A stretch of DNA of 64,000 bases from the IMG/VR virus record IMGVR_UViG_3300020718_000278, positions 18,586-82,585 of that record. The stretch is one strand, 5' to 3'. The notes under the pieces were generated by a model. The model saw nothing but the letters and a program-made list of their open reading frames with translations. It searched no databases and was not told the origin of the DNA. This DNA is from a virus (taxonomy: Duplodnaviria > Caudoviricetes). A program made the position numbers and the translations under genes. Of this stretch, positions 1 to 64,000 are shown piece by piece. The first letter of the stretch is position 1. Each line of letters begins with the position of its first letter.

Positions 1-10
1 TTTATTTGAA

Positions 11-1027
11 TCATAGATTTTGATATATTTTTAACAACAATTTAGGATCATAAAATTCTGATTCTATATTTGTAATTTGATCAGTAACAATTTGATCAAC
101 ACTTTCAAATTTTACTTCCCCCGGAGCAAGATCTAAGTTTATATCAGTACGTTTAGATGGGATCAGCGCCATTTCTCGTAAATTATAATCTTTAATAAAT
201 GTTTCTTTAATAAAATTAGCTTCTTCGTAACTAATATCAATATCTAACTCTACACGAACATGCATGTTGGGTACAAATATATTGGCGCCATTATCTATTG
301 CTTCACTTAATTTCATAACACGATATAAAGGTTGTCCAGGCCAAGCATGATATACAGGATCTTTGCCCCAATCTAAAACCATCATGCCACGATCACTATC
401 GCCAGCATCGGCAAAGTTGTGCGGAAAACAATTTCCAATATATGTAACATTTTTTCGAGTTTGGCGTAAGTGGAAATGACCACTAAACACGCTTTCTACT
501 CCTTGAAAATTATCAACTTGTATTTCACCGTGGTCTGGCATTTCTACCATAGCATTCATTTTAAAATGTGGCAATTCAAAATGACCAAACATATACTTAG
601 AATTCATTTTACTTAATTTTTTATGGTCATCACCTACTAGCCACGGAGCAATTATAACATCATCTTGTTTAAACCAATCATTGACAATTATAATATTGGG
701 AATATGTTTTGCCCATTCTGCTCCATGTATATCTCGTTTATCACGATAATATAAATCGTGGTTGCCAGGAATAAAATAAAAAGTATCAAATGCTTTTGAT
801 AATTTTTCTATTGCTTGAACGCTAAATTGTAGTGTTTGTAAATTGATTGAAGCACGGTGATTATGCCAATCACCGAGAAACATTCCAGTTTCGCAACCTT
901 CTTCTTTGGCTTTGGCAATAAACCAATCAATAAATGTTTCACAATCTCGATTATGTACTAGACTATTGGATTTCAAACCCCAGTGTAGATCCGTACATAC
1001 TGCTACCTTTTTAAATAAATTACTCAT
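11..1027 (-). CDS. gp47: T4 gp47-like recombination endonuclease subunit (Mre11/SbcD metallophosphoesterase)
   Basis: Metallophosphoesterase motifs DLHWG, LGDWHN, GNHD, FGH and SGHFH; located next to the gp55-like gene as in T4-like phages. Confidence 0.92.
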   Translation of the reverse strand: MSNLFKKVAVCTDLHWGLKSNSLVHNRDCETFIDWFIAKAKEEGCETGMFLGDWHNHRASINLQTLQFSVQAIEKLSKAFDTFYFIPGNHDLYYRDKRDIHGAEWAKHIPNIIIVNDWFKQDDVIIAPWLVGDDHKKLSKMNSKYMFGHFELPHFKMNAMVEMPDHGEIQVDNFQGVESVFSGHFHLRQTRKNVTYIGNCFPHNFADAGDSDRGMMVLDWGKDPVYHAWPGQPLYRVMKLSEAIDNGANIFVPNMHVRVELDIDISYEEANFIKETFIKDYNLREMALIPSKRTDINLDLAPGEVKFESVDQIVTDQITNIESEFYDPKLLLKIYQNL

Positions 1028-1247
1028 CTATTTTTTTTTGTTCCCAGGCTTTGTAGCCATTGTGCGATTTTCCTTTTATAGTTTTCTCGATTACAGTTTT
1101 AGGTACTTGCCCCGTAATTCGAGCGAATTCGCTTTTACTTTTGTATTGTAGCATATTACCATCTGGGTGTTCAACTAATATGGCAACACTGACTTTTGCG
1201 GCACCAAGTAATCCATTTTTGATATTATTAGCTCTAAATTTATACAA
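1020..1247 (-). pseudogene. Probable C-terminal DNA-binding remnant of a homing endonuclease (NUMOD1/IENR1-like)
   Basis: 75 aa, TTG start immediately after an in-frame TAG; basic beta-beta-helix pattern (AILVEHPDGNMLQYKSKSEFARITG...KGKSHNGYKAW); no nuclease motif; 8-bp overlap with the gp47 start. Confidence 0.45.
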
Positions 1248-1256
1248 CTAAACTGG

Positions 1257-2177
1257 TTAATCTTCGTTATTATATTCGGCAATGTCAATATTGGTAACAA
1301 TACTACCAGCGTTGTGATTTTTTTTGCCAGCGTTTTGTCTTGTCCAAGAAGGATTCAACCCGTTCATTTCTAACATGTCATCACGAATGTTTTGATTTTT
1401 CTTTTCAGAATTAAGAACATGTGTAAATGAATTGGTAATTGCCGCAGTATAATAAGCAAATGGATTTTGTGATTTTGATTCGTCAAATCGTAAACCAATT
1501 TGTGATAATTGTACCAGGGCCGCTCCACGCATTTCTTCGTTGTAAGTATAGCCACGCCAGTTACTACGAGTAGCATATCGATCACATAATTTCATAAACA
1601 TATTGGCTAGTATACGAGTCATAGAGCCATGATCTTTGTTAAACTCGCCTCGATCCAAATCACCGATCCAGTGACTTTTACCCACAATAAATGGTTGTTT
1701 TTTATCATCTATTCTATAATGATAAAATGGGGGAAATGGAAGTCTTACATGCTTGGTATCATCCAATGCTGGTTCTATTGGCAAATCAAGCAACGGGTCT
1801 ACTTCTATATCAAATTCAAAAATATCTTCAATTTTTTTCTTTTTAGTAGTAGCAGATTTGGGGATTTTTTTTGGAGCCATAGGTATGTGTTCCCAACAAG
1901 TAACACGAAATACTAAATCAGTATTGGGTATTTTTTTAGGATCAATGACAACTCCTGTTTCTTTTTTAATACGGTCTGCTCGATTTCTACGAGCTTCTGC
2001 TACGGTACGTTGATTAATTTTTTCTACTGTGGGTAAAATAATATCATATTGATGGTCGTTTACGGGGTCTTTAAATGTACAATATGTATTTTTGGATAAG
2101 TGTATTTGCTTTAGAATATCTCTGTTATTGAGATAAATTACTTTTTTTGGTGTGGGGGTTATTGGGGCAGTAGCCAC
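1257..2177 (-). CDS. gp55: T4 gp55-like late-transcription sigma factor with long N-terminal extension
   Basis: C-terminal half NWRGYTYNEEMRGAALVQL...RFDESKSQNPFAYYTAAITNSF...EKKNQ matches the gp55 signature; GTG start preceded by GGAG. Confidence 0.88.
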   Translation of the reverse strand: MATAPITPTPKKVIYLNNRDILKQIHLSKNTYCTFKDPVNDHQYDIILPTVEKINQRTVAEARRNRADRIKKETGVVIDPKKIPNTDLVFRVTCWEHIPMAPKKIPKSATTKKKKIEDIFEFDIEVDPLLDLPIEPALDDTKHVRLPFPPFYHYRIDDKKQPFIVGKSHWIGDLDRGEFNKDHGSMTRILANMFMKLCDRYATRSNWRGYTYNEEMRGAALVQLSQIGLRFDESKSQNPFAYYTAAITNSFTHVLNSEKKNQNIRDDMLEMNGLNPSWTRQNAGKKNHNAGSIVTNIDIAEYNNED

Positions 2178-2203
2178 TGGTTAAATCTCCTATATATGTT
2201 GTA

Positions 2204-2231
2204 ATTATACAACGAAATTAAAATTTGTCAA
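2204..2231 (-). promoter_or_regulatory. sigma70-type promoter for gp55
   Basis: Minus strand TTGACA (2231-2226), 16-bp spacer, TATAAT (2209-2204). Confidence 0.7.
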
Positions 2232-2265
2232 CCTTTTTAACATAATATGACTACATTATTTAAGA

Positions 2266-2273
2266 TATAAATA
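2266..2273 (+). promoter_or_regulatory. T4-type late promoter TATAAATA
   Basis: Exact T4 late consensus 21 nt upstream of the structural operon start at 2295. Confidence 0.8.
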
Positions 2274-2294
2274 TGAATATAGGAAAAGAAAGAT

Positions 2295-3206
2295 ATGGCG
2301 GCCACACAAGGTACAGTAAACGTTACACAAGCACCCTTAAATACCACGGCTGGATCACCAGCGACTGCACAAATTATAGCAGGTACGTCAGATGCTCAAC
2401 AACAGCCAGCGATTGCCACTCAACAAAGTCAGGCAGCAAGTAGTACTGATTGGCGATTAAAAATAAGTTTAGCACAAAATGCCACGTATTTGTATAATGA
2501 TCCTAACCCAGGTATACTACAACCATTAAGATCAACAAACGGAGTAATTTTTCCATATACTCCAAAAATTGATTTAACTTACAGAGCTAACTATTCTCCA
2601 TACGAATTAACGCATTCTAATTATAAAGGATATTTTTATCAAAATAGTAATGTTAGTGATATTAACATTGTAGGAAATTTTACGGCTCAAACTACCAATG
2701 ACGCAAATTATTTGTTGGCGGTAATACATTTTTTCCGTTCGGCTACAAAAATGTTTTATGGTCAAGATGCTCAACGCGGAGTGCCTCCGCCGCTAGTGTT
2801 TATGTCTGGGCTTGGACAATATCAATTTAATAATCACCCTTGTGTGATTAGCAGTTTTCAATATACCTTGCCAGAAGATGTAGATTATATTCGAGCCTCG
2901 GTGGCAAATAATGTTGGACTTAATGCCTCGACAATAAGCAACGTTTTAAATAGCGTAGTGGCAGCAGGCGGAATAAGTGGTAATGCCAGACTGGCAGCGG
3001 CATTTACAACTCCAGGAGCACTGCCAATTACTCCTTTTGGAAGCATAAACACTCCTAACAACGCTTCCGGGGTTCCAACATATGTGCCAACAAAAATGTC
3101 TGTGTCAATCACATTATTGCCTATGAACTCTAGACAACAAATTAGTCAACAATTTAGTCTCAAAGGATTTGCCAATGGCAATTTACTCCGAGGAGGATTT
3201 TGGTAA
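2295..3206 (+). CDS. Baseplate/tail-tube initiator-like protein (gp48/gp54-like)
   Basis: First gene of the baseplate operon; GVIFPYTPKI...THSNY...F(T)AQ...IHFFRSATKMFYG...PPPLVF..G.G tube-fold-like pattern; followed by a gp53-like gene. Confidence 0.6.
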   Translation: MAATQGTVNVTQAPLNTTAGSPATAQIIAGTSDAQQQPAIATQQSQAASSTDWRLKISLAQNATYLYNDPNPGILQPLRSTNGVIFPYTPKIDLTYRANYSPYELTHSNYKGYFYQNSNVSDINIVGNFTAQTTNDANYLLAVIHFFRSATKMFYGQDAQRGVPPPLVFMSGLGQYQFNNHPCVISSFQYTLPEDVDYIRASVANNVGLNASTISNVLNSVVAAGGISGNARLAAAFTTPGALPITPFGSINTPNNASGVPTYVPTKMSVSITLLPMNSRQQISQQFSLKGFANGNLLRGGFW

Positions 3207-3505
3207 TGGCAAACTACGATCAAACAAGTCCATACTATTTGACACGATATAGTCAATTCTTTTTGGATGTAATGGTTAATAGGCCAATACCCAAACTTGT
3301 TGATGACCAACACTGGCAGATAAATTTAACGTATCAATACAGACCAGATTTGTTGGCTTATGATTTATATCAAAATAGTAATTTATGGTGGGTGTTTTAT
3401 CAGCGTAATCCTAATACATTAAACGCTCCGCCATTAGATTTTAAATCTGGTACAAAAATTTATCTGCCTAAAATTACCACACTTAAATCTGTGTTAGGAT
3501 TCTAA
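3200..3505 (+). CDS. gp53: Baseplate wedge protein, gp53/P2 gpX (LysM-like)
   Basis: YQYRPDLLAYDLYQNSNLWWVF..RNP...G.KIYLP motif, 101 aa. Confidence 0.75.
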   Translation: MVMANYDQTSPYYLTRYSQFFLDVMVNRPIPKLVDDQHWQINLTYQYRPDLLAYDLYQNSNLWWVFYQRNPNTLNAPPLDFKSGTKIYLPKITTLKSVLGF

Positions 3506-3506
3506 T

Positions 3507-4826
3507 ATGGCACTTCCAACACAAGCCCAGCTTGCCGCTATCGATGCTGCTTCAGGTGGAACTGCATCTGTGCCACTAACAGCCGAACAGCAACAAATCG
3601 TTACATTAGGGCAAAGCCAATCAACTTCCTCGCAAACCGTACCTGGGCCAGTACCTTATAATGCGCCAGTTTTTACACAGGATCAGTTAAATCAAAATTT
3701 ATCAGCAAGTCAACCAGCTGTAGGAACGCCCGGTAGCGATCAAGCCGGACCACCAGAGCCCACTGCTCCATCTACTCCAGGTGCCGGGGCAGCAACAGAT
3801 GATAATTCTAATGGCGCTAATACAACATCGGGTACCAATTCCATTTTAAACACGGCTACTGCACCTGGATCGTTAATTACGCCACAACCCAATATATTAG
3901 ATCAATTTGCCAGTTATACATATAATATTGGTTGGTATTTGTTGACTCCTGATCAAGCTAGAGCCGTGTCGGAACCAATCAAAATTGATGTAACACAATG
4001 GTCTCTTTTAGTTCAAAGCGGTGGTGCCGGCCTAGAGCAAACGGGAATATTTCAAGCAGGAACTGCCGCTGCTTCTCTTAATCCTTTGGTGGAAACAGTT
4101 GCCAATAGATTAGGACTTAGTACGCTGTCTACTACAGGGCGTAACAAATATTTTACATACGATTATTATTTAGATGATTTAGAAATTCAAATTCCATTTG
4201 TAAAAGAAGCGGGGGCTACGGTGCTTTCTTTCACAGTACAAGAACCATACGGATTGACATTATTGCCAAATCTCATGAACGCTGTTAATGATTTGTATAA
4301 ACAAGACGCAGCATCAGCTAGTAATGCTCAGTATTGTTTGGTAGTAAAATTTTATGGGTGGGACGCTAAAGGCAATTTAATATCGAGTCCTAAACAAAAT
4401 GAAGGTATACCTGGAATAACGCCATCTGTATCTAATGCAGTAGTTACAAGATATTACCCGTTTCAAATTATTAAATTAGATTTTAAGCAAGCCAGCAAGG
4501 GGGTATCATATCATATAGAAGGGTCTTGTCAAAATTTTGTTTATGCCAAGTCCAGTGCCACAGGTAGTATTCCGTTTAATTTTGAACTCACTGGGACAAC
4601 CGTAGGAGAAGTATTGACAGGGTCTGGAAAAGGAGTAGGCAGTGCTGCCAAAGCTTCCGCTACAGATGGTAGAGAAGGAAAATCTACATCTTCTCCAGCA
4701 CCCGTTCGAACAACATTTGAAACCACTGCTTTTACTGAATCTACACCCACAACAGCAACTTATAATGCTGATGGTTCAGTTAATGCCGCTGATTTGAGCG
4801 GCTGGTCAAACGCAGGAGGAACATAG
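3507..4826 (+). CDS. Baseplate hub-like protein, N-terminal part (gp27/gpD-like)
   Basis: Position between gp53-like and gp5-like genes; PNILDQFASYTYN, FTVQEPYG, VKFYGWD motifs; Ala/Thr/Pro-rich N-terminus. Confidence 0.55.
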   Translation: MALPTQAQLAAIDAASGGTASVPLTAEQQQIVTLGQSQSTSSQTVPGPVPYNAPVFTQDQLNQNLSASQPAVGTPGSDQAGPPEPTAPSTPGAGAATDDNSNGANTTSGTNSILNTATAPGSLITPQPNILDQFASYTYNIGWYLLTPDQARAVSEPIKIDVTQWSLLVQSGGAGLEQTGIFQAGTAAASLNPLVETVANRLGLSTLSTTGRNKYFTYDYYLDDLEIQIPFVKEAGATVLSFTVQEPYGLTLLPNLMNAVNDLYKQDAASASNAQYCLVVKFYGWDAKGNLISSPKQNEGIPGITPSVSNAVVTRYYPFQIIKLDFKQASKGVSYHIEGSCQNFVYAKSSATGSIPFNFELTGTTVGEVLTGSGKGVGSAAKASATDGREGKSTSSPAPVRTTFETTAFTESTPTTATYNADGSVNAADLSGWSNAGGT

Positions 4827-4827
4827 C

Positions 4828-6591
4828 ATGGCAGCAATATATGATGCATTGGGTAATCACATAGGAGACGACAGCACCGGACCAGGAGTTAGGTCGGCTA
4901 GTGGATTAGACATTAATAAAGCCGACCCTACCACGCCCCCTCCAACAGCCGCATCCGCCCCTCAGGGCAACACAAAATATGGTTATGTGGGGTTATGCGA
5001 TGCGTTAAATGCCTACGAACAAGGTTTAGTGGCGGCCGGAACAGTAGAAATTGCCAACATTTATGAAATACAATTTGTACCTCAAACCATAGCAGCATCT
5101 TCGCTTCAGCCACCCGGCGCAACTGACTATTCATCAACTGCAAATCAAACTAATGGATCTGCTCAATCCAAAATAAATCCAGATTCAAACAGCGTGAATA
5201 TGAAAAGCAAAAATCTGTCACCGGCACAAGGAACACAGATAGTACAATTTATTGAACAAACAATGCGAAACAGTGGTTATATTACTCAGCAATTATTATC
5301 AACAGGCGATCAACTTGATGCCGCTGCTAAATCTACACCCAACTCGGCTAGCGAAAAAAAACCAGTATCTTGGTTTAAAATTGTTACTAATGCTGTTTGT
5401 ATTGGTAACACAATAGATAAAAAAAGAAATGATTTTGCTTACCGTATAACTTATACCATTGTGAATTATGCTATCAATGAAGCTCAAAGTCAATATACGA
5501 AAAGTGCAAAATTTAGAGGAGTACATAAGCGTTATGATTATTGGTTTACTGGACTGAATACTCAAATATTAAATTATGAGCAAAAATACAATACGCAATA
5601 TTTCAACGTGTTAGATAGCAAAGCACCAACTGAAACCGATCAAAATAAAACAGGATCCGCCGTAACCAATGGCACACCAAACACTTCTGATATTGGAAAA
5701 GCCATGGGGCCAAATAGAAATGTTCCAACCACCGCGTCAAGTCAAAGCGATCAACAATTAAAAAATGGTGCTGGAAATCCAGCAAGTACAATCGCTGATT
5801 TTTTGTATTCTCAAAGCGATCAAGCAACAGTTAAATTAGAAATTATAGGTGATCCGGCATTTTTAGTTCAAGGGGAAATGAAAGGAATTGGCGCCGGGGC
5901 AATCATAAATGCTCCATTTTATCCAGATGGATCAGTAAACACAGAAATTCAAGAAATAGTTTTTTCAATTAATTTTAATACTGCTGGTGATTACAACAAT
6001 GGTATAAGCGGACCTTACAGTGGCACAGGATTAATGGATATTGGCGGGCAAGAAGCCACCAAGGGAATTAATACATCATCTGCCCCAGCTCAGGCTAGTG
6101 CGGCTTACGCGGCATTTAAAGTAACAAATCATTTTATTAAAGGTAAATTTACGCAAGATTTGGAAGGACGTATTTTACAAAATCTAAATTCCCAGCAAAT
6201 TGATACTGCCGCGGGAAGAGCTTCTAGTATTTCCAATAAACTAGGACAATTGACTGGACTTTTGAACTCGGTAGCGCGAGTTCCTAACATAATAAACTCA
6301 GGAATAAGTGCGGTAGGGGGAGTAATAAACTCTTCAATAGCTGCATTATCGGTAGCGGCTCAAACACTTTATTCGTCTAATGCTGATAATTCTGCTGCCC
6401 CCATCAATAATGAAAGTTCTCAACCAGCTGCTCCTGCTGAACCACCAACATCTAATGGCGACATTAACACAGAGCAGGCGGGACCTCCGTCCCCGCCGCC
6501 AGAAATTCTTTTGCAAAATCAACTATCCGGAGATGGAGTTACCGCAAATGTTGATACAAGCGTTCAAATTATGGCAGCTCCTGATGCCTAA
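4828..6591 (+). CDS. Baseplate hub-like protein, C-terminal part (gp27/gpD-like)
   Basis: RYDYWFTGLNTQIL, LEIIGDPAFL and KVTNHFIKGKFTQDLEG (hub-type C-terminal motifs); own GGAGGA SD 7 nt before the ATG. Confidence 0.55.
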   Translation: MAAIYDALGNHIGDDSTGPGVRSASGLDINKADPTTPPPTAASAPQGNTKYGYVGLCDALNAYEQGLVAAGTVEIANIYEIQFVPQTIAASSLQPPGATDYSSTANQTNGSAQSKINPDSNSVNMKSKNLSPAQGTQIVQFIEQTMRNSGYITQQLLSTGDQLDAAAKSTPNSASEKKPVSWFKIVTNAVCIGNTIDKKRNDFAYRITYTIVNYAINEAQSQYTKSAKFRGVHKRYDYWFTGLNTQILNYEQKYNTQYFNVLDSKAPTETDQNKTGSAVTNGTPNTSDIGKAMGPNRNVPTTASSQSDQQLKNGAGNPASTIADFLYSQSDQATVKLEIIGDPAFLVQGEMKGIGAGAIINAPFYPDGSVNTEIQEIVFSINFNTAGDYNNGISGPYSGTGLMDIGGQEATKGINTSSAPAQASAAYAAFKVTNHFIKGKFTQDLEGRILQNLNSQQIDTAAGRASSISNKLGQLTGLLNSVARVPNIINSGISAVGGVINSSIAALSVAAQTLYSSNADNSAAPINNESSQPAAPAEPPTSNGDINTEQAGPPSPPPEILLQNQLSGDGVTANVDTSVQIMAAPDA

Positions 6592-6593
6592 GG

Positions 6594-6599
6594 TAAATA
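6594..6599 (+). promoter_or_regulatory. Late promoter core TAAATA, 6 nt before the gp5-like ATG
   Basis: aggTAAATAtatcatATG(6606). Confidence 0.5.
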
Positions 6600-6605
6600 T
6601 ATCAT

Positions 6606-8123
6606 ATGTCAGTTAATGTACAAAGATCAACCGGCCGAGCATCAAATTATAAATTTGACCGTGGAGGAATGCCTACAGATTTTGGGCCTTTTATTGGCGA
6701 AATAATGAATAATGTTGATCCTACACGCAGTGGTAGAGTGCAAGTTTATATCAATCAATTTGCTGGCGGTGATAAAAAAAATAAAACATTATGGAGAACA
6801 GTAAGTTACATTCCGCCTTTTGGTGGGGCTACACCTAAAACAAGTACATCAACAGGTGTTGGAACTTATGGCAACAACAACAATCAACAAAGTTATGGAA
6901 TGAGTTTTAATCCTCCAGATATTGGAGTGGAAGTTTTATGCTTTTTTGTGGCAGGAGATCCCAATCAAGGTTATTATATAGGGGTTGTACCGCAACAAGG
7001 TGCTAATCATATGGTCCCTGCGATAGGAGCAACTTCCAAAGCAGTACCACAAAACGCAAATCAATCAACGTATTTTGCTAAAAGTCCTCAGTTACCAACA
7101 GCAGAAATTAATAATGCTGAAACAAATACCACAATCACTGAAAACCCACAATTTTTTAATCAAGAAAAACCAGTACATAGCTATGTGGCTTCTACCTTAT
7201 TTCAGCAGGGCACCGTTAATGATCCTATTCGAGGCCCAATATCATCATCCAGTCAAAGAGAAAGTCCAACAACTGCCTTTGGAATGAGCACTCCCGGTAG
7301 ACCAGTATATCAAGGGGGACTTAAAGATACTACTATCCAACAGCAAGTAGCTTCTGGTTCAGTTCCTCCAGAGGCAGTTAATGTTGTGGGACGTAAAGGC
7401 GGTCATTCATTTGTTATGGACGATGGAGATGTAGGCGGAAATAATGCGCTAATACGTATTCGAACCGCCAAAGGTCACCAAATTACAATGAGTGATGACG
7501 GAAATTCTTTTTACATATCACATTCTAGCGGTCAAGTTTGGTTGGAATTTGGTCAAGAAGGTACAATGGATGTTTATGCCACTAATTCAATTAATTTGCG
7601 TACCGAAGGTACTATAAATTTACACGCCGACAAAGATTTTAATGTATTTGCTGGAGGCAACATTAATATGAAGAGTAATGTTGCAACTGTGTTAGAAAGC
7701 ACAGGTAGTTTTACTTGTGCTACAGCAGATACATTAAAATTTTTTAGCGAAACTACTATAGGCATTAAAAGTAATGGACAGCTAGGACTTGATTCTATTG
7801 GTGGATTTTGGAATGGCAGAAGTGGTTCGTTGGTACTACAAGGATCATCGGTGGAAATAAATCCTGGCTTTGCCCCAACTGTATCAGTTCCAACCGGGCT
7901 AGTGGAATACACCATGCCAGATAGTGCATTTAATACTAGCAGTGGCTGGGCGGTGTCTGCTACAGGTGTAGACAGTATTGTAACCCGTGCTCCATCTCAT
8001 GAACCATGGCCTTATCATAACCAAGGTGTCCAAGTAAATGTTAATTTAGGAGACGGAACTAATTCTGCTCCTCCAAGCGCGCCTACTATCCCCGCAGGAA
8101 CTACTATAACTAAAACATCATGA
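6606..8123 (+). CDS. gp5: gp5/VgrG-like baseplate central spike (OB-fold plus beta-helix, no lysozyme domain)
   Basis: GPFIGEIMNNVDPTRSGRVQVYI OB-fold start; GHSFVMDD...IRTAKGHQITMSDD followed by beta-helix-like repeats. Confidence 0.8.
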   Translation: MSVNVQRSTGRASNYKFDRGGMPTDFGPFIGEIMNNVDPTRSGRVQVYINQFAGGDKKNKTLWRTVSYIPPFGGATPKTSTSTGVGTYGNNNNQQSYGMSFNPPDIGVEVLCFFVAGDPNQGYYIGVVPQQGANHMVPAIGATSKAVPQNANQSTYFAKSPQLPTAEINNAETNTTITENPQFFNQEKPVHSYVASTLFQQGTVNDPIRGPISSSSQRESPTTAFGMSTPGRPVYQGGLKDTTIQQQVASGSVPPEAVNVVGRKGGHSFVMDDGDVGGNNALIRIRTAKGHQITMSDDGNSFYISHSSGQVWLEFGQEGTMDVYATNSINLRTEGTINLHADKDFNVFAGGNINMKSNVATVLESTGSFTCATADTLKFFSETTIGIKSNGQLGLDSIGGFWNGRSGSLVLQGSSVEINPGFAPTVSVPTGLVEYTMPDSAFNTSSGWAVSATGVDSIVTRAPSHEPWPYHNQGVQVNVNLGDGTNSAPPSAPTIPAGTTITKTS

Positions 8124-9001
8124 GTATTTTTAATTACACGTTACCTTCCGGAGCAACTTTTCAATTAAATGCTCCCGCTGGCACCACTCAAGCTCAAGCC
8201 GATGTAATTTTTTATTCGCAGGTGGCTTCTGGAACATTTGTTGGATATAAAACAGGGGATAAATTAACACATCCAAAAGAAGCGCTTAATAATTTTGGGA
8301 TCACAAGATTACAAAGAGGCACTGCTGGAGTCGATGATAAAACATTGCTGGCAATTATAGCTGGTCTTCCGGTAGTAGCTCCACTTCCAAATTTATCAAC
8401 GGTACCAGTAGCAAATGCTATTAATTCAGCAAATTATTTGCAAGTTGCCAGTGTTCCAACTCCTGCTAATCCTTCCGTTACTCCTGCTGGAAATTTTAGT
8501 CAAGGATCCACAGGTGTTGGACAATTATCTGCGGCACAAACACAAGCAGTAATGGCACAAATAGCATCAACGGTGGGACAGGCGTATAATGTGATTACTC
8601 AAGCAAAAGGGGTTGGAAAATATGGATTTAATTCACAACAACTTGAAAAAGCTGGATACATTAAACCTGGATATTCTCAACAATATTGTCCTATTAATCC
8701 TGCTACTTTTGCCAACCCAAATAATTTTGTTTCATTTATGGAATCTCCAACACCATGGACGGGCTTAAATGCGGTAACCAGTGTAAGTGATATATTAAAT
8801 AATTTGCCTATACAAAATCAAATTCAAGAAAGTTTAATGATTCAAAGTTATAATACTTACGTCTCTTTAGGAATAATTGTTCCTTCAATTCCTACTGTAA
8901 CTACCCCGTCAATAAGTACGGGGCAGGTATATAGCAATACTGGAAGTTTAGTATCTGCTTCTGTATTATCTTTATTAACCAACCCAACAGGATCAATATA
9001 A
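8120..9001 (+). CDS. Virion protein with a lysozyme-like (possibly degenerate) domain
   Basis: GVGKYGFNSQQLEKAGYIKPG...WTG...IQNQIQ resembles the GKYQF...LE..GY lysozyme-like motif; directly after gp5. Confidence 0.4.
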   Translation: MSIFNYTLPSGATFQLNAPAGTTQAQADVIFYSQVASGTFVGYKTGDKLTHPKEALNNFGITRLQRGTAGVDDKTLLAIIAGLPVVAPLPNLSTVPVANAINSANYLQVASVPTPANPSVTPAGNFSQGSTGVGQLSAAQTQAVMAQIASTVGQAYNVITQAKGVGKYGFNSQQLEKAGYIKPGYSQQYCPINPATFANPNNFVSFMESPTPWTGLNAVTSVSDILNNLPIQNQIQESLMIQSYNTYVSLGIIVPSIPTVTTPSISTGQVYSNTGSLVSASVLSLLTNPTGSI

Positions 9002-9897
9002 TGGCCACAACAGCTGATGGAACACCAATCTATACACAAAATCAAATAAATCAAGTCCTTGATACCGGAACAAATTTATCAACAGTTACTACCGGAACAG
9101 TTCCTGCAGCGATTTCTAATCTTGGCTCTGATGCGGTAGCTTCTTTTAACGCAGGATTATCGAGTTTGTCATCGGGAGCGGTTGGATTTAACACATCTAT
9201 GCTGGCAAACATTCAAGCAGCAACAGGTAATTCTGTAAGTCAGCTTACAGGACTAGCTTCGGGGTTGACTGGAGGCGATGTAGCCAGCGCAGCATCATCA
9301 ATTACTACTGCGGTCAACGGTGACATCGGTGCGTTAGTTGCTAATGGTAGCAAATACGGCGACGCCGCTACAGCATTATGGGCGCAAGGAGCAAATTCAC
9401 TTACTAGTCTTGGTGATAATTTTAGCAACGCTGCCGGGGGAATATCTACGGCTGCGCTTGATGCTGTTACCAATCTTGCTGATACGGTAACAGGAGCTGC
9501 CGACGGATTAGCAGGATCAGTGTCTAGTGCCTTAGATACTTTAGGAAAATCAGTTCAATCCGCTATTGATTTTGCTGATACTAATTTATCAGGTTTGATA
9601 TCAGGGGTTCAGCCAGCAGCTGGATTTACAAATACAGTTAATCGAGCTACAGTAGATGCTGCTGTAACAAGAGTTATCGGAGCTGATAAAATATCCCCTC
9701 CAACATATGAAATACCATCAGCAGAAAGTTTAGGTATAGCGGCAGACATTGCACAGGCCAAAGCATTTTTGGCCCAAGCACAATCAGCAGTTTCGGAAGC
9801 AATAGGGCAAGGACAAGCCTTAATTGGGCAAGCTCAATCGGCCGCAACAGGGCTAGCCAATCAAGCGCAATCGTCGGTCAAGAATCTTTTTGGATAA
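9001..9897 (+). CDS. Ala/Gly/Ser/Thr-rich helical virion protein, function unknown
   Basis: Low-complexity amphipathic helices; TAATG translational coupling to the upstream gene. Confidence 0.5.
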   Translation: MATTADGTPIYTQNQINQVLDTGTNLSTVTTGTVPAAISNLGSDAVASFNAGLSSLSSGAVGFNTSMLANIQAATGNSVSQLTGLASGLTGGDVASAASSITTAVNGDIGALVANGSKYGDAATALWAQGANSLTSLGDNFSNAAGGISTAALDAVTNLADTVTGAADGLAGSVSSALDTLGKSVQSAIDFADTNLSGLISGVQPAAGFTNTVNRATVDAAVTRVIGADKISPPTYEIPSAESLGIAADIAQAKAFLAQAQSAVSEAIGQGQALIGQAQSAATGLANQAQSSVKNLFG

Positions 9898-9900
9898 ATA
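9893..9900 (+). promoter_or_regulatory. Late promoter GATAAATA, 5 nt before the gp25 ATG
   Basis: gaTAAATA-tttta-ATG(9906), no SD. Confidence 0.6.
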
Positions 9901-9905
9901 TTTTA

Positions 9906-10280
9906 ATGGCAACTTTTATTGGATTTAATACTATAGGACAAAATAAAAATTTTACAGCAGTAGATTTTGCCCTTATAAAAATAGACTTACTAAACGCTTT
10001 TAATATTAGACAAGGCGAATTAGTAGGACGTCCAAATTATGGCACATTAATTTGGAATTATCTGTTTGAAAATCAGTTGCCTGAAACAGAAACTGCTATT
10101 TACAACGAAATACAACGTGTTTGCGGCGGCGACCCCAGGATATATGTTGACAACATTTATTTGTACCCGCAAGAAAATGGCATATTAGTTGAAATTAAGC
10201 TGCAAACTGTAGCAACTACTGATGCACAACGGTTATCTATATTTTTTAATGAACAACAACGTAGTGCTAGTTATATTTAA
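9906..10280 (+). CDS. gp25: Baseplate wedge subunit gp25-like (sheath initiator)
   Basis: IKIDLLNAFNIRQGELVGRPNYGTLIWNYLFE...DPRI, 124 aa. Confidence 0.88.
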   Translation: MATFIGFNTIGQNKNFTAVDFALIKIDLLNAFNIRQGELVGRPNYGTLIWNYLFENQLPETETAIYNEIQRVCGGDPRIYVDNIYLYPQENGILVEIKLQTVATTDAQRLSIFFNEQQRSASYI

Positions 10281-10307
10281 TGGTTAAAATACCCAGTTTA
10301 TATCAGG

Positions 10308-10315
10308 CATAAATA
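10308..10315 (+). promoter_or_regulatory. Late promoter CATAAATA upstream of gp6
   Basis: One mismatch to TATAAATA, in the intergenic gap 20 nt before ATG 10336. Confidence 0.6.
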
Positions 10316-10335
10316 GTTATAACACTGGAAGAACC

Positions 10336-13300
10336 ATGGCTACTACAACAAGACAAACCGTACTATTTGGAGTTGAAGATTGGAAAAGAATCTATCAAAC
10401 TTATAGTCAGGGCGATTTTCAAAGTTATGATTTTGAAACGCTTCGTAAATCTTTTATAGATTATCTGCGCCAATATTACCCAGAAACTTTTAATGATTAC
10501 ATTGAATCTTCTGAATTTATAGCATTGCTTGATGTTATGGCTTTTATGGGTCAAGCATTGGCATTTCGATCAGACTTAAACACACGCGAAAATTATATTG
10601 ATACAGCAGAACGTCGTGATTCTGTAATTAAATTAGCAAATTTAATTTCGTATGCTCCTCAAAGAAATACAGAAGCATCAGGATATATTAAAGTATTGTC
10701 AGTATCCACAACAGAAAATGTAACTGATTATAATGGTGCGAATCTTGCTAATATTACTGTAAATTGGGCTGACCCCAGCAATTTTGATTGGCAAGAACAA
10801 TTTATTGCTATTATTAATGCCAGCTTAGTTAATACACAATCTATTGGGCATCCTGGAAACGATCAAGTAATTCTTGGAGTAGATACACAAGAATATACTG
10901 TTAATTTAGTTCCAGGTTATTTGCCGGTTATTCCTTATACAAGTCTTGTTAATGGTATTAGTATGCCATTTGAAGTGGTAAATGCCACATCTGCGGGAGA
11001 AACTTATATCTATGAACCTCCTCCGTTGCCTAATGGAAATTTTAATGTATTGTTCCGCAATGACCAATTAGGATATCAATCTGCCAACACAGGATTTTTC
11101 TTTTTGTTTAAGCAAGGTGTATTACAAAATCAAGATTTCAACTTAGTAGAGCAAGTTTCTAATCGTACTGTTAATATTAATATTGAAGGGGTTAATAACG
11201 AAGATGTTTGGTTATATCAGCTTGATAATGTGGGAGCAGTTCAACAAATATGGAAAAAAGTGTCTTCGGTATATACCGCGGCAGTCGAACAAAATTCACC
11301 CACGCTACAAAATGCCTATTCGGTAACCAGCCGCACTAATGATCAAATAACGTTAGTGTTTGGTGATAATGTGTTTGCAACTATTCCAGTGGGACAGTTT
11401 AGAACTTATGTTCGTGCTTCAAATGGATTACAATATATTATCAATCCAGAAGAAATGCAATCAGTTCAGATTCCCATTTCATATGTTAGTCGAAGTGGAA
11501 ATATAGAAACTATTACATTTACTTGCGGACTTACTAATCCTGTAACTAATGCTACTCCACGCGAAACAATTGATCAAATTAAAGAACGTGCTCCGGCTCG
11601 ATATTATACGCAAAATCGTATGGTTAATGGAGAAGACTATACTAATTTTCCGTTTACAACATATAACTCTATTTTAAAAAGTTCAGCAGTAAATCGTAGT
11701 TCTATAGGAACAAGTCGTTATCTTGATTTAGTTGATCCAACAGGAAAATATTCGTCAACAAATATATTTGGTGATGACGGAGCATTGTGGTATATAAACA
11801 CAACTCCTGCTTTTACATTTATATGGCAAACAACTAATGACATCAACAATGTTATTCTTAATGACATAACTCCTATTTTAATTCAGCAAACATTAAGACA
11901 ATTTTATTATGCTTATTTCCCGCGCCCATCATTAGCATCATTAAATTATTCTTGGCACGAAAGTACCACTATTGTTAATGAAACTACGGGATATTTTCAA
12001 AATAGTTTAGGAACTCCTGTTCCTATAGGACAAGGATATGCCAGTAATGCTGCTCAATATATTACTGAAGGTTCTTTGGTTAAATTTATTCCTCCTTCAG
12101 GTTATTACTTTGACTCTAACAATGAAATACAGCCGGGACTGCCAGTACATGATGGGGATCATTTAATTATTTGGGCTTCTCCTACAGCAGTAATCACTGA
12201 TGGCACCAACGGTGGCGCAGGAAATTTACCATCTGGGCTTGGCCCGGTAGTACTCAACACATATGTTCCTACAGGGGCAATAGCAGTAGAGGTTATACCA
12301 TTACTTGTAACTAGTTTTAGTACTGAGGTCAAAAAAACAATTTATAATCAAATATATTTAAAAGCTAATTTTGGTTTGGGATACGATAGTACAGGGGCAA
12401 TTACTGGTACTCCGTATTCATGGTATGTGATTACCGCCACTAATCTTAATGTAGGAGCCAGTTGGAGTCAGCAGTATGCTGGTAACACATCTGGATCTAA
12501 TCTTGACGCAAGTTGGTTAATTCAAGCAACATTTGACGGCAATCAATATACCATAGTTTCACGCAGTCTCGATTATTATTACGGAAGTGTATTAGAAGTT
12601 CGTTTCTTTTTTGATACTGCCCAAGCTATATATGACAGCCGTACTGGTACTGTGATTTCAGATTTTGTCAAAGTATTAAAAGTAAATAGTCAACCTAACA
12701 GCAATCAACCACTGTTGACTAATATATCACTTAAAATAATTGGTCAACCTGTACTTAGTGATGGATTAGTTGACGACTATCAAGTATTAGTAGGGTATGA
12801 AGATTTTAATAATGATGGTATTCCGGATGATCCTGATTTCTTTGTTGAAATTACAGGAATTTCGCCAAGCAATACTACATTTACAAGTACAACTCCATGG
12901 GTATTTTTTCAACTTACTACGGACTTTGACAATTTACAAAGATATCTTTTACAACCAGCAGGTTTGGTAGTGAGCATTTATCCAACATTGGCCGCTATTG
13001 AGCAAGTTAAAGAAGAATATGTGACTGGCCAAATATTTTATGCCTATCAAGAAAACACTTTTTATACATTAACATTAACACTTCAAGGTGCTAGAGCATT
13101 AACACTTACTTCTGGGTGGCAAGCACAAGTTGGAAGACAAAGTTTATATTTTCAATATAGACATAACAGCGCATTAAGCAATTTAATTGATCCCGGCAGT
13201 ACAAATATTATTGATTTGTATCTTGTTACATTGGAATATTATACAGCTTATGTGCAATGGATTCGGGATACTACAAATACTATATCAGAACCAATTCCTC

Positions 13301-13767
13301 CAACTATCGATGAATTAACAACAATTTATGCCGGATTACAAAACTATAAAATGATTAGTGATAATCTTATTCTTAATAGTGTAGAATTTCTTCCTTTATT
13401 TGGAAGCAAAGCTCCGGAAGCCCTTAGAGCAATTTTAAAAGTTATTCCGGCACCAAATACTAACGCTAGTAATAATCAGATACAAAATCTTGTATTAGCC
13501 ACTATGAATTCTTATTTTGATATTGCTAATTGGAATTTTGGAGATACTTTTTATTTTTCAGAGTTAGCATCATATATTCATTCCCAAATTGGAACTTATG
13601 TTGCTTCGGTAGTGTTAGTGCCACTCAATTCACAATTAAGTTTTGGCGCTTTGTATGAAATTCAATGTGCTCCAAATCAAATTTTTGTCAATGGTGCTGG
13701 TTTAAACGACATTGAAATTATTACAGCATTAACAAGTACTAATTTACAATCAGCCGGAGTATTTTAA
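10336..13767 (+). CDS. gp6: Baseplate wedge subunit gp6-like (baseplate J family)
   Basis: DFQSYDFETLRKSFIDYL...ESSEFIALLDVMAF...ENYIDTAERRDSVIKLA; RETIDQIKERAP..Y.TQNRMVNGEDY. Confidence 0.88.
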   Translation: MATTTRQTVLFGVEDWKRIYQTYSQGDFQSYDFETLRKSFIDYLRQYYPETFNDYIESSEFIALLDVMAFMGQALAFRSDLNTRENYIDTAERRDSVIKLANLISYAPQRNTEASGYIKVLSVSTTENVTDYNGANLANITVNWADPSNFDWQEQFIAIINASLVNTQSIGHPGNDQVILGVDTQEYTVNLVPGYLPVIPYTSLVNGISMPFEVVNATSAGETYIYEPPPLPNGNFNVLFRNDQLGYQSANTGFFFLFKQGVLQNQDFNLVEQVSNRTVNINIEGVNNEDVWLYQLDNVGAVQQIWKKVSSVYTAAVEQNSPTLQNAYSVTSRTNDQITLVFGDNVFATIPVGQFRTYVRASNGLQYIINPEEMQSVQIPISYVSRSGNIETITFTCGLTNPVTNATPRETIDQIKERAPARYYTQNRMVNGEDYTNFPFTTYNSILKSSAVNRSSIGTSRYLDLVDPTGKYSSTNIFGDDGALWYINTTPAFTFIWQTTNDINNVILNDITPILIQQTLRQFYYAYFPRPSLASLNYSWHESTTIVNETTGYFQNSLGTPVPIGQGYASNAAQYITEGSLVKFIPPSGYYFDSNNEIQPGLPVHDGDHLIIWASPTAVITDGTNGGAGNLPSGLGPVVLNTYVPTGAIAVEVIPLLVTSFSTEVKKTIYNQIYLKANFGLGYDSTGAITGTPYSWYVITATNLNVGASWSQQYAGNTSGSNLDASWLIQATFDGNQYTIVSRSLDYYYGSVLEVRFFFDTAQAIYDSRTGTVISDFVKVLKVNSQPNSNQPLLTNISLKIIGQPVLSDGLVDDYQVLVGYEDFNNDGIPDDPDFFVEITGISPSNTTFTSTTPWVFFQLTTDFDNLQRYLLQPAGLVVSIYPTLAAIEQVKEEYVTGQIFYAYQENTFYTLTLTLQGARALTLTSGWQAQVGRQSLYFQYRHNSALSNLIDPGSTNIIDLYLVTLEYYTAYVQWIRDTTNTISEPIPPTIDELTTIYAGLQNYKMISDNLILNSVEFLPLFGSKAPEALRAILKVIPAPNTNASNNQIQNLVLATMNSYFDIANWNFGDTFYFSELASYIHSQIGTYVASVVLVPLNSQLSFGALYEIQCAPNQIFVNGAGLNDIEIITALTSTNLQSAGVF

Positions 13768-16700
13768 TGGCCGCAATAGTTCGTTCTGTTGATTTTTTAC
13801 CAGAAATATTTCAAACTCCGGTAAACACTCAGTTTTTAAATGCCACATTAGACCAATTAATTCAAGAACCTCAATATAAACAAACTCAAGGTTATATAGG
13901 TCAAAAAGTTGGTCCCGGAGTTAATCCTACGGATTATTATGTGGTTGAACCAACTCCAAGCCGAACTAATTATCAACTTGAACCAGGGGTAGTTGTTATT
14001 GATCCAACTACAACTAAGGTAAGTGATGCTATAACTTATCCTGGAATGTTAGATGCAATAAGAACACAAGGTGGAATAATTGACCAGGCTGATAGATTAT
14101 TTGAAAGTGAATACTATTCTTGGGACCCATTTGTAGATTTTGATAAGTTTAATAACTATGCTCAATATTATTGGTTGCCTAATGGACCCGATGTTGTTAC
14201 GGTTTCAGCTACCGATATTCCTACGCAACAAACATTTACAGTCACACGAGCTAATGGTGCCTATACCTTTAGCGGATATGCTGGAAAAAATCCAACTCTT
14301 ACACTAGTAAGAAATGGAAATTATAATTTTAATATAGCACAAACTAATACAGATGCTGTTGACTATCGCGTTACAAATAACGGCACTAGATACTGGACTA
14401 TTGATTTTGAAAACAATCCTACGTTAACACTAATTCGTGGAAATACATATACTTGGAATTTAGTGCAAAATCTTCCATTGGCATTTTATATTAAAACTGA
14501 ATTATCCTTTGGGACTACAAACATATGGAGTGAGGGTGTTACTAATAACGGAGCCAAAGAAGGATTAATAACATTTACAGTACCGCAAGACGCTCCCAAC
14601 ACATTATATTATTGTAACGATATAGAATTTAATCTTCGCGGACAGTTAAATATTGTTGACGCTACCCCTGGCACTGGTCCAGATTTTTGGATTCAACGTG
14701 AACCTGGTATTAACGGTCGTCTTTCTTGGTCGCCTAACCTTTCTTCTAGAGATGTTCTTGGTGTAACTAATAATGGTATTGACCTTGGAACAGTATCATT
14801 TGCTGTTCCTGATAAATCGGCACAGAATTTTTATTATTCAATGCCTTTTATCAATTATCCTGCCATTAATACAGGACGAGTTAATCTTGTAATTCCTTCT
14901 ACGCTATTGTTTAATCAACTAAATGGTATTACAGTACAATCATTTTTAGAAACTTATCCTACTGGTATTGACGGTATTACAAATTTAAATGGGTATACTT
15001 GTATTTTTTCAACACAAACTTCTGATCCTGCGCCGGGTGGCTGGTATATAGAAACTCCTTTTTCTTCGGCTACAACTAACGGGCAAACAGGATCTTTTGA
15101 TAACATACCATTTAGTCAACAAATCCCAATTACTGATCCGGCTGTTCAATTTGGATTATGGCAAATACAGTACGTTCCAGACGCAAACGGAGTTGAATTT
15201 ATTCAACTCAATAGTATACTAAAAATTGATAATTTAACACAATTCAGTATAACTGCCGGTACAGAGTATGTGAATACACAATGGTACAAAAACTCTTCGG
15301 GTACGTTTCAAGAAATGCCGTTGCTTACTGCTGCGCTGCCTAACTTATATTATCAAGATAGTGAAGATCCAAAAATATTTGGAATAATTAATTTAATTGA
15401 TGAAAATTTAAATGCCACTATTAACATAGAAACAGATATTTTAGGGCAACTTAATTATACAAGTCCCAATGGCGTTGTATTTACAAATGGTCTTAAAATT
15501 ATATTTGAAGGTAATGTAATTCCTTCAGCTTATCAAGGTAATACCTATTATGTTCAAGGGGTTGGATCTGGGATCGTTTTAGTTCCTGAATTAAGTTTAA
15601 TTGTTCCTGAGCAATATGCCACAGAAATAAATGTCATTAATGTATATGATGCTTCGGGAAATGGAACAGAAGTAACTTTAACTTTTTTAGCACAACCTAC
15701 ACTTCCATTTACTCCTGGGCAGTTAGTTATTGTAAGTAAAATTGTATCGTCAATTGGAAATTATAATGGAATATACACAGTAACATCGGCAACTACATCT
15801 GCTGATAAATTATTTCAATCAATAACTTATGCTAGTACCGCTGCCGGCTCGTATATAAGTGGCGGAACAATAGATTCTTATGGTAATCAGCCAATTGCGC
15901 CTGATTATATAACGATTAATATGGCAAGCCAAGATTTAAATCCGTGGACTAGAAGTAATCGATGGTTTCACACAGAAGTTATCACGGCTGCTGCTGCTTA
16001 CAACAATACTGCGCCAGCTTATAGCACAGAAAGAGCAACACGCCCTATTTTAGAATTTAGAGCTAATACTAAATTATTTGATTTTGCCATACAAGGAATT
16101 CCCGCGGTTAATGTTATAGATTTTACACAAACAGATGCTTTGCTTAATGTTAATGGTCAAACTGGCTACGGAACAGACGGATATACATTAGTTCAAGGAA
16201 GTTTAATTATTTTTGCTGCTGATTTGAATCCTACAGTAAAAAATCAAATATATGAAGTAACATTTGTAGATGTAGATCCAACTATTTCGCTTACACCCGT
16301 TATTGTTTTAGTTCCAACAAGTTATAGTCCGGCACTACCTAATCAAGGTACTGTATGCATCAGTGGTAATACACAAAAAGGTCAAAGTTTTTATTTTACT
16401 GGCGTATCTTGGATAGCTTCACAGCAAAAAACATCTATTCAGCAACCTCCTCTTTTTGATATATTTGATAGCAACGGTTATAGTTTTGGAGATACGACCC
16501 AATATCCTAGTACTAACTTTACTGGCTGTAAATTATTGAGTTATGCTGAAAATCCTGATAACCCTATAGATAAAGTATTAGGAATTCCTCTATCATTTTT
16601 TAGCATTAACAATATTGGCGATACATTATTTAATAATAATTTTTATACAGATACCTTTATCTACACACCAGCAGGCGTTGGTATTACCATTGATGTTAGC

Positions 16701-19700
16701 AGCGGTTTCGTTTATCAATATAATAATTTAGTTAGTTTTACTCCAGAAATTGGTTGGCAAACGGCAGCCATACCATCATTACAACGTCAACAATTTCAAT
16801 TTAAATATTCAGGAAATCCTCTGCAGCTTGACGTTTTAGCGGCCACGGATTTAAACGTACCTGCTGTACAAATTTTTATCAACAATGTTTATCAATTACC
16901 ATCAACTTATGTATTATCAGTTAATAACGTAACGGGATTTACAACAATTACATTAACTGGTACAACATATAAACTTGATGATATAATTGAAGTTTTAGTT
17001 TATAGCTCTGACGTAAGTTCTATTGGATTTTATCAGATTCCTATTAATTTAGAAAATAATCCATTTAATGGAAACAGCAAACAGTTTACGCTGGGTGGCA
17101 TTAGACAGCATTATGCTACAATTTGCGAAAATTTATTGGCTTTACAAGGAAATATTAATGGTCCAAACAATACTCGAGATTTGGGCAACATTGTTCCTTA
17201 TGGAACACAAATAGTACAGCAATCATCCCCGCTTACACTTGGAGGATTTTTCCTGCGTTCCGCAAGTTATGATATTTTTTCTTCTATAGAGTACAATAGC
17301 AGAGAATATATAAAATATAAAAATAAATTACTAACAGCAGTCACGCAACTAGATATACAACCTTCTGAATCAATTAGTAGCATACTTGACGCTGCCATAC
17401 AAAAATTTACGTCAATTCTTACAAATTCTAATTCATTTTATTGGAGTGACATGTTGCCTGTTGGAACAAATTACACACCAACAACAACAATAGTCAACCC
17501 TATCACTACAAATATTTTTAATACATTACAAACGTATGATTTTACTACATCTAATTATCAAGGTTTATTAGTTTATGTTAATGGAGTATTGTTATTGCGT
17601 GGTAGTCAATACACAGTATCTACTATTGCTCCTAAATTAACAATATTAATTAAATTGAATGTAGGAGATGTAGTTGTCATTAATGAATATATCCCCGTTT
17701 TAACAACAACATCTGCTGGTACTACGTCTACCAACCCGGGCCCTAGTTGGTGTCCAAATACGCCAAGTAAAATGGGATTATATCCAGTATATCAACCTCA
17801 AATTTATCTTGATGACACATATTCTTCTCCAACTCTAGTAATACAAGGGCATGACGGAAGTACAACCATTGCATTTGGTGATATTCGTGACCAAGTATTA
17901 TTAGAATTTGAAAAACGCATATACAACAATATCAAAGTTGATGATAATCCAATTCCGTTGACAACAGACGAAGTTGATCCAAATTTTTATCCCGCACAAA
18001 CTACAGCATTGTTGCCAGGATTTTTTAGAACCACGCCTTACACATACGCAGAAGTCAATCAAATTATGAATGAAGACTTTTTAACTTGGGTAGGACAAAA
18101 TAAATTAGATTTTACCTCGCAAGATTATATTGCTTCAAATCCGTTTACTTATAATTATAGTCAAGCAGCCAATCGCATTAATCAAGAACCATTTCTTCAG
18201 GGCAACTGGCGCGGAATTTATCGTTATTTTTATGATACGGAAACTCCTAATTCAACTCCCTGGGAAATGGTAGGTTTTTCTCAGGAACCTAGTTGGTGGA
18301 TGCAACGTTATGGACCAGCTCCGTATACTTCAGGAAATACTGTTCTTTGGGATGATTTAGAAGCTGGTATTGTTGGCGATCCGTCTGGACCATATATTCT
18401 TCCTGAATATGTTCGCCCTGGATTAAGCAAAATTATTCCAGCAGGTAGTGAAGGAGAATTGTTATCACCACTTGATTGTGTGGTTGGGTTAAATGATCCT
18501 TACGGATTTCAAAAATCATGGACAGCAGGAGACGGTGGTCCAGTTCAAGCATCTTGGTGGAATTCTTCCTCATATCCATTTGCTATTATGAGATTATTGG
18601 CACTGACAAAACCAGCGCAATTTTTCTCTTTATTTGCTGATAGAGATTTGTATCGTTATAACACAACGCTTGGGCAGTATTTGTACAATAATCGATATAG
18701 GTTAAATGCTTCAGAAATACAAATATATGGTAATGGTGTTAGCAAAGCATCTTATATTAATTGGATTGTTGATTATAATAATCAACTTGGGATTGATAGT
18801 ACAACAACATTAACTGAAGCACTGGGAAATATAGACGTAAGATTATGCTATCGTATGGCAGCATTTTCGGATCCTGTATATGTTGCTTTAACTACAGATC
18901 GTGCCGGACCAAATTCAACTAATAATAGTTTATTAATACCCCCAACTAGTTATGATTTATTGTTTTATAAGAATCAACCGTTTAACAGCGTAACATATAG
19001 TTCAGTAATTGTACAAGTAGAAGAATTATCATCGGGCGGCATCGGATATTCTGTGTATGGTTACAGCAATGTGCAACCTTATTTTGAGGCATTGGCTAGC
19101 ATACCCGCTGGATCTTATCAAGTTATTTCAGCAGGTGGCACATCGGTTCAAGTTCCTATACAACGCACCAATAATGTTGTGCAAATTCCATATGGATATA
19201 CATTTACTAGCACGGCCAGCGTTTGTGATTTTCTATTAGGATACGGCGCTTGGTTAGTGAGTCAAGGTTTAATATTTGACAACATAGAAAATGGATATAC
19301 ATTGGATTGGAATCAAATGTGCCAAGAATTTTTATATTTTTCATCGCAGGGATGGACGCCTGGAACTATAGTTAATTTAAATCCTTGCGCTACAAAAATT
19401 ACAGCTAGCCAACCTATTTCTATTGTAGATACTATTGCTAGTGTTACTCCTGAAAATATGCTATTGGATCAAAATCGTAGTGTTTTAAATGTAAGCACAA
19501 TGATAGTTATTCGAGAAGGAAATCAATTTTCAGTTACTTCCACTAGTAAACAAACAATTAATTATTTAACATTGAAATATACTAATTATGAAGATATGAT
19601 AGTATTAAACAATACTAGTCAGTATCAAGATTTAATTTATGATCCGCTTACTGGATCTAGACAAGTACGATTAAGTCTAATAGCTTCAACTACTACTAAT

Positions 19701-22700
19701 TGGGACGGACAACTTAATGCCCAAGGTTTTATTTTAAATTTAAATAATGTAAAACAATGGCAACCAAATAAAACCTACGCAAAAGGTGAAATGGTTTTAT
19801 ATAAAAATACCTATTGGCAGGCATTGGTTATTTCACAACCACAACAAGCATTTAATTATAGTAATTGGGTAAAAAGTGATTATCAAAAAATTGATACTGG
19901 GCTATTACCTAATTTAGCTAACAAAGCCAATCAATTAACAACTGCCTATGATGTATATCAGGCCAATTTAACTAGTGATAATGATTTATTTGCTTTTGCT
20001 TTAATTGGATTCCGTCCTCGTCAATACATGACAGATATGAATTTGAACGGAGTGACTCAAGTTCAAATATATCAACAATTTCTTGGCACAAAAGGAACTT
20101 TACAAGCGGCAGAAATATTTAATAGTGCACAAATTAATAACAAAGAAAAAGGTGATTATCAAATATATGAAAATTGGGGAGTATTATCTGGTACATACGG
20201 GGCCCAAGCTAATAAAAGTTATTTTGAAATACAATTAAATCAATCTCTACTATCCTATAATCCTTCAACAATACAAATAATTAATCCAGGCCAATCAAGC
20301 CAAGCTAATCAAACTGTTTATTTAAATAATTTGTGGAAGGAAAGTTATAATATTACTTCCACTGATATATTACCTACAACTTATGAAAATAGTAGTTTAG
20401 CTGTGTCATTGCCTTCCGCCGGATATGTTTGTTTAGATGATGTTGATGTTACTGTTTTTAATATAGAAGATCCTTCTAGCATCGATGCTCAAATTAATAC
20501 TATAGGCATCGGTACTTACATATGGATAGCCAAAATAAACAGTTATGATTGGGGAGTGTATCGTGTAGCCGAAACACCAGGGCAGATGTTAACATTAACT
20601 GACAATCTCAATAATACGGCCATTGCTCAAATGACTCGTGCACATGGATTATCAATTGGTGATTTAATAATTATCAAATATTTTAATCAAGGAGTTAACG
20701 GAGTTTATAGAATATTGGCGATTCCTACTCCTACAAGTTTTACAATTTCTTTTAATTTTACAGTTTTAGGTATAAAATCGTTAACAGGTACTGGTTTGGT
20801 ATTCCATCTACAAAGCGCTCGCGTAAGTCAGGCCAGTGACATTTCAACTTTGCCATTCGTCAATAACTTATTAGAAGGCAGCATAGCTTGGGTAGATAAT
20901 GATGGAAATGGACATTGGAAAACTCTACAAAAACAAAGCCCATTTGTTATAAATCAAAGTATTATACCTGGAATAACCGCAGACGGGCAATACGGAGTTA
21001 GTATAGCACAGGTTGGAAAAAGTTTTGGGGCTATTGTGGGGGCGTCCGGGACAAATTCTGGTGCAGGCTCAGTTCTTACATATATCAGAGGAACATATAC
21101 AGATTATCTATACAGCGGAACCTTAACCCTTTTGACCCAAGGAACTGTTGGGTTTGGAAATATTGTAGAATTTGGCAACCAGAATTGGGCAGTTGCTGGG
21201 GCCAGCGCATCATATTCAAATATGGGATATGCCGCCGTAATTTATAGAAATTCAACTGATAGCTCGTATACTATTAATCAGTTGTTACTGCCACCAGATC
21301 AAAATTTTGGAGCTATTGGATTTGGTACGTCCGCTGTAATTAGCTCAGACGAAAGATGGATGTATGTCGGAGCTCCAAAAAATAATTTAGTGTATGCTTA
21401 TGAAAAAATTGATGTTGAAACTCAATCCGTAACTTATACTGGAGATAGTTCAACAACATTATTCAATTATTCTAATTACATACAAATTAATTATTTGTAT
21501 CCTGAACAATTAGTTGTCACATTTGAAAATGTTGAAATATCTCCCGCTGCTTACACGCTTACTCAACAATATGTTAATTTTAATCAAGCACCGGCAGCCG
21601 GACAAATTATAACAATTACTAGACGTTTAAAAATACAATTAGACCAATCGTATTATTACGCAATTCAGTCAAATTCTCAAACTGGGGCAGGAGTCGGGGC
21701 AGTTTTTACTGTTGAAAATACACGTGGTTCATACTTTGTTACTTTAAATTCAGGAGGATTAAATTATCAAATTGGTGATGTATTAACAATATACGGCACA
21801 CAAATTGGTGGAACCAATCCAGCTAATAATTTAACCATAACTGTAGTAAATGTAATTACTGACGGTCTAATAACTGCATTTACATCTTCCGGCAGTGGAC
21901 TTTATAATGTTAATTCTTTTTCTTTAAACACTTATTTGTACAATGCTACTACTATTAATAATTTTACAGTTAGTGTAAATGGTACATTACAACGGCCATA
22001 TCTTGATTATACTTTCAATACTGGCACTACAATTTTAGCATTTTTATTAGGATCATATCCCCCTAAAGGTGCTAAAATTATAGTATCTACTCCAACTTAT
22101 TGGCAATATGTAACAACAATCACTAATCCAGCATCGTTGAGTGGTGATAATTTTGGCGCAAGCGTATCAACAACTGGCGACGGAAGACAAATAGTCATAA
22201 CAGCTCCTAACTCTACTACAAATATGATAGTGGATTCTGGATCTGCCTATGTATTTGATCGAAGCGTAGCTCAATTTGTGGTTTCTGATCCGGCACAATT
22301 AACATACACAATTTCTGGAGCAATAAATCCTCCAATTGCAGTGAGTGTGAACAACATTTTTTTATCAACTACTGAACAATCAATTAGTGGACAATATACT
22401 TTAAATGGAAATAGTGTTATATTTTCTAATATAACATTTAATTACGGTGATATAATTGAAATTGAAACAAATCAAATAAATCAAATACAAGCATTGGCTA
22501 GTCATACACCTAGTTATGAAGCGCAATATGGTACTGTTGCCGAAATCGGACCTTTAGACAATAATCTTTTTGTTGGAGCGCCGTTTGATAGTACATATCT
22601 AGCACAATCTGGTTCAGTTGACTATTTAACTAACCAGTCTCGAGTATATGGAATAACCACTAGCACTATTGCAAATCCAATTTTAACTTCTGGCGGAACT

Positions 22701-25700
22701 ATTAGAATTAATGGGGCTGTAGTTACTGTTCCGCCAGCACCCAATAATAATGTCGTTGGACTTGCCGCAACAATCAATGCCGCAGAAATTCCTAACGTAT
22801 TTGCTACGGTAACTTCAGATTTAACTTTTACAGGTGATGGTAGCAACAAAATATTTTACATAGGGAATTTATATTCTGTTGCCAGTTCTTATAATACGGT
22901 AGTATATGTAAATAATATATTACAAATTGCTGGTACTGACTATTCTTACGATCCGACGACAGAAAGCATATATTTTTTGTATGCGCCGCAAGCCGGATAC
23001 TTTATAACGGTAGTTTCTGGTAGGTTAACTATTTCCATAAAAAATTCTAAAGTTGGCACAGTTAATAATTTGCTTGCAGTTTTACCTGGATTCGTTAATT
23101 CAGTATTTGCTCAAATAGGATTTAATACTTTTGTATTTTCTCAACAAATTTTAAGTCCGGCACCAACGGTTTACGGACAATTTGGTGCTTCGTTAAGCGT
23201 TGATACAGGCGGAGTTAATTTAATTGTTGGATCTCCAAATGGCAATGTATATGAATCAACTACTTTTGACGCCGGGCAAACTTATTTTGATGAACGCAGC
23301 ACAACATTCTTTAACGGAATTAGTAACGGCGGTGTAGCATATACATATGATTATTTTCCAAGTAGTACAAATAGTGCTAATAATCCCGGCCAGTTTGCTT
23401 TTGGTCAACAAATTTATAATAATTATACTTCAACAGGTTCTAGATTTGCAACAGCGGTTAATTATGATAACGATAGATTAATAGTTGGAGCTACTGGTGG
23501 AGTAATTACCAACACAACTAATTTAGGATACATCACCGTTTACAATAATCCTACAAATTCGCCAGCATGGGTACCAATTCGGGTACAGCAACCAGTAGTA
23601 GATGTTTATGCGCTTGACGGAGTATTTGTTTATAACGGAGCACAAGCTATAGGCGTTAATAATACGCTAAATGGTGGAATCCAAACTTACTTTGATTTCT
23701 TTGACCCTTTACAAGGGAAAATTTTAGGAGTTGCTCGCAGTAATCTTGATTATATCGGAGCAGTAGATCCAGCACAATATAATGTTGGATCCGTACATAA
23801 CAATGGAAATGCTTGGGGCAGTGAACACATAGGCGAAATGTGGTGGGATATTGACACAGTAAGATTTATTGATCCCAATCAAGATGATATAGTATATGCT
23901 AGCCGTCGTTGGGGGACAACTTTCCCTGGTAGTACCGTTGACGTCTATCAATGGGTAGAAAGTTCTAATCCTCCGGGAAGCTATACCGGTCAAGGTACTC
24001 CGTTGGGGCCAATCAGCTATACGGTAAATTCAGTTTTAGGTACTAATAATATTTTTCAAACTTTATATTATTTCTGGGTCAAAGGAATAACAACTATTGC
24101 CAGCGGAGCAGGTAAAACTTTAAGTGCTAATGGCGTAGCAAGTTACATTTTTAATCCTAGAAGTAGTGGATTGCCCTACATAGCAGGTCTTAATGCCAGC
24201 ACAGTTGCCATTTATAATGCACAAAGTTTATTAAATGCCAATAACACAATATTAAGTATAGGTTTTGATCGCCAAATAAATGATGATGTTGTCCACCAAG
24301 AGTATCAAATCATTACTGACGGAATAAGTGACTCTTTTCTTAATACTCAACTTTATCGCAAATTTTTAGATAGTTTAACAGGTCAAGATACAGCAGGAAA
24401 TGCTGTTCCTGATCCAACATTGAGTCCTGGAATGAAGTATGGAGTAGAATTTAGACCACGGCAAAGTATGTTTGCCAAAAGATTTACAGCATTGGAAAAT
24501 TACTTAGTACGAGCCAATGCGGTGTTGGCACAATTTCCTATTTCTGAAATAAGAAGTTTTAATTTACTTAATGCTGTGCAACCTACGCCAGCTGCTGGTT
24601 CAGGAGCCTGGAATTTTTCTGTCCCAAATCTTACAATTTTAAGTTATCAAAATCTTGCTTTAGTGCCCGTGGGTTACAAATATTTGGTATTGGCAGATAG
24701 TAGTCAACAAGGGCGTTGGACAATTTACCAAGTGCAAAGCAATAAAACTTTAATGTTAATACAGGTTCAAAGTTATAATACTCCGCTATACTGGTACTAT
24801 GTCAATTGGTATTTGCCTGGATATAATCCTACCATTCCTGCGGTAGCCGCAGTACAAAACTTTGGGCAATTATCGTCATTGACTTATACAACTGCCCCTG
24901 TGGGGTCTAGTGTTAGAGTAATAGCCAACGGCGCAGGAAAATGGGAAATTTATCTACGTACAGGTCTTGATCCGGCTATTGATTGGCAACGTGTAGGATT
25001 AGAAGATGGTACTATAGCATTTAAAGAAGAGTTATGGAACTATAAAGTTGGAAATTTTGGTTTTGACGCACAAGTTTTTGATTCACAATATTTTGATGAG
25101 ACCCCGCAAGTTGAAACAAGATATATCATTAGAGCATTAAATGAAGAAATTTATATTGAAGATTTACTTTATGAACGTAACAGCAGTTTAATATTGATGT
25201 TTAATTATGTTTATAGTGAATTTACTAATCCTTCGTGGCTAGTCAAAACTAGTTATGTAAATATCAATCATGCTATTCGTTCTTTGGCTCCATATCAAAC
25301 TTATCTGCCTGACAATCAACAATTTGTCATGGATTATTTCCAAGAAGTTAAGCCATATCATGTTCAGGTTCGTAAATTTAATTTAATTTATAATGGTAAA
25401 GATGAGTTTGACGCAGATTTAACAGATTTTGATTTGCCAGCGTACTGGAAGTCAACACTTGAAATACCACAATTTGTAAGTCCAATATTAACTCCGTATG
25501 ACACAGCAGTCACTGCACACTATTCAACTGCAAGTGATACTCCGTCAAACGCACAAATTTGGTTATATCCTAGTTTATATAGTGAATGGTTTGACAATTA
25601 TTTACTAAGTGTCCAATCAGTGGCAGTGGCTAATCGTGGGGCTGGGTATACAGTTAATCCTGTGGTAACAGTAACAGGCACCTGCACAATACCAGCAACA

Positions 25701-28700
25701 ATGACTGCTAAAATTAATGGGTCAGGAGAAGTTGTTGCTGTTACTGTTATTAATCCTGGAGCAGGATACAGTACAGATGCTACTATAACTATATCCGGTG
25801 GCGGTTTACCAGGAGTTTCTATTCCTTGGTCTGCTGGGTTAATGGTTAATTCTAATTCGTATATTATTACTAGAGCAAATGACATTTATAGAACTAATAA
25901 TACTGGAGTATTGGGTAATGTTACTCCTATAGGTACTGGAACTGTGGTCAATGGTACTGTGGACTTAACATATGTTGGAACAAATGCCACTGCAGTTGCT
26001 TATATGGGTAATGGTTTGGTACGCTCAATTAAAACTACAATTAAGTATGACAGATATCAATATCAAACAGATATTATTGATTGGATGCCAACACAACTTA
26101 TTATTATTCTTTTAGCAAATATAACAACATCTGGCGGTATTGCGACAGCAACGTTTGCTGCCGAACAAATGTCTGTACCGTTTCCCGATGAAAATATCAT
26201 AACTGTAACAGGAGTATCACTTACTGGATTTAATAATGAGTACACGGTAGTAACTTGTTCTACAACCAATTTAACTTTCCTTTCTAATTTTAATGGCGTA
26301 GGATATAATGGACAAATAACTGGTACTGTATTAGTCACATATACAAATGGTACACAAGTACGTTATAGAAACCAAGTATGGCAAGCTAACGGAGTTTCTG
26401 GTTCGGTGACAAATTCTATATTTGATCCTGCCGAATGGGTGCTAGTTGACCCTGCTACATTAAGTGGTGTTGACCGTACTATGGGTTATTATGTTGCTAC
26501 TCCTAATATTCCAGGTTTATCATTGCCATTATTGATTGACGGCATTGATTATCCAGGGGTTCAGGTCGCCGGTGTAACATTTAATCAAGATACCGGATAC
26601 GACCGCGGCAATTATGACATTAATACTTTTGATAATTATGGGTTAGATGCCAACGGGCAACCAACTTATGATTATGGAATTTTAAATACAATTTTTGAAA
26701 GCCAATATCTTGATCCTTATTTAGGTGTGCGCCCAACAGATATTAATATCAATGGCGGAGCTTATGTTGATACTTACGAAAGTCATGCCCCAGAAGAATT
26801 AGTACCGGGTATAGAATTTGATACTTTAGATTTACGTGTTTATACAACACCAGGTGCTGACTGGTCTGGCGTAGGACACGGATTCCCACAACGCTTATTC
26901 CAAACAATATATAATAGTTCTCAACCTATAACAAGTTTTGCCGGTCAAATGCCATATCCAATTACTATTGGCATTGTAAATGTTACACGTGGATATGATT
27001 TATTGGTAGGTATTGATTATACCGTTAATTGGCCCAATCAAACTTTTACAATTTTAAATTCTTCGGCATTGGTGGTTAATGGAGATCAAATAGCCATTTA
27101 TGTTTATGAGCTCGGTGGTGGGAATCAATTATACAAAAACACATATAACGGTGGTAGTGTTGGTAATACTATCACGGTGCCCGTTGAATACGATCAAATT
27201 CAAGAATTTGTAATTTTTATTAATGGTGCCTATTTAAATAATAGTAATTACAATTTTGTTGTAGGTACAGCATACGGAACAACGGTTCTTACATTTGACA
27301 CTACTTATACATCCTCAGATTTTATAAGTTTAGTGGTAATTGCCCCAACAACAATCAATAATATTACAACAAACTATTCTTGGAGTGTTCCAGTAGTTCA
27401 AAATATTGTGGGAGTTACAGGCGTTTTAACATATAATTTAGATAATAGTTTACTTTATACAAATTCAGTTAATCCTATTGTAACAGTACAAGGAATTCGT
27501 GCTAGAACAGCGGCGGGAATAGATTTTGTAGCAAGCGGATCACAATACAACTTCCCTCTTCCTGGAAGATTAGGAATACCATTAAGTTCAGTAACAAATA
27601 CGGATGTACAAGTTTATATAAATGATGAATTACAAAATCCATCAACATGGTATTTAGATCTTGGTGTGTACACTGAAGGATATGCTGCTACATTATTTGA
27701 TGTTGGTCTGACTACCAATCATCCAGGATCTTATGATTATTCAACTTTGGTTGATGCACTACAAGTTGTATTTTATGTGGCTCCGACCGAAGGCAAAAGA
27801 ATCTATATTGCCGTTACCGCCGGCACACAAGCTACAATTGATCCTATAGCCAGGACATTGACTTTTAATCCATCTGGTGGGCTAGTTCCAATTACAGGAG
27901 AAACAATTTCAGTAACTACATTTAATGATACTAGAGAACAAAGATTACTTACACAAGTTTTTGTTGGTCCAGTTTTGGTAGGTGTTGAAATAAATGATTT
28001 GGATTTAACAAGATTCACTACCAATATTGACAGATTAAAAGTATTTTTAAATGGGAAACAGTTAACTCCTTATATTGGATTTACAGTAGAAGGTACACAG
28101 CTTATTTTAGGTTCTGGCACACTACAACCTACAGATGTTGTTATGGTAACACAAGTTACAAATTCTGTAGTTCCGGAAGCTATGGCATTTAGAATATTCC
28201 AAGACATGCGCGGAATACAAGCAACATATAGAATTACTGCTAATTCAACTACTGTTTTAATACAAGCAGTAGAAATTACCGATGATATAATCTATGTTGA
28301 TAATGCCAGTGCGTTAAGTGAACCTGATTTTGCAGCTAACATATGGGGAGTTATAACTATTAATGGTGAACGCATAATGTATCGTGATAGAGATATAATT
28401 AACAACACAGTTAGTAGTTTGTTACGTGGAACGGCGGGCACAGGAGCTGCTACTCATGAAGTTGGAGCTAGCGTCTATGACATGGGTCGAGGTAATTTAT
28501 TATCAACTCAATTCCAGGATTATATTGTGTCGAATACAATTTTAGCCGACGGGGCAACAACAATTTTTACTGCAGATAATATTTCATTGGTATTTGATAA
28601 TGCTGTAATTTGGAATTATGCCGACACATACAATCAAGGGACGGTAGTAGTTAATTCTAATTTTTATTATAGAGCAATACGTACGATACCATCAAATATT

Positions 28701-28970
28701 GCTATTACGGATACTGAATATTGGTTACCATTGAGTGATGCTGTGGAAGTTGTAGTGGCTGGAGCATTGCAAACTACAGGATATACAATTACTGCTGAAA
28801 ATCCAGTACAAGTTACATTTAATTTCCCACCCGCAAATGGAGTTGATATTATTATTCTTGTAAGGCGTGGGGTGACTTGGTATCAGCAGGGAGCTTTGAC
28901 GGCTTCAAATGGTGTTCCGTTACAAGAAACACAAACCGTTCCTGCGCTATTTTTAAGGGGTGTAAACTAG
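13767..28970 (+). CDS. Giant (5067 aa) baseplate wedge/fibre protein, gp7-like position, multi-domain
   Basis: Uninterrupted 15.2-kb ORF coupled to gp6; FG-GAP-like repeats (QYGVSIA, NFGASVS, QFGASLS), about ten GDGxTxxF/V.VNG..Q beta-sandwich repeats, CBM5/12-like W..N.TY..G..V.Y....W.A motifs. Confidence 0.7.
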   Translation: MAAIVRSVDFLPEIFQTPVNTQFLNATLDQLIQEPQYKQTQGYIGQKVGPGVNPTDYYVVEPTPSRTNYQLEPGVVVIDPTTTKVSDAITYPGMLDAIRTQGGIIDQADRLFESEYYSWDPFVDFDKFNNYAQYYWLPNGPDVVTVSATDIPTQQTFTVTRANGAYTFSGYAGKNPTLTLVRNGNYNFNIAQTNTDAVDYRVTNNGTRYWTIDFENNPTLTLIRGNTYTWNLVQNLPLAFYIKTELSFGTTNIWSEGVTNNGAKEGLITFTVPQDAPNTLYYCNDIEFNLRGQLNIVDATPGTGPDFWIQREPGINGRLSWSPNLSSRDVLGVTNNGIDLGTVSFAVPDKSAQNFYYSMPFINYPAINTGRVNLVIPSTLLFNQLNGITVQSFLETYPTGIDGITNLNGYTCIFSTQTSDPAPGGWYIETPFSSATTNGQTGSFDNIPFSQQIPITDPAVQFGLWQIQYVPDANGVEFIQLNSILKIDNLTQFSITAGTEYVNTQWYKNSSGTFQEMPLLTAALPNLYYQDSEDPKIFGIINLIDENLNATINIETDILGQLNYTSPNGVVFTNGLKIIFEGNVIPSAYQGNTYYVQGVGSGIVLVPELSLIVPEQYATEINVINVYDASGNGTEVTLTFLAQPTLPFTPGQLVIVSKIVSSIGNYNGIYTVTSATTSADKLFQSITYASTAAGSYISGGTIDSYGNQPIAPDYITINMASQDLNPWTRSNRWFHTEVITAAAAYNNTAPAYSTERATRPILEFRANTKLFDFAIQGIPAVNVIDFTQTDALLNVNGQTGYGTDGYTLVQGSLIIFAADLNPTVKNQIYEVTFVDVDPTISLTPVIVLVPTSYSPALPNQGTVCISGNTQKGQSFYFTGVSWIASQQKTSIQQPPLFDIFDSNGYSFGDTTQYPSTNFTGCKLLSYAENPDNPIDKVLGIPLSFFSINNIGDTLFNNNFYTDTFIYTPAGVGITIDVSSGFVYQYNNLVSFTPEIGWQTAAIPSLQRQQFQFKYSGNPLQLDVLAATDLNVPAVQIFINNVYQLPSTYVLSVNNVTGFTTITLTGTTYKLDDIIEVLVYSSDVSSIGFYQIPINLENNPFNGNSKQFTLGGIRQHYATICENLLALQGNINGPNNTRDLGNIVPYGTQIVQQSSPLTLGGFFLRSASYDIFSSIEYNSREYIKYKNKLLTAVTQLDIQPSESISSILDAAIQKFTSILTNSNSFYWSDMLPVGTNYTPTTTIVNPITTNIFNTLQTYDFTTSNYQGLLVYVNGVLLLRGSQYTVSTIAPKLTILIKLNVGDVVVINEYIPVLTTTSAGTTSTNPGPSWCPNTPSKMGLYPVYQPQIYLDDTYSSPTLVIQGHDGSTTIAFGDIRDQVLLEFEKRIYNNIKVDDNPIPLTTDEVDPNFYPAQTTALLPGFFRTTPYTYAEVNQIMNEDFLTWVGQNKLDFTSQDYIASNPFTYNYSQAANRINQEPFLQGNWRGIYRYFYDTETPNSTPWEMVGFSQEPSWWMQRYGPAPYTSGNTVLWDDLEAGIVGDPSGPYILPEYVRPGLSKIIPAGSEGELLSPLDCVVGLNDPYGFQKSWTAGDGGPVQASWWNSSSYPFAIMRLLALTKPAQFFSLFADRDLYRYNTTLGQYLYNNRYRLNASEIQIYGNGVSKASYINWIVDYNNQLGIDSTTTLTEALGNIDVRLCYRMAAFSDPVYVALTTDRAGPNSTNNSLLIPPTSYDLLFYKNQPFNSVTYSSVIVQVEELSSGGIGYSVYGYSNVQPYFEALASIPAGSYQVISAGGTSVQVPIQRTNNVVQIPYGYTFTSTASVCDFLLGYGAWLVSQGLIFDNIENGYTLDWNQMCQEFLYFSSQGWTPGTIVNLNPCATKITASQPISIVDTIASVTPENMLLDQNRSVLNVSTMIVIREGNQFSVTSTSKQTINYLTLKYTNYEDMIVLNNTSQYQDLIYDPLTGSRQVRLSLIASTTTNWDGQLNAQGFILNLNNVKQWQPNKTYAKGEMVLYKNTYWQALVISQPQQAFNYSNWVKSDYQKIDTGLLPNLANKANQLTTAYDVYQANLTSDNDLFAFALIGFRPRQYMTDMNLNGVTQVQIYQQFLGTKGTLQAAEIFNSAQINNKEKGDYQIYENWGVLSGTYGAQANKSYFEIQLNQSLLSYNPSTIQIINPGQSSQANQTVYLNNLWKESYNITSTDILPTTYENSSLAVSLPSAGYVCLDDVDVTVFNIEDPSSIDAQINTIGIGTYIWIAKINSYDWGVYRVAETPGQMLTLTDNLNNTAIAQMTRAHGLSIGDLIIIKYFNQGVNGVYRILAIPTPTSFTISFNFTVLGIKSLTGTGLVFHLQSARVSQASDISTLPFVNNLLEGSIAWVDNDGNGHWKTLQKQSPFVINQSIIPGITADGQYGVSIAQVGKSFGAIVGASGTNSGAGSVLTYIRGTYTDYLYSGTLTLLTQGTVGFGNIVEFGNQNWAVAGASASYSNMGYAAVIYRNSTDSSYTINQLLLPPDQNFGAIGFGTSAVISSDERWMYVGAPKNNLVYAYEKIDVETQSVTYTGDSSTTLFNYSNYIQINYLYPEQLVVTFENVEISPAAYTLTQQYVNFNQAPAAGQIITITRRLKIQLDQSYYYAIQSNSQTGAGVGAVFTVENTRGSYFVTLNSGGLNYQIGDVLTIYGTQIGGTNPANNLTITVVNVITDGLITAFTSSGSGLYNVNSFSLNTYLYNATTINNFTVSVNGTLQRPYLDYTFNTGTTILAFLLGSYPPKGAKIIVSTPTYWQYVTTITNPASLSGDNFGASVSTTGDGRQIVITAPNSTTNMIVDSGSAYVFDRSVAQFVVSDPAQLTYTISGAINPPIAVSVNNIFLSTTEQSISGQYTLNGNSVIFSNITFNYGDIIEIETNQINQIQALASHTPSYEAQYGTVAEIGPLDNNLFVGAPFDSTYLAQSGSVDYLTNQSRVYGITTSTIANPILTSGGTIRINGAVVTVPPAPNNNVVGLAATINAAEIPNVFATVTSDLTFTGDGSNKIFYIGNLYSVASSYNTVVYVNNILQIAGTDYSYDPTTESIYFLYAPQAGYFITVVSGRLTISIKNSKVGTVNNLLAVLPGFVNSVFAQIGFNTFVFSQQILSPAPTVYGQFGASLSVDTGGVNLIVGSPNGNVYESTTFDAGQTYFDERSTTFFNGISNGGVAYTYDYFPSSTNSANNPGQFAFGQQIYNNYTSTGSRFATAVNYDNDRLIVGATGGVITNTTNLGYITVYNNPTNSPAWVPIRVQQPVVDVYALDGVFVYNGAQAIGVNNTLNGGIQTYFDFFDPLQGKILGVARSNLDYIGAVDPAQYNVGSVHNNGNAWGSEHIGEMWWDIDTVRFIDPNQDDIVYASRRWGTTFPGSTVDVYQWVESSNPPGSYTGQGTPLGPISYTVNSVLGTNNIFQTLYYFWVKGITTIASGAGKTLSANGVASYIFNPRSSGLPYIAGLNASTVAIYNAQSLLNANNTILSIGFDRQINDDVVHQEYQIITDGISDSFLNTQLYRKFLDSLTGQDTAGNAVPDPTLSPGMKYGVEFRPRQSMFAKRFTALENYLVRANAVLAQFPISEIRSFNLLNAVQPTPAAGSGAWNFSVPNLTILSYQNLALVPVGYKYLVLADSSQQGRWTIYQVQSNKTLMLIQVQSYNTPLYWYYVNWYLPGYNPTIPAVAAVQNFGQLSSLTYTTAPVGSSVRVIANGAGKWEIYLRTGLDPAIDWQRVGLEDGTIAFKEELWNYKVGNFGFDAQVFDSQYFDETPQVETRYIIRALNEEIYIEDLLYERNSSLILMFNYVYSEFTNPSWLVKTSYVNINHAIRSLAPYQTYLPDNQQFVMDYFQEVKPYHVQVRKFNLIYNGKDEFDADLTDFDLPAYWKSTLEIPQFVSPILTPYDTAVTAHYSTASDTPSNAQIWLYPSLYSEWFDNYLLSVQSVAVANRGAGYTVNPVVTVTGTCTIPATMTAKINGSGEVVAVTVINPGAGYSTDATITISGGGLPGVSIPWSAGLMVNSNSYIITRANDIYRTNNTGVLGNVTPIGTGTVVNGTVDLTYVGTNATAVAYMGNGLVRSIKTTIKYDRYQYQTDIIDWMPTQLIIILLANITTSGGIATATFAAEQMSVPFPDENIITVTGVSLTGFNNEYTVVTCSTTNLTFLSNFNGVGYNGQITGTVLVTYTNGTQVRYRNQVWQANGVSGSVTNSIFDPAEWVLVDPATLSGVDRTMGYYVATPNIPGLSLPLLIDGIDYPGVQVAGVTFNQDTGYDRGNYDINTFDNYGLDANGQPTYDYGILNTIFESQYLDPYLGVRPTDININGGAYVDTYESHAPEELVPGIEFDTLDLRVYTTPGADWSGVGHGFPQRLFQTIYNSSQPITSFAGQMPYPITIGIVNVTRGYDLLVGIDYTVNWPNQTFTILNSSALVVNGDQIAIYVYELGGGNQLYKNTYNGGSVGNTITVPVEYDQIQEFVIFINGAYLNNSNYNFVVGTAYGTTVLTFDTTYTSSDFISLVVIAPTTINNITTNYSWSVPVVQNIVGVTGVLTYNLDNSLLYTNSVNPIVTVQGIRARTAAGIDFVASGSQYNFPLPGRLGIPLSSVTNTDVQVYINDELQNPSTWYLDLGVYTEGYAATLFDVGLTTNHPGSYDYSTLVDALQVVFYVAPTEGKRIYIAVTAGTQATIDPIARTLTFNPSGGLVPITGETISVTTFNDTREQRLLTQVFVGPVLVGVEINDLDLTRFTTNIDRLKVFLNGKQLTPYIGFTVEGTQLILGSGTLQPTDVVMVTQVTNSVVPEAMAFRIFQDMRGIQATYRITANSTTVLIQAVEITDDIIYVDNASALSEPDFAANIWGVITINGERIMYRDRDIINNTVSSLLRGTAGTGAATHEVGASVYDMGRGNLLSTQFQDYIVSNTILADGATTIFTADNISLVFDNAVIWNYADTYNQGTVVVNSNFYYRAIRTIPSNIAITDTEYWLPLSDAVEVVVAGALQTTGYTITAENPVQVTFNFPPANGVDIIILVRRGVTWYQQGALTASNGVPLQETQTVPALFLRGVN

Positions 28971-29006
28971 GATAAATTTATAAGGTTTACCTGAAGTCAA
29001 TAATAC

Positions 29007-29014
29007 AATAAATA
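29007..29014 (+). promoter_or_regulatory. Late promoter AATAAATA
   Basis: TAAATA core 7 nt before ATG 29022. Confidence 0.5.
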
Positions 29015-29021
29015 AAGAATA

Positions 29022-29159
29022 ATGGAAAATAATATACCTACACAACAACAGCCTAAACCTGAAAAACGTCCTAACGATACTGGTGCTATAAATGTAGACG
29101 GTTTAGTAAGGATATTTGATCCCAAAACAAAAAAGGTATTTGTGGAGCAAAAAGCCTAA
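29022..29159 (+). CDS. 45-aa protein missed by the ORF track (MENNIPTQQQPKPEKRPNDTGAINVDGLVRIFDPKTKKVFVEQKA)
   Basis: Translated by hand; late promoter upstream; C-terminal half resembles the N-terminus of the 29843 protein. Confidence 0.65.
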   Translation: MENNIPTQQQPKPEKRPNDTGAINVDGLVRIFDPKTKKVFVEQKA

Positions 29160-29160
29160 T

Positions 29161-29850
29161 ATGCCAAACATTTATATAACTGAAAACTTGTATAATAAAG
29201 CATTGGGAATTACCCCTTGGCGTTATATCGGGAGCGATCAAAATGATAATCCTGTTTATTTTGGATCAAGTAAAGATCTTAAGGCGGACATTTTGCGTTT
29301 AGGATCAGAACAATTTACAAAAATTATTGTCAAAAGTTACGATAACATAGCAAATAAAGAATTGCGTAAGATTGAAGAAGTTTTACTAAAGTCAAATAAT
29401 GTTAAAAAAGATCCAAGTTATTACAATAAAACTGATATTTACGGTGCCGGCGGCGGAGTTATAGGTATGAAGCACACAAAAAAACGGGCAGAATCCTATT
29501 GGGTAAACTGGAGTGCTGCTAGAATGGGCCACGATGTTAGTGATATAACTAAAGATAAACAGAGTAAGGCCAAAGCAGGAAAGACTTACAAAGAAATTTA
29601 CGGCGACAATGCCGAAACAATGCGGGAAACCAGAAGCAAGCAGCAGAGCGGAGCAAATAATCACAACGCCTTAGAGTGGGAAATAACCCCCCCAATCGGA
29701 ATTACTATTAAAATTAAAGGTTTACAGTCTTATTGTAGAGATAATAATATATCATTTGGCGATGTATACAATAGCAAAAATGGATGGAAATCAGTTAAAT
29801 ACGGCGCTGGCAAAGGCGGCGGCAGAAAGAAAAAGGAACAAAATGCTTGA
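29161..29850 (+). mobile_element. Free-standing Seg-like GIY-YIG homing endonuclease with NUMOD3-like repeats
   Basis: NIYITEN...YIGS...YFGSS..LK..I...G.E.F.K...E...YYNK; HDVSDITKDKQSKAKAGK; probable true start ATG 29161 (track starts at TTG 29116). Confidence 0.82.
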
Positions 29851-30448
29851 TAAGATGAACCCAATTATTAAAGGCCATATTAAGATTACCGATCGCAACA
29901 CAGGTGAGGTGTTGGTTGATAAAGATAATCAAGTTAATTACGAAAATATTAGTATTGCCATGGCCAATACACTGGCAGATCAAGGGCGGGGCTGGATTTA
30001 TACCATGGCTTTTGGTAACGGTGGGTCAGCCGTGGATCTTACGGGAGTTATTACATATTTACCACCCAATGTGAATGGACAAAATGCCAGTTTATACAAT
30101 GAAACTTATGCGCAAGTAGTAGATCAAAATTCTGCTAGTAATTTGGACCCAATAAACAATAATATGACTATTTTGCACACGCCGGGAAATCCATACACAG
30201 ATATTTTAGTAACTTGTTTGCTTGATTATGGTCAACCCCCGGGGCAACAAGCGTTTGATAATAGCACAAATTTTAACGGGGATTATGTATTTGATGAATT
30301 AGGACTGCAGTGCTGGGGCGGTTCTGCTACAGATTTGTTCTTAATCACCCATGTCATATTCCATCCGGTCCAGAAAAGTTTGAACCGTCAAATTCAAATT
30401 GACTACACTTTGCGGATACAAACTTTGACAAATTTATCAGCGACTTAA
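29843..30448 (+). CDS. Conserved virion structural protein (baseplate/fibre attachment-type)
   Basis: GHIKITD..TGEVLVDKDN.VNYEN...MAFGNGG...FDELGL...THVIFHPVQKSLNR.IQIDYTLRI; probable start ATG 29843 overlapping the endonuclease stop. Confidence 0.6.
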   Translation: MLDKMNPIIKGHIKITDRNTGEVLVDKDNQVNYENISIAMANTLADQGRGWIYTMAFGNGGSAVDLTGVITYLPPNVNGQNASLYNETYAQVVDQNSASNLDPINNNMTILHTPGNPYTDILVTCLLDYGQPPGQQAFDNSTNFNGDYVFDELGLQCWGGSATDLFLITHVIFHPVQKSLNRQIQIDYTLRIQTLTNLSAT

Positions 30449-30449
30449 A

Positions 30450-30581
30450 ATGATTTATATAGAACAAGTATCTTCGTTAGCATTACAGAACAAATACACA
30501 AAGTGGTATTGTTCTATTGTATTACGAGCTCAACTAAGAGCATCAACACGAAAATCAGCTAAAGAAAATTACTCTTATTAA
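30450..30581 (+). pseudogene. Truncated N-terminus of an HNH-type homing endonuclease
   Basis: Hand translation MIYIEQVSSLALQNKYTKWYCSIVLRAQLRASTRKSAKENYSY*; NKYTKWY..I+.RA is the usual lead-in of phage HNH endonucleases; SHHI occurs downstream in another frame. Confidence 0.55.
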
Positions 30582-30653
30582 AAGGATTAAGAGTCCAACT
30601 TTCACATCATATCTTTATGTAGAACATACATAAATACGTGTATATTAAACAGC

Positions 30654-30661
30654 TATAAATA
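30654..30661 (+). promoter_or_regulatory. T4-type late promoter TATAAATA (second copy CATAAATA at 30629-30636)
   Basis: Exact consensus upstream of AAGGA and ATG 30681. Confidence 0.78.
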
Positions 30662-30680
30662 ATATAAGGACAATGAACAC

Positions 30681-31880
30681 ATGAGTTATACTATAAACCT
30701 AACAAACGGTAACGTTTTTGCTACTATTCCAGACGGAACCATTAACCAAGCAAGCTCGCAAACGCTGATTGGTAGAAACTACGCTGGCTATGGTCAATTT
30801 TTAGATGATAATTTTATTCATTTATTGGAAAGCGGAGCTAACAGCACGCCACCAGGAGCACCACTTGTTGGACAGCTTTGGTTTAATACAACAACAGCTA
30901 TTCTTGAAGTTTTTAATGGCACAGGATTTAAAGCTATTGGTGGATCTCAAGCTGCTACTACAGCTCCTACAAATAACGCTGTTGGTGATTTATGGTATAA
31001 TACAACTCTCGCACAATTAAATGTTTGGACAGGAACCCAATGGTTATTGGTTGGGCCTATTTACACTTCGGCGACAGGTATCACTGGCGCTATTCCCGCA
31101 ATTATTATTGATAATACATCAGCAAGTCATATTGTTGTAGAATTATATGTAAACAATACCATTGTTGGTATTATTTCTGAAGATGCTGCTTTTACACCAC
31201 AAACCCCAATTACAGGATTTACAACAGTTCGTCCGGGCATTACCCTTGCTACAATAACAGGAAGTCAAGTTCCTTTATTTCAAGGAACAGCCACTAATTC
31301 ACAACTATTAAATGGTGTATCCGGAAATAGTTTCATGCGTACAGATGCTAATACATTTACTTCGGGCAGTATAGCGGTTAACTCTAGTGCGCTCGGTACA
31401 GCAATTATTAATTCTGCTGGAAATGCCGTAGGCAATATTGGCAGCGCATCTAGTTACTTTAATACCATATTTGCTCGTTCAACTTCGGCTCAGTATGCTG
31501 ACGTAGCAGAACGTTTTGCGTCAGACACACAATATGCCGCTGGTACTGTAGTTGAATTAGGTGGTTCAGCCGAAATTACTATTTCTAATACAGAATTAAG
31601 TGAATCTGTATTTGGTGTTATAAGTACAAACGCTGCTTATTTAATGAACAGTGGCGCTGGTAACGATTCAACACATCCACCAGTTGCTATGACAGGTCGG
31701 GTACCAGTTCAAGTAACAGGAGTTATCCACAAAGGTGATCGTTTAGTATCTGCCGGAAATGGTATGGCAAGAGCTGCTCAAGTAGGTGAAGCAACAGCAT
31801 TCAATGTAATAGGTCGTAGTTTAGATGATAAATTAGATTTAGACTTAGGTGTCGTTGAAGCTATTGTTACGATAAAATAA
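30681..31880 (+). CDS. Tail fibre protein with C-terminal autocleaving chaperone-like domain (S74/G2-like)
   Basis: N-terminal GRNYAGYGQ...NFIHLLE...P..GQLWF repeat; C-terminal SAQYADVAERF...GVIST..AYLMN...PPVAMTGRVPV.V.G...KGDRLVSAG. Confidence 0.72.
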   Translation: MSYTINLTNGNVFATIPDGTINQASSQTLIGRNYAGYGQFLDDNFIHLLESGANSTPPGAPLVGQLWFNTTTAILEVFNGTGFKAIGGSQAATTAPTNNAVGDLWYNTTLAQLNVWTGTQWLLVGPIYTSATGITGAIPAIIIDNTSASHIVVELYVNNTIVGIISEDAAFTPQTPITGFTTVRPGITLATITGSQVPLFQGTATNSQLLNGVSGNSFMRTDANTFTSGSIAVNSSALGTAIINSAGNAVGNIGSASSYFNTIFARSTSAQYADVAERFASDTQYAAGTVVELGGSAEITISNTELSESVFGVISTNAAYLMNSGAGNDSTHPPVAMTGRVPVQVTGVIHKGDRLVSAGNGMARAAQVGEATAFNVIGRSLDDKLDLDLGVVEAIVTIK

Positions 31881-31892
31881 TAGGAACTAGTA

Positions 31893-32846
31893 ATGACATA
31901 TGTGTCAGGCGGATTAATCGAAGCCACAGATTATAATGGGTTTACAAGCACTACGGCAGGTGGAAATGTTAACTATGTTTGGAATACGCAATATGGTCAA
32001 ACAGCACTTAGCACAGTATCCACGGGTGCTACAGTAACAGCCACACAATGGGCAACATTAAATACTACAGTCAGTTCTTTAGCCAGTCATCAAGGCACAA
32101 CAATTACTTCCAGAACTAATCCAGTGGCTGGCAATACTATTGCAGTCTTGTCAAACCTTGCTACCGATATAACAAGTTGCAACACTAATCAATATAATGC
32201 AGCTTCACTAGGAACTCAGTATACAGGTTGGACTGGAACTGCCAGTAAAACCGCTGCTACCGGATCAGGAGCAGCAGCTTGGTCTATCACATTCACTGAT
32301 ACTATAACATTTGCTAACACAACAGCGGCAAGTAATTTTTTTAATGCAGGAGGATTAATTAAAATTCAATTTAGCAAAACATCAACCGGAACATCTGCTG
32401 ATCCCGAATGGAATAATTTTGTTAACAATGTGTGCGGAACAATTTATTTGTCCAGTACAGGAGCGAGCAAAACCATTGTTGGACAAGCCTATACTGGCAC
32501 TACCAAAATTGGTGGTTCAGGTACTCCAACAACATTAGCTACCGGCACAGGATATGCTCAGTTAACATCAAGTCCGGTCACAATTTATAAACAATTTGAT
32601 ACTGGAACAGCATATTCTAGCAATTATGTACAAGTCAATGCCAGCGTAAGCGGAGCGGTGTTAACTTTGACCATAGTTTGGTATGATAATGGCGATCCGT
32701 TTGGAGCCGACATTTCAGGCGGAACAGCAACAACAGGTATTACTTTTGGTACAGCACCAACAACCGTTGTTACATACTATTCACCAGAAACCACATATTT
32801 GACAAACACATGGGGCTCGCCAACAGTAGCTTCGGCAGTATCGTAA
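31893..32846 (+). CDS. Thr/Ser/Gly-rich virion fibre/structural protein
   Basis: MTY..GGLIEATDYN...YGQT; F.N...A..FFNAGG.I; last gene before a terminator. Confidence 0.6.
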   Translation: MTYVSGGLIEATDYNGFTSTTAGGNVNYVWNTQYGQTALSTVSTGATVTATQWATLNTTVSSLASHQGTTITSRTNPVAGNTIAVLSNLATDITSCNTNQYNAASLGTQYTGWTGTASKTAATGSGAAAWSITFTDTITFANTTAASNFFNAGGLIKIQFSKTSTGTSADPEWNNFVNNVCGTIYLSSTGASKTIVGQAYTGTTKIGGSGTPTTLATGTGYAQLTSSPVTIYKQFDTGTAYSSNYVQVNASVSGAVLTLTIVWYDNGDPFGADISGGTATTGITFGTAPTTVVTYYSPETTYLTNTWGSPTVASAVS

Positions 32847-32876
32847 TGTTCGCCTAACGGCACTTTTAGTATTACC

Positions 32877-32904
32877 AAAGGGGCTTCTTGCCCCTTTACT
32901 TTTT
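32877..32904 (+). terminator. Intrinsic terminator ending the tail operon
   Basis: AAAGGGGC-TTCTT-GCCCCTTT followed by ACTTTTT. Confidence 0.75.
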
Positions 32905-32923
32905 CCCTCAGATGTAGTATAAT
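32895..32923 (+). promoter_or_regulatory. sigma70-type promoter overlapping the terminator; probably leaderless mRNA
   Basis: TTTACT-17 bp-TATAAT, then 6 nt to ATG 32930; no SD. Confidence 0.65.
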
Positions 32924-32929
32924 AATGGT

Positions 32930-33244
32930 ATGGATACTGACAAATTAATTGCCCATAGTCGCAGTCGTTTTGACCATGCGGCAGCCAAGCGCACACTTAA
33001 AGAAAAATATCAAGGTAAATTGGTATTTGCTCACAACGGCGGAATGTTTAAAGCAGAGCCTAATCTTATTGTATTTTTAGAATCTTGTTGGGGACAAGGA
33101 CAGATAGACCCAGTAATAATTGACTTGTACGGGAATCCAGTAAAAGTTCATAGCACTAATTTATTAAACGAGGCTAGGAAAATTTATAAAGAACAAACAA
33201 CTGCTTGGTTGAAAGAATACGAAGACCTTAACAAAAACAGATGA
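32930..33244 (+). CDS. Hypothetical protein (104 aa)
   Basis: Clean ORF after a promoter, ATGA-coupled to the next gene. Confidence 0.7.
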   Translation: MDTDKLIAHSRSRFDHAAAKRTLKEKYQGKLVFAHNGGMFKAEPNLIVFLESCWGQGQIDPVIIDLYGNPVKVHSTNLLNEARKIYKEQTTAWLKEYEDLNKNR

Positions 33245-34041
33245 CAGCCGGTGTACTAATCTTTGCTTTTAATAATGAACATATAGATTATCTAGCCATG
33301 GCTAATTGGTCAGCAAAAAATATTCGCAGACATTTAAATTTGCCAGTAGCTGTAGTCACTAATACTACCATTCCTTCTAATTACTTTTTTGAACAATCTA
33401 TTATTGCTGAGCCCGAGGGCGAATATTTTAGAAAATTTGCTGACCAAGAAGAAAATGTAACATGGTATAATGGTAATCGTGTTGACGCATACAATTTATC
33501 CCCGTGGGCGCACACATTGTTATTAGACGCAGATTATGTGGTAGCTAGTAGTGAATTAAAAAAAATATTAGATATTAGAAAAAATTTTGTAGCACATAAA
33601 ACAGCTTATGATATAGTCGACCAAGATAACTTTGACGAGCTTAATAATTTTGGAAGTTTTAATATGCCAATGTGGTGGGCAACTGTAATAATGTTTAGGC
33701 GTTCAACCGAAGCACAAATGATTTTTGAATCAATGGCAATGATAAAAAATCATTGGAAACATTATAGGAATTTATATAAAATTTTAAACTCAACTTATCG
33801 TAATGATTTTGCGCTAAGTATAGCATTAGGTATTGTTAATGGGCATACACTTGATTATACAGAAATTCCATGGTCCTTGGCTTCATTGACTCCAGCGCAT
33901 AAATTAACGCAAATAGCAGAAGACCAATATCGTATAGATTTTTTAACACAGGATAATAAACCTCGATACATTACTATTAATCAAGATTTTCATGCTATGG
34001 GTAAAAAACATTTGGGAGATATCATTGCCAAATCAAGCTGA
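33241..34041 (+). CDS. Glycosyltransferase-like protein (GT-A fold, GT8-like)
   Basis: GVLIFAFNN..IDYLAMA; TLLLDADY (DxD); WWATVIMFR; RNDFALSIAL; H near the C-terminus. Confidence 0.65.
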   Translation: MTAGVLIFAFNNEHIDYLAMANWSAKNIRRHLNLPVAVVTNTTIPSNYFFEQSIIAEPEGEYFRKFADQEENVTWYNGNRVDAYNLSPWAHTLLLDADYVVASSELKKILDIRKNFVAHKTAYDIVDQDNFDELNNFGSFNMPMWWATVIMFRRSTEAQMIFESMAMIKNHWKHYRNLYKILNSTYRNDFALSIALGIVNGHTLDYTEIPWSLASLTPAHKLTQIAEDQYRIDFLTQDNKPRYITINQDFHAMGKKHLGDIIAKSS

Positions 34042-34756
34042 AAAAGGATATTTAATACCGGCGATAGGAGAGGTTTACGTTAAGTGCGCTAAACAATTAG
34101 CTAATAGCATATTACAATGGCATCCAAATGCTGATATAACTATTTTAACAGAAGACATGTTACCCTATGGAAAATTTACTGGATTTGCTAATGACTGGCA
34201 ATGCTATGAAGCAAGTCCGTATGAAAAAACTATAAAATTAGAAGCAGATATGTGGTGCGCCAGCCCAGTTGATCATTGGTGGGACTTGTTTTCTAATCGT
34301 GATGTGGTTATTAGCCAAGGATGTAGAAATTTTTATAATGAACCTGGTAAATCAAGAATATATCGTAAAATATTTGATAACAATAATTTACCAGATGTTT
34401 ATAATGGCATCACCTATTGGCAGGTAAGTAATACAGCCGAAGAATTTTTTAAATTAGTTCGTGATATTTTTGAAAATTGGGAAAAATATAAAACTTTGTT
34501 AAAATTTCCCGATGAAATACCTACAACTGATGTTGTATATGGAGTGGCAGCAGTTATTATGGAAGTTGAAAACGTGACTCTACCCGCGGGTATGGGACCA
34601 ACTATGGTACATATGAAGAAAAATATGATACCTATTACAACAGAAAAATGGACCAATGAGTTGATATTTGAACAGACAAATCCTGGTGTTAGAATTAACA
34701 CAGTAGCACAATGGGGATTAGTGCATTATCATGTGAAGGAAATAGAGAATGAGTAA
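34025..34756 (+). CDS. Glycosyltransferase-like protein (GT8-like paralogue)
   Basis: SPYEKTIKLEADM (ExD variant), LPDVYNGITYW, TTDVVYGVA, MVHMK; likely TTG start at 34025 after GGAG. Confidence 0.6.
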   Translation: MPNQAEKGYLIPAIGEVYVKCAKQLANSILQWHPNADITILTEDMLPYGKFTGFANDWQCYEASPYEKTIKLEADMWCASPVDHWWDLFSNRDVVISQGCRNFYNEPGKSRIYRKIFDNNNLPDVYNGITYWQVSNTAEEFFKLVRDIFENWEKYKTLLKFPDEIPTTDVVYGVAAVIMEVENVTLPAGMGPTMVHMKKNMIPITTEKWTNELIFEQTNPGVRINTVAQWGLVHYHVKEIENE

Positions 34757-34994
34757 AGACATAGATAAAATTAAACATAGCAAACGTTTGCATCATGATA
34801 ATACGGCTATTGCCAAACAAAAAGCTATAGCAAAAACTCATAATATTCCAACAGGGCCCGAGCATCGCCTAGCAAAAGTTCATGCTACTACCTGTGGTGA
34901 CTCTAATTGTGTTATGTGCGGAAATCCACGTAAATTTTTTAAAGAAAAAACAATACAAGAAAAACGAGCCGAGCAAAGAGCAAAAGATGAATGA
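34749..34994 (+). CDS. Small basic hypothetical protein with a Cys cluster
   Basis: H...CGDSNCVMCGNPRK putative Zn site. Confidence 0.6.
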   Translation: MSKDIDKIKHSKRLHHDNTAIAKQKAIAKTHNIPTGPEHRLAKVHATTCGDSNCVMCGNPRKFFKEKTIQEKRAEQRAKDE

Positions 34995-35304
34995 AAAAGA
35001 ATTTTGGGCGGCATTAAAACCCGTAGAATCTAAACCATTATTATATAGGTTGTATTACAATGACGCCGGTAACCCATTATATTTTAGCCAAGAAGATTTA
35101 CCAGGTAATTATATAGATGTTGATTATAAAACATACATCAACCCACCAAAGTATATACGTGTGGTGGATAAAAAATTAGTAATACTTGAGGATACCGCAG
35201 TAACAAAATTATATCCAGGAAAATCTGGAACTTGTTGCCATCCGCAAGATATCACTATAATAGTTGATGAGTCAACTCAACATATCAAATGGAGTTTAAA
35301 ATGA
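34987..35304 (+). CDS. Hypothetical protein (about 105 aa)
   Basis: Likely start ATG 34987 (MNEKEFW), overlapping the upstream stop; YRLYY...G.PL.FS.EDLPG.YI. Confidence 0.6.
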   Translation: MNEKEFWAALKPVESKPLLYRLYYNDAGNPLYFSQEDLPGNYIDVDYKTYINPPKYIRVVDKKLVILEDTAVTKLYPGKSGTCCHPQDITIIVDESTQHIKWSLK

Positions 35305-36230
35305 AAAGTATTGATGTAGCAGATTTAGATTGTATCTATTTATCATATGACGAACCACAAAAAGAAGAATTTTGGGTCAAAATTAAAAATATGGTACCTT
35401 GGGCCAAACGAGTTGATGGAGTAAAAGGTTCAGATGCCGCACATAAAGCTGCTGCCGCGGCCAGCGAAACAGAAAGATTTATTTTAATTGATGGTGATAA
35501 TTTACCTAACGATGAGTTTTTTGATTTAATAATTGAATTTCCCGACGACACTTATGAGCAAGCAGTTTATCGCTGGAGAGCTCGTAATCATATTAATGGA
35601 TTATTGTACGGTAACGGCGGCATAAGTTCTTGGACTAGGACATTTGTTAATAACATGAAAACTCATGAAAATACCGATGGACGAGCGGAAACTGAAGTAG
35701 AATTTTGTTTTGATCCACTATACTGGGCCATGAATGATTGTTATAGTGTAACCTACCCTAACGCATCTCCATTTCAAGCATGGCGAGCAGGATTTAGAGA
35801 AGGTGTGAAAATGTGTTTAGACCGCGGAATAAAACCAAACATAACGGAATTTAAAAATAAAGTACATCATCGCAATCTAGATAATTTAACCGTATGGCAT
35901 AATATAGGAAGAGATGTTGAAAATGGTATATGGGCAATATTGGGCGCTCGTATGGGTACTTATATGCTCATGATTACACCTTCGTGGGATTATCGAGAGG
36001 TACAAAATTTTGATTCGCTTAAAAGCATTTACAGTACAATAGATGGACATAATCCAGAAATTATTTCTGCTAAAATATCTGGAGAATTATCCAAACAATT
36101 AGATTTACCAATGGCTATGCTTGACGAAACTGCCAGCAAATTTTTTAAACATCACTATCGAAGCGAACAACGTAATAAAGGAATTATGATTCGTGAAATT
36201 GATGTCATTAGACAACAAGAGGGCTGGTAA
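35301..36230 (+). CDS. Glycosyltransferase-like protein (GT2-like), paralogue of the C-terminus of 59327-61147
   Basis: LDCIYLSYDEP...RVDGVKGSDAAHKAAA...FILIDGDN (DxD); start after GGAG with ATGA overlap. Confidence 0.6.
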   Translation: MKSIDVADLDCIYLSYDEPQKEEFWVKIKNMVPWAKRVDGVKGSDAAHKAAAAASETERFILIDGDNLPNDEFFDLIIEFPDDTYEQAVYRWRARNHINGLLYGNGGISSWTRTFVNNMKTHENTDGRAETEVEFCFDPLYWAMNDCYSVTYPNASPFQAWRAGFREGVKMCLDRGIKPNITEFKNKVHHRNLDNLTVWHNIGRDVENGIWAILGARMGTYMLMITPSWDYREVQNFDSLKSIYSTIDGHNPEIISAKISGELSKQLDLPMAMLDETASKFFKHHYRSEQRNKGIMIREIDVIRQQEGW

Positions 36231-36772
36231 TGTTTGATAAAGATTCATTTTCAAATGGACAAATTGACAGCAAACTATGGTTATGTCGCGAGTTAGAAGC
36301 ACTTAACTGGTCTAGCGACTATACCCATATATACGGCGGCTGGTATGGAATACTTGCTTTTTTATTGCTTAGTCGTGAGAAGTTTAAAGTAGGACGTATT
36401 GAAAGTTTTGATATAGATCCTCACTGTGAATCTATTGCGGACATGATTAATGAAAATTGGGTTATCAAAGAATGGAAATTTAAAGCCTTTACATTGGATT
36501 GTAATCAAAGCATACGGGGTAATCCTGACTTAATTATTAATACAAGCAGCGAACATTTTGAAAATATGGAATGGTTTAACAACATTAAATCAGGAACTCG
36601 TGTTATTATACAAGGTAATAATATGCCACACGATGATCATTATGTACATTCTTCTACTCTAAAGGATTTTATAACACATTATCCGTTAACTAATATTGTT
36701 TATCAAGGAGAATTAAAGTTTGTCTATCCAGAATGGAAATTTACTAGGTACATGATAATTGGAATCAAATAA
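36230..36772 (+). CDS. Class I SAM-dependent methyltransferase-like protein
   Basis: IYGGWYG glycine loop, ESFDID acidic motif, DLIINTSSEH. Confidence 0.65.
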   Translation: MFDKDSFSNGQIDSKLWLCRELEALNWSSDYTHIYGGWYGILAFLLLSREKFKVGRIESFDIDPHCESIADMINENWVIKEWKFKAFTLDCNQSIRGNPDLIINTSSEHFENMEWFNNIKSGTRVIIQGNNMPHDDHYVHSSTLKDFITHYPLTNIVYQGELKFVYPEWKFTRYMIIGIK

Positions 36773-37412
36773 AATACGCGGGTCTAATTCAACCCACGGT
36801 CAAGATCTTTGGGTTTTAGCTACTACTAATTTTCGAAAGAATGGGTACTATGTTGAAATGGGTGCTATAGACGGAGTTTTTCAAAGTAATACTTACATAC
36901 TTGAAAAAGACTACGGGTGGCAAGGCATATTAGTTGAGCCTGACAAACGTTTTTCTTCTGTACTAGAGAAAAATAGACCAAATAGTAAAATTGATTATAG
37001 TTGTGTTTGGTCAACTACTGGAAAAATTAAAACTTTTTATCAGTCAAATACAATGATTGACGCCAGAAGCACAATTGAAGAATTTGCTGAAGTAGGATCT
37101 GCTAATCGAACAAATTGGAATAAATATACAGTTAACACTATTAGTTTAATAGATTTGTTACATCGATATAATGCGCCAAATTATATCGATTATCTTAGTT
37201 TAGATGTTGAAGGTAGCGAATTAACAATACTTAAAGGATTTGATTTTAATCAATACGAATTTGGTTGTATCACTATTGAGCACAATCGTCGATCTGATTA
37301 TCGCGACGAAATTAAATTATTTTTGAATTCAAAAAATTATTATACACCGGCAAATTGTGAAAATTTGTTTTTGTGGGATGATTGTTATGTGTTAAATAAA
37401 GGATCCGTATGA
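36759..37412 (+). CDS. FkbM-family methyltransferase
   Basis: GQDLWV...GYYVEMGAIDG..QSNTY.LE...GW.GILVEP; IDYLSLDVEGSE..IL.G. Confidence 0.88.
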   Translation: MESNKIRGSNSTHGQDLWVLATTNFRKNGYYVEMGAIDGVFQSNTYILEKDYGWQGILVEPDKRFSSVLEKNRPNSKIDYSCVWSTTGKIKTFYQSNTMIDARSTIEEFAEVGSANRTNWNKYTVNTISLIDLLHRYNAPNYIDYLSLDVEGSELTILKGFDFNQYEFGCITIEHNRRSDYRDEIKLFLNSKNYYTPANCENLFLWDDCYVLNKGSV

Positions 37413-38368
37413 AGAAAAAATATTATAAATTAGTTCACGCTAAAGAAACAAACACTGATTGGTTTGTAGTTAATTGGTGTCTGGGTAATACTTGTAATTT
37501 TAGTTGCAGTTATTGTCCAGACAATCTGCACAACGGAACCAATCCTTGGCCAACCCCGGACACTATTAAAAATTTTATAAACAAAGTTAAAGAGACACAC
37601 CCCGACAAAAAATTATATTTTGAATTCACTGGCGGCGAAGTTACATTGTATAAACATTTCATTGAAATTTGTCAATATTGTACAGAACAAGGTGTTAAAG
37701 TAGGTTTAATTTCTAATGGATCTAGAACATTGCGTTATTGGAAAGAAAATAAACAATATTTTGACCATGTATGTTTAAGTTTTCATCCAGAGTTTGGCGA
37801 TGCTGACCACTTTATCGAAGTTGTTAAGGAATTAAACAACGATGTAAGAACTCATGTTAATATTATGATGAGTCCTGAAAAATTTGATTATTGTTTTGAT
37901 ATAGCTAATAAAGTAAAAGACCTTGGTAATATATCAATGGCTTTGCAACCTTTAATACACGACTTTGGCGAAGTATTATACGATTATACACCTGAACAAA
38001 AACAAATTATCGATAATCAACACGAATTAATTAGTAAACATATAAAATTTACTAAAACATTTGAATATTATAGAGGTGCTATGAAAATGCTATATCCTAA
38101 CGGTCAATCGTTAGTGGTAAGTGCGCATCGTTTTATAAATGAAAAAGCAAATGACTGGTCAGGTTGGGATTGTTATGCTGGTGTCGAACAACTAATTGTA
38201 GATCAGCGCGGAATGATTTCTCGAGGATGGTGTTTAGAAGGCGGTATTATTGGCAGTATATTTGATGAAAATTTAAATTTGCCCGTTGATCCAATACGTT
38301 GTACAAAAACAATGTGTCATTGTAATTTTGACATTATGAGTACTAAGGAATATCCCAATAATGGATGA
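37409..38368 (+). CDS. Radical SAM protein with C-terminal SPASM/twitch-like domain
   Basis: CNFSCSYC (CxxxCxxC), TGGEVT, SNGS; C-terminal C.AG...L.VD..G...RGWC...C....C.C. Confidence 0.9.
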   Translation: MKKKYYKLVHAKETNTDWFVVNWCLGNTCNFSCSYCPDNLHNGTNPWPTPDTIKNFINKVKETHPDKKLYFEFTGGEVTLYKHFIEICQYCTEQGVKVGLISNGSRTLRYWKENKQYFDHVCLSFHPEFGDADHFIEVVKELNNDVRTHVNIMMSPEKFDYCFDIANKVKDLGNISMALQPLIHDFGEVLYDYTPEQKQIIDNQHELISKHIKFTKTFEYYRGAMKMLYPNGQSLVVSAHRFINEKANDWSGWDCYAGVEQLIVDQRGMISRGWCLEGGIIGSIFDENLNLPVDPIRCTKTMCHCNFDIMSTKEYPNNG

Positions 38369-39602
38369 TGTAAACACTAATAAACAATTTAGAGTTTATG
38401 ATACCACTAAAAAATATATTAGAATATCAGTAGATGAAGCGATAGCTCGCGGGTTAAACAAATGGCAAAATTGGCAATGTAGTGCTGGCGTACGAGGATT
38501 ATATATTGATTTTGATGGCAATGTATGGGTTTGTAATACTGCTAGTTCAAAAGTTAATAAATTTAATGACGACGCTTGGAAAAAAACATTTTGGCCTATC
38601 ATAGAACCATTTAATGGAAATGTTCCAGATGAGTGGTCAAGTACTGGATTGAAATGGCAGGAATTAAAAAAAGAATTTAATAAATCATCTATAGCATTTG
38701 AAAAAATTATACCCCAGGATTCAACTGAACATCCTGGATTTATTGGTAATATATATGATGGATTTACTATTTCTAATGAATGGTTTGTTTGTCCTTGGAG
38801 TAGTTGTGGGTGTGGAGCAGATGTTATATTATCTAAAGCCAAAGAATATAATGACAAATCTTTGTTAGCAGTGACAAACAACGGCGTACTTGGTAGAATG
38901 AATACTATTGACAATCAAGTAGAATTAATCAATAATCCTGTGGCAGTAGAAATGAACTTTCCGATAGAATATCAAATTTTATGGGATTTAGGTCGCAAAT
39001 GCAACTATGATTGTTCTTATTGTTGGCCAGCAGTGCATAATCGAACTTCGGAACATAAAGATTATGATTTATTAATTAAAACAACTGATAAATTAATTAA
39101 CGAATGGGCTCAAGGCAATACAATAAGATGGAATTTTGGCGGAGGCGAACCTACATTACATCCAAAATTTTTAGACTGGTTAAAATATTTAAAAAGTAAA
39201 AATCAATGGACTATGGTAACCAGTAACGGTACACGTGATCATAAATACTGGGCAGAAGTTGTACAATATACAAATAGTATTAATCTTAGTGCGCACTTTG
39301 ATGGATTAAAAGATGAGCAAGATGAAGATAGATTTGTTAAAAATGTCGAAGTTATTTGTAAACACTTTGACGAACACAACGATGATCATTGGTTAGAAGT
39401 TAAATTAATGGCCCCACCACAATATTTGGATCGCGCATTAAAATTAAAAGAAAAAATTATGAAATTAGGTACATTAGATCAACTGGGAGCAAATAATAGA
39501 ATTAAAGGAGTGCTAAGTTTAGTTCCAATACGCAGTATAGGGGATAGTGGAACTCTTGTGGAATATACTGCTAAACAATTAGAAAAATTCCAATATCAGT
39601 AA
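38361..39602 (+). CDS. Radical SAM protein with N-terminal SPASM-like domain
   Basis: N-terminal WQCSAG..GLYIDFDGNVWVC...CPWSSCGCGAD; core CNYDCSYC, GGGEPT, SNGT. Confidence 0.88.
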   Translation: MDDVNTNKQFRVYDTTKKYIRISVDEAIARGLNKWQNWQCSAGVRGLYIDFDGNVWVCNTASSKVNKFNDDAWKKTFWPIIEPFNGNVPDEWSSTGLKWQELKKEFNKSSIAFEKIIPQDSTEHPGFIGNIYDGFTISNEWFVCPWSSCGCGADVILSKAKEYNDKSLLAVTNNGVLGRMNTIDNQVELINNPVAVEMNFPIEYQILWDLGRKCNYDCSYCWPAVHNRTSEHKDYDLLIKTTDKLINEWAQGNTIRWNFGGGEPTLHPKFLDWLKYLKSKNQWTMVTSNGTRDHKYWAEVVQYTNSINLSAHFDGLKDEQDEDRFVKNVEVICKHFDEHNDDHWLEVKLMAPPQYLDRALKLKEKIMKLGTLDQLGANNRIKGVLSLVPIRSIGDSGTLVEYTAKQLEKFQYQ

Positions 39603-39603
39603 C

Positions 39604-40908
39604 ATGAATAAATCAAACACACTTTGTCCTATCCCGTGGACACACTTATCAATACAACAAAACGGAGACTTACGGGCTTGCTGCCAATGTATCTATGCTC
39701 CTTATGGACAACTATCAGATGAAACTGGAACACTTAACATAAAAGACGCTGATTTAGACATAGCAAGGAATCATTCTGTATTAAAAGATTTACGAAAAAG
39801 TATGATTAACGGAGAGAAACATCCGTTGTGTAATCTTTGTTGGAAAGAAGAAGAACACGGCTTGTTTAGTAAACGAAGTAATATGGTAAGAAGGTATGAC
39901 ACAAGCGAGTACGAAACTTTAACTTCGCCCGACGGAACAATTGACACTAATCAATTCCCTTTACGTTACATTGATATACGATTTGGTAACTTATGTAATT
40001 TAAAATGTAGATATTGCGGCCCGGCTGATAGCTCTTTATGGGCCGAAGATTATGCTATGATGGCTGATAGTGACGAGCCACGATTACCTTTTTATAAATC
40101 TAAAGAATATAAAATTAAACAAATTAATAATGTATGGAAAATTGATTCTACAGATTTCGAATGGTATGAAAATGAAAATTTTTGGAAACAGATTGACAAA
40201 TTAATTCCTTATATTGATAGATATTATTTTACTGGCGGTGAGCCAACGGTTAATAAAGCGCATTTTAAATTACTTGAGCATATAATTATGTCTGGTCATT
40301 CTCCTTATGTAACACTAGAATATAATTCTAACATAGTAGCTATTCCAAATAAATTATTTAATATGTGGGAAGCGTTTAAATCTGTAGAAATAGGTTGTAG
40401 TTTAGATGCTACTGGAGATTTAGCAAATTATTTACGTTATCCTAGCGAGTGGGATGTCTTGAAAGAAAATTTAATAAAAATTGATCAAGCAAAAGCTGAT
40501 ATTGTTGCGGCAGTAGCAACTACTATCAGTGTTTATAATATTAGAAACTTTTTAGAACTTACAGAATGGTTAATAACACAACCATTCAATAAAGTTAAAA
40601 TCATCCCATCTTACCATGTATTAGAAGGTCCAGCACACATGAGTGTTCAAGTATTGCCTTTAGAAGTTAAAAATCAAATAGTCCAAGAATATGAAGATTT
40701 TTACAAAAAAATAGCCAAAATAGACAAGTCTACAGCAATAATTCTGCGTAAAGTTTTTTCAGGGATAATTAACTATATGCTAGCAGAAGACAAATCACAT
40801 TTATTAACAAATCTTATGTATGCTACTGAAAAATTAGATAAAGTACGTAATCAAGATATAAAAAATTACCTACCTTGGCTTGCAGAAATAATAAATCAAA
40901 GGAAATAA
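39604..40908 (+). CDS. Radical SAM protein with N-terminal SPASM/twitch Fe-S domain
   Basis: LCPIPWTHL...NGDLRACC...LR..M..GE....C..CW..E; CNLKCRYC; YFTGGEPT. Confidence 0.9.
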   Translation: MNKSNTLCPIPWTHLSIQQNGDLRACCQCIYAPYGQLSDETGTLNIKDADLDIARNHSVLKDLRKSMINGEKHPLCNLCWKEEEHGLFSKRSNMVRRYDTSEYETLTSPDGTIDTNQFPLRYIDIRFGNLCNLKCRYCGPADSSLWAEDYAMMADSDEPRLPFYKSKEYKIKQINNVWKIDSTDFEWYENENFWKQIDKLIPYIDRYYFTGGEPTVNKAHFKLLEHIIMSGHSPYVTLEYNSNIVAIPNKLFNMWEAFKSVEIGCSLDATGDLANYLRYPSEWDVLKENLIKIDQAKADIVAAVATTISVYNIRNFLELTEWLITQPFNKVKIIPSYHVLEGPAHMSVQVLPLEVKNQIVQEYEDFYKKIAKIDKSTAIILRKVFSGIINYMLAEDKSHLLTNLMYATEKLDKVRNQDIKNYLPWLAEIINQRK

Positions 40909-40909
40909 A

Positions 40910-41671
40910 ATGTCAATCATTGGATTAGATGCCAATCATGCTCCATTTAAATATTTGGACGAATATGTAGAAACACCAAATTGGGAACAGTTGCATAATG
41001 AAGTATGTTTAGGAATTGCTAAAGCTGAATGGAATAAAAAATTTGTGTCTAGCGGAGTACACAAAGATTGGGCTGATGATGAAATTACAACAACTTTTCT
41101 TAAACTACAAGAAAGATTAACTCCAGATCAATTACGCATTTTTGTATCATTGGCATCTGTGGATGAAAAAATAAAATTTCTTAACGCACTAACATATACA
41201 CCGCACCCGTTCTGGGTTATTTTCTTAAGATGGAACAGACGTGTTGAAAAAACTGGTGTGTACAATAAAGCTGTGCCTGAAGATTGTTTTTGGACTGAAA
41301 ATGCTAAACAATTTCCGTCTTTAGTAAAGTTCATTGAATCTATGCCTTTTGAAGGCATCGGGCGTGTGATATTGTTTATGACTGAAGCAAATAATAAAAC
41401 AGTTCCGCATTATGATGTAGCTAATGATGCGCAAAGAGCTGAAAAACCAAATGATGACTTTATATGGTTTACTACAAAGCCAAAATCTAAAGGTGTATAT
41501 GTAATGGATGGCGAAACATTAGATAAAGTTTACCCAGATCCAGATAAACGATTTGTATGGTTTAATGAAATGGATTATCACGGTACTGATCCAGTCAATC
41601 ATTTTAGTTTTTCAATTAGAATAGATGGCAAATTTAAACCAGGAGTACGCGAAGCACTTACAAAGGGTTAA
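40910..41671 (+). CDS. Cupin/2OG-Fe(II) oxygenase-like protein (Asp/Asn hydroxylase-like)
   Basis: HYD...WFNEMDYHG HxD...H facial triad; FSIRIDG terminal strand. Confidence 0.6.
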   Translation: MSIIGLDANHAPFKYLDEYVETPNWEQLHNEVCLGIAKAEWNKKFVSSGVHKDWADDEITTTFLKLQERLTPDQLRIFVSLASVDEKIKFLNALTYTPHPFWVIFLRWNRRVEKTGVYNKAVPEDCFWTENAKQFPSLVKFIESMPFEGIGRVILFMTEANNKTVPHYDVANDAQRAEKPNDDFIWFTTKPKSKGVYVMDGETLDKVYPDPDKRFVWFNEMDYHGTDPVNHFSFSIRIDGKFKPGVREALTKG

Positions 41672-42242
41672 GTTCTTTATTCCACGGGGTGTTGATAATG
41701 CATCTATCTTTATTACGCCACTGATTTACAAATCCTTGGTAATACATTAGTGCTTTTTCTTTAGAAATACTTTGATATGGTAACCAAGCTCGTATATCAA
41801 ATCCAGCATCAAATAATTCTTTGTTAAAATTTTTCCTATCTTGTTGTAGCCATTCAATATTTTCGCTAATCTGTGTAGTAGGTTGAGGAGAAAAAAATTG
41901 TTTAATAATATCAGCACTACGCCATACCTCAACATAATCAATGCTTTTGCTGACAGGGTTACCGACTTTGACTCGCCAAACTAAATTGCCATTTGCAGCA
42001 GAATCGTAAAAAATTTGATTATGAGCATTCCAATCTTGTTTTAAATTTGCTGTTTGTTTACGCACATTCATACCTGTTTGTGCTAACGCAGGGTCAAAAT
42101 AATTATTGTAAAATTTTTCGTTATTTTGAGTATGCTGTATCCAAAGATATCTAATGGCCCACGGCCCTTCATCACTTTCTATTAAAGTATTCATTTCAAG
42201 AAGATCCTGATCACCGTAGTTACGTCTTGGAATCACTAGCAT
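41658..42242 (-). CDS. Hypothetical protein, possible dimeric alpha-beta barrel (ABM-like) core
   Basis: Clean ORF; KSIDYVEVWRSADIIKQF resembles ABM barrel strand-helix motifs (weak). Confidence 0.45.
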   Translation of the reverse strand: MLVIPRRNYGDQDLLEMNTLIESDEGPWAIRYLWIQHTQNNEKFYNNYFDPALAQTGMNVRKQTANLKQDWNAHNQIFYDSAANGNLVWRVKVGNPVSKSIDYVEVWRSADIIKQFFSPQPTTQISENIEWLQQDRKNFNKELFDAGFDIRAWLPYQSISKEKALMYYQGFVNQWRNKDRCIINTPWNKELNPL

Positions 42243-42243
42243 A

Positions 42244-43122
42244 TTAAAAATATTTCTTTTTATGTTCGTCCCACTCTTGTTCGTCTAAATGATTAATATT
42301 AATTCTAAAAAAGTGTCGAGTAGCAGCTTTTGGGTCAAACGTTAATGCTGTTCTTGAATGTATAAATGAATGATTATCGTAAATAGCAATATCGTTGGTG
42401 TCCCACTGGTGTTGATATAATAACTCAGGAACTTTTTCTAAGTGATTAGTCCATTGGCGTATTAAAAAACAATGCCCTTGAGATACTCCATCAATTTTAA
42501 CATCAGTAATCCAAGCACCCTTTTTTTGACCCCAATTATAATGATTTAATCTCAAAGATTTTGCCCCGGTAATAGGATGTATTTTAAGTAGTGGAAATTC
42601 TTTAATGTCTGAGCCTGGCTCGTACCAACTTTGCTGACATACTGTTACACGAGGTATTAGTTCTATCATTTCTGGAGTAAGATATTGAAAACTTTCTTCA
42701 AGATTCATCCAACTAGTTTTTCCCGAACGTCCTGGGGTAGGATTTTCTGTAATCCACAAACTTCTAAAAGGATAGGGTTTGTAATCTCTATTTGGAATAT
42801 CTGAATGCCAATTCATATAAGCATTTGATACCATTTTGGTATTGGCATTGTTAAATGGACTTATAATTTGTACACCGTTTTTAGTCTCTACCTCTTCAGT
42901 TACTTCATGCGAATATCTGTAGTCGTCGGTAGTCCATGGTTTTCCAAAATAAAAACTAAATTCTGAATATTGTGCTTTTGTAAAATCAACTTTTTTAAAG
43001 AAAATTAATTTTCTTTCGTACGACAATTTGCGCCAGTAATCAGGGCTGTAATTAAAAAATTCTTCCGGGGTATCTAAGTTAATTATTGATCCCCAACTAT
43101 CTTTTATGTTTGTAATGTTCAT
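42244..43122 (-). CDS. TauD/TfdA-family 2OG-Fe(II) dioxygenase
   Basis: WHSD, GKTSW.N, PLLKIHPITGAKSL, HQWDTNDIAIYDNHSFIHSR. Confidence 0.88.
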   Translation of the reverse strand: MNITNIKDSWGSIINLDTPEEFFNYSPDYWRKLSYERKLIFFKKVDFTKAQYSEFSFYFGKPWTTDDYRYSHEVTEEVETKNGVQIISPFNNANTKMVSNAYMNWHSDIPNRDYKPYPFRSLWITENPTPGRSGKTSWMNLEESFQYLTPEMIELIPRVTVCQQSWYEPGSDIKEFPLLKIHPITGAKSLRLNHYNWGQKKGAWITDVKIDGVSQGHCFLIRQWTNHLEKVPELLYQHQWDTNDIAIYDNHSFIHSRTALTFDPKAATRHFFRININHLDEQEWDEHKKKYF

Positions 43123-43727
43123 GATAACCTTGCGTCTATAATAAAGTTAATTCTGTCTTGGCCACTATGATTTTCCAACCAATGTGGAACATGATTATTA
43201 ACCCAGTACAATGAATCGACATCAAGGACACAATCTTCATTTCTGATAGCAAAAATGTTATCTTCTGCGGCTGTTACTGTAAAATGAAATCGATCATAGT
43301 AACTAAAATATCTACCTTCATCTGTGTGTAAATCTACAGTTGAATGAGCAGCCAATTTACTTACAAAAATCCTGCCAAACTCTACTTGTTTAGCTCCTGT
43401 TTTTAGCAAGGTCTCTTCAAACCATTCTATTGATTTTTTAAAAATAGGTAAATCGGCGGTCACAGATTGAGTAACCATCATGTGCTGATTTGTTTGTAAA
43501 GTGTTTAGCCCTGGCGGCAAATCTTTTAAATATCTTAAGTGAATTGTTTCTGTGTAGCGCAATGCGTGGGTTACTGTTTGTCTATGCGTACTAAGTTTCC
43601 ACAAAAATGCGGTACTCGCATCATTGAAATAATTTCTTAATTCGTTGCCTAGCTCTGCATTAGTGTCTAGTTTAAAACTATTCAAATCTTCTTCAAAAAA
43701 TTTATAAGGACTTACTAAACAATTCAT
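43119..43727 (-). CDS. Aspartyl/asparaginyl beta-hydroxylase-like 2OG-Fe(II) oxygenase
   Basis: GRIFVSKL......LHTDEG.Y....DRFH; WVNNHVPHWLEN....RINFIID. Confidence 0.8.
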   Translation of the reverse strand: MNCLVSPYKFFEEDLNSFKLDTNAELGNELRNYFNDASTAFLWKLSTHRQTVTHALRYTETIHLRYLKDLPPGLNTLQTNQHMMVTQSVTADLPIFKKSIEWFEETLLKTGAKQVEFGRIFVSKLAAHSTVDLHTDEGRYFSYYDRFHFTVTAAEDNIFAIRNEDCVLDVDSLYWVNNHVPHWLENHSGQDRINFIIDARLS

Positions 43728-44323
43728 AGATAACCTCCAACTGGGGTATCTTTACGATATTCTCTTTTTAAGTATGTACAACGAATAACAGTATCGGTTG
43801 GTAACAAAATACGACTGAATAAAATAGTCCAGAAATTTTGATGTATACATTTAGTTTTTGCTGGTACTATGCATTCATCGAAATAATCATATCTTTCTCT
43901 AGCTTCTTTACTAAAGGCAAATCGTCTTAACAATTTGCCGTGTTTTTCTGACCACAAGGTATAAAATCTATATCTACCTTGTTTTTCATTATATTCCATG
44001 GCAGCATCTAACAATTTGCGTACATAACTTCTATTGTTTGTAGAACGAATCATAGTACCATACCATACTGGTTCGTTAGGACTAAGATAAAAAGATATTA
44101 ATGCTATAATTTTACCATCATCATCTTGTAATCCTAATGCTTTATATCGAACAAGCCCTGACAAATATGTTTCCACAAATGAACTGTGATATATTTTCTC
44201 AATAGGATTTTTTTCTGTTGGCACAAAATAACTAGCGTGTAAGTCTGTGCCCATAAAATTTTTAGTATAGAACAAATGCACAACCGCATCGATATGAGTA
44301 TGGTCTAATTCTATAATTTTCAT
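43724..44323 (-). CDS. GNAT-like protein
   Basis: N-terminal IIELDHTHIDAVVHLF, ALGL...GKIIALISF strands, RKLLDAAMEYNEKQG...F helix-strand. Confidence 0.45.
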   Translation of the reverse strand: MKIIELDHTHIDAVVHLFYTKNFMGTDLHASYFVPTEKNPIEKIYHSSFVETYLSGLVRYKALGLQDDDGKIIALISFYLSPNEPVWYGTMIRSTNNRSYVRKLLDAAMEYNEKQGRYRFYTLWSEKHGKLLRRFAFSKEARERYDYFDECIVPAKTKCIHQNFWTILFSRILLPTDTVIRCTYLKREYRKDTPVGGYL

Positions 44324-45237
44324 ATTTCGCCTCTTAATTGTTTTAATGCTAAGTCGTATGGAACTCCATCCAAACTAAACTCTAATCTTTTAACTTGGTC
44401 AAACCCAATGTCTTCGTATGCTTGGCCATTGAATGCTAACAAACTTTCAAAACCATGTTTCTTTTCTTTTTTTCTAAATTGTGAATACATTTTTTCTAGT
44501 ATAGCATTTTTACTTGATGCTGCTGTTAGTTTATAGTTATATTTGTCTGTTACTAATTTTTTAATACCGTCTGATTCTAAGTAATATAATAGTAATTCGG
44601 GGGTATAGCTATACCATTCGTTAACTAATGGAAGATTATACTTTAAACTAAATCGCATAGCACTAGCATCTTCATTTTCTCGAAACGCATAATACCAATA
44701 ACTACCTGCGGGTTCAACTTGTCTTGTCACTCCAGCTTCGCCGCCCATGACAGCTGGCTGTCCTAACTTTAATATATTTTTGTAAACCATAATATAGGTT
44801 AGCTGAGTACTTTGAATTTGCTCGCCAAACTCAGTAGCTTCGCCTGAAAAGAAAAAATCGTGTACATTAAAATCTATAATTTGAAGTTTAACTCCTAGTT
44901 CAGCAGCAATAGCTTCGGCCTCGGCGACTTCACTGGCATTATAGTTATTTTCAAATCTAATTACCGCACATTGCGGCTTGAACCCGTTATGTATGAAATT
45001 ACGCAATACAATTTCACTGTCAGTACCACCTGATAAAAATAGTATAAGATCCTTACCAAAGTCTTCGCGAACTAACTGTGCTGTTCTGTGTAGTTCTTCT
45101 TCGAAAGAGCTTGTACGATATTGATCTGGGTCAACAGCTCCTAACGAAACAACAAATTTCTCAACAGGTGTTTCCCGGTAGCCGTATTCTCTGCCACCAA
45201 TTGTATATTTTAAATGATTCTGATATGTAAAATACAT
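44320..45237 (-). CDS. PP-loop (adenine nucleotide alpha-hydrolase) protein, short subfamily B
   Basis: LFLSGGTDSEIV; VMGGE; WYSYTPELLLYYL; K.KKHGFE. Confidence 0.75.
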   Translation of the reverse strand: MYFTYQNHLKYTIGGREYGYRETPVEKFVVSLGAVDPDQYRTSSFEEELHRTAQLVREDFGKDLILFLSGGTDSEIVLRNFIHNGFKPQCAVIRFENNYNASEVAEAEAIAAELGVKLQIIDFNVHDFFFSGEATEFGEQIQSTQLTYIMVYKNILKLGQPAVMGGEAGVTRQVEPAGSYWYYAFRENEDASAMRFSLKYNLPLVNEWYSYTPELLLYYLESDGIKKLVTDKYNYKLTAASSKNAILEKMYSQFRKKEKKHGFESLLAFNGQAYEDIGFDQVKRLEFSLDGVPYDLALKQLRGEI

Positions 45238-46055
45238 TAGCCCTTGCGATCAGCAAATATTTTTTGTCTACTTTCCTTAGTAGCAATCAATGGTACAAAG
45301 AATAAACTTGAATCCCATTCAGACTTCTTACCACTTACTGTAGTGCCGAAGTCATAGGCGCTTGCCTTTTCGTGATGATTATTATGCCAACCTTGACCCC
45401 AAGTAATCCACGCAAGAAATGGAACATTTCTACTTTGATCTTTAGTTTCAAAATTTCTATAACCAAACTCTGGTGTATGACAAAATACATTAATATTACT
45501 TTCCATATACAAGCTCAATGCCGCTGGCACAATAAATCCAAACAACAATAACTGCCAAGAAATTAACCCAACAATAATGTAAGTTCCTAGTACAATCCAA
45601 TTATAGTGTTTAGCAATCCAAACGTGCATAGGATCTTTGAGTAAGTCTATAGCAAACTTAGGATTGAAATATTGATCCCAGTCGTATAACCAACTATGCC
45701 AAGCGTACCACCAGCCTTTAGTAGGACTATGCGCATCCTTTTCTGTGTCGGAGTATCTGTGATGGCTGCCACGGTGTATTGCCGCCCATCCTAGCGGGCT
45801 ACCTTGTAAACTTAAACAGGATAACCAAAGCACGATTGGTTTTAACCCCCATCGTAATTCGATAGCCCGATGGCTTACATAACGATGTAACCCAACAGCA
45901 ACACCTAATCCTTCGATGAGTATCCAACCGATTAACACTTCTAAAGCATTGATCCATGTGAAATCAAAAAATATCAAATAAGCAAGTGTGCCAAACCAGG
46001 CAACAGCATGAATAGGATACAAGACATAGTAAAGGAAGGAATTTGTTTTAGGCAT
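45237..46055 (-). CDS. Membrane fatty-acid desaturase (delta-9-like)
   Basis: Three His boxes HRYVSH, HRGSHH and HNNHH plus hydrophobic segments; DAHSP and GWWYAW. Confidence 0.9.
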   Translation of the reverse strand: MPKTNSFLYYVLYPIHAVAWFGTLAYLIFFDFTWINALEVLIGWILIEGLGVAVGLHRYVSHRAIELRWGLKPIVLWLSCLSLQGSPLGWAAIHRGSHHRYSDTEKDAHSPTKGWWYAWHSWLYDWDQYFNPKFAIDLLKDPMHVWIAKHYNWIVLGTYIIVGLISWQLLLFGFIVPAALSLYMESNINVFCHTPEFGYRNFETKDQSRNVPFLAWITWGQGWHNNHHEKASAYDFGTTVSGKKSEWDSSLFFVPLIATKESRQKIFADRKG

Positions 46056-46060
46056 AGCTT

Positions 46061-46074
46061 TATTTAAGTAAATA
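46061..46074. promoter_or_regulatory. Back-to-back divergent late promoters TATTTA-AG-TAAATA
   Basis: Inverted TAAATA cores 5 nt from ATG 46055 (-) and 7 nt from ATG 46082 (+) in a 26-bp gap. Confidence 0.65.
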
Positions 46075-46081
46075 TCACACG

Positions 46082-46663
46082 ATGATAAAAATAATCGACT
46101 TCTCTACCAGATTTGATAACGTATTGTGGACCGATTGCCAAAAATATATTTTGGAATCAACTGACGAACTCAAAGACAATTATATTAATCTAGATCCGCG
46201 TGAGTTTGTTTCTTTTCCGGTTGTAATAATCGATAATAAAGTTGTTTGTTTTAGTGCGTTACAAATCAACGAAGAACGTTGGGGCAAGGGTATTGGAAGA
46301 TGTAGTACTAGAATGTGGATTCATCCGGATTATAGACATGGATTAACCAAATTTAATGGCGGAAACAAATTTCTTAATACTACTTACTGCTTGCCTTTAC
46401 AATTAGCAGCCGCTAAACTAAACAACTTAGACTGTGTATTTATTAGTAGAGAACATAACTTATTGGGGTTCGCCGAGTACTCGAAGTTAATCAAGATTAA
46501 CTGCAACACTGGTTTTTTACTCGAATCTAAAAAATACAATGTGTGCGGTTCATTGGATCCAGTGCCTGATAGTTGTAAACAATGGGTCATGATACATTAT
46601 TTGACAGATAGTGGCGAAGAATGTTGGAATAGGAATATGAAAAAATATGTTTTACAAGAATAA
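46082..46663 (+). CDS. GNAT-like protein
   Basis: VIIDNKVVCFSAL, GRCSTRMWIHPDYR (motif A-like), QLAAAKLNNLDCVFISRE. Confidence 0.6.
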   Translation: MIKIIDFSTRFDNVLWTDCQKYILESTDELKDNYINLDPREFVSFPVVIIDNKVVCFSALQINEERWGKGIGRCSTRMWIHPDYRHGLTKFNGGNKFLNTTYCLPLQLAAAKLNNLDCVFISREHNLLGFAEYSKLIKINCNTGFLLESKKYNVCGSLDPVPDSCKQWVMIHYLTDSGEECWNRNMKKYVLQE

Positions 46664-47573
46664 TTGGTTTTCGTGGACGTATGACAACGGTCCGGAGTAT
46701 GGACCAAAGTTACACCCAACTGCCGAATTTAAAATAATACTTAGAAATACTATCAATCGTCCTTTGAAAAGTTATTATGAGGAATTATTGGAAAACGGTA
46801 GAGTTATTAGAGATACATTTTCTGGCCCTCTTGATTTATTGTTTTCGGGCGGGGTAGATAGTGAAATTATTTTAAGAGTCTATAAAGATTTGGGTATACC
46901 GATTAATGTTTATATTTTTAAATATGAAAATGGTTATAACCTTCCAGAATATACTCAAGCACTTAAGACTTGTACTGATCTAAATGTTACTCCTAAGATT
47001 ATAGACTTTAATTTACAAAAGTTTTTTGAAAATGAAGCATACGATATACAACAAAAAGTTTTTGCTGTAGAATCAGGGCGATTGCCACATATGAAGTTAA
47101 CTGAGTATTGCGATGGCTTACCTATTATAGGTAGTGGTGAACCATATATTAGACGCACAAGTCGAAATATGAATAAAAAATATCCTTGGGTGTTTGAATT
47201 AGATGAAAAGTGTCATCACTGGTCGGTATATCATAAGACTATAAATCGTCCTTGTATAACTGATTGGTATGAATATTCACCTGAGCTAATCTTATCTTAT
47301 TTTAATTTACCTTTTGCACAAAAATTATTAAATGACGAAGTACCAGGAAAATTATCAAATGAATCTACCAAATGTCAGATACACCAAGAGTATTGGCCTG
47401 ATTTAGACTTGCGACAAAAATTAGTAGGATTTGAAGGCCCGGAACCTGATAAATCTAAACCACTGGTTCAACCGTTTATGCTAGAATTTGGAAAAGAACA
47501 TATTCGTGGAGTCGTTACCGCAAAGTCCTACACTTTTTCAAAAGAGGAATTATTCAAGCAAATTGGATCATAG
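46647..47573 (+). CDS. PP-loop protein, short subfamily B
   Basis: LLFSGGVDSEII; IIGSGEP; WYEYSPELILSY; RQKLVGFE. Confidence 0.75.
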   Translation: MFYKNNWFSWTYDNGPEYGPKLHPTAEFKIILRNTINRPLKSYYEELLENGRVIRDTFSGPLDLLFSGGVDSEIILRVYKDLGIPINVYIFKYENGYNLPEYTQALKTCTDLNVTPKIIDFNLQKFFENEAYDIQQKVFAVESGRLPHMKLTEYCDGLPIIGSGEPYIRRTSRNMNKKYPWVFELDEKCHHWSVYHKTINRPCITDWYEYSPELILSYFNLPFAQKLLNDEVPGKLSNESTKCQIHQEYWPDLDLRQKLVGFEGPEPDKSKPLVQPFMLEFGKEHIRGVVTAKSYTFSKEELFKQIGS

Positions 47574-47576
47574 TAC

Positions 47577-47605
47577 TTGACAAATACAGCTTGATCTGTT
47601 ATAAT
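47577..47605 (+). promoter_or_regulatory. Consensus sigma70 promoter with extended -10
   Basis: TTGACA-17 bp-TATAAT with TGn immediately before the -10. Confidence 0.88.
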
Positions 47606-47617
47606 TTAACATAATTT

Positions 47618-48505
47618 ATGATGAATAACACTAAAAATAATTATATTCGTGCTACCGGTAGTGGAAAAACTTGGCAATTAAATATGGATCCATTGCCTAC
47701 TAGAGTTGATAATTATTTTATCGAAAGTTGCCGAGCTGCGGAAGAAATTTATGATGTTCGACAAGGTAAAGTGCATATTATGTACAGCGGCGGCATTGAT
47801 AGTGAACATGCGTTAAGTACTTTTTTACATTTAGGCATGGATATTATACCGGTGATTATTAAACTTAATAAAGGCCACAATGATCATGACACTAGCTACG
47901 CATTTAAGTTTTGCGAATTAAAAAATATTCAACCATTAGTAATAGATATCGACTTTGATCATTTTGTAAAGTCGGGCAAGATGTTTGAAATACAACAAGT
48001 TATAAAAACTTCTATGTTTGCTCGTACATGGTTTGCCTATGCAGCTGAACAATTGCCTGGTACTGTTATTTTTGGCGACGGAGAGCCACATATTATTAAA
48101 CACCCAACTACAAATGACTGGTATTTTGATATGTACGAATACGAATTTACAGTATCTAATTATTTTCAACTTAAAGGCATTCACGGAACGGCAAATGGCT
48201 TTAGTTGCTATCGTCCAGAACAAACTGCATCTTTTTTAATTGATCCTGCAATGAAACAACTTGCAAATAATCAAATGCCAGGATTAACAGAATCATCTAC
48301 AATCAAGCTCGATGTCTATAATCGATATAGTAAGTATAATTTAGAAGTTAGGCCAAAATATTATGGTTACGAGTATTTGCGAGAAAGTGATTTGGCTCAG
48401 GAGGCTAGAAAAGAATTTGCAAAGATTATTGAAGCTGGTAAACAGTGGAACGGAAAATCGTTCAAAGAATATAATACATTAACAAAGGATATTGAGTATG
48501 TTTAA
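47618..48505 (+). CDS. PP-loop protein, short subfamily B
   Basis: IMYSGGIDSEHA; IFGDGEP; YRPEQTASFL; RPKYYGYE. Confidence 0.75.
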   Translation: MMNNTKNNYIRATGSGKTWQLNMDPLPTRVDNYFIESCRAAEEIYDVRQGKVHIMYSGGIDSEHALSTFLHLGMDIIPVIIKLNKGHNDHDTSYAFKFCELKNIQPLVIDIDFDHFVKSGKMFEIQQVIKTSMFARTWFAYAAEQLPGTVIFGDGEPHIIKHPTTNDWYFDMYEYEFTVSNYFQLKGIHGTANGFSCYRPEQTASFLIDPAMKQLANNQMPGLTESSTIKLDVYNRYSKYNLEVRPKYYGYEYLRESDLAQEARKEFAKIIEAGKQWNGKSFKEYNTLTKDIEYV

Positions 48506-49379
48506 AAATGCACCTAATATATTTGCTCATATATCGGCGTTAAAAAATGGACACTTTGTAGTACAAGATGAAATTATTTTTAACAACAATGGTCAATATA
48601 CTATAAAAAGCAGAGAATGCCCGCATCGCGGATACATTATGCAAGAACCGGGCGATGTTGTAAAAACTGTTGTATGTAAGATGCACGGATTTGCCTGGGA
48701 CAATGAAGGAAAACCATTAGATAATATAGCTGAACCATGTCGCAATCATTTTTATAAACTTTCGCATCACGGTGAATTAGAAGCAGGCAAGACCGGGGTA
48801 TTGTTTCATAATTTTAAAGAACAACCAGGTTCTGAGTGGGCTCGAGAATTATCTAAAATAACTGATTTAGAATTTGTTAAGACTGTATCAGGTGAAAGTC
48901 CTGGCAGTCGACTATGGATGATGGAACAATTAACAGATGTACTTCATTTCAAACAAAATGGAGTACACCCTAGACAGAGTTTAGAAACTCCAATGGACTT
49001 GTTAGAACAAACATTAGAAGAAGGCTGTTCAGTACAGAAAAATACCAATGTAAACGGTGTTGTGGGTTATTGGGTGTTTATATATCCTGGGTATGGCATC
49101 GAATTTGAACCAGGTAAATTAACTATTACTAGAATAATACCCAAAGACAACAAAGAAGAATTTGGATTTTACTGGGAAATGCAATTTTATTATTCACCGT
49201 GGGTAGATAAAAACGAAAGAGCTGAATGGGAAAAGAATATTGAAACATACTACGAAGATGTAACTGCGGTTGAAAAAATTAAACGCCCTTACTTCCCACT
49301 AAAGAAAATGGTTAACAAATTTGAAGAGCAGATGTACGATTGGGGACAGTGGTATATTAAAAATAAAACGAAAGTTTAA
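48498..49379 (+). CDS. Rieske non-heme iron oxygenase alpha-subunit-like protein
   Basis: CPHRG...CKMHGFAWD Rieske ligands; WMMEQLTDVLHF...VH and ED...E mononuclear-iron pattern. Confidence 0.82.
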   Translation: MFKNAPNIFAHISALKNGHFVVQDEIIFNNNGQYTIKSRECPHRGYIMQEPGDVVKTVVCKMHGFAWDNEGKPLDNIAEPCRNHFYKLSHHGELEAGKTGVLFHNFKEQPGSEWARELSKITDLEFVKTVSGESPGSRLWMMEQLTDVLHFKQNGVHPRQSLETPMDLLEQTLEEGCSVQKNTNVNGVVGYWVFIYPGYGIEFEPGKLTITRIIPKDNKEEFGFYWEMQFYYSPWVDKNERAEWEKNIETYYEDVTAVEKIKRPYFPLKKMVNKFEEQMYDWGQWYIKNKTKV

Positions 49380-49789
49380 ATTTCAGATTTAACACCCCAT
49401 TTAACCTGTTGCCAAACTCGTTCGTGTATGTAATAAACAACTGCGGTAATAAGATTTTTCGTAATTCCTATGTTTAATGCAGTCATAAAGTTACCAATGA
49501 CGGCCCACTTAGTCAAAGTTCCAACAGTAAAAATCCATACTTTATAGGTAATTGTTTTTACAGCAGTTCGTTTGTTACTTTCTTTATGGTCTACTATGGA
49601 CCACTGTAACTTAGACCATACATATTCGTGAATATAAAATCCAATAAATGTAGTAGTACTATTGGCTATTACTACAAATAGTGCAGTTTCTTTACTACCT
49701 GTAAAAAATAATGCAGTAAAATATCCTACAGTCATTGCTAATATTTTAAAGGTAACTGCCTTGGCAAATATTCTTTTTTGTGTATCCAT
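49376..49789 (-). CDS. Small membrane protein, tandem DUF2061-like repeats
   Basis: Two copies of KR...KA+T+K....Y+HE.+W....W. Confidence 0.72.
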   Translation of the reverse strand: MDTQKRIFAKAVTFKILAMTVGYFTALFFTGSKETALFVVIANSTTTFIGFYIHEYVWSKLQWSIVDHKESNKRTAVKTITYKVWIFTVGTLTKWAVIGNFMTALNIGITKNLITAVVYYIHERVWQQVKWGVKSEI

Positions 49790-50928
49790 TATTTAAAAGT
49801 TCCAATATAGTAAAGAGGAGAAATACAAATTCTTTGTTTTAACAACCCACTAAATGCGTTTGTATGAACATTTTTAGTCCACTCATCAAAATAATATTGC
49901 CAACGATCAATCCATGGCTGTATTTCTTTGACTTTGAGATAGTACTTATCGCGTTCTCTAGCAACTGAATTAAATTCGTTGGCTCTTCCAGCTTGAAATT
50001 TTGTATGATCCCAGGTTGAATAAATCATTTGTTTTTGTATGGTTATCATTTCCTGAGTTCTGTATGAATTTACTTTTTTTTGATTTTCTGCTTCGATTAA
50101 GTATCTTTGATCGGTGTGTTTTTGAAAATAATCAAACAAACGATACGCCTGCTCAAATGGCAGTTCAGGCATGTCTATTGCCCAATAAAATAATTCATTG
50201 TTTACATCAACCCCTTCTAATTTGTCAAGTACTACAGATGACCCGTCAGTAAATATCATAGAACAAGTATTGCCTATTTTAAGAATACTTGGTTTGTCTA
50301 TGCCAAAAATGTTAGCAACTGATTTTCCTTTATGCAATAATTCTTTCTGATTATTTGAATATGCTTTTCTACGGAGTAATTCAAAGAGAGAAACATATTG
50401 CCCAGCATTGATAAAAGTATCATCGTTAACTACTTCCTCAATAGGTGTTTTAAACATATCTGAAACTGTAATTTTAATTTCTGGATGATTTGTTGCCAGC
50501 CATTGTAGTACTGGTTTAGTAACATAATCCCATTCTGAAAAAATATTCTCGGCACCTTTTATGTAAGTGTTTGGTGTATAGATTTTTGATTCAATTTCTT
50601 CACTACGAAAGGTACAGATTTCATCTAATTTAATACCATTGTTAATAAAAGTCATTAGTATGTTGTGACTATCCGATCCACCTGAATAGTGTAAAATTAA
50701 ATAATCATACTTGTCGCGTAGTTGTTGAGCACGGGCCGCATACAGTTTATCTAAATTAGTAGTACCTAGCTTGTCCTTATGAGTACTAGCAAAGTTAGCC
50801 CATAAGTCGTCATGGAATATCCATTTTAACGGTTCTTTAAATTTTGTCGCATGAAGTAGGGCCTGAGACTTACTAGTAAAATTAAAATCTCCAACAGTAT
50901 AATACCCTAATGTAGTTTCTTGAAAAAT
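49789..50928 (-). CDS. PP-loop protein, long subfamily A (379 aa); apparent ATT start, track ORF truncated at 50655
   Basis: Frame open from 50940; hand translation gives IFQETTLGYYTVGDFNFTSK...WIFHDD...LDKLYAARAQQLRDKYDYLILHYSGGSDSHN, colinear with its paralogues; GGAG 7 nt before ATT. Confidence 0.75.
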   Translation of the reverse strand: MFQETTLGYYTVGDFNFTSKSQALLHATKFKEPLKWIFHDDLWANFASTHKDKLGTTNLDKLYAARAQQLRDKYDYLILHYSGGSDSHNILMTFINNGIKLDEICTFRSEEIESKIYTPNTYIKGAENIFSEWDYVTKPVLQWLATNHPEIKITVSDMFKTPIEEVVNDDTFINAGQYVSLFELLRRKAYSNNQKELLHKGKSVANIFGIDKPSILKIGNTCSMIFTDGSSVVLDKLEGVDVNNELFYWAIDMPELPFEQAYRLFDYFQKHTDQRYLIEAENQKKVNSYRTQEMITIQKQMIYSTWDHTKFQAGRANEFNSVARERDKYYLKVKEIQPWIDRWQYYFDEWTKNVHTNAFSGLLKQRICISPLYYIGTFK

Positions 50929-50940
50929 AAAATATCTCCG

Positions 50941-52146
50941 TTAGATAATTGATACTGGAAGGCCAAATTTATAAGTTTCGCCAATCTTGTAATATTTCAT
51001 ACTTAGATTAAACTTTATTGGCAAATTAGTTTTATGATCAGTAGTGTAATATTTCTGATCTATACCGTTGAAAAATAACTTAAAATCAGATTTCATCATT
51101 TGCCAGGTAGCGGTATCTTTGTGAAGTTTTTCAAACCAAGCATCATGTTGTGCAAAAAATGCCGTGGTAGGTTTTTTTGCTTGGAATACTTTTTTATCCA
51201 ACATTGGATATATAGCCGGTACTATACCTCTTTCAAAAAATCCTGCTTCCCAGTTTGGATCAGTTTCCCAACGCCAACCTTTGCTAATTTTTGGAATTAT
51301 ATTTTTACTATTGTATATCATATTATTATACAAATGTAAATTTTCAGCACGACTAATATAACGAGCTGTTACATGGGCTTGTTTAACCATGAGCCTTGGT
51401 AAATCACCGTTGTAATAAAATAATTCAACAGATGCCATTGGATGGTCTAATGCTGGAAAACCGTTGTTAACTAAAATATCTCTAAATAACACATAATAAG
51501 AATTTTTATGTTCTACAAGGCATGGTTTATCTAAACCATACAAGAAACAAATTCGTTTACCACTATCGGCAATTTTCTTTAAATGATTATATTCATCTCG
51601 TTCTAAACGATAGCGAGCGGCAAAAGTAGGATGAATGTAACTGCCTGATTTCCACAGCCATTCATCGGTTTTGTATTCAAGCATATCTTCAAAGTAATCG
51701 TGTATAGTTACTTTTACTGTAGGATGCTTAATAGCTATTTCTTTTAATTCTGGCAGTTGTGCTAATCTTGTTTCGCTAATTGTGTTTTCTGCTCGAGTAT
51801 CGTTAGTATCTTGCCAATTTTTGAGACCTGATACTGGTGCGCCGGCTACTATTTCATCTAAATATATATTATTTTTTAAAAAACTATATACCATATTAGT
51901 GCTATCGGCTCCGCCACTAAAAAAAGCTACTATGTAATCGTACTTGTCTCTTAATTGTTGTGCTCGTTGTCGATATAATTCATCTAAACTATCAGTAGGC
52001 TCATCTGTCCAGTCCGTGGCTTTATAAACATCGTCGTGAAAATACCAGTCTATATTGGCTTTAGTTTTATTAGCCTCGTATATAGCAGCTACTTTTTCTA
52101 AAATTATTTGGCCGTTAACTGTATAGTATCCGGTATTAAATGACAT
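50941..52146 (-). CDS. PP-loop protein, long subfamily A
   Basis: GYYTVNG...WYFHDD...LDELYRQRAQQLRDKYDY...FSGGADSTN; YGLDKP. Confidence 0.78.
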   Translation of the reverse strand: MSFNTGYYTVNGQIILEKVAAIYEANKTKANIDWYFHDDVYKATDWTDEPTDSLDELYRQRAQQLRDKYDYIVAFFSGGADSTNMVYSFLKNNIYLDEIVAGAPVSGLKNWQDTNDTRAENTISETRLAQLPELKEIAIKHPTVKVTIHDYFEDMLEYKTDEWLWKSGSYIHPTFAARYRLERDEYNHLKKIADSGKRICFLYGLDKPCLVEHKNSYYVLFRDILVNNGFPALDHPMASVELFYYNGDLPRLMVKQAHVTARYISRAENLHLYNNMIYNSKNIIPKISKGWRWETDPNWEAGFFERGIVPAIYPMLDKKVFQAKKPTTAFFAQHDAWFEKLHKDTATWQMMKSDFKLFFNGIDQKYYTTDHKTNLPIKFNLSMKYYKIGETYKFGLPVSII

Positions 52147-53498
52147 TATTTTTTAATTAGTTTGGCAGCAATTATACAACTTAACAGTGATAAAACTAAA
52201 CCATATGACACAAAATACATATCATATGTTGGATTTTTTAATAATCTACCCATCCAAGAAATATATAATGCGCCGCTAATAGTTACAATACTGCCATAAA
52301 ATACAACAACTTCTTTCATTTTTATCTGATAAATTTGAAAAACCATTGGAATAAACATACTAGCACGAACTGCGCTCATAAACATAAAAATTGACCATAC
52401 TTCAACTTTACTCCAACTTATTAACCAAGCTATTAAAAAGAATACTACCATAATAATACGAACACTAGTAGTATCTTCTTTTTTAATCCATTCTCTACTA
52501 ATAAGACTACCGATGTAATTTAAGCAACTGTCTATTACGGTACTAGTTTGTCCAATTAATAACACACCAAATGCTGTAATTGCCAGTGGTCCATATAAAT
52601 CCATAATTCCAACTAAACTACTTAATTCAGGCGCCTTAAGTTCTAAAGCATGGGCTTGTGCGTATAGTCCAAAGGAACCTAACGCAAATACCATGGCCGA
52701 AAATAAAAAGAAAGCAATAATATAGCTAGGCCAGATATTTTCTTTAGGCATACTAAATGATTTTTGCCAGAATGCTCCGTGACTTGCTGAACCTAGTAAT
52801 ATACCACCTAAGTAAGCTAACCCAAATGTAGTTAAAAATTTATCGTTGAATACTGTAGTAAGATTATTTTTGCCAAATACGGAATAATCAAAACCACCTT
52901 TAAGCATTCCAAACAACATAATTCCTAAAAACAAGAACCATAAAGTGGTTTGCACAACTCCAGTGTAAATGCTTGTGCGGATACCGCCTTTTGCTGTAAA
53001 CGCCAATGTAATTAATCCAACAGTTAAACTAGCATATATTGGATCAACAACTGCGCCTACACCGGCAAACGCAAAAAATTTGTTAATAGCAGTAAACGCT
53101 AACAATATACCCGCTAGTGAAACAATAGTAAATGAAATTTGATAAAAAATACTAACACGACGACTAAAATTAGTTTTAATATACTCGGTCAACGAATAGC
53201 CATCGGGGTATAAATTACGAATACGATATGTTAATGCGGCTGTAATAATTAAACAAAATGCGTTAGGTAATACAAACCATATTAGTCCAATAATTCCCCA
53301 ATTATACGCTGCAGCTGGGGCAATAAACAATGCTATAGCCCAAAACCAATGACTATTAATAGCCATAGCCGACGATACAAGTTTAAGAGATCTATTTGCG
53401 TATAAAAAGTTAGTGGGCGTATTTGCCCAAACTTTACCTACATAAAAAAAATATACAAAAAAAGAAAATAAAAATACTAAAGAAATTTCAAAAATCAT
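52146..53498 (-). CDS. Sodium:solute symporter-family transporter (SSS, urea/proline-type)
   Basis: About 12-13 hydrophobic segments; NFLYANRSL, AAAYNWGIIG, GGIRTSIYTGVVQ, STVIDSCL. Confidence 0.82.
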   Translation of the reverse strand: MIFEISLVFLFSFFVYFFYVGKVWANTPTNFLYANRSLKLVSSAMAINSHWFWAIALFIAPAAAYNWGIIGLIWFVLPNAFCLIITAALTYRIRNLYPDGYSLTEYIKTNFSRRVSIFYQISFTIVSLAGILLAFTAINKFFAFAGVGAVVDPIYASLTVGLITLAFTAKGGIRTSIYTGVVQTTLWFLFLGIMLFGMLKGGFDYSVFGKNNLTTVFNDKFLTTFGLAYLGGILLGSASHGAFWQKSFSMPKENIWPSYIIAFFLFSAMVFALGSFGLYAQAHALELKAPELSSLVGIMDLYGPLAITAFGVLLIGQTSTVIDSCLNYIGSLISREWIKKEDTTSVRIIMVVFFLIAWLISWSKVEVWSIFMFMSAVRASMFIPMVFQIYQIKMKEVVVFYGSIVTISGALYISWMGRLLKNPTYDMYFVSYGLVLSLLSCIIAAKLIKK

Positions 53499-53574
53499 TG
53501 CGCACCTTTAAATTATAATGTATATATCCTATAATAGCCTACACTACAAATTTTAAAGATGTTGAATTTTTAAT

Positions 53575-53880
53575 TTACGATATAGTTTCGTTAAGAGTAG
53601 AAGTAATGCCATTGGCTTTATTGTATGCTACTCTAGCTACTTGCTCTGGTAGTTTAGCACGGGCTGACATCCAATTAGCATAATTTTCTACAGTATCAAA
53701 AATGATTGCTGCCTGTCTAGTATCTGAAGTAGGATTTGTTGTTGTTTGACTAATAAATCCTGGTTGTGATTTAGTAAATGCGTTGATTGCATCGGTTAAT
53801 GCTTTATTAGCATCAGAACTTTGAGGGAAAAACTGAACCCCGCTAGGTTTAGTAGAATTAATTGTTAAAGTAACCGCCAT
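53575..53880 (-). CDS. 101-aa late protein, possible ABM-like barrel or small virion protein
   Basis: Strong AGGAG SD, own TAAATA; QPGFIS...AIIFDTVENYANW resembles the ABM motif. Confidence 0.55.
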   Translation of the reverse strand: MAVTLTINSTKPSGVQFFPQSSDANKALTDAINAFTKSQPGFISQTTTNPTSDTRQAAIIFDTVENYANWMSARAKLPEQVARVAYNKANGITSTLNETIS

Positions 53881-53903
53881 GTTAATAACTCCTATTAATA
53901 TGT

Positions 53904-53909
53904 TATTTA
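53904..53909 (-). promoter_or_regulatory. Late promoter core TAAATA
   Basis: acTAAATA in the gap upstream of the SD of the 101-aa gene. Confidence 0.6.
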
Positions 53910-53917
53910 GTGTAAAT

Positions 53918-54991
53918 CTAACTTAATTTGAATAGTTTTTCAGCATTACGAAAAGCTATATTTTCTATATCTTGTTGAGAAAGCCCGGAAGCGTATAAAT
54001 CGCTAGTATCTTTCCACTTGTTTAATCCGCTAGGGTCGTGGTGTGGATAATCTGTACTAAACAGTAATCGTTTTGGACCAACATATTCCATTAAAACATT
54101 AAAACTAGGCTTCATTTCTATGTCAATAGTAAAATATATATTTTCTTTGATATAACTAAAAGGATGATTTTTACATTTATATAGACTTGGATCACGAGTA
54201 TAAGACTCTGCTATATTCTTCAAAATTTTGCCTATCATTAGTTGGGCGCCTTCTGTTAGTATTATTTGAAGTTTTGGATGTCGGTCGAATATATTGTCAG
54301 ATAATAAATCATAAACGCCCATCTCTAATCGACCTACAGGTTTATTATTTGCAATAAGTTTAATGCGTTCTGGTAAAGAATATGCTATATCGTGCTGCAT
54401 TGAAAAATGCGTGAATATAACAATATCATTCTTTTCACACATATCGTAAAATTCCTCCATACGGTCGATGACTGACCACGGGACATCTCCTTTTGTAGTA
54501 GGATCGTACACAGTATAATGTAAGTATGCTACTTTAAAATTATTATCAATAGCCCACTGTAATTCTAACAATGCCATATCCATATCTTGAAATGGCAGTA
54601 ATGCGACCCCAAAGAATCTGTCTGGATATTGATCTACGATATTTTTAACTACTATATTATAGCTATGGGCCATGGCAGCTCCAAGATTTTTTTCGGTTGA
54701 ATAGTTAAACCTCATAGCTCGCTCCTGCGGAGCAAGCAATTGCATATCAACTTTCATCTTTGCTAAATCTTTAAATCTTTCGACTATGTTAGTAAGCCCG
54801 TATAAATCGCAATGAAGTGTATCTGGTTTGCTGTCGGTTTTGTTTATAATTGGATCTTTAGCATATTGTATATCAAACAATCTACCATCTTTATCAAAAA
54901 ATAGCTTAGGCAAATCTTGTTTAAGGTTGTCTGGCACAAAGTCAAATATTTCTGGGGGAATAATATGACTGTCACAATCGATTATTTTCAT
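53918..54991 (-). CDS. Amidohydrolase_2-family metal-dependent hydrolase/decarboxylase
   Basis: IIDCDSH, RFFGVALLP.QD...A..EL, FTH, HP.LQIILTEG, RLLFSTDYPH. Confidence 0.88.
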   Translation of the reverse strand: MKIIDCDSHIIPPEIFDFVPDNLKQDLPKLFFDKDGRLFDIQYAKDPIINKTDSKPDTLHCDLYGLTNIVERFKDLAKMKVDMQLLAPQERAMRFNYSTEKNLGAAMAHSYNIVVKNIVDQYPDRFFGVALLPFQDMDMALLELQWAIDNNFKVAYLHYTVYDPTTKGDVPWSVIDRMEEFYDMCEKNDIVIFTHFSMQHDIAYSLPERIKLIANNKPVGRLEMGVYDLLSDNIFDRHPKLQIILTEGAQLMIGKILKNIAESYTRDPSLYKCKNHPFSYIKENIYFTIDIEMKPSFNVLMEYVGPKRLLFSTDYPHHDPSGLNKWKDTSDLYASGLSQQDIENIAFRNAEKLFKLS

Positions 54992-54995
54992 ATAA

Positions 54996-55874
54996 TTATT
55001 TAGCTACCCATTTTTTATAAGTAGGGACTATTACTCGTTCTACGTAATCAGACTTTCGATTCATATCAACATTGTATCCTTGATTTTTAAAATATTCGTA
55101 ACGGTTAGCTTTTACAAATCCAACAGTTAGAGCGTCTGATAAATTGCGAAAATCTGTAGTATCGCGATTAACTGCCATGCTAAAAAAGTTAACTAAATTT
55201 GCTGTAGGAGCATATTTGTGTAAACTAGGCACATCGTCTATAGAGTCAGCTTGTGCAACTCCTAAAATACGAACCGCTTGTTCTTTTTGTTTAAAGAATC
55301 CATACGCATCTGATTGCATATCAACATGACCACCTAACAATGCTGTATAAGCTTCAGAACTTCCTTTAAATCTTATTGCTTGTATATCGTGATGACTATA
55401 TTTTTTTATTTCTTCAACTAACATATTATGAGATTCACCGGCAACAGCAATATTAATTCGCTGTCTTGGTATGGTCTTGTCAAACAACGCACTCAATGAT
55501 TTAAATTTACTTTTAGAACTAACACCTATTGCTAGCGGGCTGGACAATACTGGTCCAACGAATCTTAATTTATCAATAAAATTATTTTCAGGATTGACTA
55601 TAGCTTCAAATAGTATTTGCCCGCCTGAAATTCCCAAAGCTATTTTAGCAGAAGGTGGTTGAGCAAAAAAACTTTTTAAGGCAATGACACCATTTGCTCC
55701 TGGTTTATTTTCTACTATAAATTTAAAATCAGTATTAGCTTCGGCATCGGCAGTAAGAATTCTAATAATAGTATCGGTTCCGCCCGGACCGTAGCCTACG
55801 GTAACAGTTACTTCGTTAGGAGCAGCTAAAACGGATGTAGTTAAAAATAGTAATGCTAAAAGTATTTTTTTCAT
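54996..55874 (-). CDS. Bug/TctC-family tripartite tricarboxylate transporter substrate-binding protein
   Basis: Signal peptide MKKILLALLFLTTSVLA; VGYGPGGTD...IVENKPGANG; FKGSSEAYTALLGGHVD. Confidence 0.85.
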   Translation of the reverse strand: MKKILLALLFLTTSVLAAPNEVTVTVGYGPGGTDTIIRILTADAEANTDFKFIVENKPGANGVIALKSFFAQPPSAKIALGISGGQILFEAIVNPENNFIDKLRFVGPVLSSPLAIGVSSKSKFKSLSALFDKTIPRQRINIAVAGESHNMLVEEIKKYSHHDIQAIRFKGSSEAYTALLGGHVDMQSDAYGFFKQKEQAVRILGVAQADSIDDVPSLHKYAPTANLVNFFSMAVNRDTTDFRNLSDALTVGFVKANRYEYFKNQGYNVDMNRKSDYVERVIVPTYKKWVAK

Positions 55875-55906
55875 ACTATTACTTATTTTGTTGCTTGAGT
55901 TGCCAT

Positions 55907-55932
55907 AAAAAAGCCCTCATTATGAGGGCTTT
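55907..55932 (-). terminator. Intrinsic terminator after dctP
   Basis: Minus strand AAAGCCCTCA-TAA-TGAGGGC-TTTTTT. Confidence 0.85.
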
Positions 55933-55952
55933 GATGTTATTACTAATGTTGT

Positions 55953-56909
55953 TTAAGCATTTTTGATACGATTAACCAAATTATCGGAAAAGTATGTAGT
56001 ATACTTGTCGTAGATTGGAGTCATCATAGATTTGAATTTAGCAACTTCTGCATCGTCCCACTTAATAACATTAACACCGTTGGCACGGCACTCTGCTTCA
56101 ACACGAACAGCATCTTCGACACTTTCGACACGCTCAATCTTAGCACTAGCTACCCCAGCGGCTTTCATAGCGGCTTGTTGTTCTTCTGTTAATGTATTCC
56201 AAAACTCGCGATTAACAATAATACTAGTACAAGAAATATTGTGCTCCATATCATTGATGAATGGTAATGCTTTGTCGTTGTTTAATGGATAGTAACGTGT
56301 GTAAGTACACTCGCCAGCTTCTACTTCACCGGACAATGTGCGTTCTGTTAATTCTTCAACTGGGAAGAATGTAGTTTCAGCACCTAACGCATCAAATGTG
56401 TCTTTGATAACTGGTCCACTACTAACACGGAACTTAACACCTTTAAAATCTTCTACACTAGCAATAGCTTTAGTAGCAGGAATAGTTCTATAACCACCGC
56501 TGTATGTAAATGCCAATGCCTTAATCTTTTCGCCACCTTCGGACTCTAATTTGCCTAAAAGTTCAGCACCAATTTCGCCATCAAACACACGAGCTGCATG
56601 GTCATGGTCTTTAAACAAGAATGGCATATCGATAACATTCAATGTGCGGGAATAACGATCCGCTAACCATGTTGTGTATAATTGACTTACTTGAATCTTG
56701 CCAGCTTCCATTAAATCTAATACATCTTTTTTGCCGACTGGAACGCCATTGTTGTACTTTTCACTGTATTCAGTGTCAGTAAGTACTTCAATTTCAATTT
56801 GTCCTGGTACACGCTCTTCCAAAGCATCTTTGAAAAATTTAGCAGCACGGATGAACAAATATGCTGGATCGTGGGCAATAACCCAGGTAATTTTTTTAGT
56901 TTGACTCAT
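55953..56909 (-). CDS. dctP: TRAP transporter substrate-binding protein DctP-like, no signal peptide
   Basis: DMPFLFKDHDHA, YSGGYR, EDFKGVKFRV, F.ALGA...P..E; start at 56909 after AAGGAGA. Confidence 0.88.
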   Translation of the reverse strand: MSQTKKITWVIAHDPAYLFIRAAKFFKDALEERVPGQIEIEVLTDTEYSEKYNNGVPVGKKDVLDLMEAGKIQVSQLYTTWLADRYSRTLNVIDMPFLFKDHDHAARVFDGEIGAELLGKLESEGGEKIKALAFTYSGGYRTIPATKAIASVEDFKGVKFRVSSGPVIKDTFDALGAETTFFPVEELTERTLSGEVEAGECTYTRYYPLNNDKALPFINDMEHNISCTSIIVNREFWNTLTEEQQAAMKAAGVASAKIERVESVEDAVRVEAECRANGVNVIKWDDAEVAKFKSMMTPIYDKYTTYFSDNLVNRIKNA

Positions 56910-56935
56910 TTTATCTCCTTTAGATAATACAGTAT

Positions 56936-56941
56936 TATTTA
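56936..56941 (-). promoter_or_regulatory. Late promoter core TAAATA upstream of dctP
   Basis: gcTAAATA in the gap upstream of the SD. Confidence 0.55.
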
Positions 56942-56963
56942 GCCTTTGCAAATAATTATATCC

Positions 56964-58145
56964 CTAAATTTGGGATGGTTTTATGTACAATTCTTTAAAT
57001 TTTTCTAAACTACCTATAACATAGGAGTTACGATAGTTTATAAAACCATTTTTATTACCCTTAGGAAACAGATATTTGGGGTTTATGGACTTGTAAAAAT
57101 TTTCAAAATCGCTAATTACTAATTGATTTATTCTAGTATCTTTGTGCAAATCGTGAAACCAATTATCATGATCCGCCATGAAGAAGTCCTTAGATTTTTT
57201 AGCTTGGAACACCTTAGTCATATCTAAATCTGGGTATATAATAGGAACAATAGCCCGTTGGTAGGAGCTGTTTTCGTATTGTGCCTTAACTTCTGGCGGA
57301 CTATCGTGATTAAACATAAGACCTTTTATGTATTCATATCTTGGTTGCAAATGAATAGCTTTAATAATTTCGTGAGATTGTTTTATTAATATTTCAGGCA
57401 TAGTAGGAGTTGAATAAAACAATACAATGTCCGCATTATCATAGAAATCTTCAAATGGTTGCCTTGGTACATTTACTCCCACATCATAAATTGTACTTAT
57501 AAAGTGACCCTTGATAAGTTGTACTTGAGGTTTTTCTGATCCATATATGATAGCAATTTTTTTACCTTGATCCGCTAGAGCCTTGAGGTGTTTTAGCTTA
57601 TCAAGTCTATACCTGGCGGCCGTAGTTGGGTGTACAAAATCAGAAGATTTCATGATCCACTCGTCCGTTTTAAACTCTAACATATTTTCAAAAAAGTCAT
57701 TAATTGAAATTTTTATCTCGGGATGATTTTGCGAAACTGTTTGTAACGCTGGCATTGTAGTAAGTAACCATTCGCTTGCGTTATTAGCAGAATTTGTATC
57801 TAGGCTTGCTTTGAAATCACGCAAACCTGATAAAGGAATACCTGCTACAATTTCATCTATCTTAATGTTATTGTTTAAAAAAGAATACAGTACATTTGTA
57901 CTATCTGCCCCGCCGCTGAACATAATTACTACATAATCGTATTCATCTCTAATCTGTTGAGCTCTAATTTTAAAAAGTTCGCGCAAAGATAATGTAGGTT
58001 CGATGCGCCAATCGACTTTTCTAAATTTATCTTGATGAAAATCCCAACTAATATCAGCACTTGTATGATTAGCTTCCAAGATAGCTTCTATCTTGTCAAA
58101 GAATATTTTTTCATTTACTTTATAGGATCCTAAATAGTCTTTCAT
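56964..58145 (-). CDS. PP-loop protein, long subfamily A
   Basis: LGSYKVN...WDFHQD...LRELFKIRAQQIRDEYDY...FSGGADSTN; YGSEKP. Confidence 0.78.
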   Translation of the reverse strand: MKDYLGSYKVNEKIFFDKIEAILEANHTSADISWDFHQDKFRKVDWRIEPTLSLRELFKIRAQQIRDEYDYVVIMFSGGADSTNVLYSFLNNNIKIDEIVAGIPLSGLRDFKASLDTNSANNASEWLLTTMPALQTVSQNHPEIKISINDFFENMLEFKTDEWIMKSSDFVHPTTAARYRLDKLKHLKALADQGKKIAIIYGSEKPQVQLIKGHFISTIYDVGVNVPRQPFEDFYDNADIVLFYSTPTMPEILIKQSHEIIKAIHLQPRYEYIKGLMFNHDSPPEVKAQYENSSYQRAIVPIIYPDLDMTKVFQAKKSKDFFMADHDNWFHDLHKDTRINQLVISDFENFYKSINPKYLFPKGNKNGFINYRNSYVIGSLEKFKELYIKPSQI

Positions 58146-59320
58146 GTAGTGAACTCCATAAATTTTGTATAATGTCCTATGTTATATCTTTGTCGAAATG
58201 TTATAAAGCTATTTTTGTTTAAACCAAGATACTTTGGGTGTATGTTTTTATAAAATAGTTTGAAATCACTTTCGACCATCTGATGTATGTGTGTTCCTTT
58301 GTGTAGGATATTAAACCAATCGTGTTGAGGCGACAAAAATGATATAGCTGATTTTTGACATTGAAATACATTATCATATGTTGTAGGATATATAGCTGGC
58401 ACAATGCTTCTTTGGTAATCACCTTTGACAGTACCTGCTTCTTGAATTCGGTCTTCATGCCATAATTTAACACCGCCCATTTGCTTAACTAAATCAGTTA
58501 ACCATAAGTTTTCTTTTTTATGAATGAACTTTGCTACAGCGTGGCTTTGTTTTACTAACATTTCTGGCAGTTCAGGTCCCCAGTAAAATATTACTCGACT
58601 AACATTAGGATAATCCTTATCAAAAGGTTGAACTGCGTTATTAACACCTAAATCTGTAATAAGTGTACATAGACTACCATCGTTGTTATATCTTATTATA
58701 GGTTTATCGATACCCCATACTATAGCAATGCGTTTTCCTTGTTCTGCTAAATCTTTAAGATGTTTAAATTTATTTAGATCTCCTTTAGCATTAATTACAG
58801 GATTGACCCAGTCTAAACATTCATATAACCATTTATCTGTTTGATATTTGGTAATATCTTCAAAGTAATCATTAATAGTAATTTTTATATTTGGAAAACT
58901 AGTTGCAATTTCGTTTAGCAACGGAAATAGCGCATATTTTGTTTCGCTAATAGTGTTACTAACTGAAGTATCTTTATCGTTCCAGTTCCAGTTATTCAAC
59001 CCTGACATTGGGGCAGAACCAATAATTTCATCTATATGTATGTTATTATTTAGAAAAGTTTTTACAACATTAGTACTATCGGCACCACCACTACACATGA
59101 TGATAACATAATCATAATCATTTCGAATTTGTTGAGCTCTGATTTTGTAAAGAGCATCCAATGAAAGTGAAGGTTCCTCCTGCCAATTAATACGATTGAA
59201 TGTATCGCAATGAAAGTCCCAAGTGACATCTGATAAGTTTGTTTGCGCCTCTAGTATTGCTTGAATTTTATTGGTAAATTTTTTACCATTAGCACTATAA
59301 TATCCTAGGTCAGCTGTCAT
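58142..59320 (-). CDS. PP-loop protein, long subfamily A
   Basis: LGYYSANG...WDFHCD...LDALYKIRAQQIRNDYDY...CSGGADSTN; WGIDKP. Confidence 0.78.
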   Translation of the reverse strand: MTADLGYYSANGKKFTNKIQAILEAQTNLSDVTWDFHCDTFNRINWQEEPSLSLDALYKIRAQQIRNDYDYVIIMCSGGADSTNVVKTFLNNNIHIDEIIGSAPMSGLNNWNWNDKDTSVSNTISETKYALFPLLNEIATSFPNIKITINDYFEDITKYQTDKWLYECLDWVNPVINAKGDLNKFKHLKDLAEQGKRIAIVWGIDKPIIRYNNDGSLCTLITDLGVNNAVQPFDKDYPNVSRVIFYWGPELPEMLVKQSHAVAKFIHKKENLWLTDLVKQMGGVKLWHEDRIQEAGTVKGDYQRSIVPAIYPTTYDNVFQCQKSAISFLSPQHDWFNILHKGTHIHQMVESDFKLFYKNIHPKYLGLNKNSFITFRQRYNIGHYTKFMEFTT

Positions 59321-59326
59321 GTCTGG

Positions 59327-61147
59327 TTAATCTAATAAAACAATATTTAGCGCATGGTCTGTTAGCAACAAATTAAACTGCTCTTGCAACCATTCGGTAT
59401 TGTTTATATTAGCCAACACTTCTGTGTTATCAGTATTATCCTGCCCAAACTTTTTACCAGCTAGAGCTCCTTTAATTGCCCAATCTCCAAACGGTTTATC
59501 ATTGCCTACAGAACACCATATCTCTAAACGCTTTTTGCTTTCTCGGTTTAGTTGTCGTTTTAATATGCCGCTAGCTAGTTTAGCGCATTCTCTAAATGCA
59601 CTCCTGAATGTGTTAAATGCGTCTGTGTTAAATTCGGTAGTGTTACTTACTTGTGACATAACTTTAAATTTACTACTAATACTAGTAGTCATATCTGTAC
59701 TCGATGGATCAACAGATAGCGTTAACTCTTTAGGTAATAATTTTACACCACCATATCCATATTCTAATCCATTTACTGGATTTTGACTACGCCATACATG
59801 AACGCAATCTCTATCAAATATTCCAGGTTGATAGTCAAAGCTCCAATCATCATTTAAATAAGCATCTCCGTCTACTACATAAAACATATCAGCGGCAACT
59901 AATTCGGCAGCACATTTATGGGCATTAACTATTCCCTTAACTCCGTTTACACGAAATGCTTTTGGCGATTTTTCTAAAACTCTTTGCCAGTTTTCTTCTG
60001 CGTTAGGTTCGTTGTAACTTATAAACACTACATCTAATGGGGGTAAATTAACTTTAATATTACCAACAATCTTAGTACCTTTTGGTTTAGCGGGCGAAAT
60101 TTTGGCTGCCCACACATCTTTAACTTCGTTACTTAACTTGCTATCAATCATCCATACATGCTCGTACTCTAACTCGTAATACGGTATATTTTCTAATATT
60201 GTATATTCTAAATTAGGCAATTCTGGGTTATATACTATCTTTGGTGACACATACCCCATATCTTTTAATGGCTTTTTGTCTCCACCTCTTAGTTTAACCT
60301 TGGCTACCCATACCTTATCTCCGTTTGGCCTAAATTTAGGATCTAAGTACCACACACATTCGTATTTGAAATCTTCATAAGTTATATTAAAATTTTTGTC
60401 ATATTCTATGTCAGGAATGTCAGGATTACGAATAACTCTAGTATGAACATCGGGAGTAACATATCCCATGTCTTTTAATAATTTAGTACCACCTCCTCTT
60501 GTTTTAACTTTAACGGCCCATACTTTGTCACTGTTCGGAGTAAACTTATTATCTAAATACCACACACATTCGTATTTGAAATCATGCCACGCAATATTAA
60601 AGTCTATAGGATATTTTAACTCGGGAAGGTCGGGATTATATATTATACGCATATGAACATCTGGAGTAATATGACCCATATCCTTTTCTCCCACCGGTTC
60701 ACTGTTTTGTAGGCGGCATTTCATAATCCAAATTTTATCTCCATTTGAGAATTTAGGATCTATGTACCATATCATTTCATATCTTAAATCATATAAATCA
60801 TTAATATCTGGTGTATTAAATTTAATATTAATATCGACATCGGGATTATATTCCCACTCAAGCTCAAGGTCAACTTCAAAATATTTCTGTTCAATAATCC
60901 AGTTTTTTGTAAAATGTTTGGCGATCCAGATTCCATTGTATTTCCAAACAATACATCGATCAGATTTTATAAATGGCAATGATTTTATGTTTTTATAAAA
61001 TTGAAACCCTTCAAAATCAGGATTGGCTATTATAAATTCATCGTATCCTTGCCCTAAATTATACAACTCTAGGTCAAATGCTTTGGCATCGCCTTTCCAT
61101 TCAATTGTTTTTATTTTTTTAATAGGAACATAATATGCGTCAATCAT
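59327..61147 (-). CDS. Repeat-containing glycosyltransferase-like protein (GT2-like C-terminus)
   Basis: C-terminal LDVVFISYNEP...RVNGVKGIVNAHK.AA...FYVVDGDA...YGYGGVKL; N-terminal 70-aa repeats. Confidence 0.65.
   Translation of the reverse strand: MIDAYYVPIKKIKTIEWKGDAKAFDLELYNLGQGYDEFIIANPDFEGFQFYKNIKSLPFIKSDRCIVWKYNGIWIAKHFTKNWIIEQKYFEVDLELEWEYNPDVDINIKFNTPDINDLYDLRYEMIWYIDPKFSNGDKIWIMKCRLQNSEPVGEKDMGHITPDVHMRIIYNPDLPELKYPIDFNIAWHDFKYECVWYLDNKFTPNSDKVWAVKVKTRGGGTKLLKDMGYVTPDVHTRVIRNPDIPDIEYDKNFNITYEDFKYECVWYLDPKFRPNGDKVWVAKVKLRGGDKKPLKDMGYVSPKIVYNPELPNLEYTILENIPYYELEYEHVWMIDSKLSNEVKDVWAAKISPAKPKGTKIVGNIKVNLPPLDVVFISYNEPNAEENWQRVLEKSPKAFRVNGVKGIVNAHKCAAELVAADMFYVVDGDAYLNDDWSFDYQPGIFDRDCVHVWRSQNPVNGLEYGYGGVKLLPKELTLSVDPSSTDMTTSISSKFKVMSQVSNTTEFNTDAFNTFRSAFRECAKLASGILKRQLNRESKKRLEIWCSVGNDKPFGDWAIKGALAGKKFGQDNTDNTEVLANINNTEWLQEQFNLLLTDHALNIVLLD
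60095..60856 (-). repeat. About four tandem 70-aa (210-bp) intragenic repeats
   Basis: TACCACACACATTCGTATTTGAAATC at 60348 and 60558 (210 bp apart); protein unit YNPD+P...FKYECVWYLD.KF....DKVW..K+K.......KDMGY++P. Confidence 0.85.
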
Positions 61148-62097
61148 ATATCTTTAATCCAGTTATAATATTCTTTTAAACCTTTGGTTAAATCAATAGT
61201 GGGGTAATATCCAAAATCTGATTTCGCTCGCATAATATTTAACTGACCTCGAATAGGAAAGTTAAAATCTCGCTTATCAACACGCACTGATCCTTTGCCA
61301 ACTATGTCGACAACTAGATTGGCAGCTTCTAAAAGTGTATAAGATTTACCGCGAGCTATGTTGTAAGTAGTGTTTGATGTATTGTCACTTATAGCGGCTA
61401 AAGCTATCCCCATGGCAGCGTCATCGATATAAGTAAAATCTAAAGAATCGTTAACACCATTAACAGTTAATATATCATCACGCATAGCGGCAGTTAAAAA
61501 TTTACTAATTACTCTATCTTCAACGTCGTGTGGACCATAAACAGCACTAGGTCGAATAATAGTATAATCTAAATCATATTGTCTATTATAATCTTGAACT
61601 AACATTTCTCCGGCAAATTTTAATATGCCGTATTGACCAAAAGGCTTACAATCAGAACTTTCGTCAATGCCATCGCACAAATCTTGTTTGTTAAAATTTC
61701 CATAAACCATGCTAGAACTAACATACACAAACTTTTTAACATTATGTTTTACGCTAAGTTCTAATAAGTTAAGTAATCCTTCGATCATTACTCTACTTCC
61801 TGCAGCAGGATTTTTATTTACAATTTTTTGTCTGGGAAAACTAGCAAGATGTATAACAACATCAACTCCCTCAAATATACTATCGTCAAAAGGTTTTTCA
61901 ATACTAGCAATACAAATATCGCGAGTTTTTATTCTACATAAACGTTCAAGCATTATATAATCTAATTCTGCTTTGGGAATAATATCGTAGTCAGTTTTAT
62001 TATCAATAATAGCACATTCATGCCGAAAACTTTCAAGTACACGAACTACATTGTGGCCTATAAAGCCCAGCCCACCAGTTACTAAGATTTTTGCCAT
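61144..62097 (-). CDS. NAD-dependent epimerase/dehydratase (extended SDR, NDP-sugar modifying)
   Basis: VTGGLGFIG, HLAS, YVSSSMVYG, YGILK (YxxxK), IIRPSAVYGP, DFTYIDD. Confidence 0.92.
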   Translation of the reverse strand: MAKILVTGGLGFIGHNVVRVLESFRHECAIIDNKTDYDIIPKAELDYIMLERLCRIKTRDICIASIEKPFDDSIFEGVDVVIHLASFPRQKIVNKNPAAGSRVMIEGLLNLLELSVKHNVKKFVYVSSSMVYGNFNKQDLCDGIDESSDCKPFGQYGILKFAGEMLVQDYNRQYDLDYTIIRPSAVYGPHDVEDRVISKFLTAAMRDDILTVNGVNDSLDFTYIDDAAMGIALAAISDNTSNTTYNIARGKSYTLLEAANLVVDIVGKGSVRVDKRDFNFPIRGQLNIMRAKSDFGYYPTIDLTKGLKEYYNWIKDI

Positions 62098-62417
62098 TTA
62101 AGTGCCCAAAAAGTTTGATCCTGTTCGTTGAGTCGAGCAATTACATAATATGTATGACCAAACGTGTACGGATTAATTACTCGATGCCAAAAAGGAGTTT
62201 CTATAGCATGTTCCATAACCCATTGCCCTACTTCTGAATTTTGCCACTCAGATAATGGCTGGGCGGCGTAGATATCTGGATCCTCAACATCACCCATATT
62301 AAATTCGTGAACTTTAACATCAGAAAATTTAACTGCTTTATCATTGATGAGTTTCCACTCGGGTGCTTTAAATAATTTTTCTGCTGTTGATGAACGAGTT
62401 GAAGGGCGGATTCCCAT
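62082..62417 (-). CDS. Hypothetical protein
   Basis: VHEFNMGDVEDPDIYAAQPL.EW..SE.G.W; likely start ATG 62417 just after a promoter. Confidence 0.65.
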   Translation of the reverse strand: MGIRPSTRSSTAEKLFKAPEWKLINDKAVKFSDVKVHEFNMGDVEDPDIYAAQPLSEWQNSEVGQWVMEHAIETPFWHRVINPYTFGHTYYVIARLNEQDQTFWALKWQKS

Positions 62418-62422
62418 AGTAC

Positions 62423-62451
62423 ATTGTAACAAAACTTTAGGTCTTTTACAA
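62423..62451 (-). promoter_or_regulatory. sigma70-type promoter (extended -10), likely leaderless
   Basis: TTGTAA-17 bp-TACAAT with TGn; ATG 5 nt after the -10. Confidence 0.6.
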
Positions 62452-62452
62452 C

Positions 62453-62758
62453 CTAAAGTTTTCCCAATATCTTATCAGTTTCTGGTTGAACTAGTGCTGC
62501 TACACTTTTAATATCAACTACAAAATCAACATCTTTGATTTGATCATCCAATTCCCCAAATGTACGGGTTACCAGTTGCTCAATATCTTCAATTTGTAAA
62601 CCTTGTTTGATTAACGTGTGTAAGTTGATGGTGCGTTGTTTGCCATCAGTTAATTTAATTACAATTTTTTTAATACACTCCAGTGGAACATCTGTTTTAT
62701 TTACTTCTTTAACAATAATTTCCCACTGGTCCAACAATTCATCAATTGGCTGCATCAC
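62453..62758 (-). CDS. Hypothetical protein (101 aa)
   Basis: Clean ORF overlapping the upstream stop. Confidence 0.65.
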   Translation of the reverse strand: MMQPIDELLDQWEIIVKEVNKTDVPLECIKKIVIKLTDGKQRTINLHTLIKQGLQIEDIEQLVTRTFGELDDQIKDVDFVVDIKSVAALVQPETDKILGKL

Positions 62759-63491
62759 TCACCGCAGACTTGGCTGGACGACCACGACGTCTAGGAGCTT
62801 CTACTACCGGAGGAGTCCAAGTAGCTTCACTTGGTGTTACACCTGGTACCATACGTTCAGCATCTTTCTTCATGCGTGAGGCTTCTGCAATCATAGCATT
62901 AGCTTCTTGTTCCATGCGTTTAGCTTGTGTTACCATGTTGGCGGCAATCTGACGGTCATTTAATACACCGTCTTGGGGTGCTATAAGTGGGTTAGGTGCT
63001 TGGAAACGAGATTCAGCAGATTGTTGTTTAGCAAGTTGTTCTTCTTTATAGCGAGCTTCGGCAGCACGTTTAACGGAAGGATCAACCATGCCACGACTAG
63101 CTTCGTTTTCTTCCATTTTTTTACGAGCTTCTTCGCCTTGATTCATTTCGTTAATTAATTTATTAAGTTCATCTAAACGGACGTTGGCATTAGTGGTGGG
63201 TGTCATAATAACATCGGCACAACGAATTTTCTTAATCATGCGCTCGCTGTGTAGTGTTTCGAGAATAGGACGACCATCCGGAAGTAATGAACGATGTAAC
63301 GCATCGGCCAGTTGATTAGCTTCTTGGCCAACAGGACTTTCTACAACTTTCTGAATAGCATCTTGCCATGCAGCATTGAGTACTTCGGGATAAATTACCA
63401 AACACATATGAGTGTCGCCCGGAACTTCACGATATAGTACTAATACTTTACGGTCATTATTTCTACCTACGTGTTTCATCATTTGTGCCAT
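62742..63491 (-). CDS. Hypothetical protein with coiled-coil C-terminus
   Basis: GGAG SD; MKHVGR...KVLVLYREVPG..HMCLV; higher GC with CGT/GCT-rich codons. Confidence 0.75.
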   Translation of the reverse strand: MAQMMKHVGRNNDRKVLVLYREVPGDTHMCLVIYPEVLNAAWQDAIQKVVESPVGQEANQLADALHRSLLPDGRPILETLHSERMIKKIRCADVIMTPTTNANVRLDELNKLINEMNQGEEARKKMEENEASRGMVDPSVKRAAEARYKEEQLAKQQSAESRFQAPNPLIAPQDGVLNDRQIAANMVTQAKRMEQEANAMIAEASRMKKDAERMVPGVTPSEATWTPPVVEAPRRRGRPAKSAVSDAAN

Positions 63492-63492
63492 G

Positions 63493-63747
63493 TTAATCTC
63501 CTTGGGTCATGTCACTGGGTAATGAATCATCAGTGGCGTTTGGCGTTTCTCCATTTTCGGAAGTAGCGGCTGCCGCTTGGGCTTGTTCCACAACCGTGTT
63601 TAGAAAAGTTGTAAGTTTGTCAAAGACAATTCCAACTTGTGTTAATTCAGCACCGCGAAATGCTCCGCGTTGTGCTGCAAGATCTACTATACCACGAAGA
63701 GCATCGAGATCAGCTACAGTAATTTGAGTTTGAGTAGTATTTTCCAT
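63493..63747 (-). CDS. Small hypothetical protein (84 aa)
   Basis: ITVADLDALRGIVDLAAQRGAFRGAELTQVG..FDKL. Confidence 0.7.
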   Translation of the reverse strand: MENTTQTQITVADLDALRGIVDLAAQRGAFRGAELTQVGIVFDKLTTFLNTVVEQAQAAAATSENGETPNATDDSLPSDMTQGD

Positions 63748-63752
63748 ACAGA

Positions 63753-63758
63753 TATTTA
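63753..63758 (-). promoter_or_regulatory. Late promoter core TAAATA, 5 nt before ATG 63747
   Basis: tTAAATA-tctgt-ATG. Confidence 0.55.
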
Positions 63759-63777
63759 ATATAAATTATTCGACGGC

Positions 63778-63810
63778 AAAAATAAAATACCCCTATTTTT
63801 GGGGTATTTT
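63778..63810 (-). terminator. Intrinsic terminator (possibly bidirectional)
   Basis: AAAATACCCC-7 nt-GGGGTATTTT perfect 10-bp stem with T-rich tails on both strands. Confidence 0.75.
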
Positions 63811-64000
63811 GGATAAGTTGACTGCTAGTTTTACTTGTTTAGTGCTAAATTTAACCAAATTAACCCAGCACTAATCGATGCTCCGATATAATCGCCGCGG
63901 CCGAGTTCATTTAATAGGCACTCCTATAATAAGTTTGATTAAAACAACACTTAATACAAAAATAGCTAACCAAACTGAAATAAATATTCCTAGTAAAGAA

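Follow-up and report, generated by a model that had tools for sequence, protein, structure and literature searches.

Directly behind the tail-fibre genes of an uncultured giant water phage lies an enzyme island of about 29 kb (32930-62097 of the window, that is, of the whole 64,000-nucleotide stretch that was analysed), which is built around seven asparagine-synthetase-like PP-loop ATP enzymes seen in virus sequence only. The island is genuine, not a random collection of host-gene captures. We read it, tentatively and with a little less than an even chance of being right, as a conserved, modular, virus-specific tailoring island whose core would be ATP-dependent carboxylate activation followed by amide formation. 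A search of the literature found no paper describing it.

Its features are listed in Table 1. Pfam and NCBIfam profile searches left nine island genes without a family, and about 23-25 of the 34 genes have family support; the statement of the first-pass annotation that nearly every gene encodes a group-transfer, redox or transport protein was therefore too strong. Most of the enzymes that it counted were nevertheless recovered, namely seven PP-loop enzymes, three radical SAM enzymes (CxxxCxxC in all, one being a full-length N-terminal twitch type), a desaturase, two GNATs, an NDP-sugar epimerase, an amidohydrolase and three transport components (a TctC with a signal peptide, a DctP-like protein without one and a 450-aa membrane protein with a weak SSS match). 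As had also been claimed, family searches of 32930-62097 found no replication or nucleotide-metabolism family. Three of the four proposed oxygenases stand (TauD, the AspH protein at 43119-43727 and Rieske), but the second AspH-like protein (40910-41671) itself gave no match and is kept as a candidate. Similarly, the FkbM methyltransferase holds, but the second methyltransferase (36230-36772), which matches no family or PDB entry, is putative. The four glycosyltransferase-like proteins found no confirmation. Two of them share a domain with a GT-A-like motif: it carries G..A..DGD (consensus DIVFISYNEPNA...VVDGDA), a PF00535 search gave no match, and hhalign against real GT2 proteins aligned the motif alone (P 0.015). 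To the other two (33241-34041 and 33992-34756) no family could be assigned; the latter matches phrog_1903 (function unknown).

Table 1. Features of the island and its promoters, in window coordinates
Feature	Coordinates	Strand	Remarks
Terminator hairpin of fibre operon, overlapping sigma-70-type promoter of first island operon	32877..32923	+	TTTACT-17-TATAAT
Five conserved genes of unknown family (104, 266, 254, 81, 140 aa)	32930..35304	+	48-80% identity in G003, G005; no Pfam or NCBIfam match
313-aa protein, GT-A-like motif	35289..36230	+	Domain also at C-terminus of 59327-61147 (blastp 9e-26)
180-aa protein, putative Rossmann methyltransferase	36230..36772	+	Adjoins twitch radical SAM in 7 loci
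FkbM-family methyltransferase	36759..37412	+	PF05050 57 bits; TIGR01444 39.6 bits
Two radical SAM enzymes, 319 and 413 aa	37409..39602	+	PF04055 47 and 46 bits; CNFSCSYC, CNYDCSYC; paralogues (8e-19)
Radical SAM, N-terminal twitch/SPASM domain	39604..40908	+	NF033640 358 bits, full length
253-aa protein, candidate cupin/AspH-like oxygenase	40910..41671	+	Relative's 253-aa protein, same gene order, has weak PF05118 mark
Acyl module, six translationally coupled genes	41658..46055	-	Start/stop overlaps
194-aa unknown	41658-42242	-	Last gene of acyl module
TauD oxygenase	42244-43122	-	72 bits
AspH oxygenase	43119-43727	-	24 bits, above cut-off
GNAT-fold protein, 199 aa	43724-44323	-	Part of acyl module
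PP-loop enzyme, 305 aa	44320-45237	-	SGGxDS; part of acyl module
Delta-9-type desaturase	45237-46055	-	FA desaturase 59 bits; SCD1 (4ymk) 4.5e-13; three His boxes
PP-loop enzyme, 308 aa, coupled to 193-aa GNAT	46082..47573 (pair)	+	SGGxDS
Perfect sigma-70 consensus promoter	47577..47605	+	TTGACA-17-TATAAT with TG; sole 12/12 match in 64 kb
PP-loop enzyme, 295 aa, coupled to 295-aa Rieske [2Fe-2S] protein	47618..49379 (pair)	+	SGGxDS; Rieske 35 bits
DUF2061 membrane protein	49376..49789	-	PF09834 65 bits
Seventh PP-loop enzyme, 395-aa family	49789..50928	-	YSGGSDS upstream of called ATG
PP-loop enzyme, 395-aa AsnB-like family, 401 aa	50941..52146	-	SGGADS at residue 77
Polytopic membrane protein, 450 aa, weakly SSS-symporter-like	52146..53498	-	TIGR00813 29 bits over full length; 12 hydrophobic segments
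Conserved 101-aa protein	53575..53880	-	Own CTAAATA core and strong Shine-Dalgarno site
Carboxylate module (Amidohydro_2, TctC, DctP-like)	53918..56951	-	Amidohydro_2 53918-54991; TctC 54996-55874
Two tandem PP-loop enzymes, 395-aa AsnB-like family	56964..59320	-	SGGxDS
Sugar module	59327..62097	-	606-aa protein coupled to epimerase
606-aa protein, GT-A-like C-terminal domain	59327-61147	-	Domain common to 35289-36230
NDP-sugar epimerase/dehydratase	61144-62097	-	137 bits

The island occupies the same slot in two close relatives, G003 and G005 (baseplate gp6 81-83% identical), where it measures 27.3 and 15.6 kb and is bordered by the same fibre genes on one side and the same genes on its right flank. 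Slot and core also recur in L007, L008 and a 248-kb contig, and the epimerase and the 606-aa protein are both found in G003, G005, L007 and L008. Modules of the island recur in 81 further viral loci. Among the PARTNERSHIPS in these loci, the 395-aa PP-loop family (PP395) adjoins TctC 32 times and a PurD-like ATP-grasp protein in 12 loci, and the 305-aa family (PP305) adjoins Rieske in 14 loci, the desaturase 10 times, the 199-aa GNAT in 8 of 8 cases and the 193-aa GNAT in 5 loci. The partner of the epimerase is the 606-aa protein in all eight adjacencies counted, and homologues of the twitch radical SAM enzyme occur in 18 of the 81 loci. Within modules, the genes are coupled by start/stop overlaps. 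All neighbours of the signature families in the Atlas and BFVD are viral, and 185,579 species genomes gave just two matches, both on phage-like MAG contigs; as far as tested, the families are virus-restricted. No match to PP395 or PP305 was found in any cultured phage. A lack of co-conservation in relatives had been named as what would speak against the island; instead, co-conservation in G003 and G005 and the partnerships recurring in 81 loci support the view that it is a coherent, co-conserved phage system.

All seven PP-loop enzymes carry the SGGxDS motif, six of them inside the called frame. In the seventh, no stop interrupts the frame after the TAA of the upstream paralogue, GGAG stands 7 nt before ATT 50928, and the N-terminus read from this ATT matches the PP395 consensus, so translation probably starts there. 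The 401-aa enzyme is 40-43% identical to its paralogues, and each paralogue adjoins its own partner gene. The full fold of PP395 is AsnB-like and not QueC- or TilS-like; Pfam Asn_synthase does not match PP395 and gives 14 bits, below cut-off, for PP305. A glutaminase domain is absent, and the best 150 family members listed are all about 150-450 aa, lengths at which none is possible. Fold and motif suggest that these enzymes are stand-alone relatives of the AsnB synthetase half that would activate carboxylates and form amides, and because the glutaminase half is missing, free ammonia or an amine co-substrate would have to supply the nitrogen. Nucleobases are the substrates of many PP-loop enzymes (QueC, TilS, MnmA, GuaA), which speaks for nucleic-acid hypermodification, with the PP-loop enzymes working on DNA or tRNA bases and the GNAT, radical SAM and oxygenase proteins completing the base. 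Weak QueC, NadE and TtuA matches to the PP305 core, together with ThyX and RtcB near the island in relatives, point the same way. However, these matches cover the generic ATP-binding core only, the PP395 fold is of the other kind, searches found neither a transglycosylase nor a DNA- or RNA-binding domain nor a base-flipping family, and the idea has no place for a membrane desaturase, an exported TctC or an NDP-sugar enzyme; we consider hypermodification very improbable.

In the tailoring reading that we prefer, the PARTNERSHIPS of the island would be (a) acyl, (b) sugar, (c) carboxylate and (d) radical SAM plus methyltransferase. Module (a) would use a membrane desaturase of the delta-9 type with a PP-loop enzyme and an N-acyltransferase of the GNAT family, and then AspH and TauD oxygenases; module (b) the NDP-sugar epimerase/dehydratase, the 606-aa protein with its GT-A-like motif and two PP-loop enzymes; and module (c) exported TctC together with a DctP-like protein that stays in the cytoplasm, an amidohydrolase of the decarboxylase type and a permease, with further PP-loop enzymes adjoining. 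The pathway would adenylate carboxylates, form amides, N-acylate and oxidise a sugar-acid or fatty-acyl substrate. Most likely, its product would be an amide-linked, N-acylated, oxidised conjugate on a sugar-acid or fatty-acyl scaffold, made in the infected cell and bound for the cell envelope or virion surface. Each chemical step is deduced from fold or family, and the chemistry named earlier (amidation, acylation, hydroxylation, methylation and perhaps glycosylation) is reasonable. The desaturase frequently occurs in duplicate (68 copies in 36 loci), which, with its coupling to PP-loop and GNAT genes, suggests that it tailors a specific acyl group and does not serve bulk membrane fluidity. 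The relative L004, in which an ACP gene is added in front of the acyl module, favours the tailoring reading; the lack of an ACP, TctA and TctB in the window counts against it, as do the nine genes without a family and the putative standing of the glycosyltransferases.

In the carboxylate module, the true start of the DctP-like gene is at about 56909. By eye, a hydrophobic, signal-peptide-like N-terminal leader is present in all 40 distinct phage TctC sequences listed, the window's included, and a signal peptide is lacking in all 13 distinct phage DctP-like sequences listed, so the DctP-like protein is probably cytoplasmic. A different explanation, possible though rather unlikely, is that an acid is captured and converted to a free diffusible small molecule (nutrient, signal, chelator or toxin), with no surface decoration. 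Host TctAB would receive an organic acid from exported TctC, or the permease would take it up; the DctP-like protein would hold it, PP-loop and ATP-grasp ligases would amidate it, and oxygenases, GNATs and radical SAM enzymes would tailor it. The PP395-TctC adjacency, seen in 32 of the 81 loci, is indeed the strongest single association, DctP-like proteins without a signal peptide occur in 18 loci, the PurD-like ATP-grasp ligase is coupled to PP395, one relative has an AdoMet decarboxylase, and the Pfam family of the amidohydrolase takes in acid decarboxylases. Nevertheless, the window encodes no TctA or TctB, and the TctC/DctP module is dispensable here, being missing from G005, where the sugar and acyl modules are retained.

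Identities between the window and G003 are mosaic: 95-98% for desaturase, PP305, the acyl-module GNAT and AspH, 98% for Amidohydro_2, 94% for the DctP-like protein, 74% for TauD, 54% for the 194-aa gene and 39-63% for Rieske, PP395 and TctC (the last 60%). The FkbM methyltransferase is missing from both G003 and G005, and G005 also lacks Amidohydro_2 along with TctC and the DctP-like gene. Judged by motifs, expression is mixed, with two operons of host-type sigma-70 and three genes with late-like cores. The first operon (32930-41671) begins at its TTTACT-17-TATAAT promoter, kept in three phages, and TTGACA-17-TATAAT precedes the operon of the 295-aa PP-loop enzyme and Rieske. Of the TAAATA late cores and late action proposed earlier, what stands is CTAAATA about 29 nt upstream of three island genes only (the 101-aa gene, DctP and one PP395); the strict core ATAAATA precedes no island gene. 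Given the mosaic inheritance and the loss of a module from G005, the modules may serve separate ends instead of one pathway, and the mixed promoter types argue against a single co-regulated unit. The slot behind the fibre genes could thus be a hyperplastic region gathering independent auxiliary genes, such as a desaturase for membrane fluidity, uptake proteins and various oxygenases, whose clustering would reflect insertion tolerance and not common function. This would also suit the distant relative G004, where about 110 kb separate PP395 from the baseplate gene, versus about 43 kb in the window, and the stand-alone delta-9 desaturases of cyanophages (PMC5776448). We nonetheless think it improbable: coupling within modules is tight, specific gene pairs recur over 81 diverse loci, and the signature families occur in viruses only and have multiplied into paralogues, which is unexpected for captured host genes.

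The position of the island bears on a further possibility. As first described, it directly follows a terminator, a hairpin at 32877-32897 that ends the operon of a fibre-tip protein with 32% Ser/Thr; the hairpin (with compensatory changes) and TAGTATAATAA are kept in the window, G003 and G005, and the flanks diverge. The earlier suggestion of a decoration of virion proteins has this position beside the fibre genes as its sole basis. The enzymes might hydroxylate, amidate, acylate or cross-link a phage protein directly, or make a RiPP, with the fibre tip or the 101-aa protein as target. The island lies behind the fibre-tip gene in three relatives, an analogous enzyme block adjoins the tail-fibre genes of the cultured pelagiphage Mosig, and the late-like promoter and Shine-Dalgarno site of the 101-aa gene are kept in three phages. 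RiPP pathways, moreover, contain AsnB-like cyclases, AspH and SPASM/twitch radical SAM enzymes. Against this, family searches of the island found no leader-type precursor, RRE or protease for the RiPP-like product once proposed; the 101-aa protein is free of Cys, and its pattern of conservation suggests a folded domain; the terminator and sigma-70 promoter separate the first operon from the fibre operon; and protein substrates are a poor match for a membrane desaturase and for acid binders that are exported or imported. Modification of a protein is, in our judgement, decidedly improbable.

Several known systems resemble parts of the island. Polysaccharide and nonulosonic-acid clusters carry PP-loop amidotransferases, of the WbuX/PseA type acting on N-acetyl sugars and of the WbpS type forming uronamides, and they share with the island an NDP-sugar epimerase/dehydratase, a possible glycosyltransferase (putative in the island), a PP-loop amidotransferase, a GNAT, an FkbM methyltransferase and radical SAM. 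Unlike them, the island lacks HisH/HisF-type partners, a flippase, a polymerase and lipid-carrier enzymes, and its TIGR03573 (WbuX) score is 13.8 bits against a cut-off of 203. In Pelagibacter phage Mosig EXVC030M (MT647606, genes 72-92), the block likewise adjoins tail-fibre and S74 chaperone genes and is annotated with an FA desaturase, two Asp_Arg_Hydrox, TauD, an N-acetyltransferase, three MoaA-like radical SAM, methyltransferases and a sugar aminotransferase, but the desaturase alone is detectably homologous (28% identity); the Mosig genome announcement does not mention the enzyme-block genes. Stand-alone AMGs for delta-9 lipid desaturases are known from cyanophages (Roitman et al., PMC5776448). 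The island desaturase is also a phage-encoded, delta-9-type membrane enzyme with three His boxes, but its gene is translationally coupled to those of a PP-loop enzyme and a GNAT, to which relatives add an ACP. TctC and the DctP-like protein clearly belong to the TTT (TctC/Bug) and TRAP solute-binding proteins (PF03401 40 bits, PF03480 155 bits), yet are orphaned, with no TctAB or DctQM. Finally, compared with the C-terminal synthetase domain of asparagine synthetase B, the phage enzymes stand alone: the N-terminal Ntn glutaminase is gone, and only a remnant of about 50 residues aligns. AsnB relatives such as beta-lactam synthetase, carbapenam synthetase and TsnB9 keep a dead or repurposed glutaminase, whereas the phage enzymes have no such domain, occur as multiple paralogues per genome and are seen in phage sequence only.

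This accessory biosynthetic island is real and conserved, and represents an undescribed variant of such phage islands. It occupies the same slot in two close relatives, G003 and G005, between the orthologues of the fibre genes and those of the genes on its right, with lengths of 29.2 kb (window), 27.3 kb (G003), and 15.6 kb (G005). The three phages share the seven-gene left block, two radical SAM enzymes, a desaturase-PP305-GNAT199 unit, GNAT193, the 101-aa protein, at least one PP395 gene, the 606-aa protein, and an epimerase (PP395 and PP305 are PP-loop enzyme subfamilies of about 395 and 300 aa; the two GNATs are named by their lengths in aa). The genes for FkbM, the twitch radical SAM enzyme, TauD, the 253-aa and 194-aa proteins, a 308-aa PP-loop protein, Rieske, DUF2061, the permease, Amidohydro_2, TctC, and DctP vary among them. 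Identity to G003 is 95-98% for the desaturase, PP305, and Amidohydro_2, and 39-63% for Rieske, PP395, and TctC; these mosaic identities indicate module exchange among the relatives.

The same partners recur in a wider set of 77 IMG/VR loci and four metagenome loci that carry the 395-aa family. After de novo ORF clustering, with the window included where it is a member, the following were found within 10 kb of PP395: TctC (38 loci), 305-aa PP-loop proteins (37), desaturase (36), twitch radical SAM and DctP-like proteins (18 each), GNAT (17), Rieske (16), cupin, a 507-aa radical SAM enzyme, and a third PP-loop type (13 each), and a PurD-like ATP-grasp protein (12). The genes are coupled into modules, with specific direct adjacencies: PP395-TctC (32 times), PP305-Rieske (14), PP395-PurD (12), desaturase-PP305 (10), GNAT199-PP305 (8), and epimerase-606-aa protein (8). 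In one distant relative, an acyl carrier protein precedes PP305-GNAT-desaturase. The variable gene set might suggest unrelated AMGs gathered in a plastic slot, but this is unlikely. The first-pass annotation had made its proposal of one system depend on co-conservation in relatives, and co-conservation was found, with the island in the slot of both close relatives and its modules in 81 loci.

The IMG/VR contig is 82.6 kb long, with a completeness rating of 16%, and the window is its final 64 kb. In jumbo myoviruses of the Rak2/GAP32/BF type, the counterparts of the gp6-like wedge protein share about 34% identity with it, and the gp6 proteins of two close relatives (125-133 kb, rated 36-39% complete) are 81-83% identical to it. 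Because of these completeness ratings and the likeness of gp6 to that of jumbo myoviruses, we regard the phage as a jumbo myovirus of roughly 350 kb. A megablast search of cultured phages gave no DNA-level match to the island or the structural region. By analogy with Rak2-like jumbo phages, the single 5,067-aa ORF presumably encodes a fibre or whisker protein of giant size. The GIY-YIG-like ORF that follows it has no counterpart in G003 and G005, although its neighbours have one, and is probably a mobile homing endonuclease.

Features of the island and its surroundings (positions in the window)
Feature	Position	Strand	Remark
gp55-type late sigma factor and SbcD-like nuclease			upstream of island
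Baseplate hub and wedge genes			upstream of island
ATAAATA about 25-27 nt before structural genes (examples)	2266-2273; 10309-10315; 30654-30661
5,067-aa ORF	13767-28970	+	between baseplate wedge gene and fibre genes
GIY-YIG-like ORF	29116-29850	+	between giant protein and fibre genes
Tail-fibre genes			upstream of island; one with intramolecular-chaperone (Peptidase_G2) domain
Fibre genes, left flank of slot	30681-32846		orthologues in G003 and G005
Terminator hairpin	32877-32897		after fibre-tip gene (31893-32846)
Island	32930-62097
Seven-gene left block	32930-36772		shared with G003 and G005
Queries of PDB sequence searches	33992-34756; 36230-36772; 40910-41671		nothing useful
81-aa and 140-aa ORFs	34749-35304	+	overlap by 113 nt; 140-aa start probably internal Met near 34987
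Frame opening of seventh PP-loop paralogue	50926-50943	-	directly after TAA of preceding paralogue
101-aa protein	53575-53880
DctP-like gene	55953-56951	-	start probably 56909 (MSQTKK...), not the listed TTG
606-aa protein	59327-61147
Right flank of slot	62082-63747		orthologues in G003 and G005

The most characteristic members of the island are its PP-loop proteins, all seven of which carry the SGGxDS/T phosphate-binding loop of the superfamily, where the first strand of a Rossmann-like domain ends. Six are called ORFs with SGGxDS, and they split into the ~300-aa and ~395-aa subfamilies. In the seventh, the loop lies upstream of the called ATG, and no ATG, GTG, or TTG precedes it in the frame; an ATT two codons past the stop (TAA) of the paralogue before it, preceded at 7 nt by GGAG, matches the family N-terminus. 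This arrangement suggests rare ATT initiation or coupled re-initiation.

The 395-aa family is large, comprising 1,619 representative clusters at 50% identity in an exhaustive HMMER search (699 with E up to 1e-30). More than 366 metagenomic homologues were collected, none with a Pfam domain; their source names are "hypothetical" except in one jgi row ("cellulose biosynthesis protein BcsQ"), and a cluster look-up of the NCBI-sourced homologues returned no informative names. So far, the PP-loop families are also restricted to viruses. The nearest PP-loop neighbours in the ESM Atlas and BFVD are all viral, and a scan of 185,579 species genomes gave only two MAG contigs, both full of phage genes; neither PP395 nor PP305 matched cultured phages in tblastn. 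The two contigs are short, belong to MAGs labelled Methylococcaceae and Polynucleobacter, and share their phage genes with IMG/VR loci. A bacterial origin of these homologues was rejected, the contigs being phage fragments, and either they are phage DNA binned wrongly or they hint at freshwater hosts.

A HMMER profile of the 395-aa family reached no solved structure among PDB sequences, and only structure comparison was informative. A confident AlphaFold model built on 25 sequences (pLDDT 92, pTM 0.91) matches the cores of NadE, GMP synthetase, TilS, LarE, and TtuA; Foldseek against the PDB returned generic PP-loop cores only, with TM <0.3. The 305-aa family is a shorter relative with the same fold, and its profile matches NadE at 1e-7 and TtuA at 2.5e-5. 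Beyond the generic core, structure comparison recovered the synthetase-domain fold of asparagine synthetase B (AsnB), and among the readings considered, modification of nucleic acids is the least probable, and very unlikely. The model aligns to AsnB from residue 141 onward. An Ntn glutaminase domain with Cys at position 2 was not found in these proteins, which have 380-401 aa and an N-terminus of the form M..LG.Y without Cys, and the best 150 family members are all about 150-450 aa long, too short for such a domain. The Asn_synthase family PF00733 (cut-off 21 bits) was not reached, the best scores being 14.4 and 11 bits for two 305-aa-type genes; the 395-aa genes did not match it at all. Assignment to the WbuX-type N-acetyl sugar amidotransferases (TIGR03573) was rejected at 13.8 bits against a cut-off of 203, with only the N-terminal 50 residues aligned.

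Around these enzymes, Pfam and NCBIfam confirmed an FkbM methyltransferase, TauD, one AspH, Rieske, DUF2061, Amidohydro_2, TctC, DctP, three radical SAM enzymes (one full-length with an N-terminal twitch), a fatty-acid desaturase, and an NDP-sugar epimerase/dehydratase; the island GNATs have the GNAT acyltransferase fold. The desaturase (PF00487, 59 bits against a cut-off of 29.7) matches SCD1 (4ymk) at 4.5e-13 and has three His boxes (HRYVSH, HRGSHH, and HNNHH) and two hydrophobic segments in a crude 19-residue screen; its sequence predicts an enzyme of the SCD1 delta-9 type. A viperin-like NCBIfam membership of two radical SAM enzymes was rejected, as the match (60 bits, cut-off 180) is confined to the generic CxxxCxxC core, and the ScoE match of TauD (28 bits against 400) was taken as noise. 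The 450-aa protein, in which 12 hydrophobic segments are seen, matches SSS weakly. The TctC protein of the island has a signal peptide, as has every phage TctC seen, and every phage DctP-like protein seen is without one; normal DctP proteins are periplasmic and carry a signal peptide. TctA and TctB were absent from the window and from the frequent neighbours, and the set does not amount to a TTT transporter.

The first-pass annotation had read nearly every gene as one for a group-transfer, redox, or transport protein. This is overstated, as nine island genes belong to no family, but the density of tailoring enzymes is real. The second methyltransferase and second AspH that it listed could not be confirmed. 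Of its four GT-like proteins, two do have a domain in common, and it contains a GT-A-like DGD motif; no HMM or profile match was significant, with no PF00535 match, no GT in a PDB profile search, and only the G..A..DGD region aligned to seven real GT2 proteins by hhalign (P 0.015). A search with this domain gave a match only in Ralstonia phage RsoM2USA, where all neighbours are hypothetical. PDB sequence searches with GT-like and GNAT-like profiles gave nothing useful. The enzymes could also be read as modifying proteins directly or making a RiPP, which we consider distinctly unlikely: no RiPP or lasso precursor peptide, leader protease, or RRE was seen among the island ORFs with Pfam, NCBIfam, and PHROG, small ORFs being covered less than exhaustively. 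A Cys-rich motif, CGDSNCVMCG, marks the 81-aa protein, which is found in 10 loci.

As at the structural genes of this phage, a T4-type late gene should have TATAAATA or an ATAAATA core about 25-27 nt before its start codon. TATAAATA occurs twice in the window (15.7 expected), immediately upstream of structural genes in both cases, and ATAAATA occurs 11 times against 53.8 expected (about five-fold depleted), six times before structural genes and in none of the 11 cases directly before an island gene. Such purging elsewhere and retention before structural genes is as expected for a gp55-type late promoter. CTAAATA (13 observed, 23.9 expected) stands about 29 nt before three island genes, namely the 101-aa gene, where it is kept with the SD in three phages, the DctP-like gene at its likely start, and one PP395 gene. 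The pairing of the terminator hairpin is kept by compensatory substitutions in the window, G003, and G005, and a conserved TTTACT-17-TATAAT promoter at the island start overlaps it. The sole perfect TTGACA-17-TATAAT in the window precedes a 295-aa PP-loop gene and Rieske, and the late-sigma gene has its own promoter similar to these sigma-70-type ones. From this mix of sigma-70-type promoters and CTAAATA, the island is probably expressed in a mixed rather than purely late manner. The proposed system stands, but it is not clearly late-acting; the earlier observation was largely right and its interpretation partly so.

How might these enzymes work together? The PP-loop enzymes, AsnB-like without a glutaminase, would adenylate carboxylates and form amides with ammonia or amines, and the GNATs would N-acylate amines. 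The desaturase and the AspH/TauD enzymes may tailor the acyl chain or head group, and the epimerase and 606-aa protein may supply or transfer a sugar. TctC, the DctP-like protein, the permease, and the decarboxylase-type amidohydrolase could import or process an organic acid. With the last group in mind, the product could be a free small molecule made from a captured acid, which is somewhat unlikely. Our tentative preference, held at a little under an even chance, is a modular pathway to an amide-linked, acylated, oxidised sugar-acid or acyl conjugate for the envelope or virion. A bolder and doubtful speculation is that aquatic T4-like/jumbo phages possess a hitherto overlooked, virus-only enzymology (paralogous glutaminase-less AsnB-like ligases with GNATs, desaturase, oxygenases, and hijacked acid-binding proteins) that makes a lipidated, amidated sugar-acid conjugate and places it on their own receptor-binding fibre tip or the host envelope. 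If so, the conjugate would add a layer, chemically encoded, to the control of host range or superinfection, and an arms race would explain the module shuffling seen in close relatives.

The usual reading of phage accessory genes is as single metabolic helpers taken from the host. Unlike these, the island is a multi-enzyme block whose key families are so far found in viruses only and are expanded to as many as seven paralogues per genome, and it is widespread in uncultured aquatic phages, as the clusters of one family alone attest. It offers a large new set of putative stand-alone carboxylate-amine ligases. If a defined product is built, phages would have a biosynthetic chemistry of their own, devoted to amide-linked acyl or sugar-acid conjugates, with possible effects on host range, envelope biology, or chemical ecology. 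In the literature searched, no description of a PP-loop/TctC/desaturase/GNAT island was found; single AMGs for delta-9 desaturases have been described in phages (PMC5776448). An analogous arrangement is found in the cultured SAR11 phage Pelagibacter phage Mosig EXVC030M, in which about 20 tailoring-type genes adjoin the tail-fibre genes (54.7-69.2 kb of the record), a block that its genome note does not discuss. As annotated, this block includes a desaturase, two AspH, TauD, a GNAT, three radical SAM enzymes, methyltransferases, and a sugar aminotransferase, but only its desaturase is homologous to that of the island. The Mosig block is a possible bench model, and could make parts of the question testable.

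Follow-up and report, generated by a model that had tools for sequence, protein, structure and literature searches.

Seven PP-loop paralogues of a very large T4-like phage: probable stand-alone asparagine-synthetase-B-type domains of two related families

Why would a single phage encode seven related ATP-binding proteins, and what would these act on? This question is raised by a genome fragment from a very large T4-like phage, of which one stretch of 64,000 nucleotides (the window) was analyzed. A preliminary description of this DNA listed seven SGGxDS paralogues in two subfamilies, and all seven open reading frames were confirmed: family A (n = 4) spans 379–401 aa and family B (n = 3) 295–308 aa (Table 1). 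Each protein carries one such motif, most often SGGADS (n = 3), with SGGSDS, SGGTDS, SGGVDS and SGGIDS occurring once each. The motifs by which the subfamilies had been told apart correspond to invariant alignment columns, namely G5, Y7, K17, A20, W33, F35, H36, D38, RAQQxRxxYDY, SGGxDSxN and GxxKP in family A, and SGGxDSE, GE, YxPE and KxxGxE in family B. Judged by BLASTP (2e-34 to 5e-116 within A; 7e-12 to 7e-30 within B), paralogy within each family is far beyond chance. According to a profile comparison with hhalign (probability 94.8%, E 5e-8, 178 columns), A and B are also mutually related, with a likeness that extends past the PP-loop. For A copy 4, no ATG, GTG or TTG is available ahead of the PP-loop, and the ATG at 50655 chosen by the ORF finder would give a protein of just 288 aa. 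Further upstream, the frame stays open as far as the TAA (50941–50943) of the neighbouring paralogue, GGAG is found 7 nt before the ATT at 50928, and the N-terminus of its orthologues (80–87% identity) reads MKET.

Table 1. The seven PP-loop genes and their neighbours, in window coordinates.
Feature	Position	Strand	Description
TauD-like oxygenase	42244–43122	−	Downstream of P199; Pfam; in 30/81 B-centred loci
Asp/Arg-hydroxylase-like oxygenase	43119–43727	−	Downstream of P199; Pfam; in 50/81 B-centred loci
P199	43724–44323	−	199 aa, no known family; translationally coupled to B1
Family B copy 1 (B1)	44320–45237	−	305 aa, probable AsnB-type synthetase domain; core of the desaturase–B–P199 module
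Membrane fatty-acid desaturase-like	45237–46055	−	Delta-9/SCD-type His boxes; Pfam FA_desaturase 7.5e-16; coupled to B1
P193	46082–46663	+	193 aa; upstream of B2, divergent from desaturase gene; no Pfam match
Family B copy 2 (B2)	46647–47573	+	308 aa
Family B copy 3	47618–48505	+	295 aa
Family A copy 4	49789–50928	−	379 aa if ATT 50928–50926 is the start; deep separate clade
Family A copy 3	50941–52146	−	401 aa; start base 52146 is the last base of the upstream permease gene
Sodium:solute-symporter-like permease (remote)	52146–53498	−	Between the two A pairs
101-aa ORF	within 52146–54991	−	Between the two A pairs
Amidohydro_2 protein	53918–54991	−	Between the two A pairs
TctC/Bug-family solute-binding protein	54996–55874	−	Pfam TctC 5e-10; signal peptide; commonest neighbour of A
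DctP-family (TRAP) solute-binding-like protein	55953–56909	−	Pfam DctP 3.6e-45; no signal peptide; conserved A partner
Family A copy 2	56964–58145	−	393 aa, 0 Cys; 4-nt overlap with copy 1; directly upstream of DctP-like gene
Family A copy 1	58142–59320	−	392 aa, probable stand-alone AsnB-type PP-loop synthetase domain; SGGADS at residue 77

The SGGxDS hallmark of the PP-loop superfamily (AANH) is present in all seven proteins, and all PP-loop families are represented among their structural matches. The predicted structures (pLDDT of 95 for A and 88.8 for B) have the amide-forming synthetases of the AsnB group as their closest relatives, sharing the synthetase-domain fold including the C-terminal subdomain. 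The enzymes matched are of 8–14% identity, and for family A the match, made with a predicted model, is a moderate one (Z 10.8, rmsd 5.0). As the alignment starts at AsnB residues 117–141 and the proteins measure only 295–401 aa, the Ntn glutaminase domain is missing. In Pfam, NCBIfam and PHROG, all scores remain under cut-off, with PP-loop fragments only for B and nothing for A. For instance, Pfam Asn_synthase (PF00733) reaches 14.2 bits for B1 (cut-off of 21) and does not match the other six, while Pfam QueC scores 14.6–21.4 bits in family B (cut-off of 22) over about 70 residues in the PP-loop region. Sequence searches of the PDB returned chance matches only for the A profile and weak PP-loop matches for the B profile. 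Aligned to E. coli AsnB with hhalign, family A covers 15 columns at the PP-loop only; family B covers residues 210–349 including the Gly-Glu348 motif, its invariant G166-E167 being placed opposite G347-E348 (SGEGSDE motif) at a low hhalign probability of 12.6%. An equivalent of the catalytic Glu is aligned in B alone, and A has the invariant GxxKP and a conserved Asp/Glu in an uncertain register. Within family A, conservation amounts to 42% in the ATP-binding half versus 29% in the C-terminal half. The models suggest that the seven genes probably encode stand-alone AsnB-type synthetase domains of two related families. The assignment to AANH enzymes outside any characterised housekeeping family thus stands, every profile score being sub-threshold, and the structure comparison proposed earlier brought out the AsnB group as the best match.

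The preliminary description also noted that the proteins have neither a glutaminase domain nor a QueC-type Cys cluster, and the alignments agree: no Cys follows Met1, neither family has a conserved Cys column, and the total is zero in A copy 2 and one in B1. A QueC identity was rejected, given the missing Zn-binding Cys cluster and the low QueC scores. PP-loop sulfurtransferases (MnmA, ThiI, TtuA/NcsA, LarE) were likewise discarded because their catalytic or Fe-S Cys residues are missing, and sulfur transfer by the A and B enzymes is unlikely. With neither a glutaminase domain nor a conserved Cys, carboxylate adenylation followed by nitrogen attack is the most likely chemistry. Each of the seven enzymes would bind ATP at the SGGxDS loop and adenylate a carboxyl group, releasing PPi, after which the acyl-AMP would be attacked by a nitrogen nucleophile to form an amide. 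Having no glutaminase domain, the enzymes would use free ammonia or an amine for this step. Other products are conceivable as well, since the AsnB group includes enzymes that close rings or form hydroxamates, and nitriles are made elsewhere among PP-loop enzymes; an amide with a free amine is only one option among several. As the best explanation, for which we see roughly an even chance, A and B are adenylating, amide-forming AsnB-type enzymes in two separate modules, one of A with carboxylate-binding proteins and one of B1 with P199, a desaturase and, in many relatives, a carrier protein.

The seven proteins had been proposed to be amide ligases that each load a different amine or site, in an assembly-line logic. 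The enzymatic part of this proposal agrees with the amide-forming nearest structures; an assembly line in which all seven act on one product is not supported, since A and B differ in partners and occur independently. Three complete relatives and one 89%-complete relative (317–357 kb) encode two to three A copies each and no B, and a complete 524-kb relative has two A copies and about six B-like ones. The presence of A without B in complete relatives of 344–357 kb, combined with the different conserved partners, speaks against one assembly line comprising both A and B and suggests two separate modules instead. A search for pmoC had no match in the large relatives, and none in the control genomes either. 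Both families are large, with 1667 clusters at 50% identity for A and more than 750 matches among 90%-identity clusters for B, and by these searches they are found almost only in viruses. Among cellular genomes, A occurs in two of 185,579 species genomes (two MAG contigs), as counted by a short-pattern search that could miss distant relatives. None of 50,697 cultured phage records, a collection from which relatives may be missing, was matched by tblastn of A and B or by megablast of the region. In the phylogeny, which had also been called for, the paralogues are old and divergent: each of the four A copies of the window belongs to a clade of its own and has orthologues in other phages, and genomes carry two to four deeply divergent A paralogues. 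Such age and divergence, with orthologues for each copy, are compatible with different substrates.

What these substrates may be is suggested by the gene neighbourhoods, the partnerships being read from synteny rather than from physical or metabolic coupling. A TctC-like or DctP-like gene is found at most 2.5 kb away from 79 of the 123 A genes. The gene that follows A on its own strand proved to be TctC-like 32 times, a further A 16 times and DctP-like 15 times; 53 of the 81 A-centred loci include a TctC-like gene. A copy 2 has an orthologue with identical neighbours in another phage. The permease, the 101-aa ORF and the Amidohydro_2 protein are not conserved with A and fall outside the frequent neighbour clusters. 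A signal-like N-terminus is present in 55 of 69 TctC-like homologues and in none of 37 DctP-like ones. Two carboxylate-binding arginines, the roles of which are known from TRAP proteins (PMC11668362), are retained in 27 of 31 DctP-like homologues, and the solved structures closest to the DctP-like protein include binders of sugar acids, pantoate and erythronate (PMC11668362). The 64-kb window shows neither TctAB nor DctQM membrane components. In the A module, the secreted TctC-like protein would use a membrane transporter of the host and raise the uptake of an organic acid, the cytoplasmic DctP-like protein would hold this acid or a related one, and the A enzymes would convert it, the divergent clades possibly acting on different acids or with different amines. 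Aspartate, glutamate and C4-dicarboxylates are frequent ligands of TctC/Bug and DctP proteins. With the AsnB-type fold of A, they would also fit ammonia-dependent substitutes of asparagine or glutamine synthetase that boost nitrogen assimilation of the host from imported dicarboxylates or amino acids. We deem this extremely unlikely in view of the multiple deeply divergent A paralogues per genome, the lack of sequence likeness to AsnB beyond the PP-loop, the near absence of A from cellular genomes and the sugar-acid, pantoate and erythronate ligands of the solved DctP relatives.

Family B has neighbours of another kind. A core of B, P199 and a delta-9-type desaturase is kept in about 90% of some 80 related loci: 74 of 81 B-centred loci encode P199, almost always immediately downstream of B, and 71 encode the desaturase. 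P193 occurs in 20 of these loci, with the same divergent arrangement in most. P199 has no match in Pfam or the PDB; a language-model lead points to GNAT/DUF1999. In 35 B-centred loci there is a gene for a phosphopantetheine (PP-binding) carrier protein (31 bits; cut-off of 20.8), which typically sits just upstream of B; the window and its contig have none, and the majority of B loci lack it too. B1 would work with P199 and the membrane desaturase, and in many relatives with the carrier protein too; judging from these partners, its substrate may be a carboxylate that is carrier-bound or lipid-like. Adenylation might also proceed without amide formation. With the carrier gene upstream, the acyl-AMP made by B would react with the phosphopantetheine thiol of this carrier (B as a loading enzyme); alternatively, the enzymes would yield nitriles, hydroxamates or esters, in line with the related solved enzymes TsnB9 (hydroxamate-forming) and ArtA (a nitrile synthetase). 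To our knowledge, no AsnB-group enzyme loads a carrier protein, and together with the many loci that lack a carrier gene this makes such an outcome quite unlikely. The structural group of A and B also includes lasso-peptide cyclases and beta-lactam synthetase, and three radical-SAM genes (one with SPASM) lie nearby, as do the TauD-like and Asp/Arg-hydroxylase-like genes; radical-SAM and oxygenase partners recur close to B in relatives. A and B might then modify a ribosomal peptide or virion protein in the manner of RiPP enzymes, with radical-SAM/SPASM proteins and hydroxylases tailoring the same peptide. This is very improbable: no precursor peptide, leader-recognition protein or lasso-type (transglutaminase-like) leader protease was noticed among the annotated neighbours, the carrier protein and desaturase of the B core are typical of acyl rather than peptide chemistry, and A is partnered by binders of small carboxylates.

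Among characterised phage enzymes, the nearest precedent is CmoY of the T4-like Synechococcus phage S-B43, an ATP-dependent amide ligase that ligates glycine to 5-carboxymethylcytosine in DNA (PMC12783734). A and B could likewise hypermodify nucleic acids by attaching amines to a carboxyl handle of phage DNA or to a deazaguanine carboxylate, with the paralogues forming different amides. CmoY is itself a stand-alone Asn_synthase-domain protein (271 aa), and many diverse ligase clusters for which the amines are unknown have been described (PMC12783734). In addition, a search of four large relatives found a QueD-type gene in each (none in the contig of the window), a QueE-like gene (motif only, no Pfam match) occurs in some A-centred loci and no QueC scores over cut-off, so that a 7-carboxy-7-deazaguanine intermediate could exist. 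Against this, neither a CmoA over cut-off nor a C5-methyltransferase was found in the contig (about 16% of the genome) or in the four relatives of 317–357 kb (three of them 97–100% complete); the partners of CmoY, CmoA and the C5-methyltransferase homologue CmoX, are thus missing from the contig and from complete relatives. A TGT/DpdA search found none. CmoY aligns with A and B over 29–61 columns around the PP-loop (hhalign probability 5–36%), and the B profile has no match in the S-B43 genome. Hypermodification would also leave the binding-protein, carrier-protein and membrane-desaturase partners unexplained. We regard it as improbable, and the function of CmoY is not supported for A or B.

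The two-module reading describes families that are new in being large and almost only viral, each with its own conserved partners; despite their size, neither has a named member or known function. Only recently was a phage AsnB-like ligase found to make a new DNA modification (PMC12783734), and A and B may therefore hold further new chemistry. For A, the recurrent linkage to secreted and cytoplasmic binding proteins offers a route to the substrate through their ligands. If the cytoplasmic DctP-like protein serves the A enzyme, a binding protein would have been recruited to work for an enzyme rather than a transporter. The B module of carrier protein, ligase and desaturase points to lipid-like biosynthesis in phages of 350–520 kb. 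More speculatively, A and the signal-less DctP-like protein might constitute a new cytoplasmic binding-protein-dependent enzyme system of large aquatic phages, in which the TctC-like protein hijacks a host transporter for acid import and the DctP-like protein hands the acid to the A ligase for amidation or amine conjugation, B independently assembling, on a carrier protein, a lipid-like product that contains an amide; this full scenario is rather unlikely.

Compared with known systems, A and B have the SGGxDS PP-loop in common with AsnB/ASNS, beta-lactam synthetase, carbapenam synthetase and TsnB9. They differ from this group in lacking the Ntn domain, in their low identity, in Asn_synthase scores that are sub-threshold or absent and in their almost exclusively viral occurrence. 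QueC and QueC-like phage proteins provide, through their PP-loop region, the best sub-threshold Pfam/PHROG match of family B. CmoY resembles A and B as a glutaminase-less AsnB-like protein encoded by a T4-like phage; it passes Pfam Asn_synthase (52.5 bits) whereas A and B do not, and the likeness is confined to the PP-loop. The partners of A, finally, are by Pfam true members of the TRAP (DctP) and TTT (TctC/Bug) families, and the DctP-like proteins keep their carboxylate-binding arginines. Unlike in TRAP systems, the phage DctP-like proteins are signal-less and tied to the gene of a putative adenylating enzyme instead of DctQM genes.

Within the AsnB-type synthetase fold, families A and B form new, virus-specific branches. 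The preliminary description had reported seven PP-loop ORFs in two subfamilies, which is confirmed here, and the motifs it listed correspond to invariant columns in the alignments of A and of B. Paralogy is found by BLASTP within both families (E-values from 2e-34 to 5e-116 within A and from 7e-12 to 7e-30 within B), and A and B also resemble each other past the PP-loop, hhalign aligning 178 columns at E = 5e-8 and a probability of 94.8%. In the A tree, the four copies of the window belong to four different clades, and orthologues of each copy occur in other phages. The mean pairwise identity within family A is 42% in the ATP-binding half versus 29% in the C-terminal half, which is the half that forms the substrate site in AsnB. 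In the 49789 copy, no ATG, GTG or TTG precedes the PP-loop in its frame (49789-50943, minus strand). The frame begins immediately behind the TAA that ends the upstream paralogue, GGAG occurs 7 nt before an ATT at 50928, and orthologues with 80-87% identity begin with MKET. Either the gene has an ATT start or its start codon has been lost. A family A copy with an in-frame TAA occurs in a complete 357-kb relative (G002:C1:116389-117537, minus strand).

Positions of the PP-loop genes and other features in the window
Feature	Position	Strand	Remark
5,067-aa ORF	13767-28970	+	single ORF, follows directly on the gp6-like baseplate wedge gene
Radical-SAM genes	37409-40908	+	three in a row
P199	43724-44323	-	199-aa protein, adjoins B1
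Family B copy B1	44320-45237	-	PP-loop ORF
Desaturase-like gene	45237-46055	-	adjoins B1
Family B copy B2	46647-47573	+	PP-loop ORF
Family B copy B3	47618-48505	+	PP-loop ORF
Family A copy	49789-50928	-	PP-loop ORF, no canonical start
Family A copy	50941-52146	-	PP-loop ORF
TctC-like gene	54996-55874	-	solute-binding type
DctP-like gene	55953-56909	-	solute-binding type
Family A copy	56964-58145	-	PP-loop ORF, no cysteine
Family A copy	58142-59320	-	PP-loop ORF
606-aa repeat protein	59327-61147	-	4 or 5 tandem repeats of ~65-70 aa, motif W-Y-L-D-x-K-F...D-K-V-W

Neither family matches a curated model (Pfam, NCBIfam, PHROG) above cut-off, and hence neither is placed in a characterised family. 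Below threshold, family B yields fragments of ~70 residues around the PP-loop that match QueC, NadE, AsnB and MnmA, while family A yields nothing at all against the same models. The AlphaFold2 models, which rest on alignments of 75 (A) and 40 (B) sequences, are confident (pLDDT of 95 and 88.8, respectively), and their structural alignments begin near AsnB residues 117-141. With hhalign, residues 210-349 of E. coli AsnB align with family B, SGGxDS included, and the invariant Gly-Glu of B is placed on Gly347-Glu348 of AsnB, at low probability.

Structural matches of the predicted models (Z first, rmsd last)
B model, human ASNS 9b6c	14.9	252	4.0
B model, E. coli AsnB 1ct9	13.9	252	4.3
B model, beta-lactam synthetase 1jgt	13.9	231	3.7
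B model, carbapenam synthetase 1q15	12.4	240	4.5
B model, TsnB9 7ylz	10.3	246	5.3
A model, E. coli AsnB 1ct9	10.8	283	5.0

The absence of a glutaminase (Ntn) domain and of a QueC-type Cys cluster, both claimed earlier, holds: the proteins are too short and none carries a Cys after Met1, and there are zero conserved cysteine columns, the 56964 copy having no cysteine. A QueC-type zinc site is therefore excluded and, for the same reason, sulfur transfer of the MnmA, TtuA or LarE type is unlikely. Given the AsnB-type fold and the lack of both an Ntn domain and a conserved cysteine, chemistry of the AsnB synthetase-site type appears most likely. Judging from fold and motifs, the enzymes would adenylate a carboxylate, after which a nitrogen nucleophile would attack the adenylated carboxylate. 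Since a glutaminase domain is lacking, either free ammonia or an amine would have to serve as this nucleophile.

The new information is a pair of conserved modules, one for A and one for B1. For family A, ORFs were called and clustered in 80 loci from IMG/VR, each with an A homologue at its centre (counts out of 81). The commonest neighbours are homologues of the TctC-like (53/81) and DctP-like (41/81) proteins. One of these genes lies within 2.5 kb of 79 of the 123 A genes; counting only the next same-strand gene, 32 A genes are followed by a TctC-like gene, 15 by a DctP-like gene and 16 by another A. Several deep clades of the tree of family A show this linkage. Between the A pairs of the window lie permease-like and amidohydrolase genes, which are not conserved partners of A in the 81 loci. 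In some relatives (L008, L011, L012, L017, L026, L033), genes for a 394-aa cytochrome P450 and a 319-aa protein, along with a 104-aa gene in one or two copies, stand between or beside A genes, and 13 A-centred loci carry a QueE-like radical-SAM gene, named by motif only and without Pfam match. By a simple hydrophobic-stretch rule, a signal-like N-terminus is called in 55 of 69 TctC-like proteins and in 0 of 37 DctP-like proteins (homologues in L007-L086); the DctP-like protein of the window lacks one too. The DctP-like proteins are true TRAP binding proteins (Pfam 3.6e-45; PDB profile search E down to 7e-43), and among their closest relatives of solved structure are proteins that bind galacturonate, glucuronate, pantoate and erythronate (PMC11668362). 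The two arginines that bind the ligand carboxylate in TRAP proteins (PMC11668362) are kept in 27 of 31 DctP-like sequences. An extra arginine, R205 in the motif TYPR, is also invariant. Both the TctC-like and the DctP-like family are specialised for carboxylic acids, and it is this class of compound that an adenylating synthetase uses as substrate. The secreted TctC-like protein may help to import a carboxylic acid, which the cytoplasmic DctP-like protein would capture and the family A enzyme would convert. These binding proteins open a direct experimental way to the substrates.

The neighbourhoods of family B (80 loci built around a B homologue, for the most part a B1 orthologue; counts out of 81) have a very stable core with P199 in 74 and a fatty-acid desaturase-like gene in 71, usually in the order 'B – P199 – desaturase' or 'desaturase – B – P199'. 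Asp/Arg-hydroxylase-like (50) and TauD-like (30) genes also occur. A further gene in 35 B loci, typically the one immediately upstream of B, encodes a 74-aa phosphopantetheine carrier protein (Pfam PP-binding, 31.1 bits versus a cut-off of 20.8; consensus LGLDSL). These loci lie within L106-L158 (e.g., L151:7762-7983, plus strand), and a 182-aa protein of no known family precedes the carrier gene. No carrier protein gene is found in the window or contig, 84% of this genome being unsampled. The His boxes of the window desaturase, read from its sequence, are those of delta-9 acyl-CoA/lipid desaturases. For P199, neither Pfam nor the PDB gives a match; a language model gives only a lead to a GNAT-like fold. 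As many as five desaturase-like paralogues stand in tandem beside B, often with a B12-binding radical-SAM gene (L022, L111, L118, L141-L143, L005). The context of P199, desaturase and carrier protein suggests that the chemistry of B1 is acyl or carrier-bound, in which B would either form an amide on a tethered acid or load the carrier.

The proposal of an expanded set of amide ligases is plausible in its chemistry from fold and motifs, but the arrangement of all seven enzymes in one assembly line is unsupported, because A and B differ in their partners and occur independently. Three complete relatives and one that is 89% complete (317-357 kb) carry 2-3 A copies and zero B, and a complete relative of 524.6 kb has 2 A copies plus about six that are B-like. 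A better fit is given by parallel modules in which the paralogues have specialised for different substrates.

With a profile built from the four A copies, 1,667 clusters (50% identity) are retrieved, of which 737 fall below 1e-30, and a B1 search gives more than 750 matches among 90%-identity clusters. Named members are 'hypothetical' or bear automatic PP-loop names, and relatives in BFVD and the ESM Atlas are 95-100% viral. When 185,579 prokaryotic species, represented by one genome apiece, were scanned with patterns, only two MAG contigs with family A came up, one assigned to Nanopelagicales and one to Polynucleobacter (both freshwater taxa), and tblastn gave no match to A or B in a 50,697-record collection of cultured phages. 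The source contig (an IMG/VR virus contig of 82.6 kb, bases 18586-82585 forming the window; G+C 32-41%; CheckV completeness 16%) bears T4-type genes for a gp47-like SbcD, a gp55-like late sigma factor, baseplate hub and baseplate wedge. Among the relatives with the same genes are records rated 97-100% complete, with lengths of 344-357 kb and 524.6 kb, so the phage is probably one of a group of very large T4-like phages. In the window, the 606-aa repeat protein has no Pfam match and its gene adjoins that of an NAD-dependent epimerase, and the third radical-SAM gene has an N-terminal SPASM-type domain match (residues 8-80) before the radical-SAM core (126-322).

As for known systems, all four large relatives of 317-357 kb (G001-G004) have a QueD-type (PTPS) gene, and neither TGT/DpdA nor a QueC gene over cut-off is found in them. 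A deazaguanine carboxylate is thus a conceivable substrate, but one that nothing supports. Nearby radical-SAM/SPASM and hydroxylase genes lend some support to a RiPP or lasso-type role of the A and B enzymes; no precursor or leader protease was noticed among annotated neighbours. Of the characterised phage enzymes, CmoY of Synechococcus phage S-B43 comes closest; it ligates glycine to 5-carboxymethylcytosine in DNA (PMC12783734). We located it in S-B43 as a 271-aa ORF over the Pfam Asn_synthase cut-off. CmoY is an AsnB homologue without a glutaminase domain, and its similarity to A and B is confined to the surroundings of the PP-loop. In the contig and the four large relatives (completeness 97-100% for three of these), no C5-methyltransferase and no CmoA over cut-off is found.
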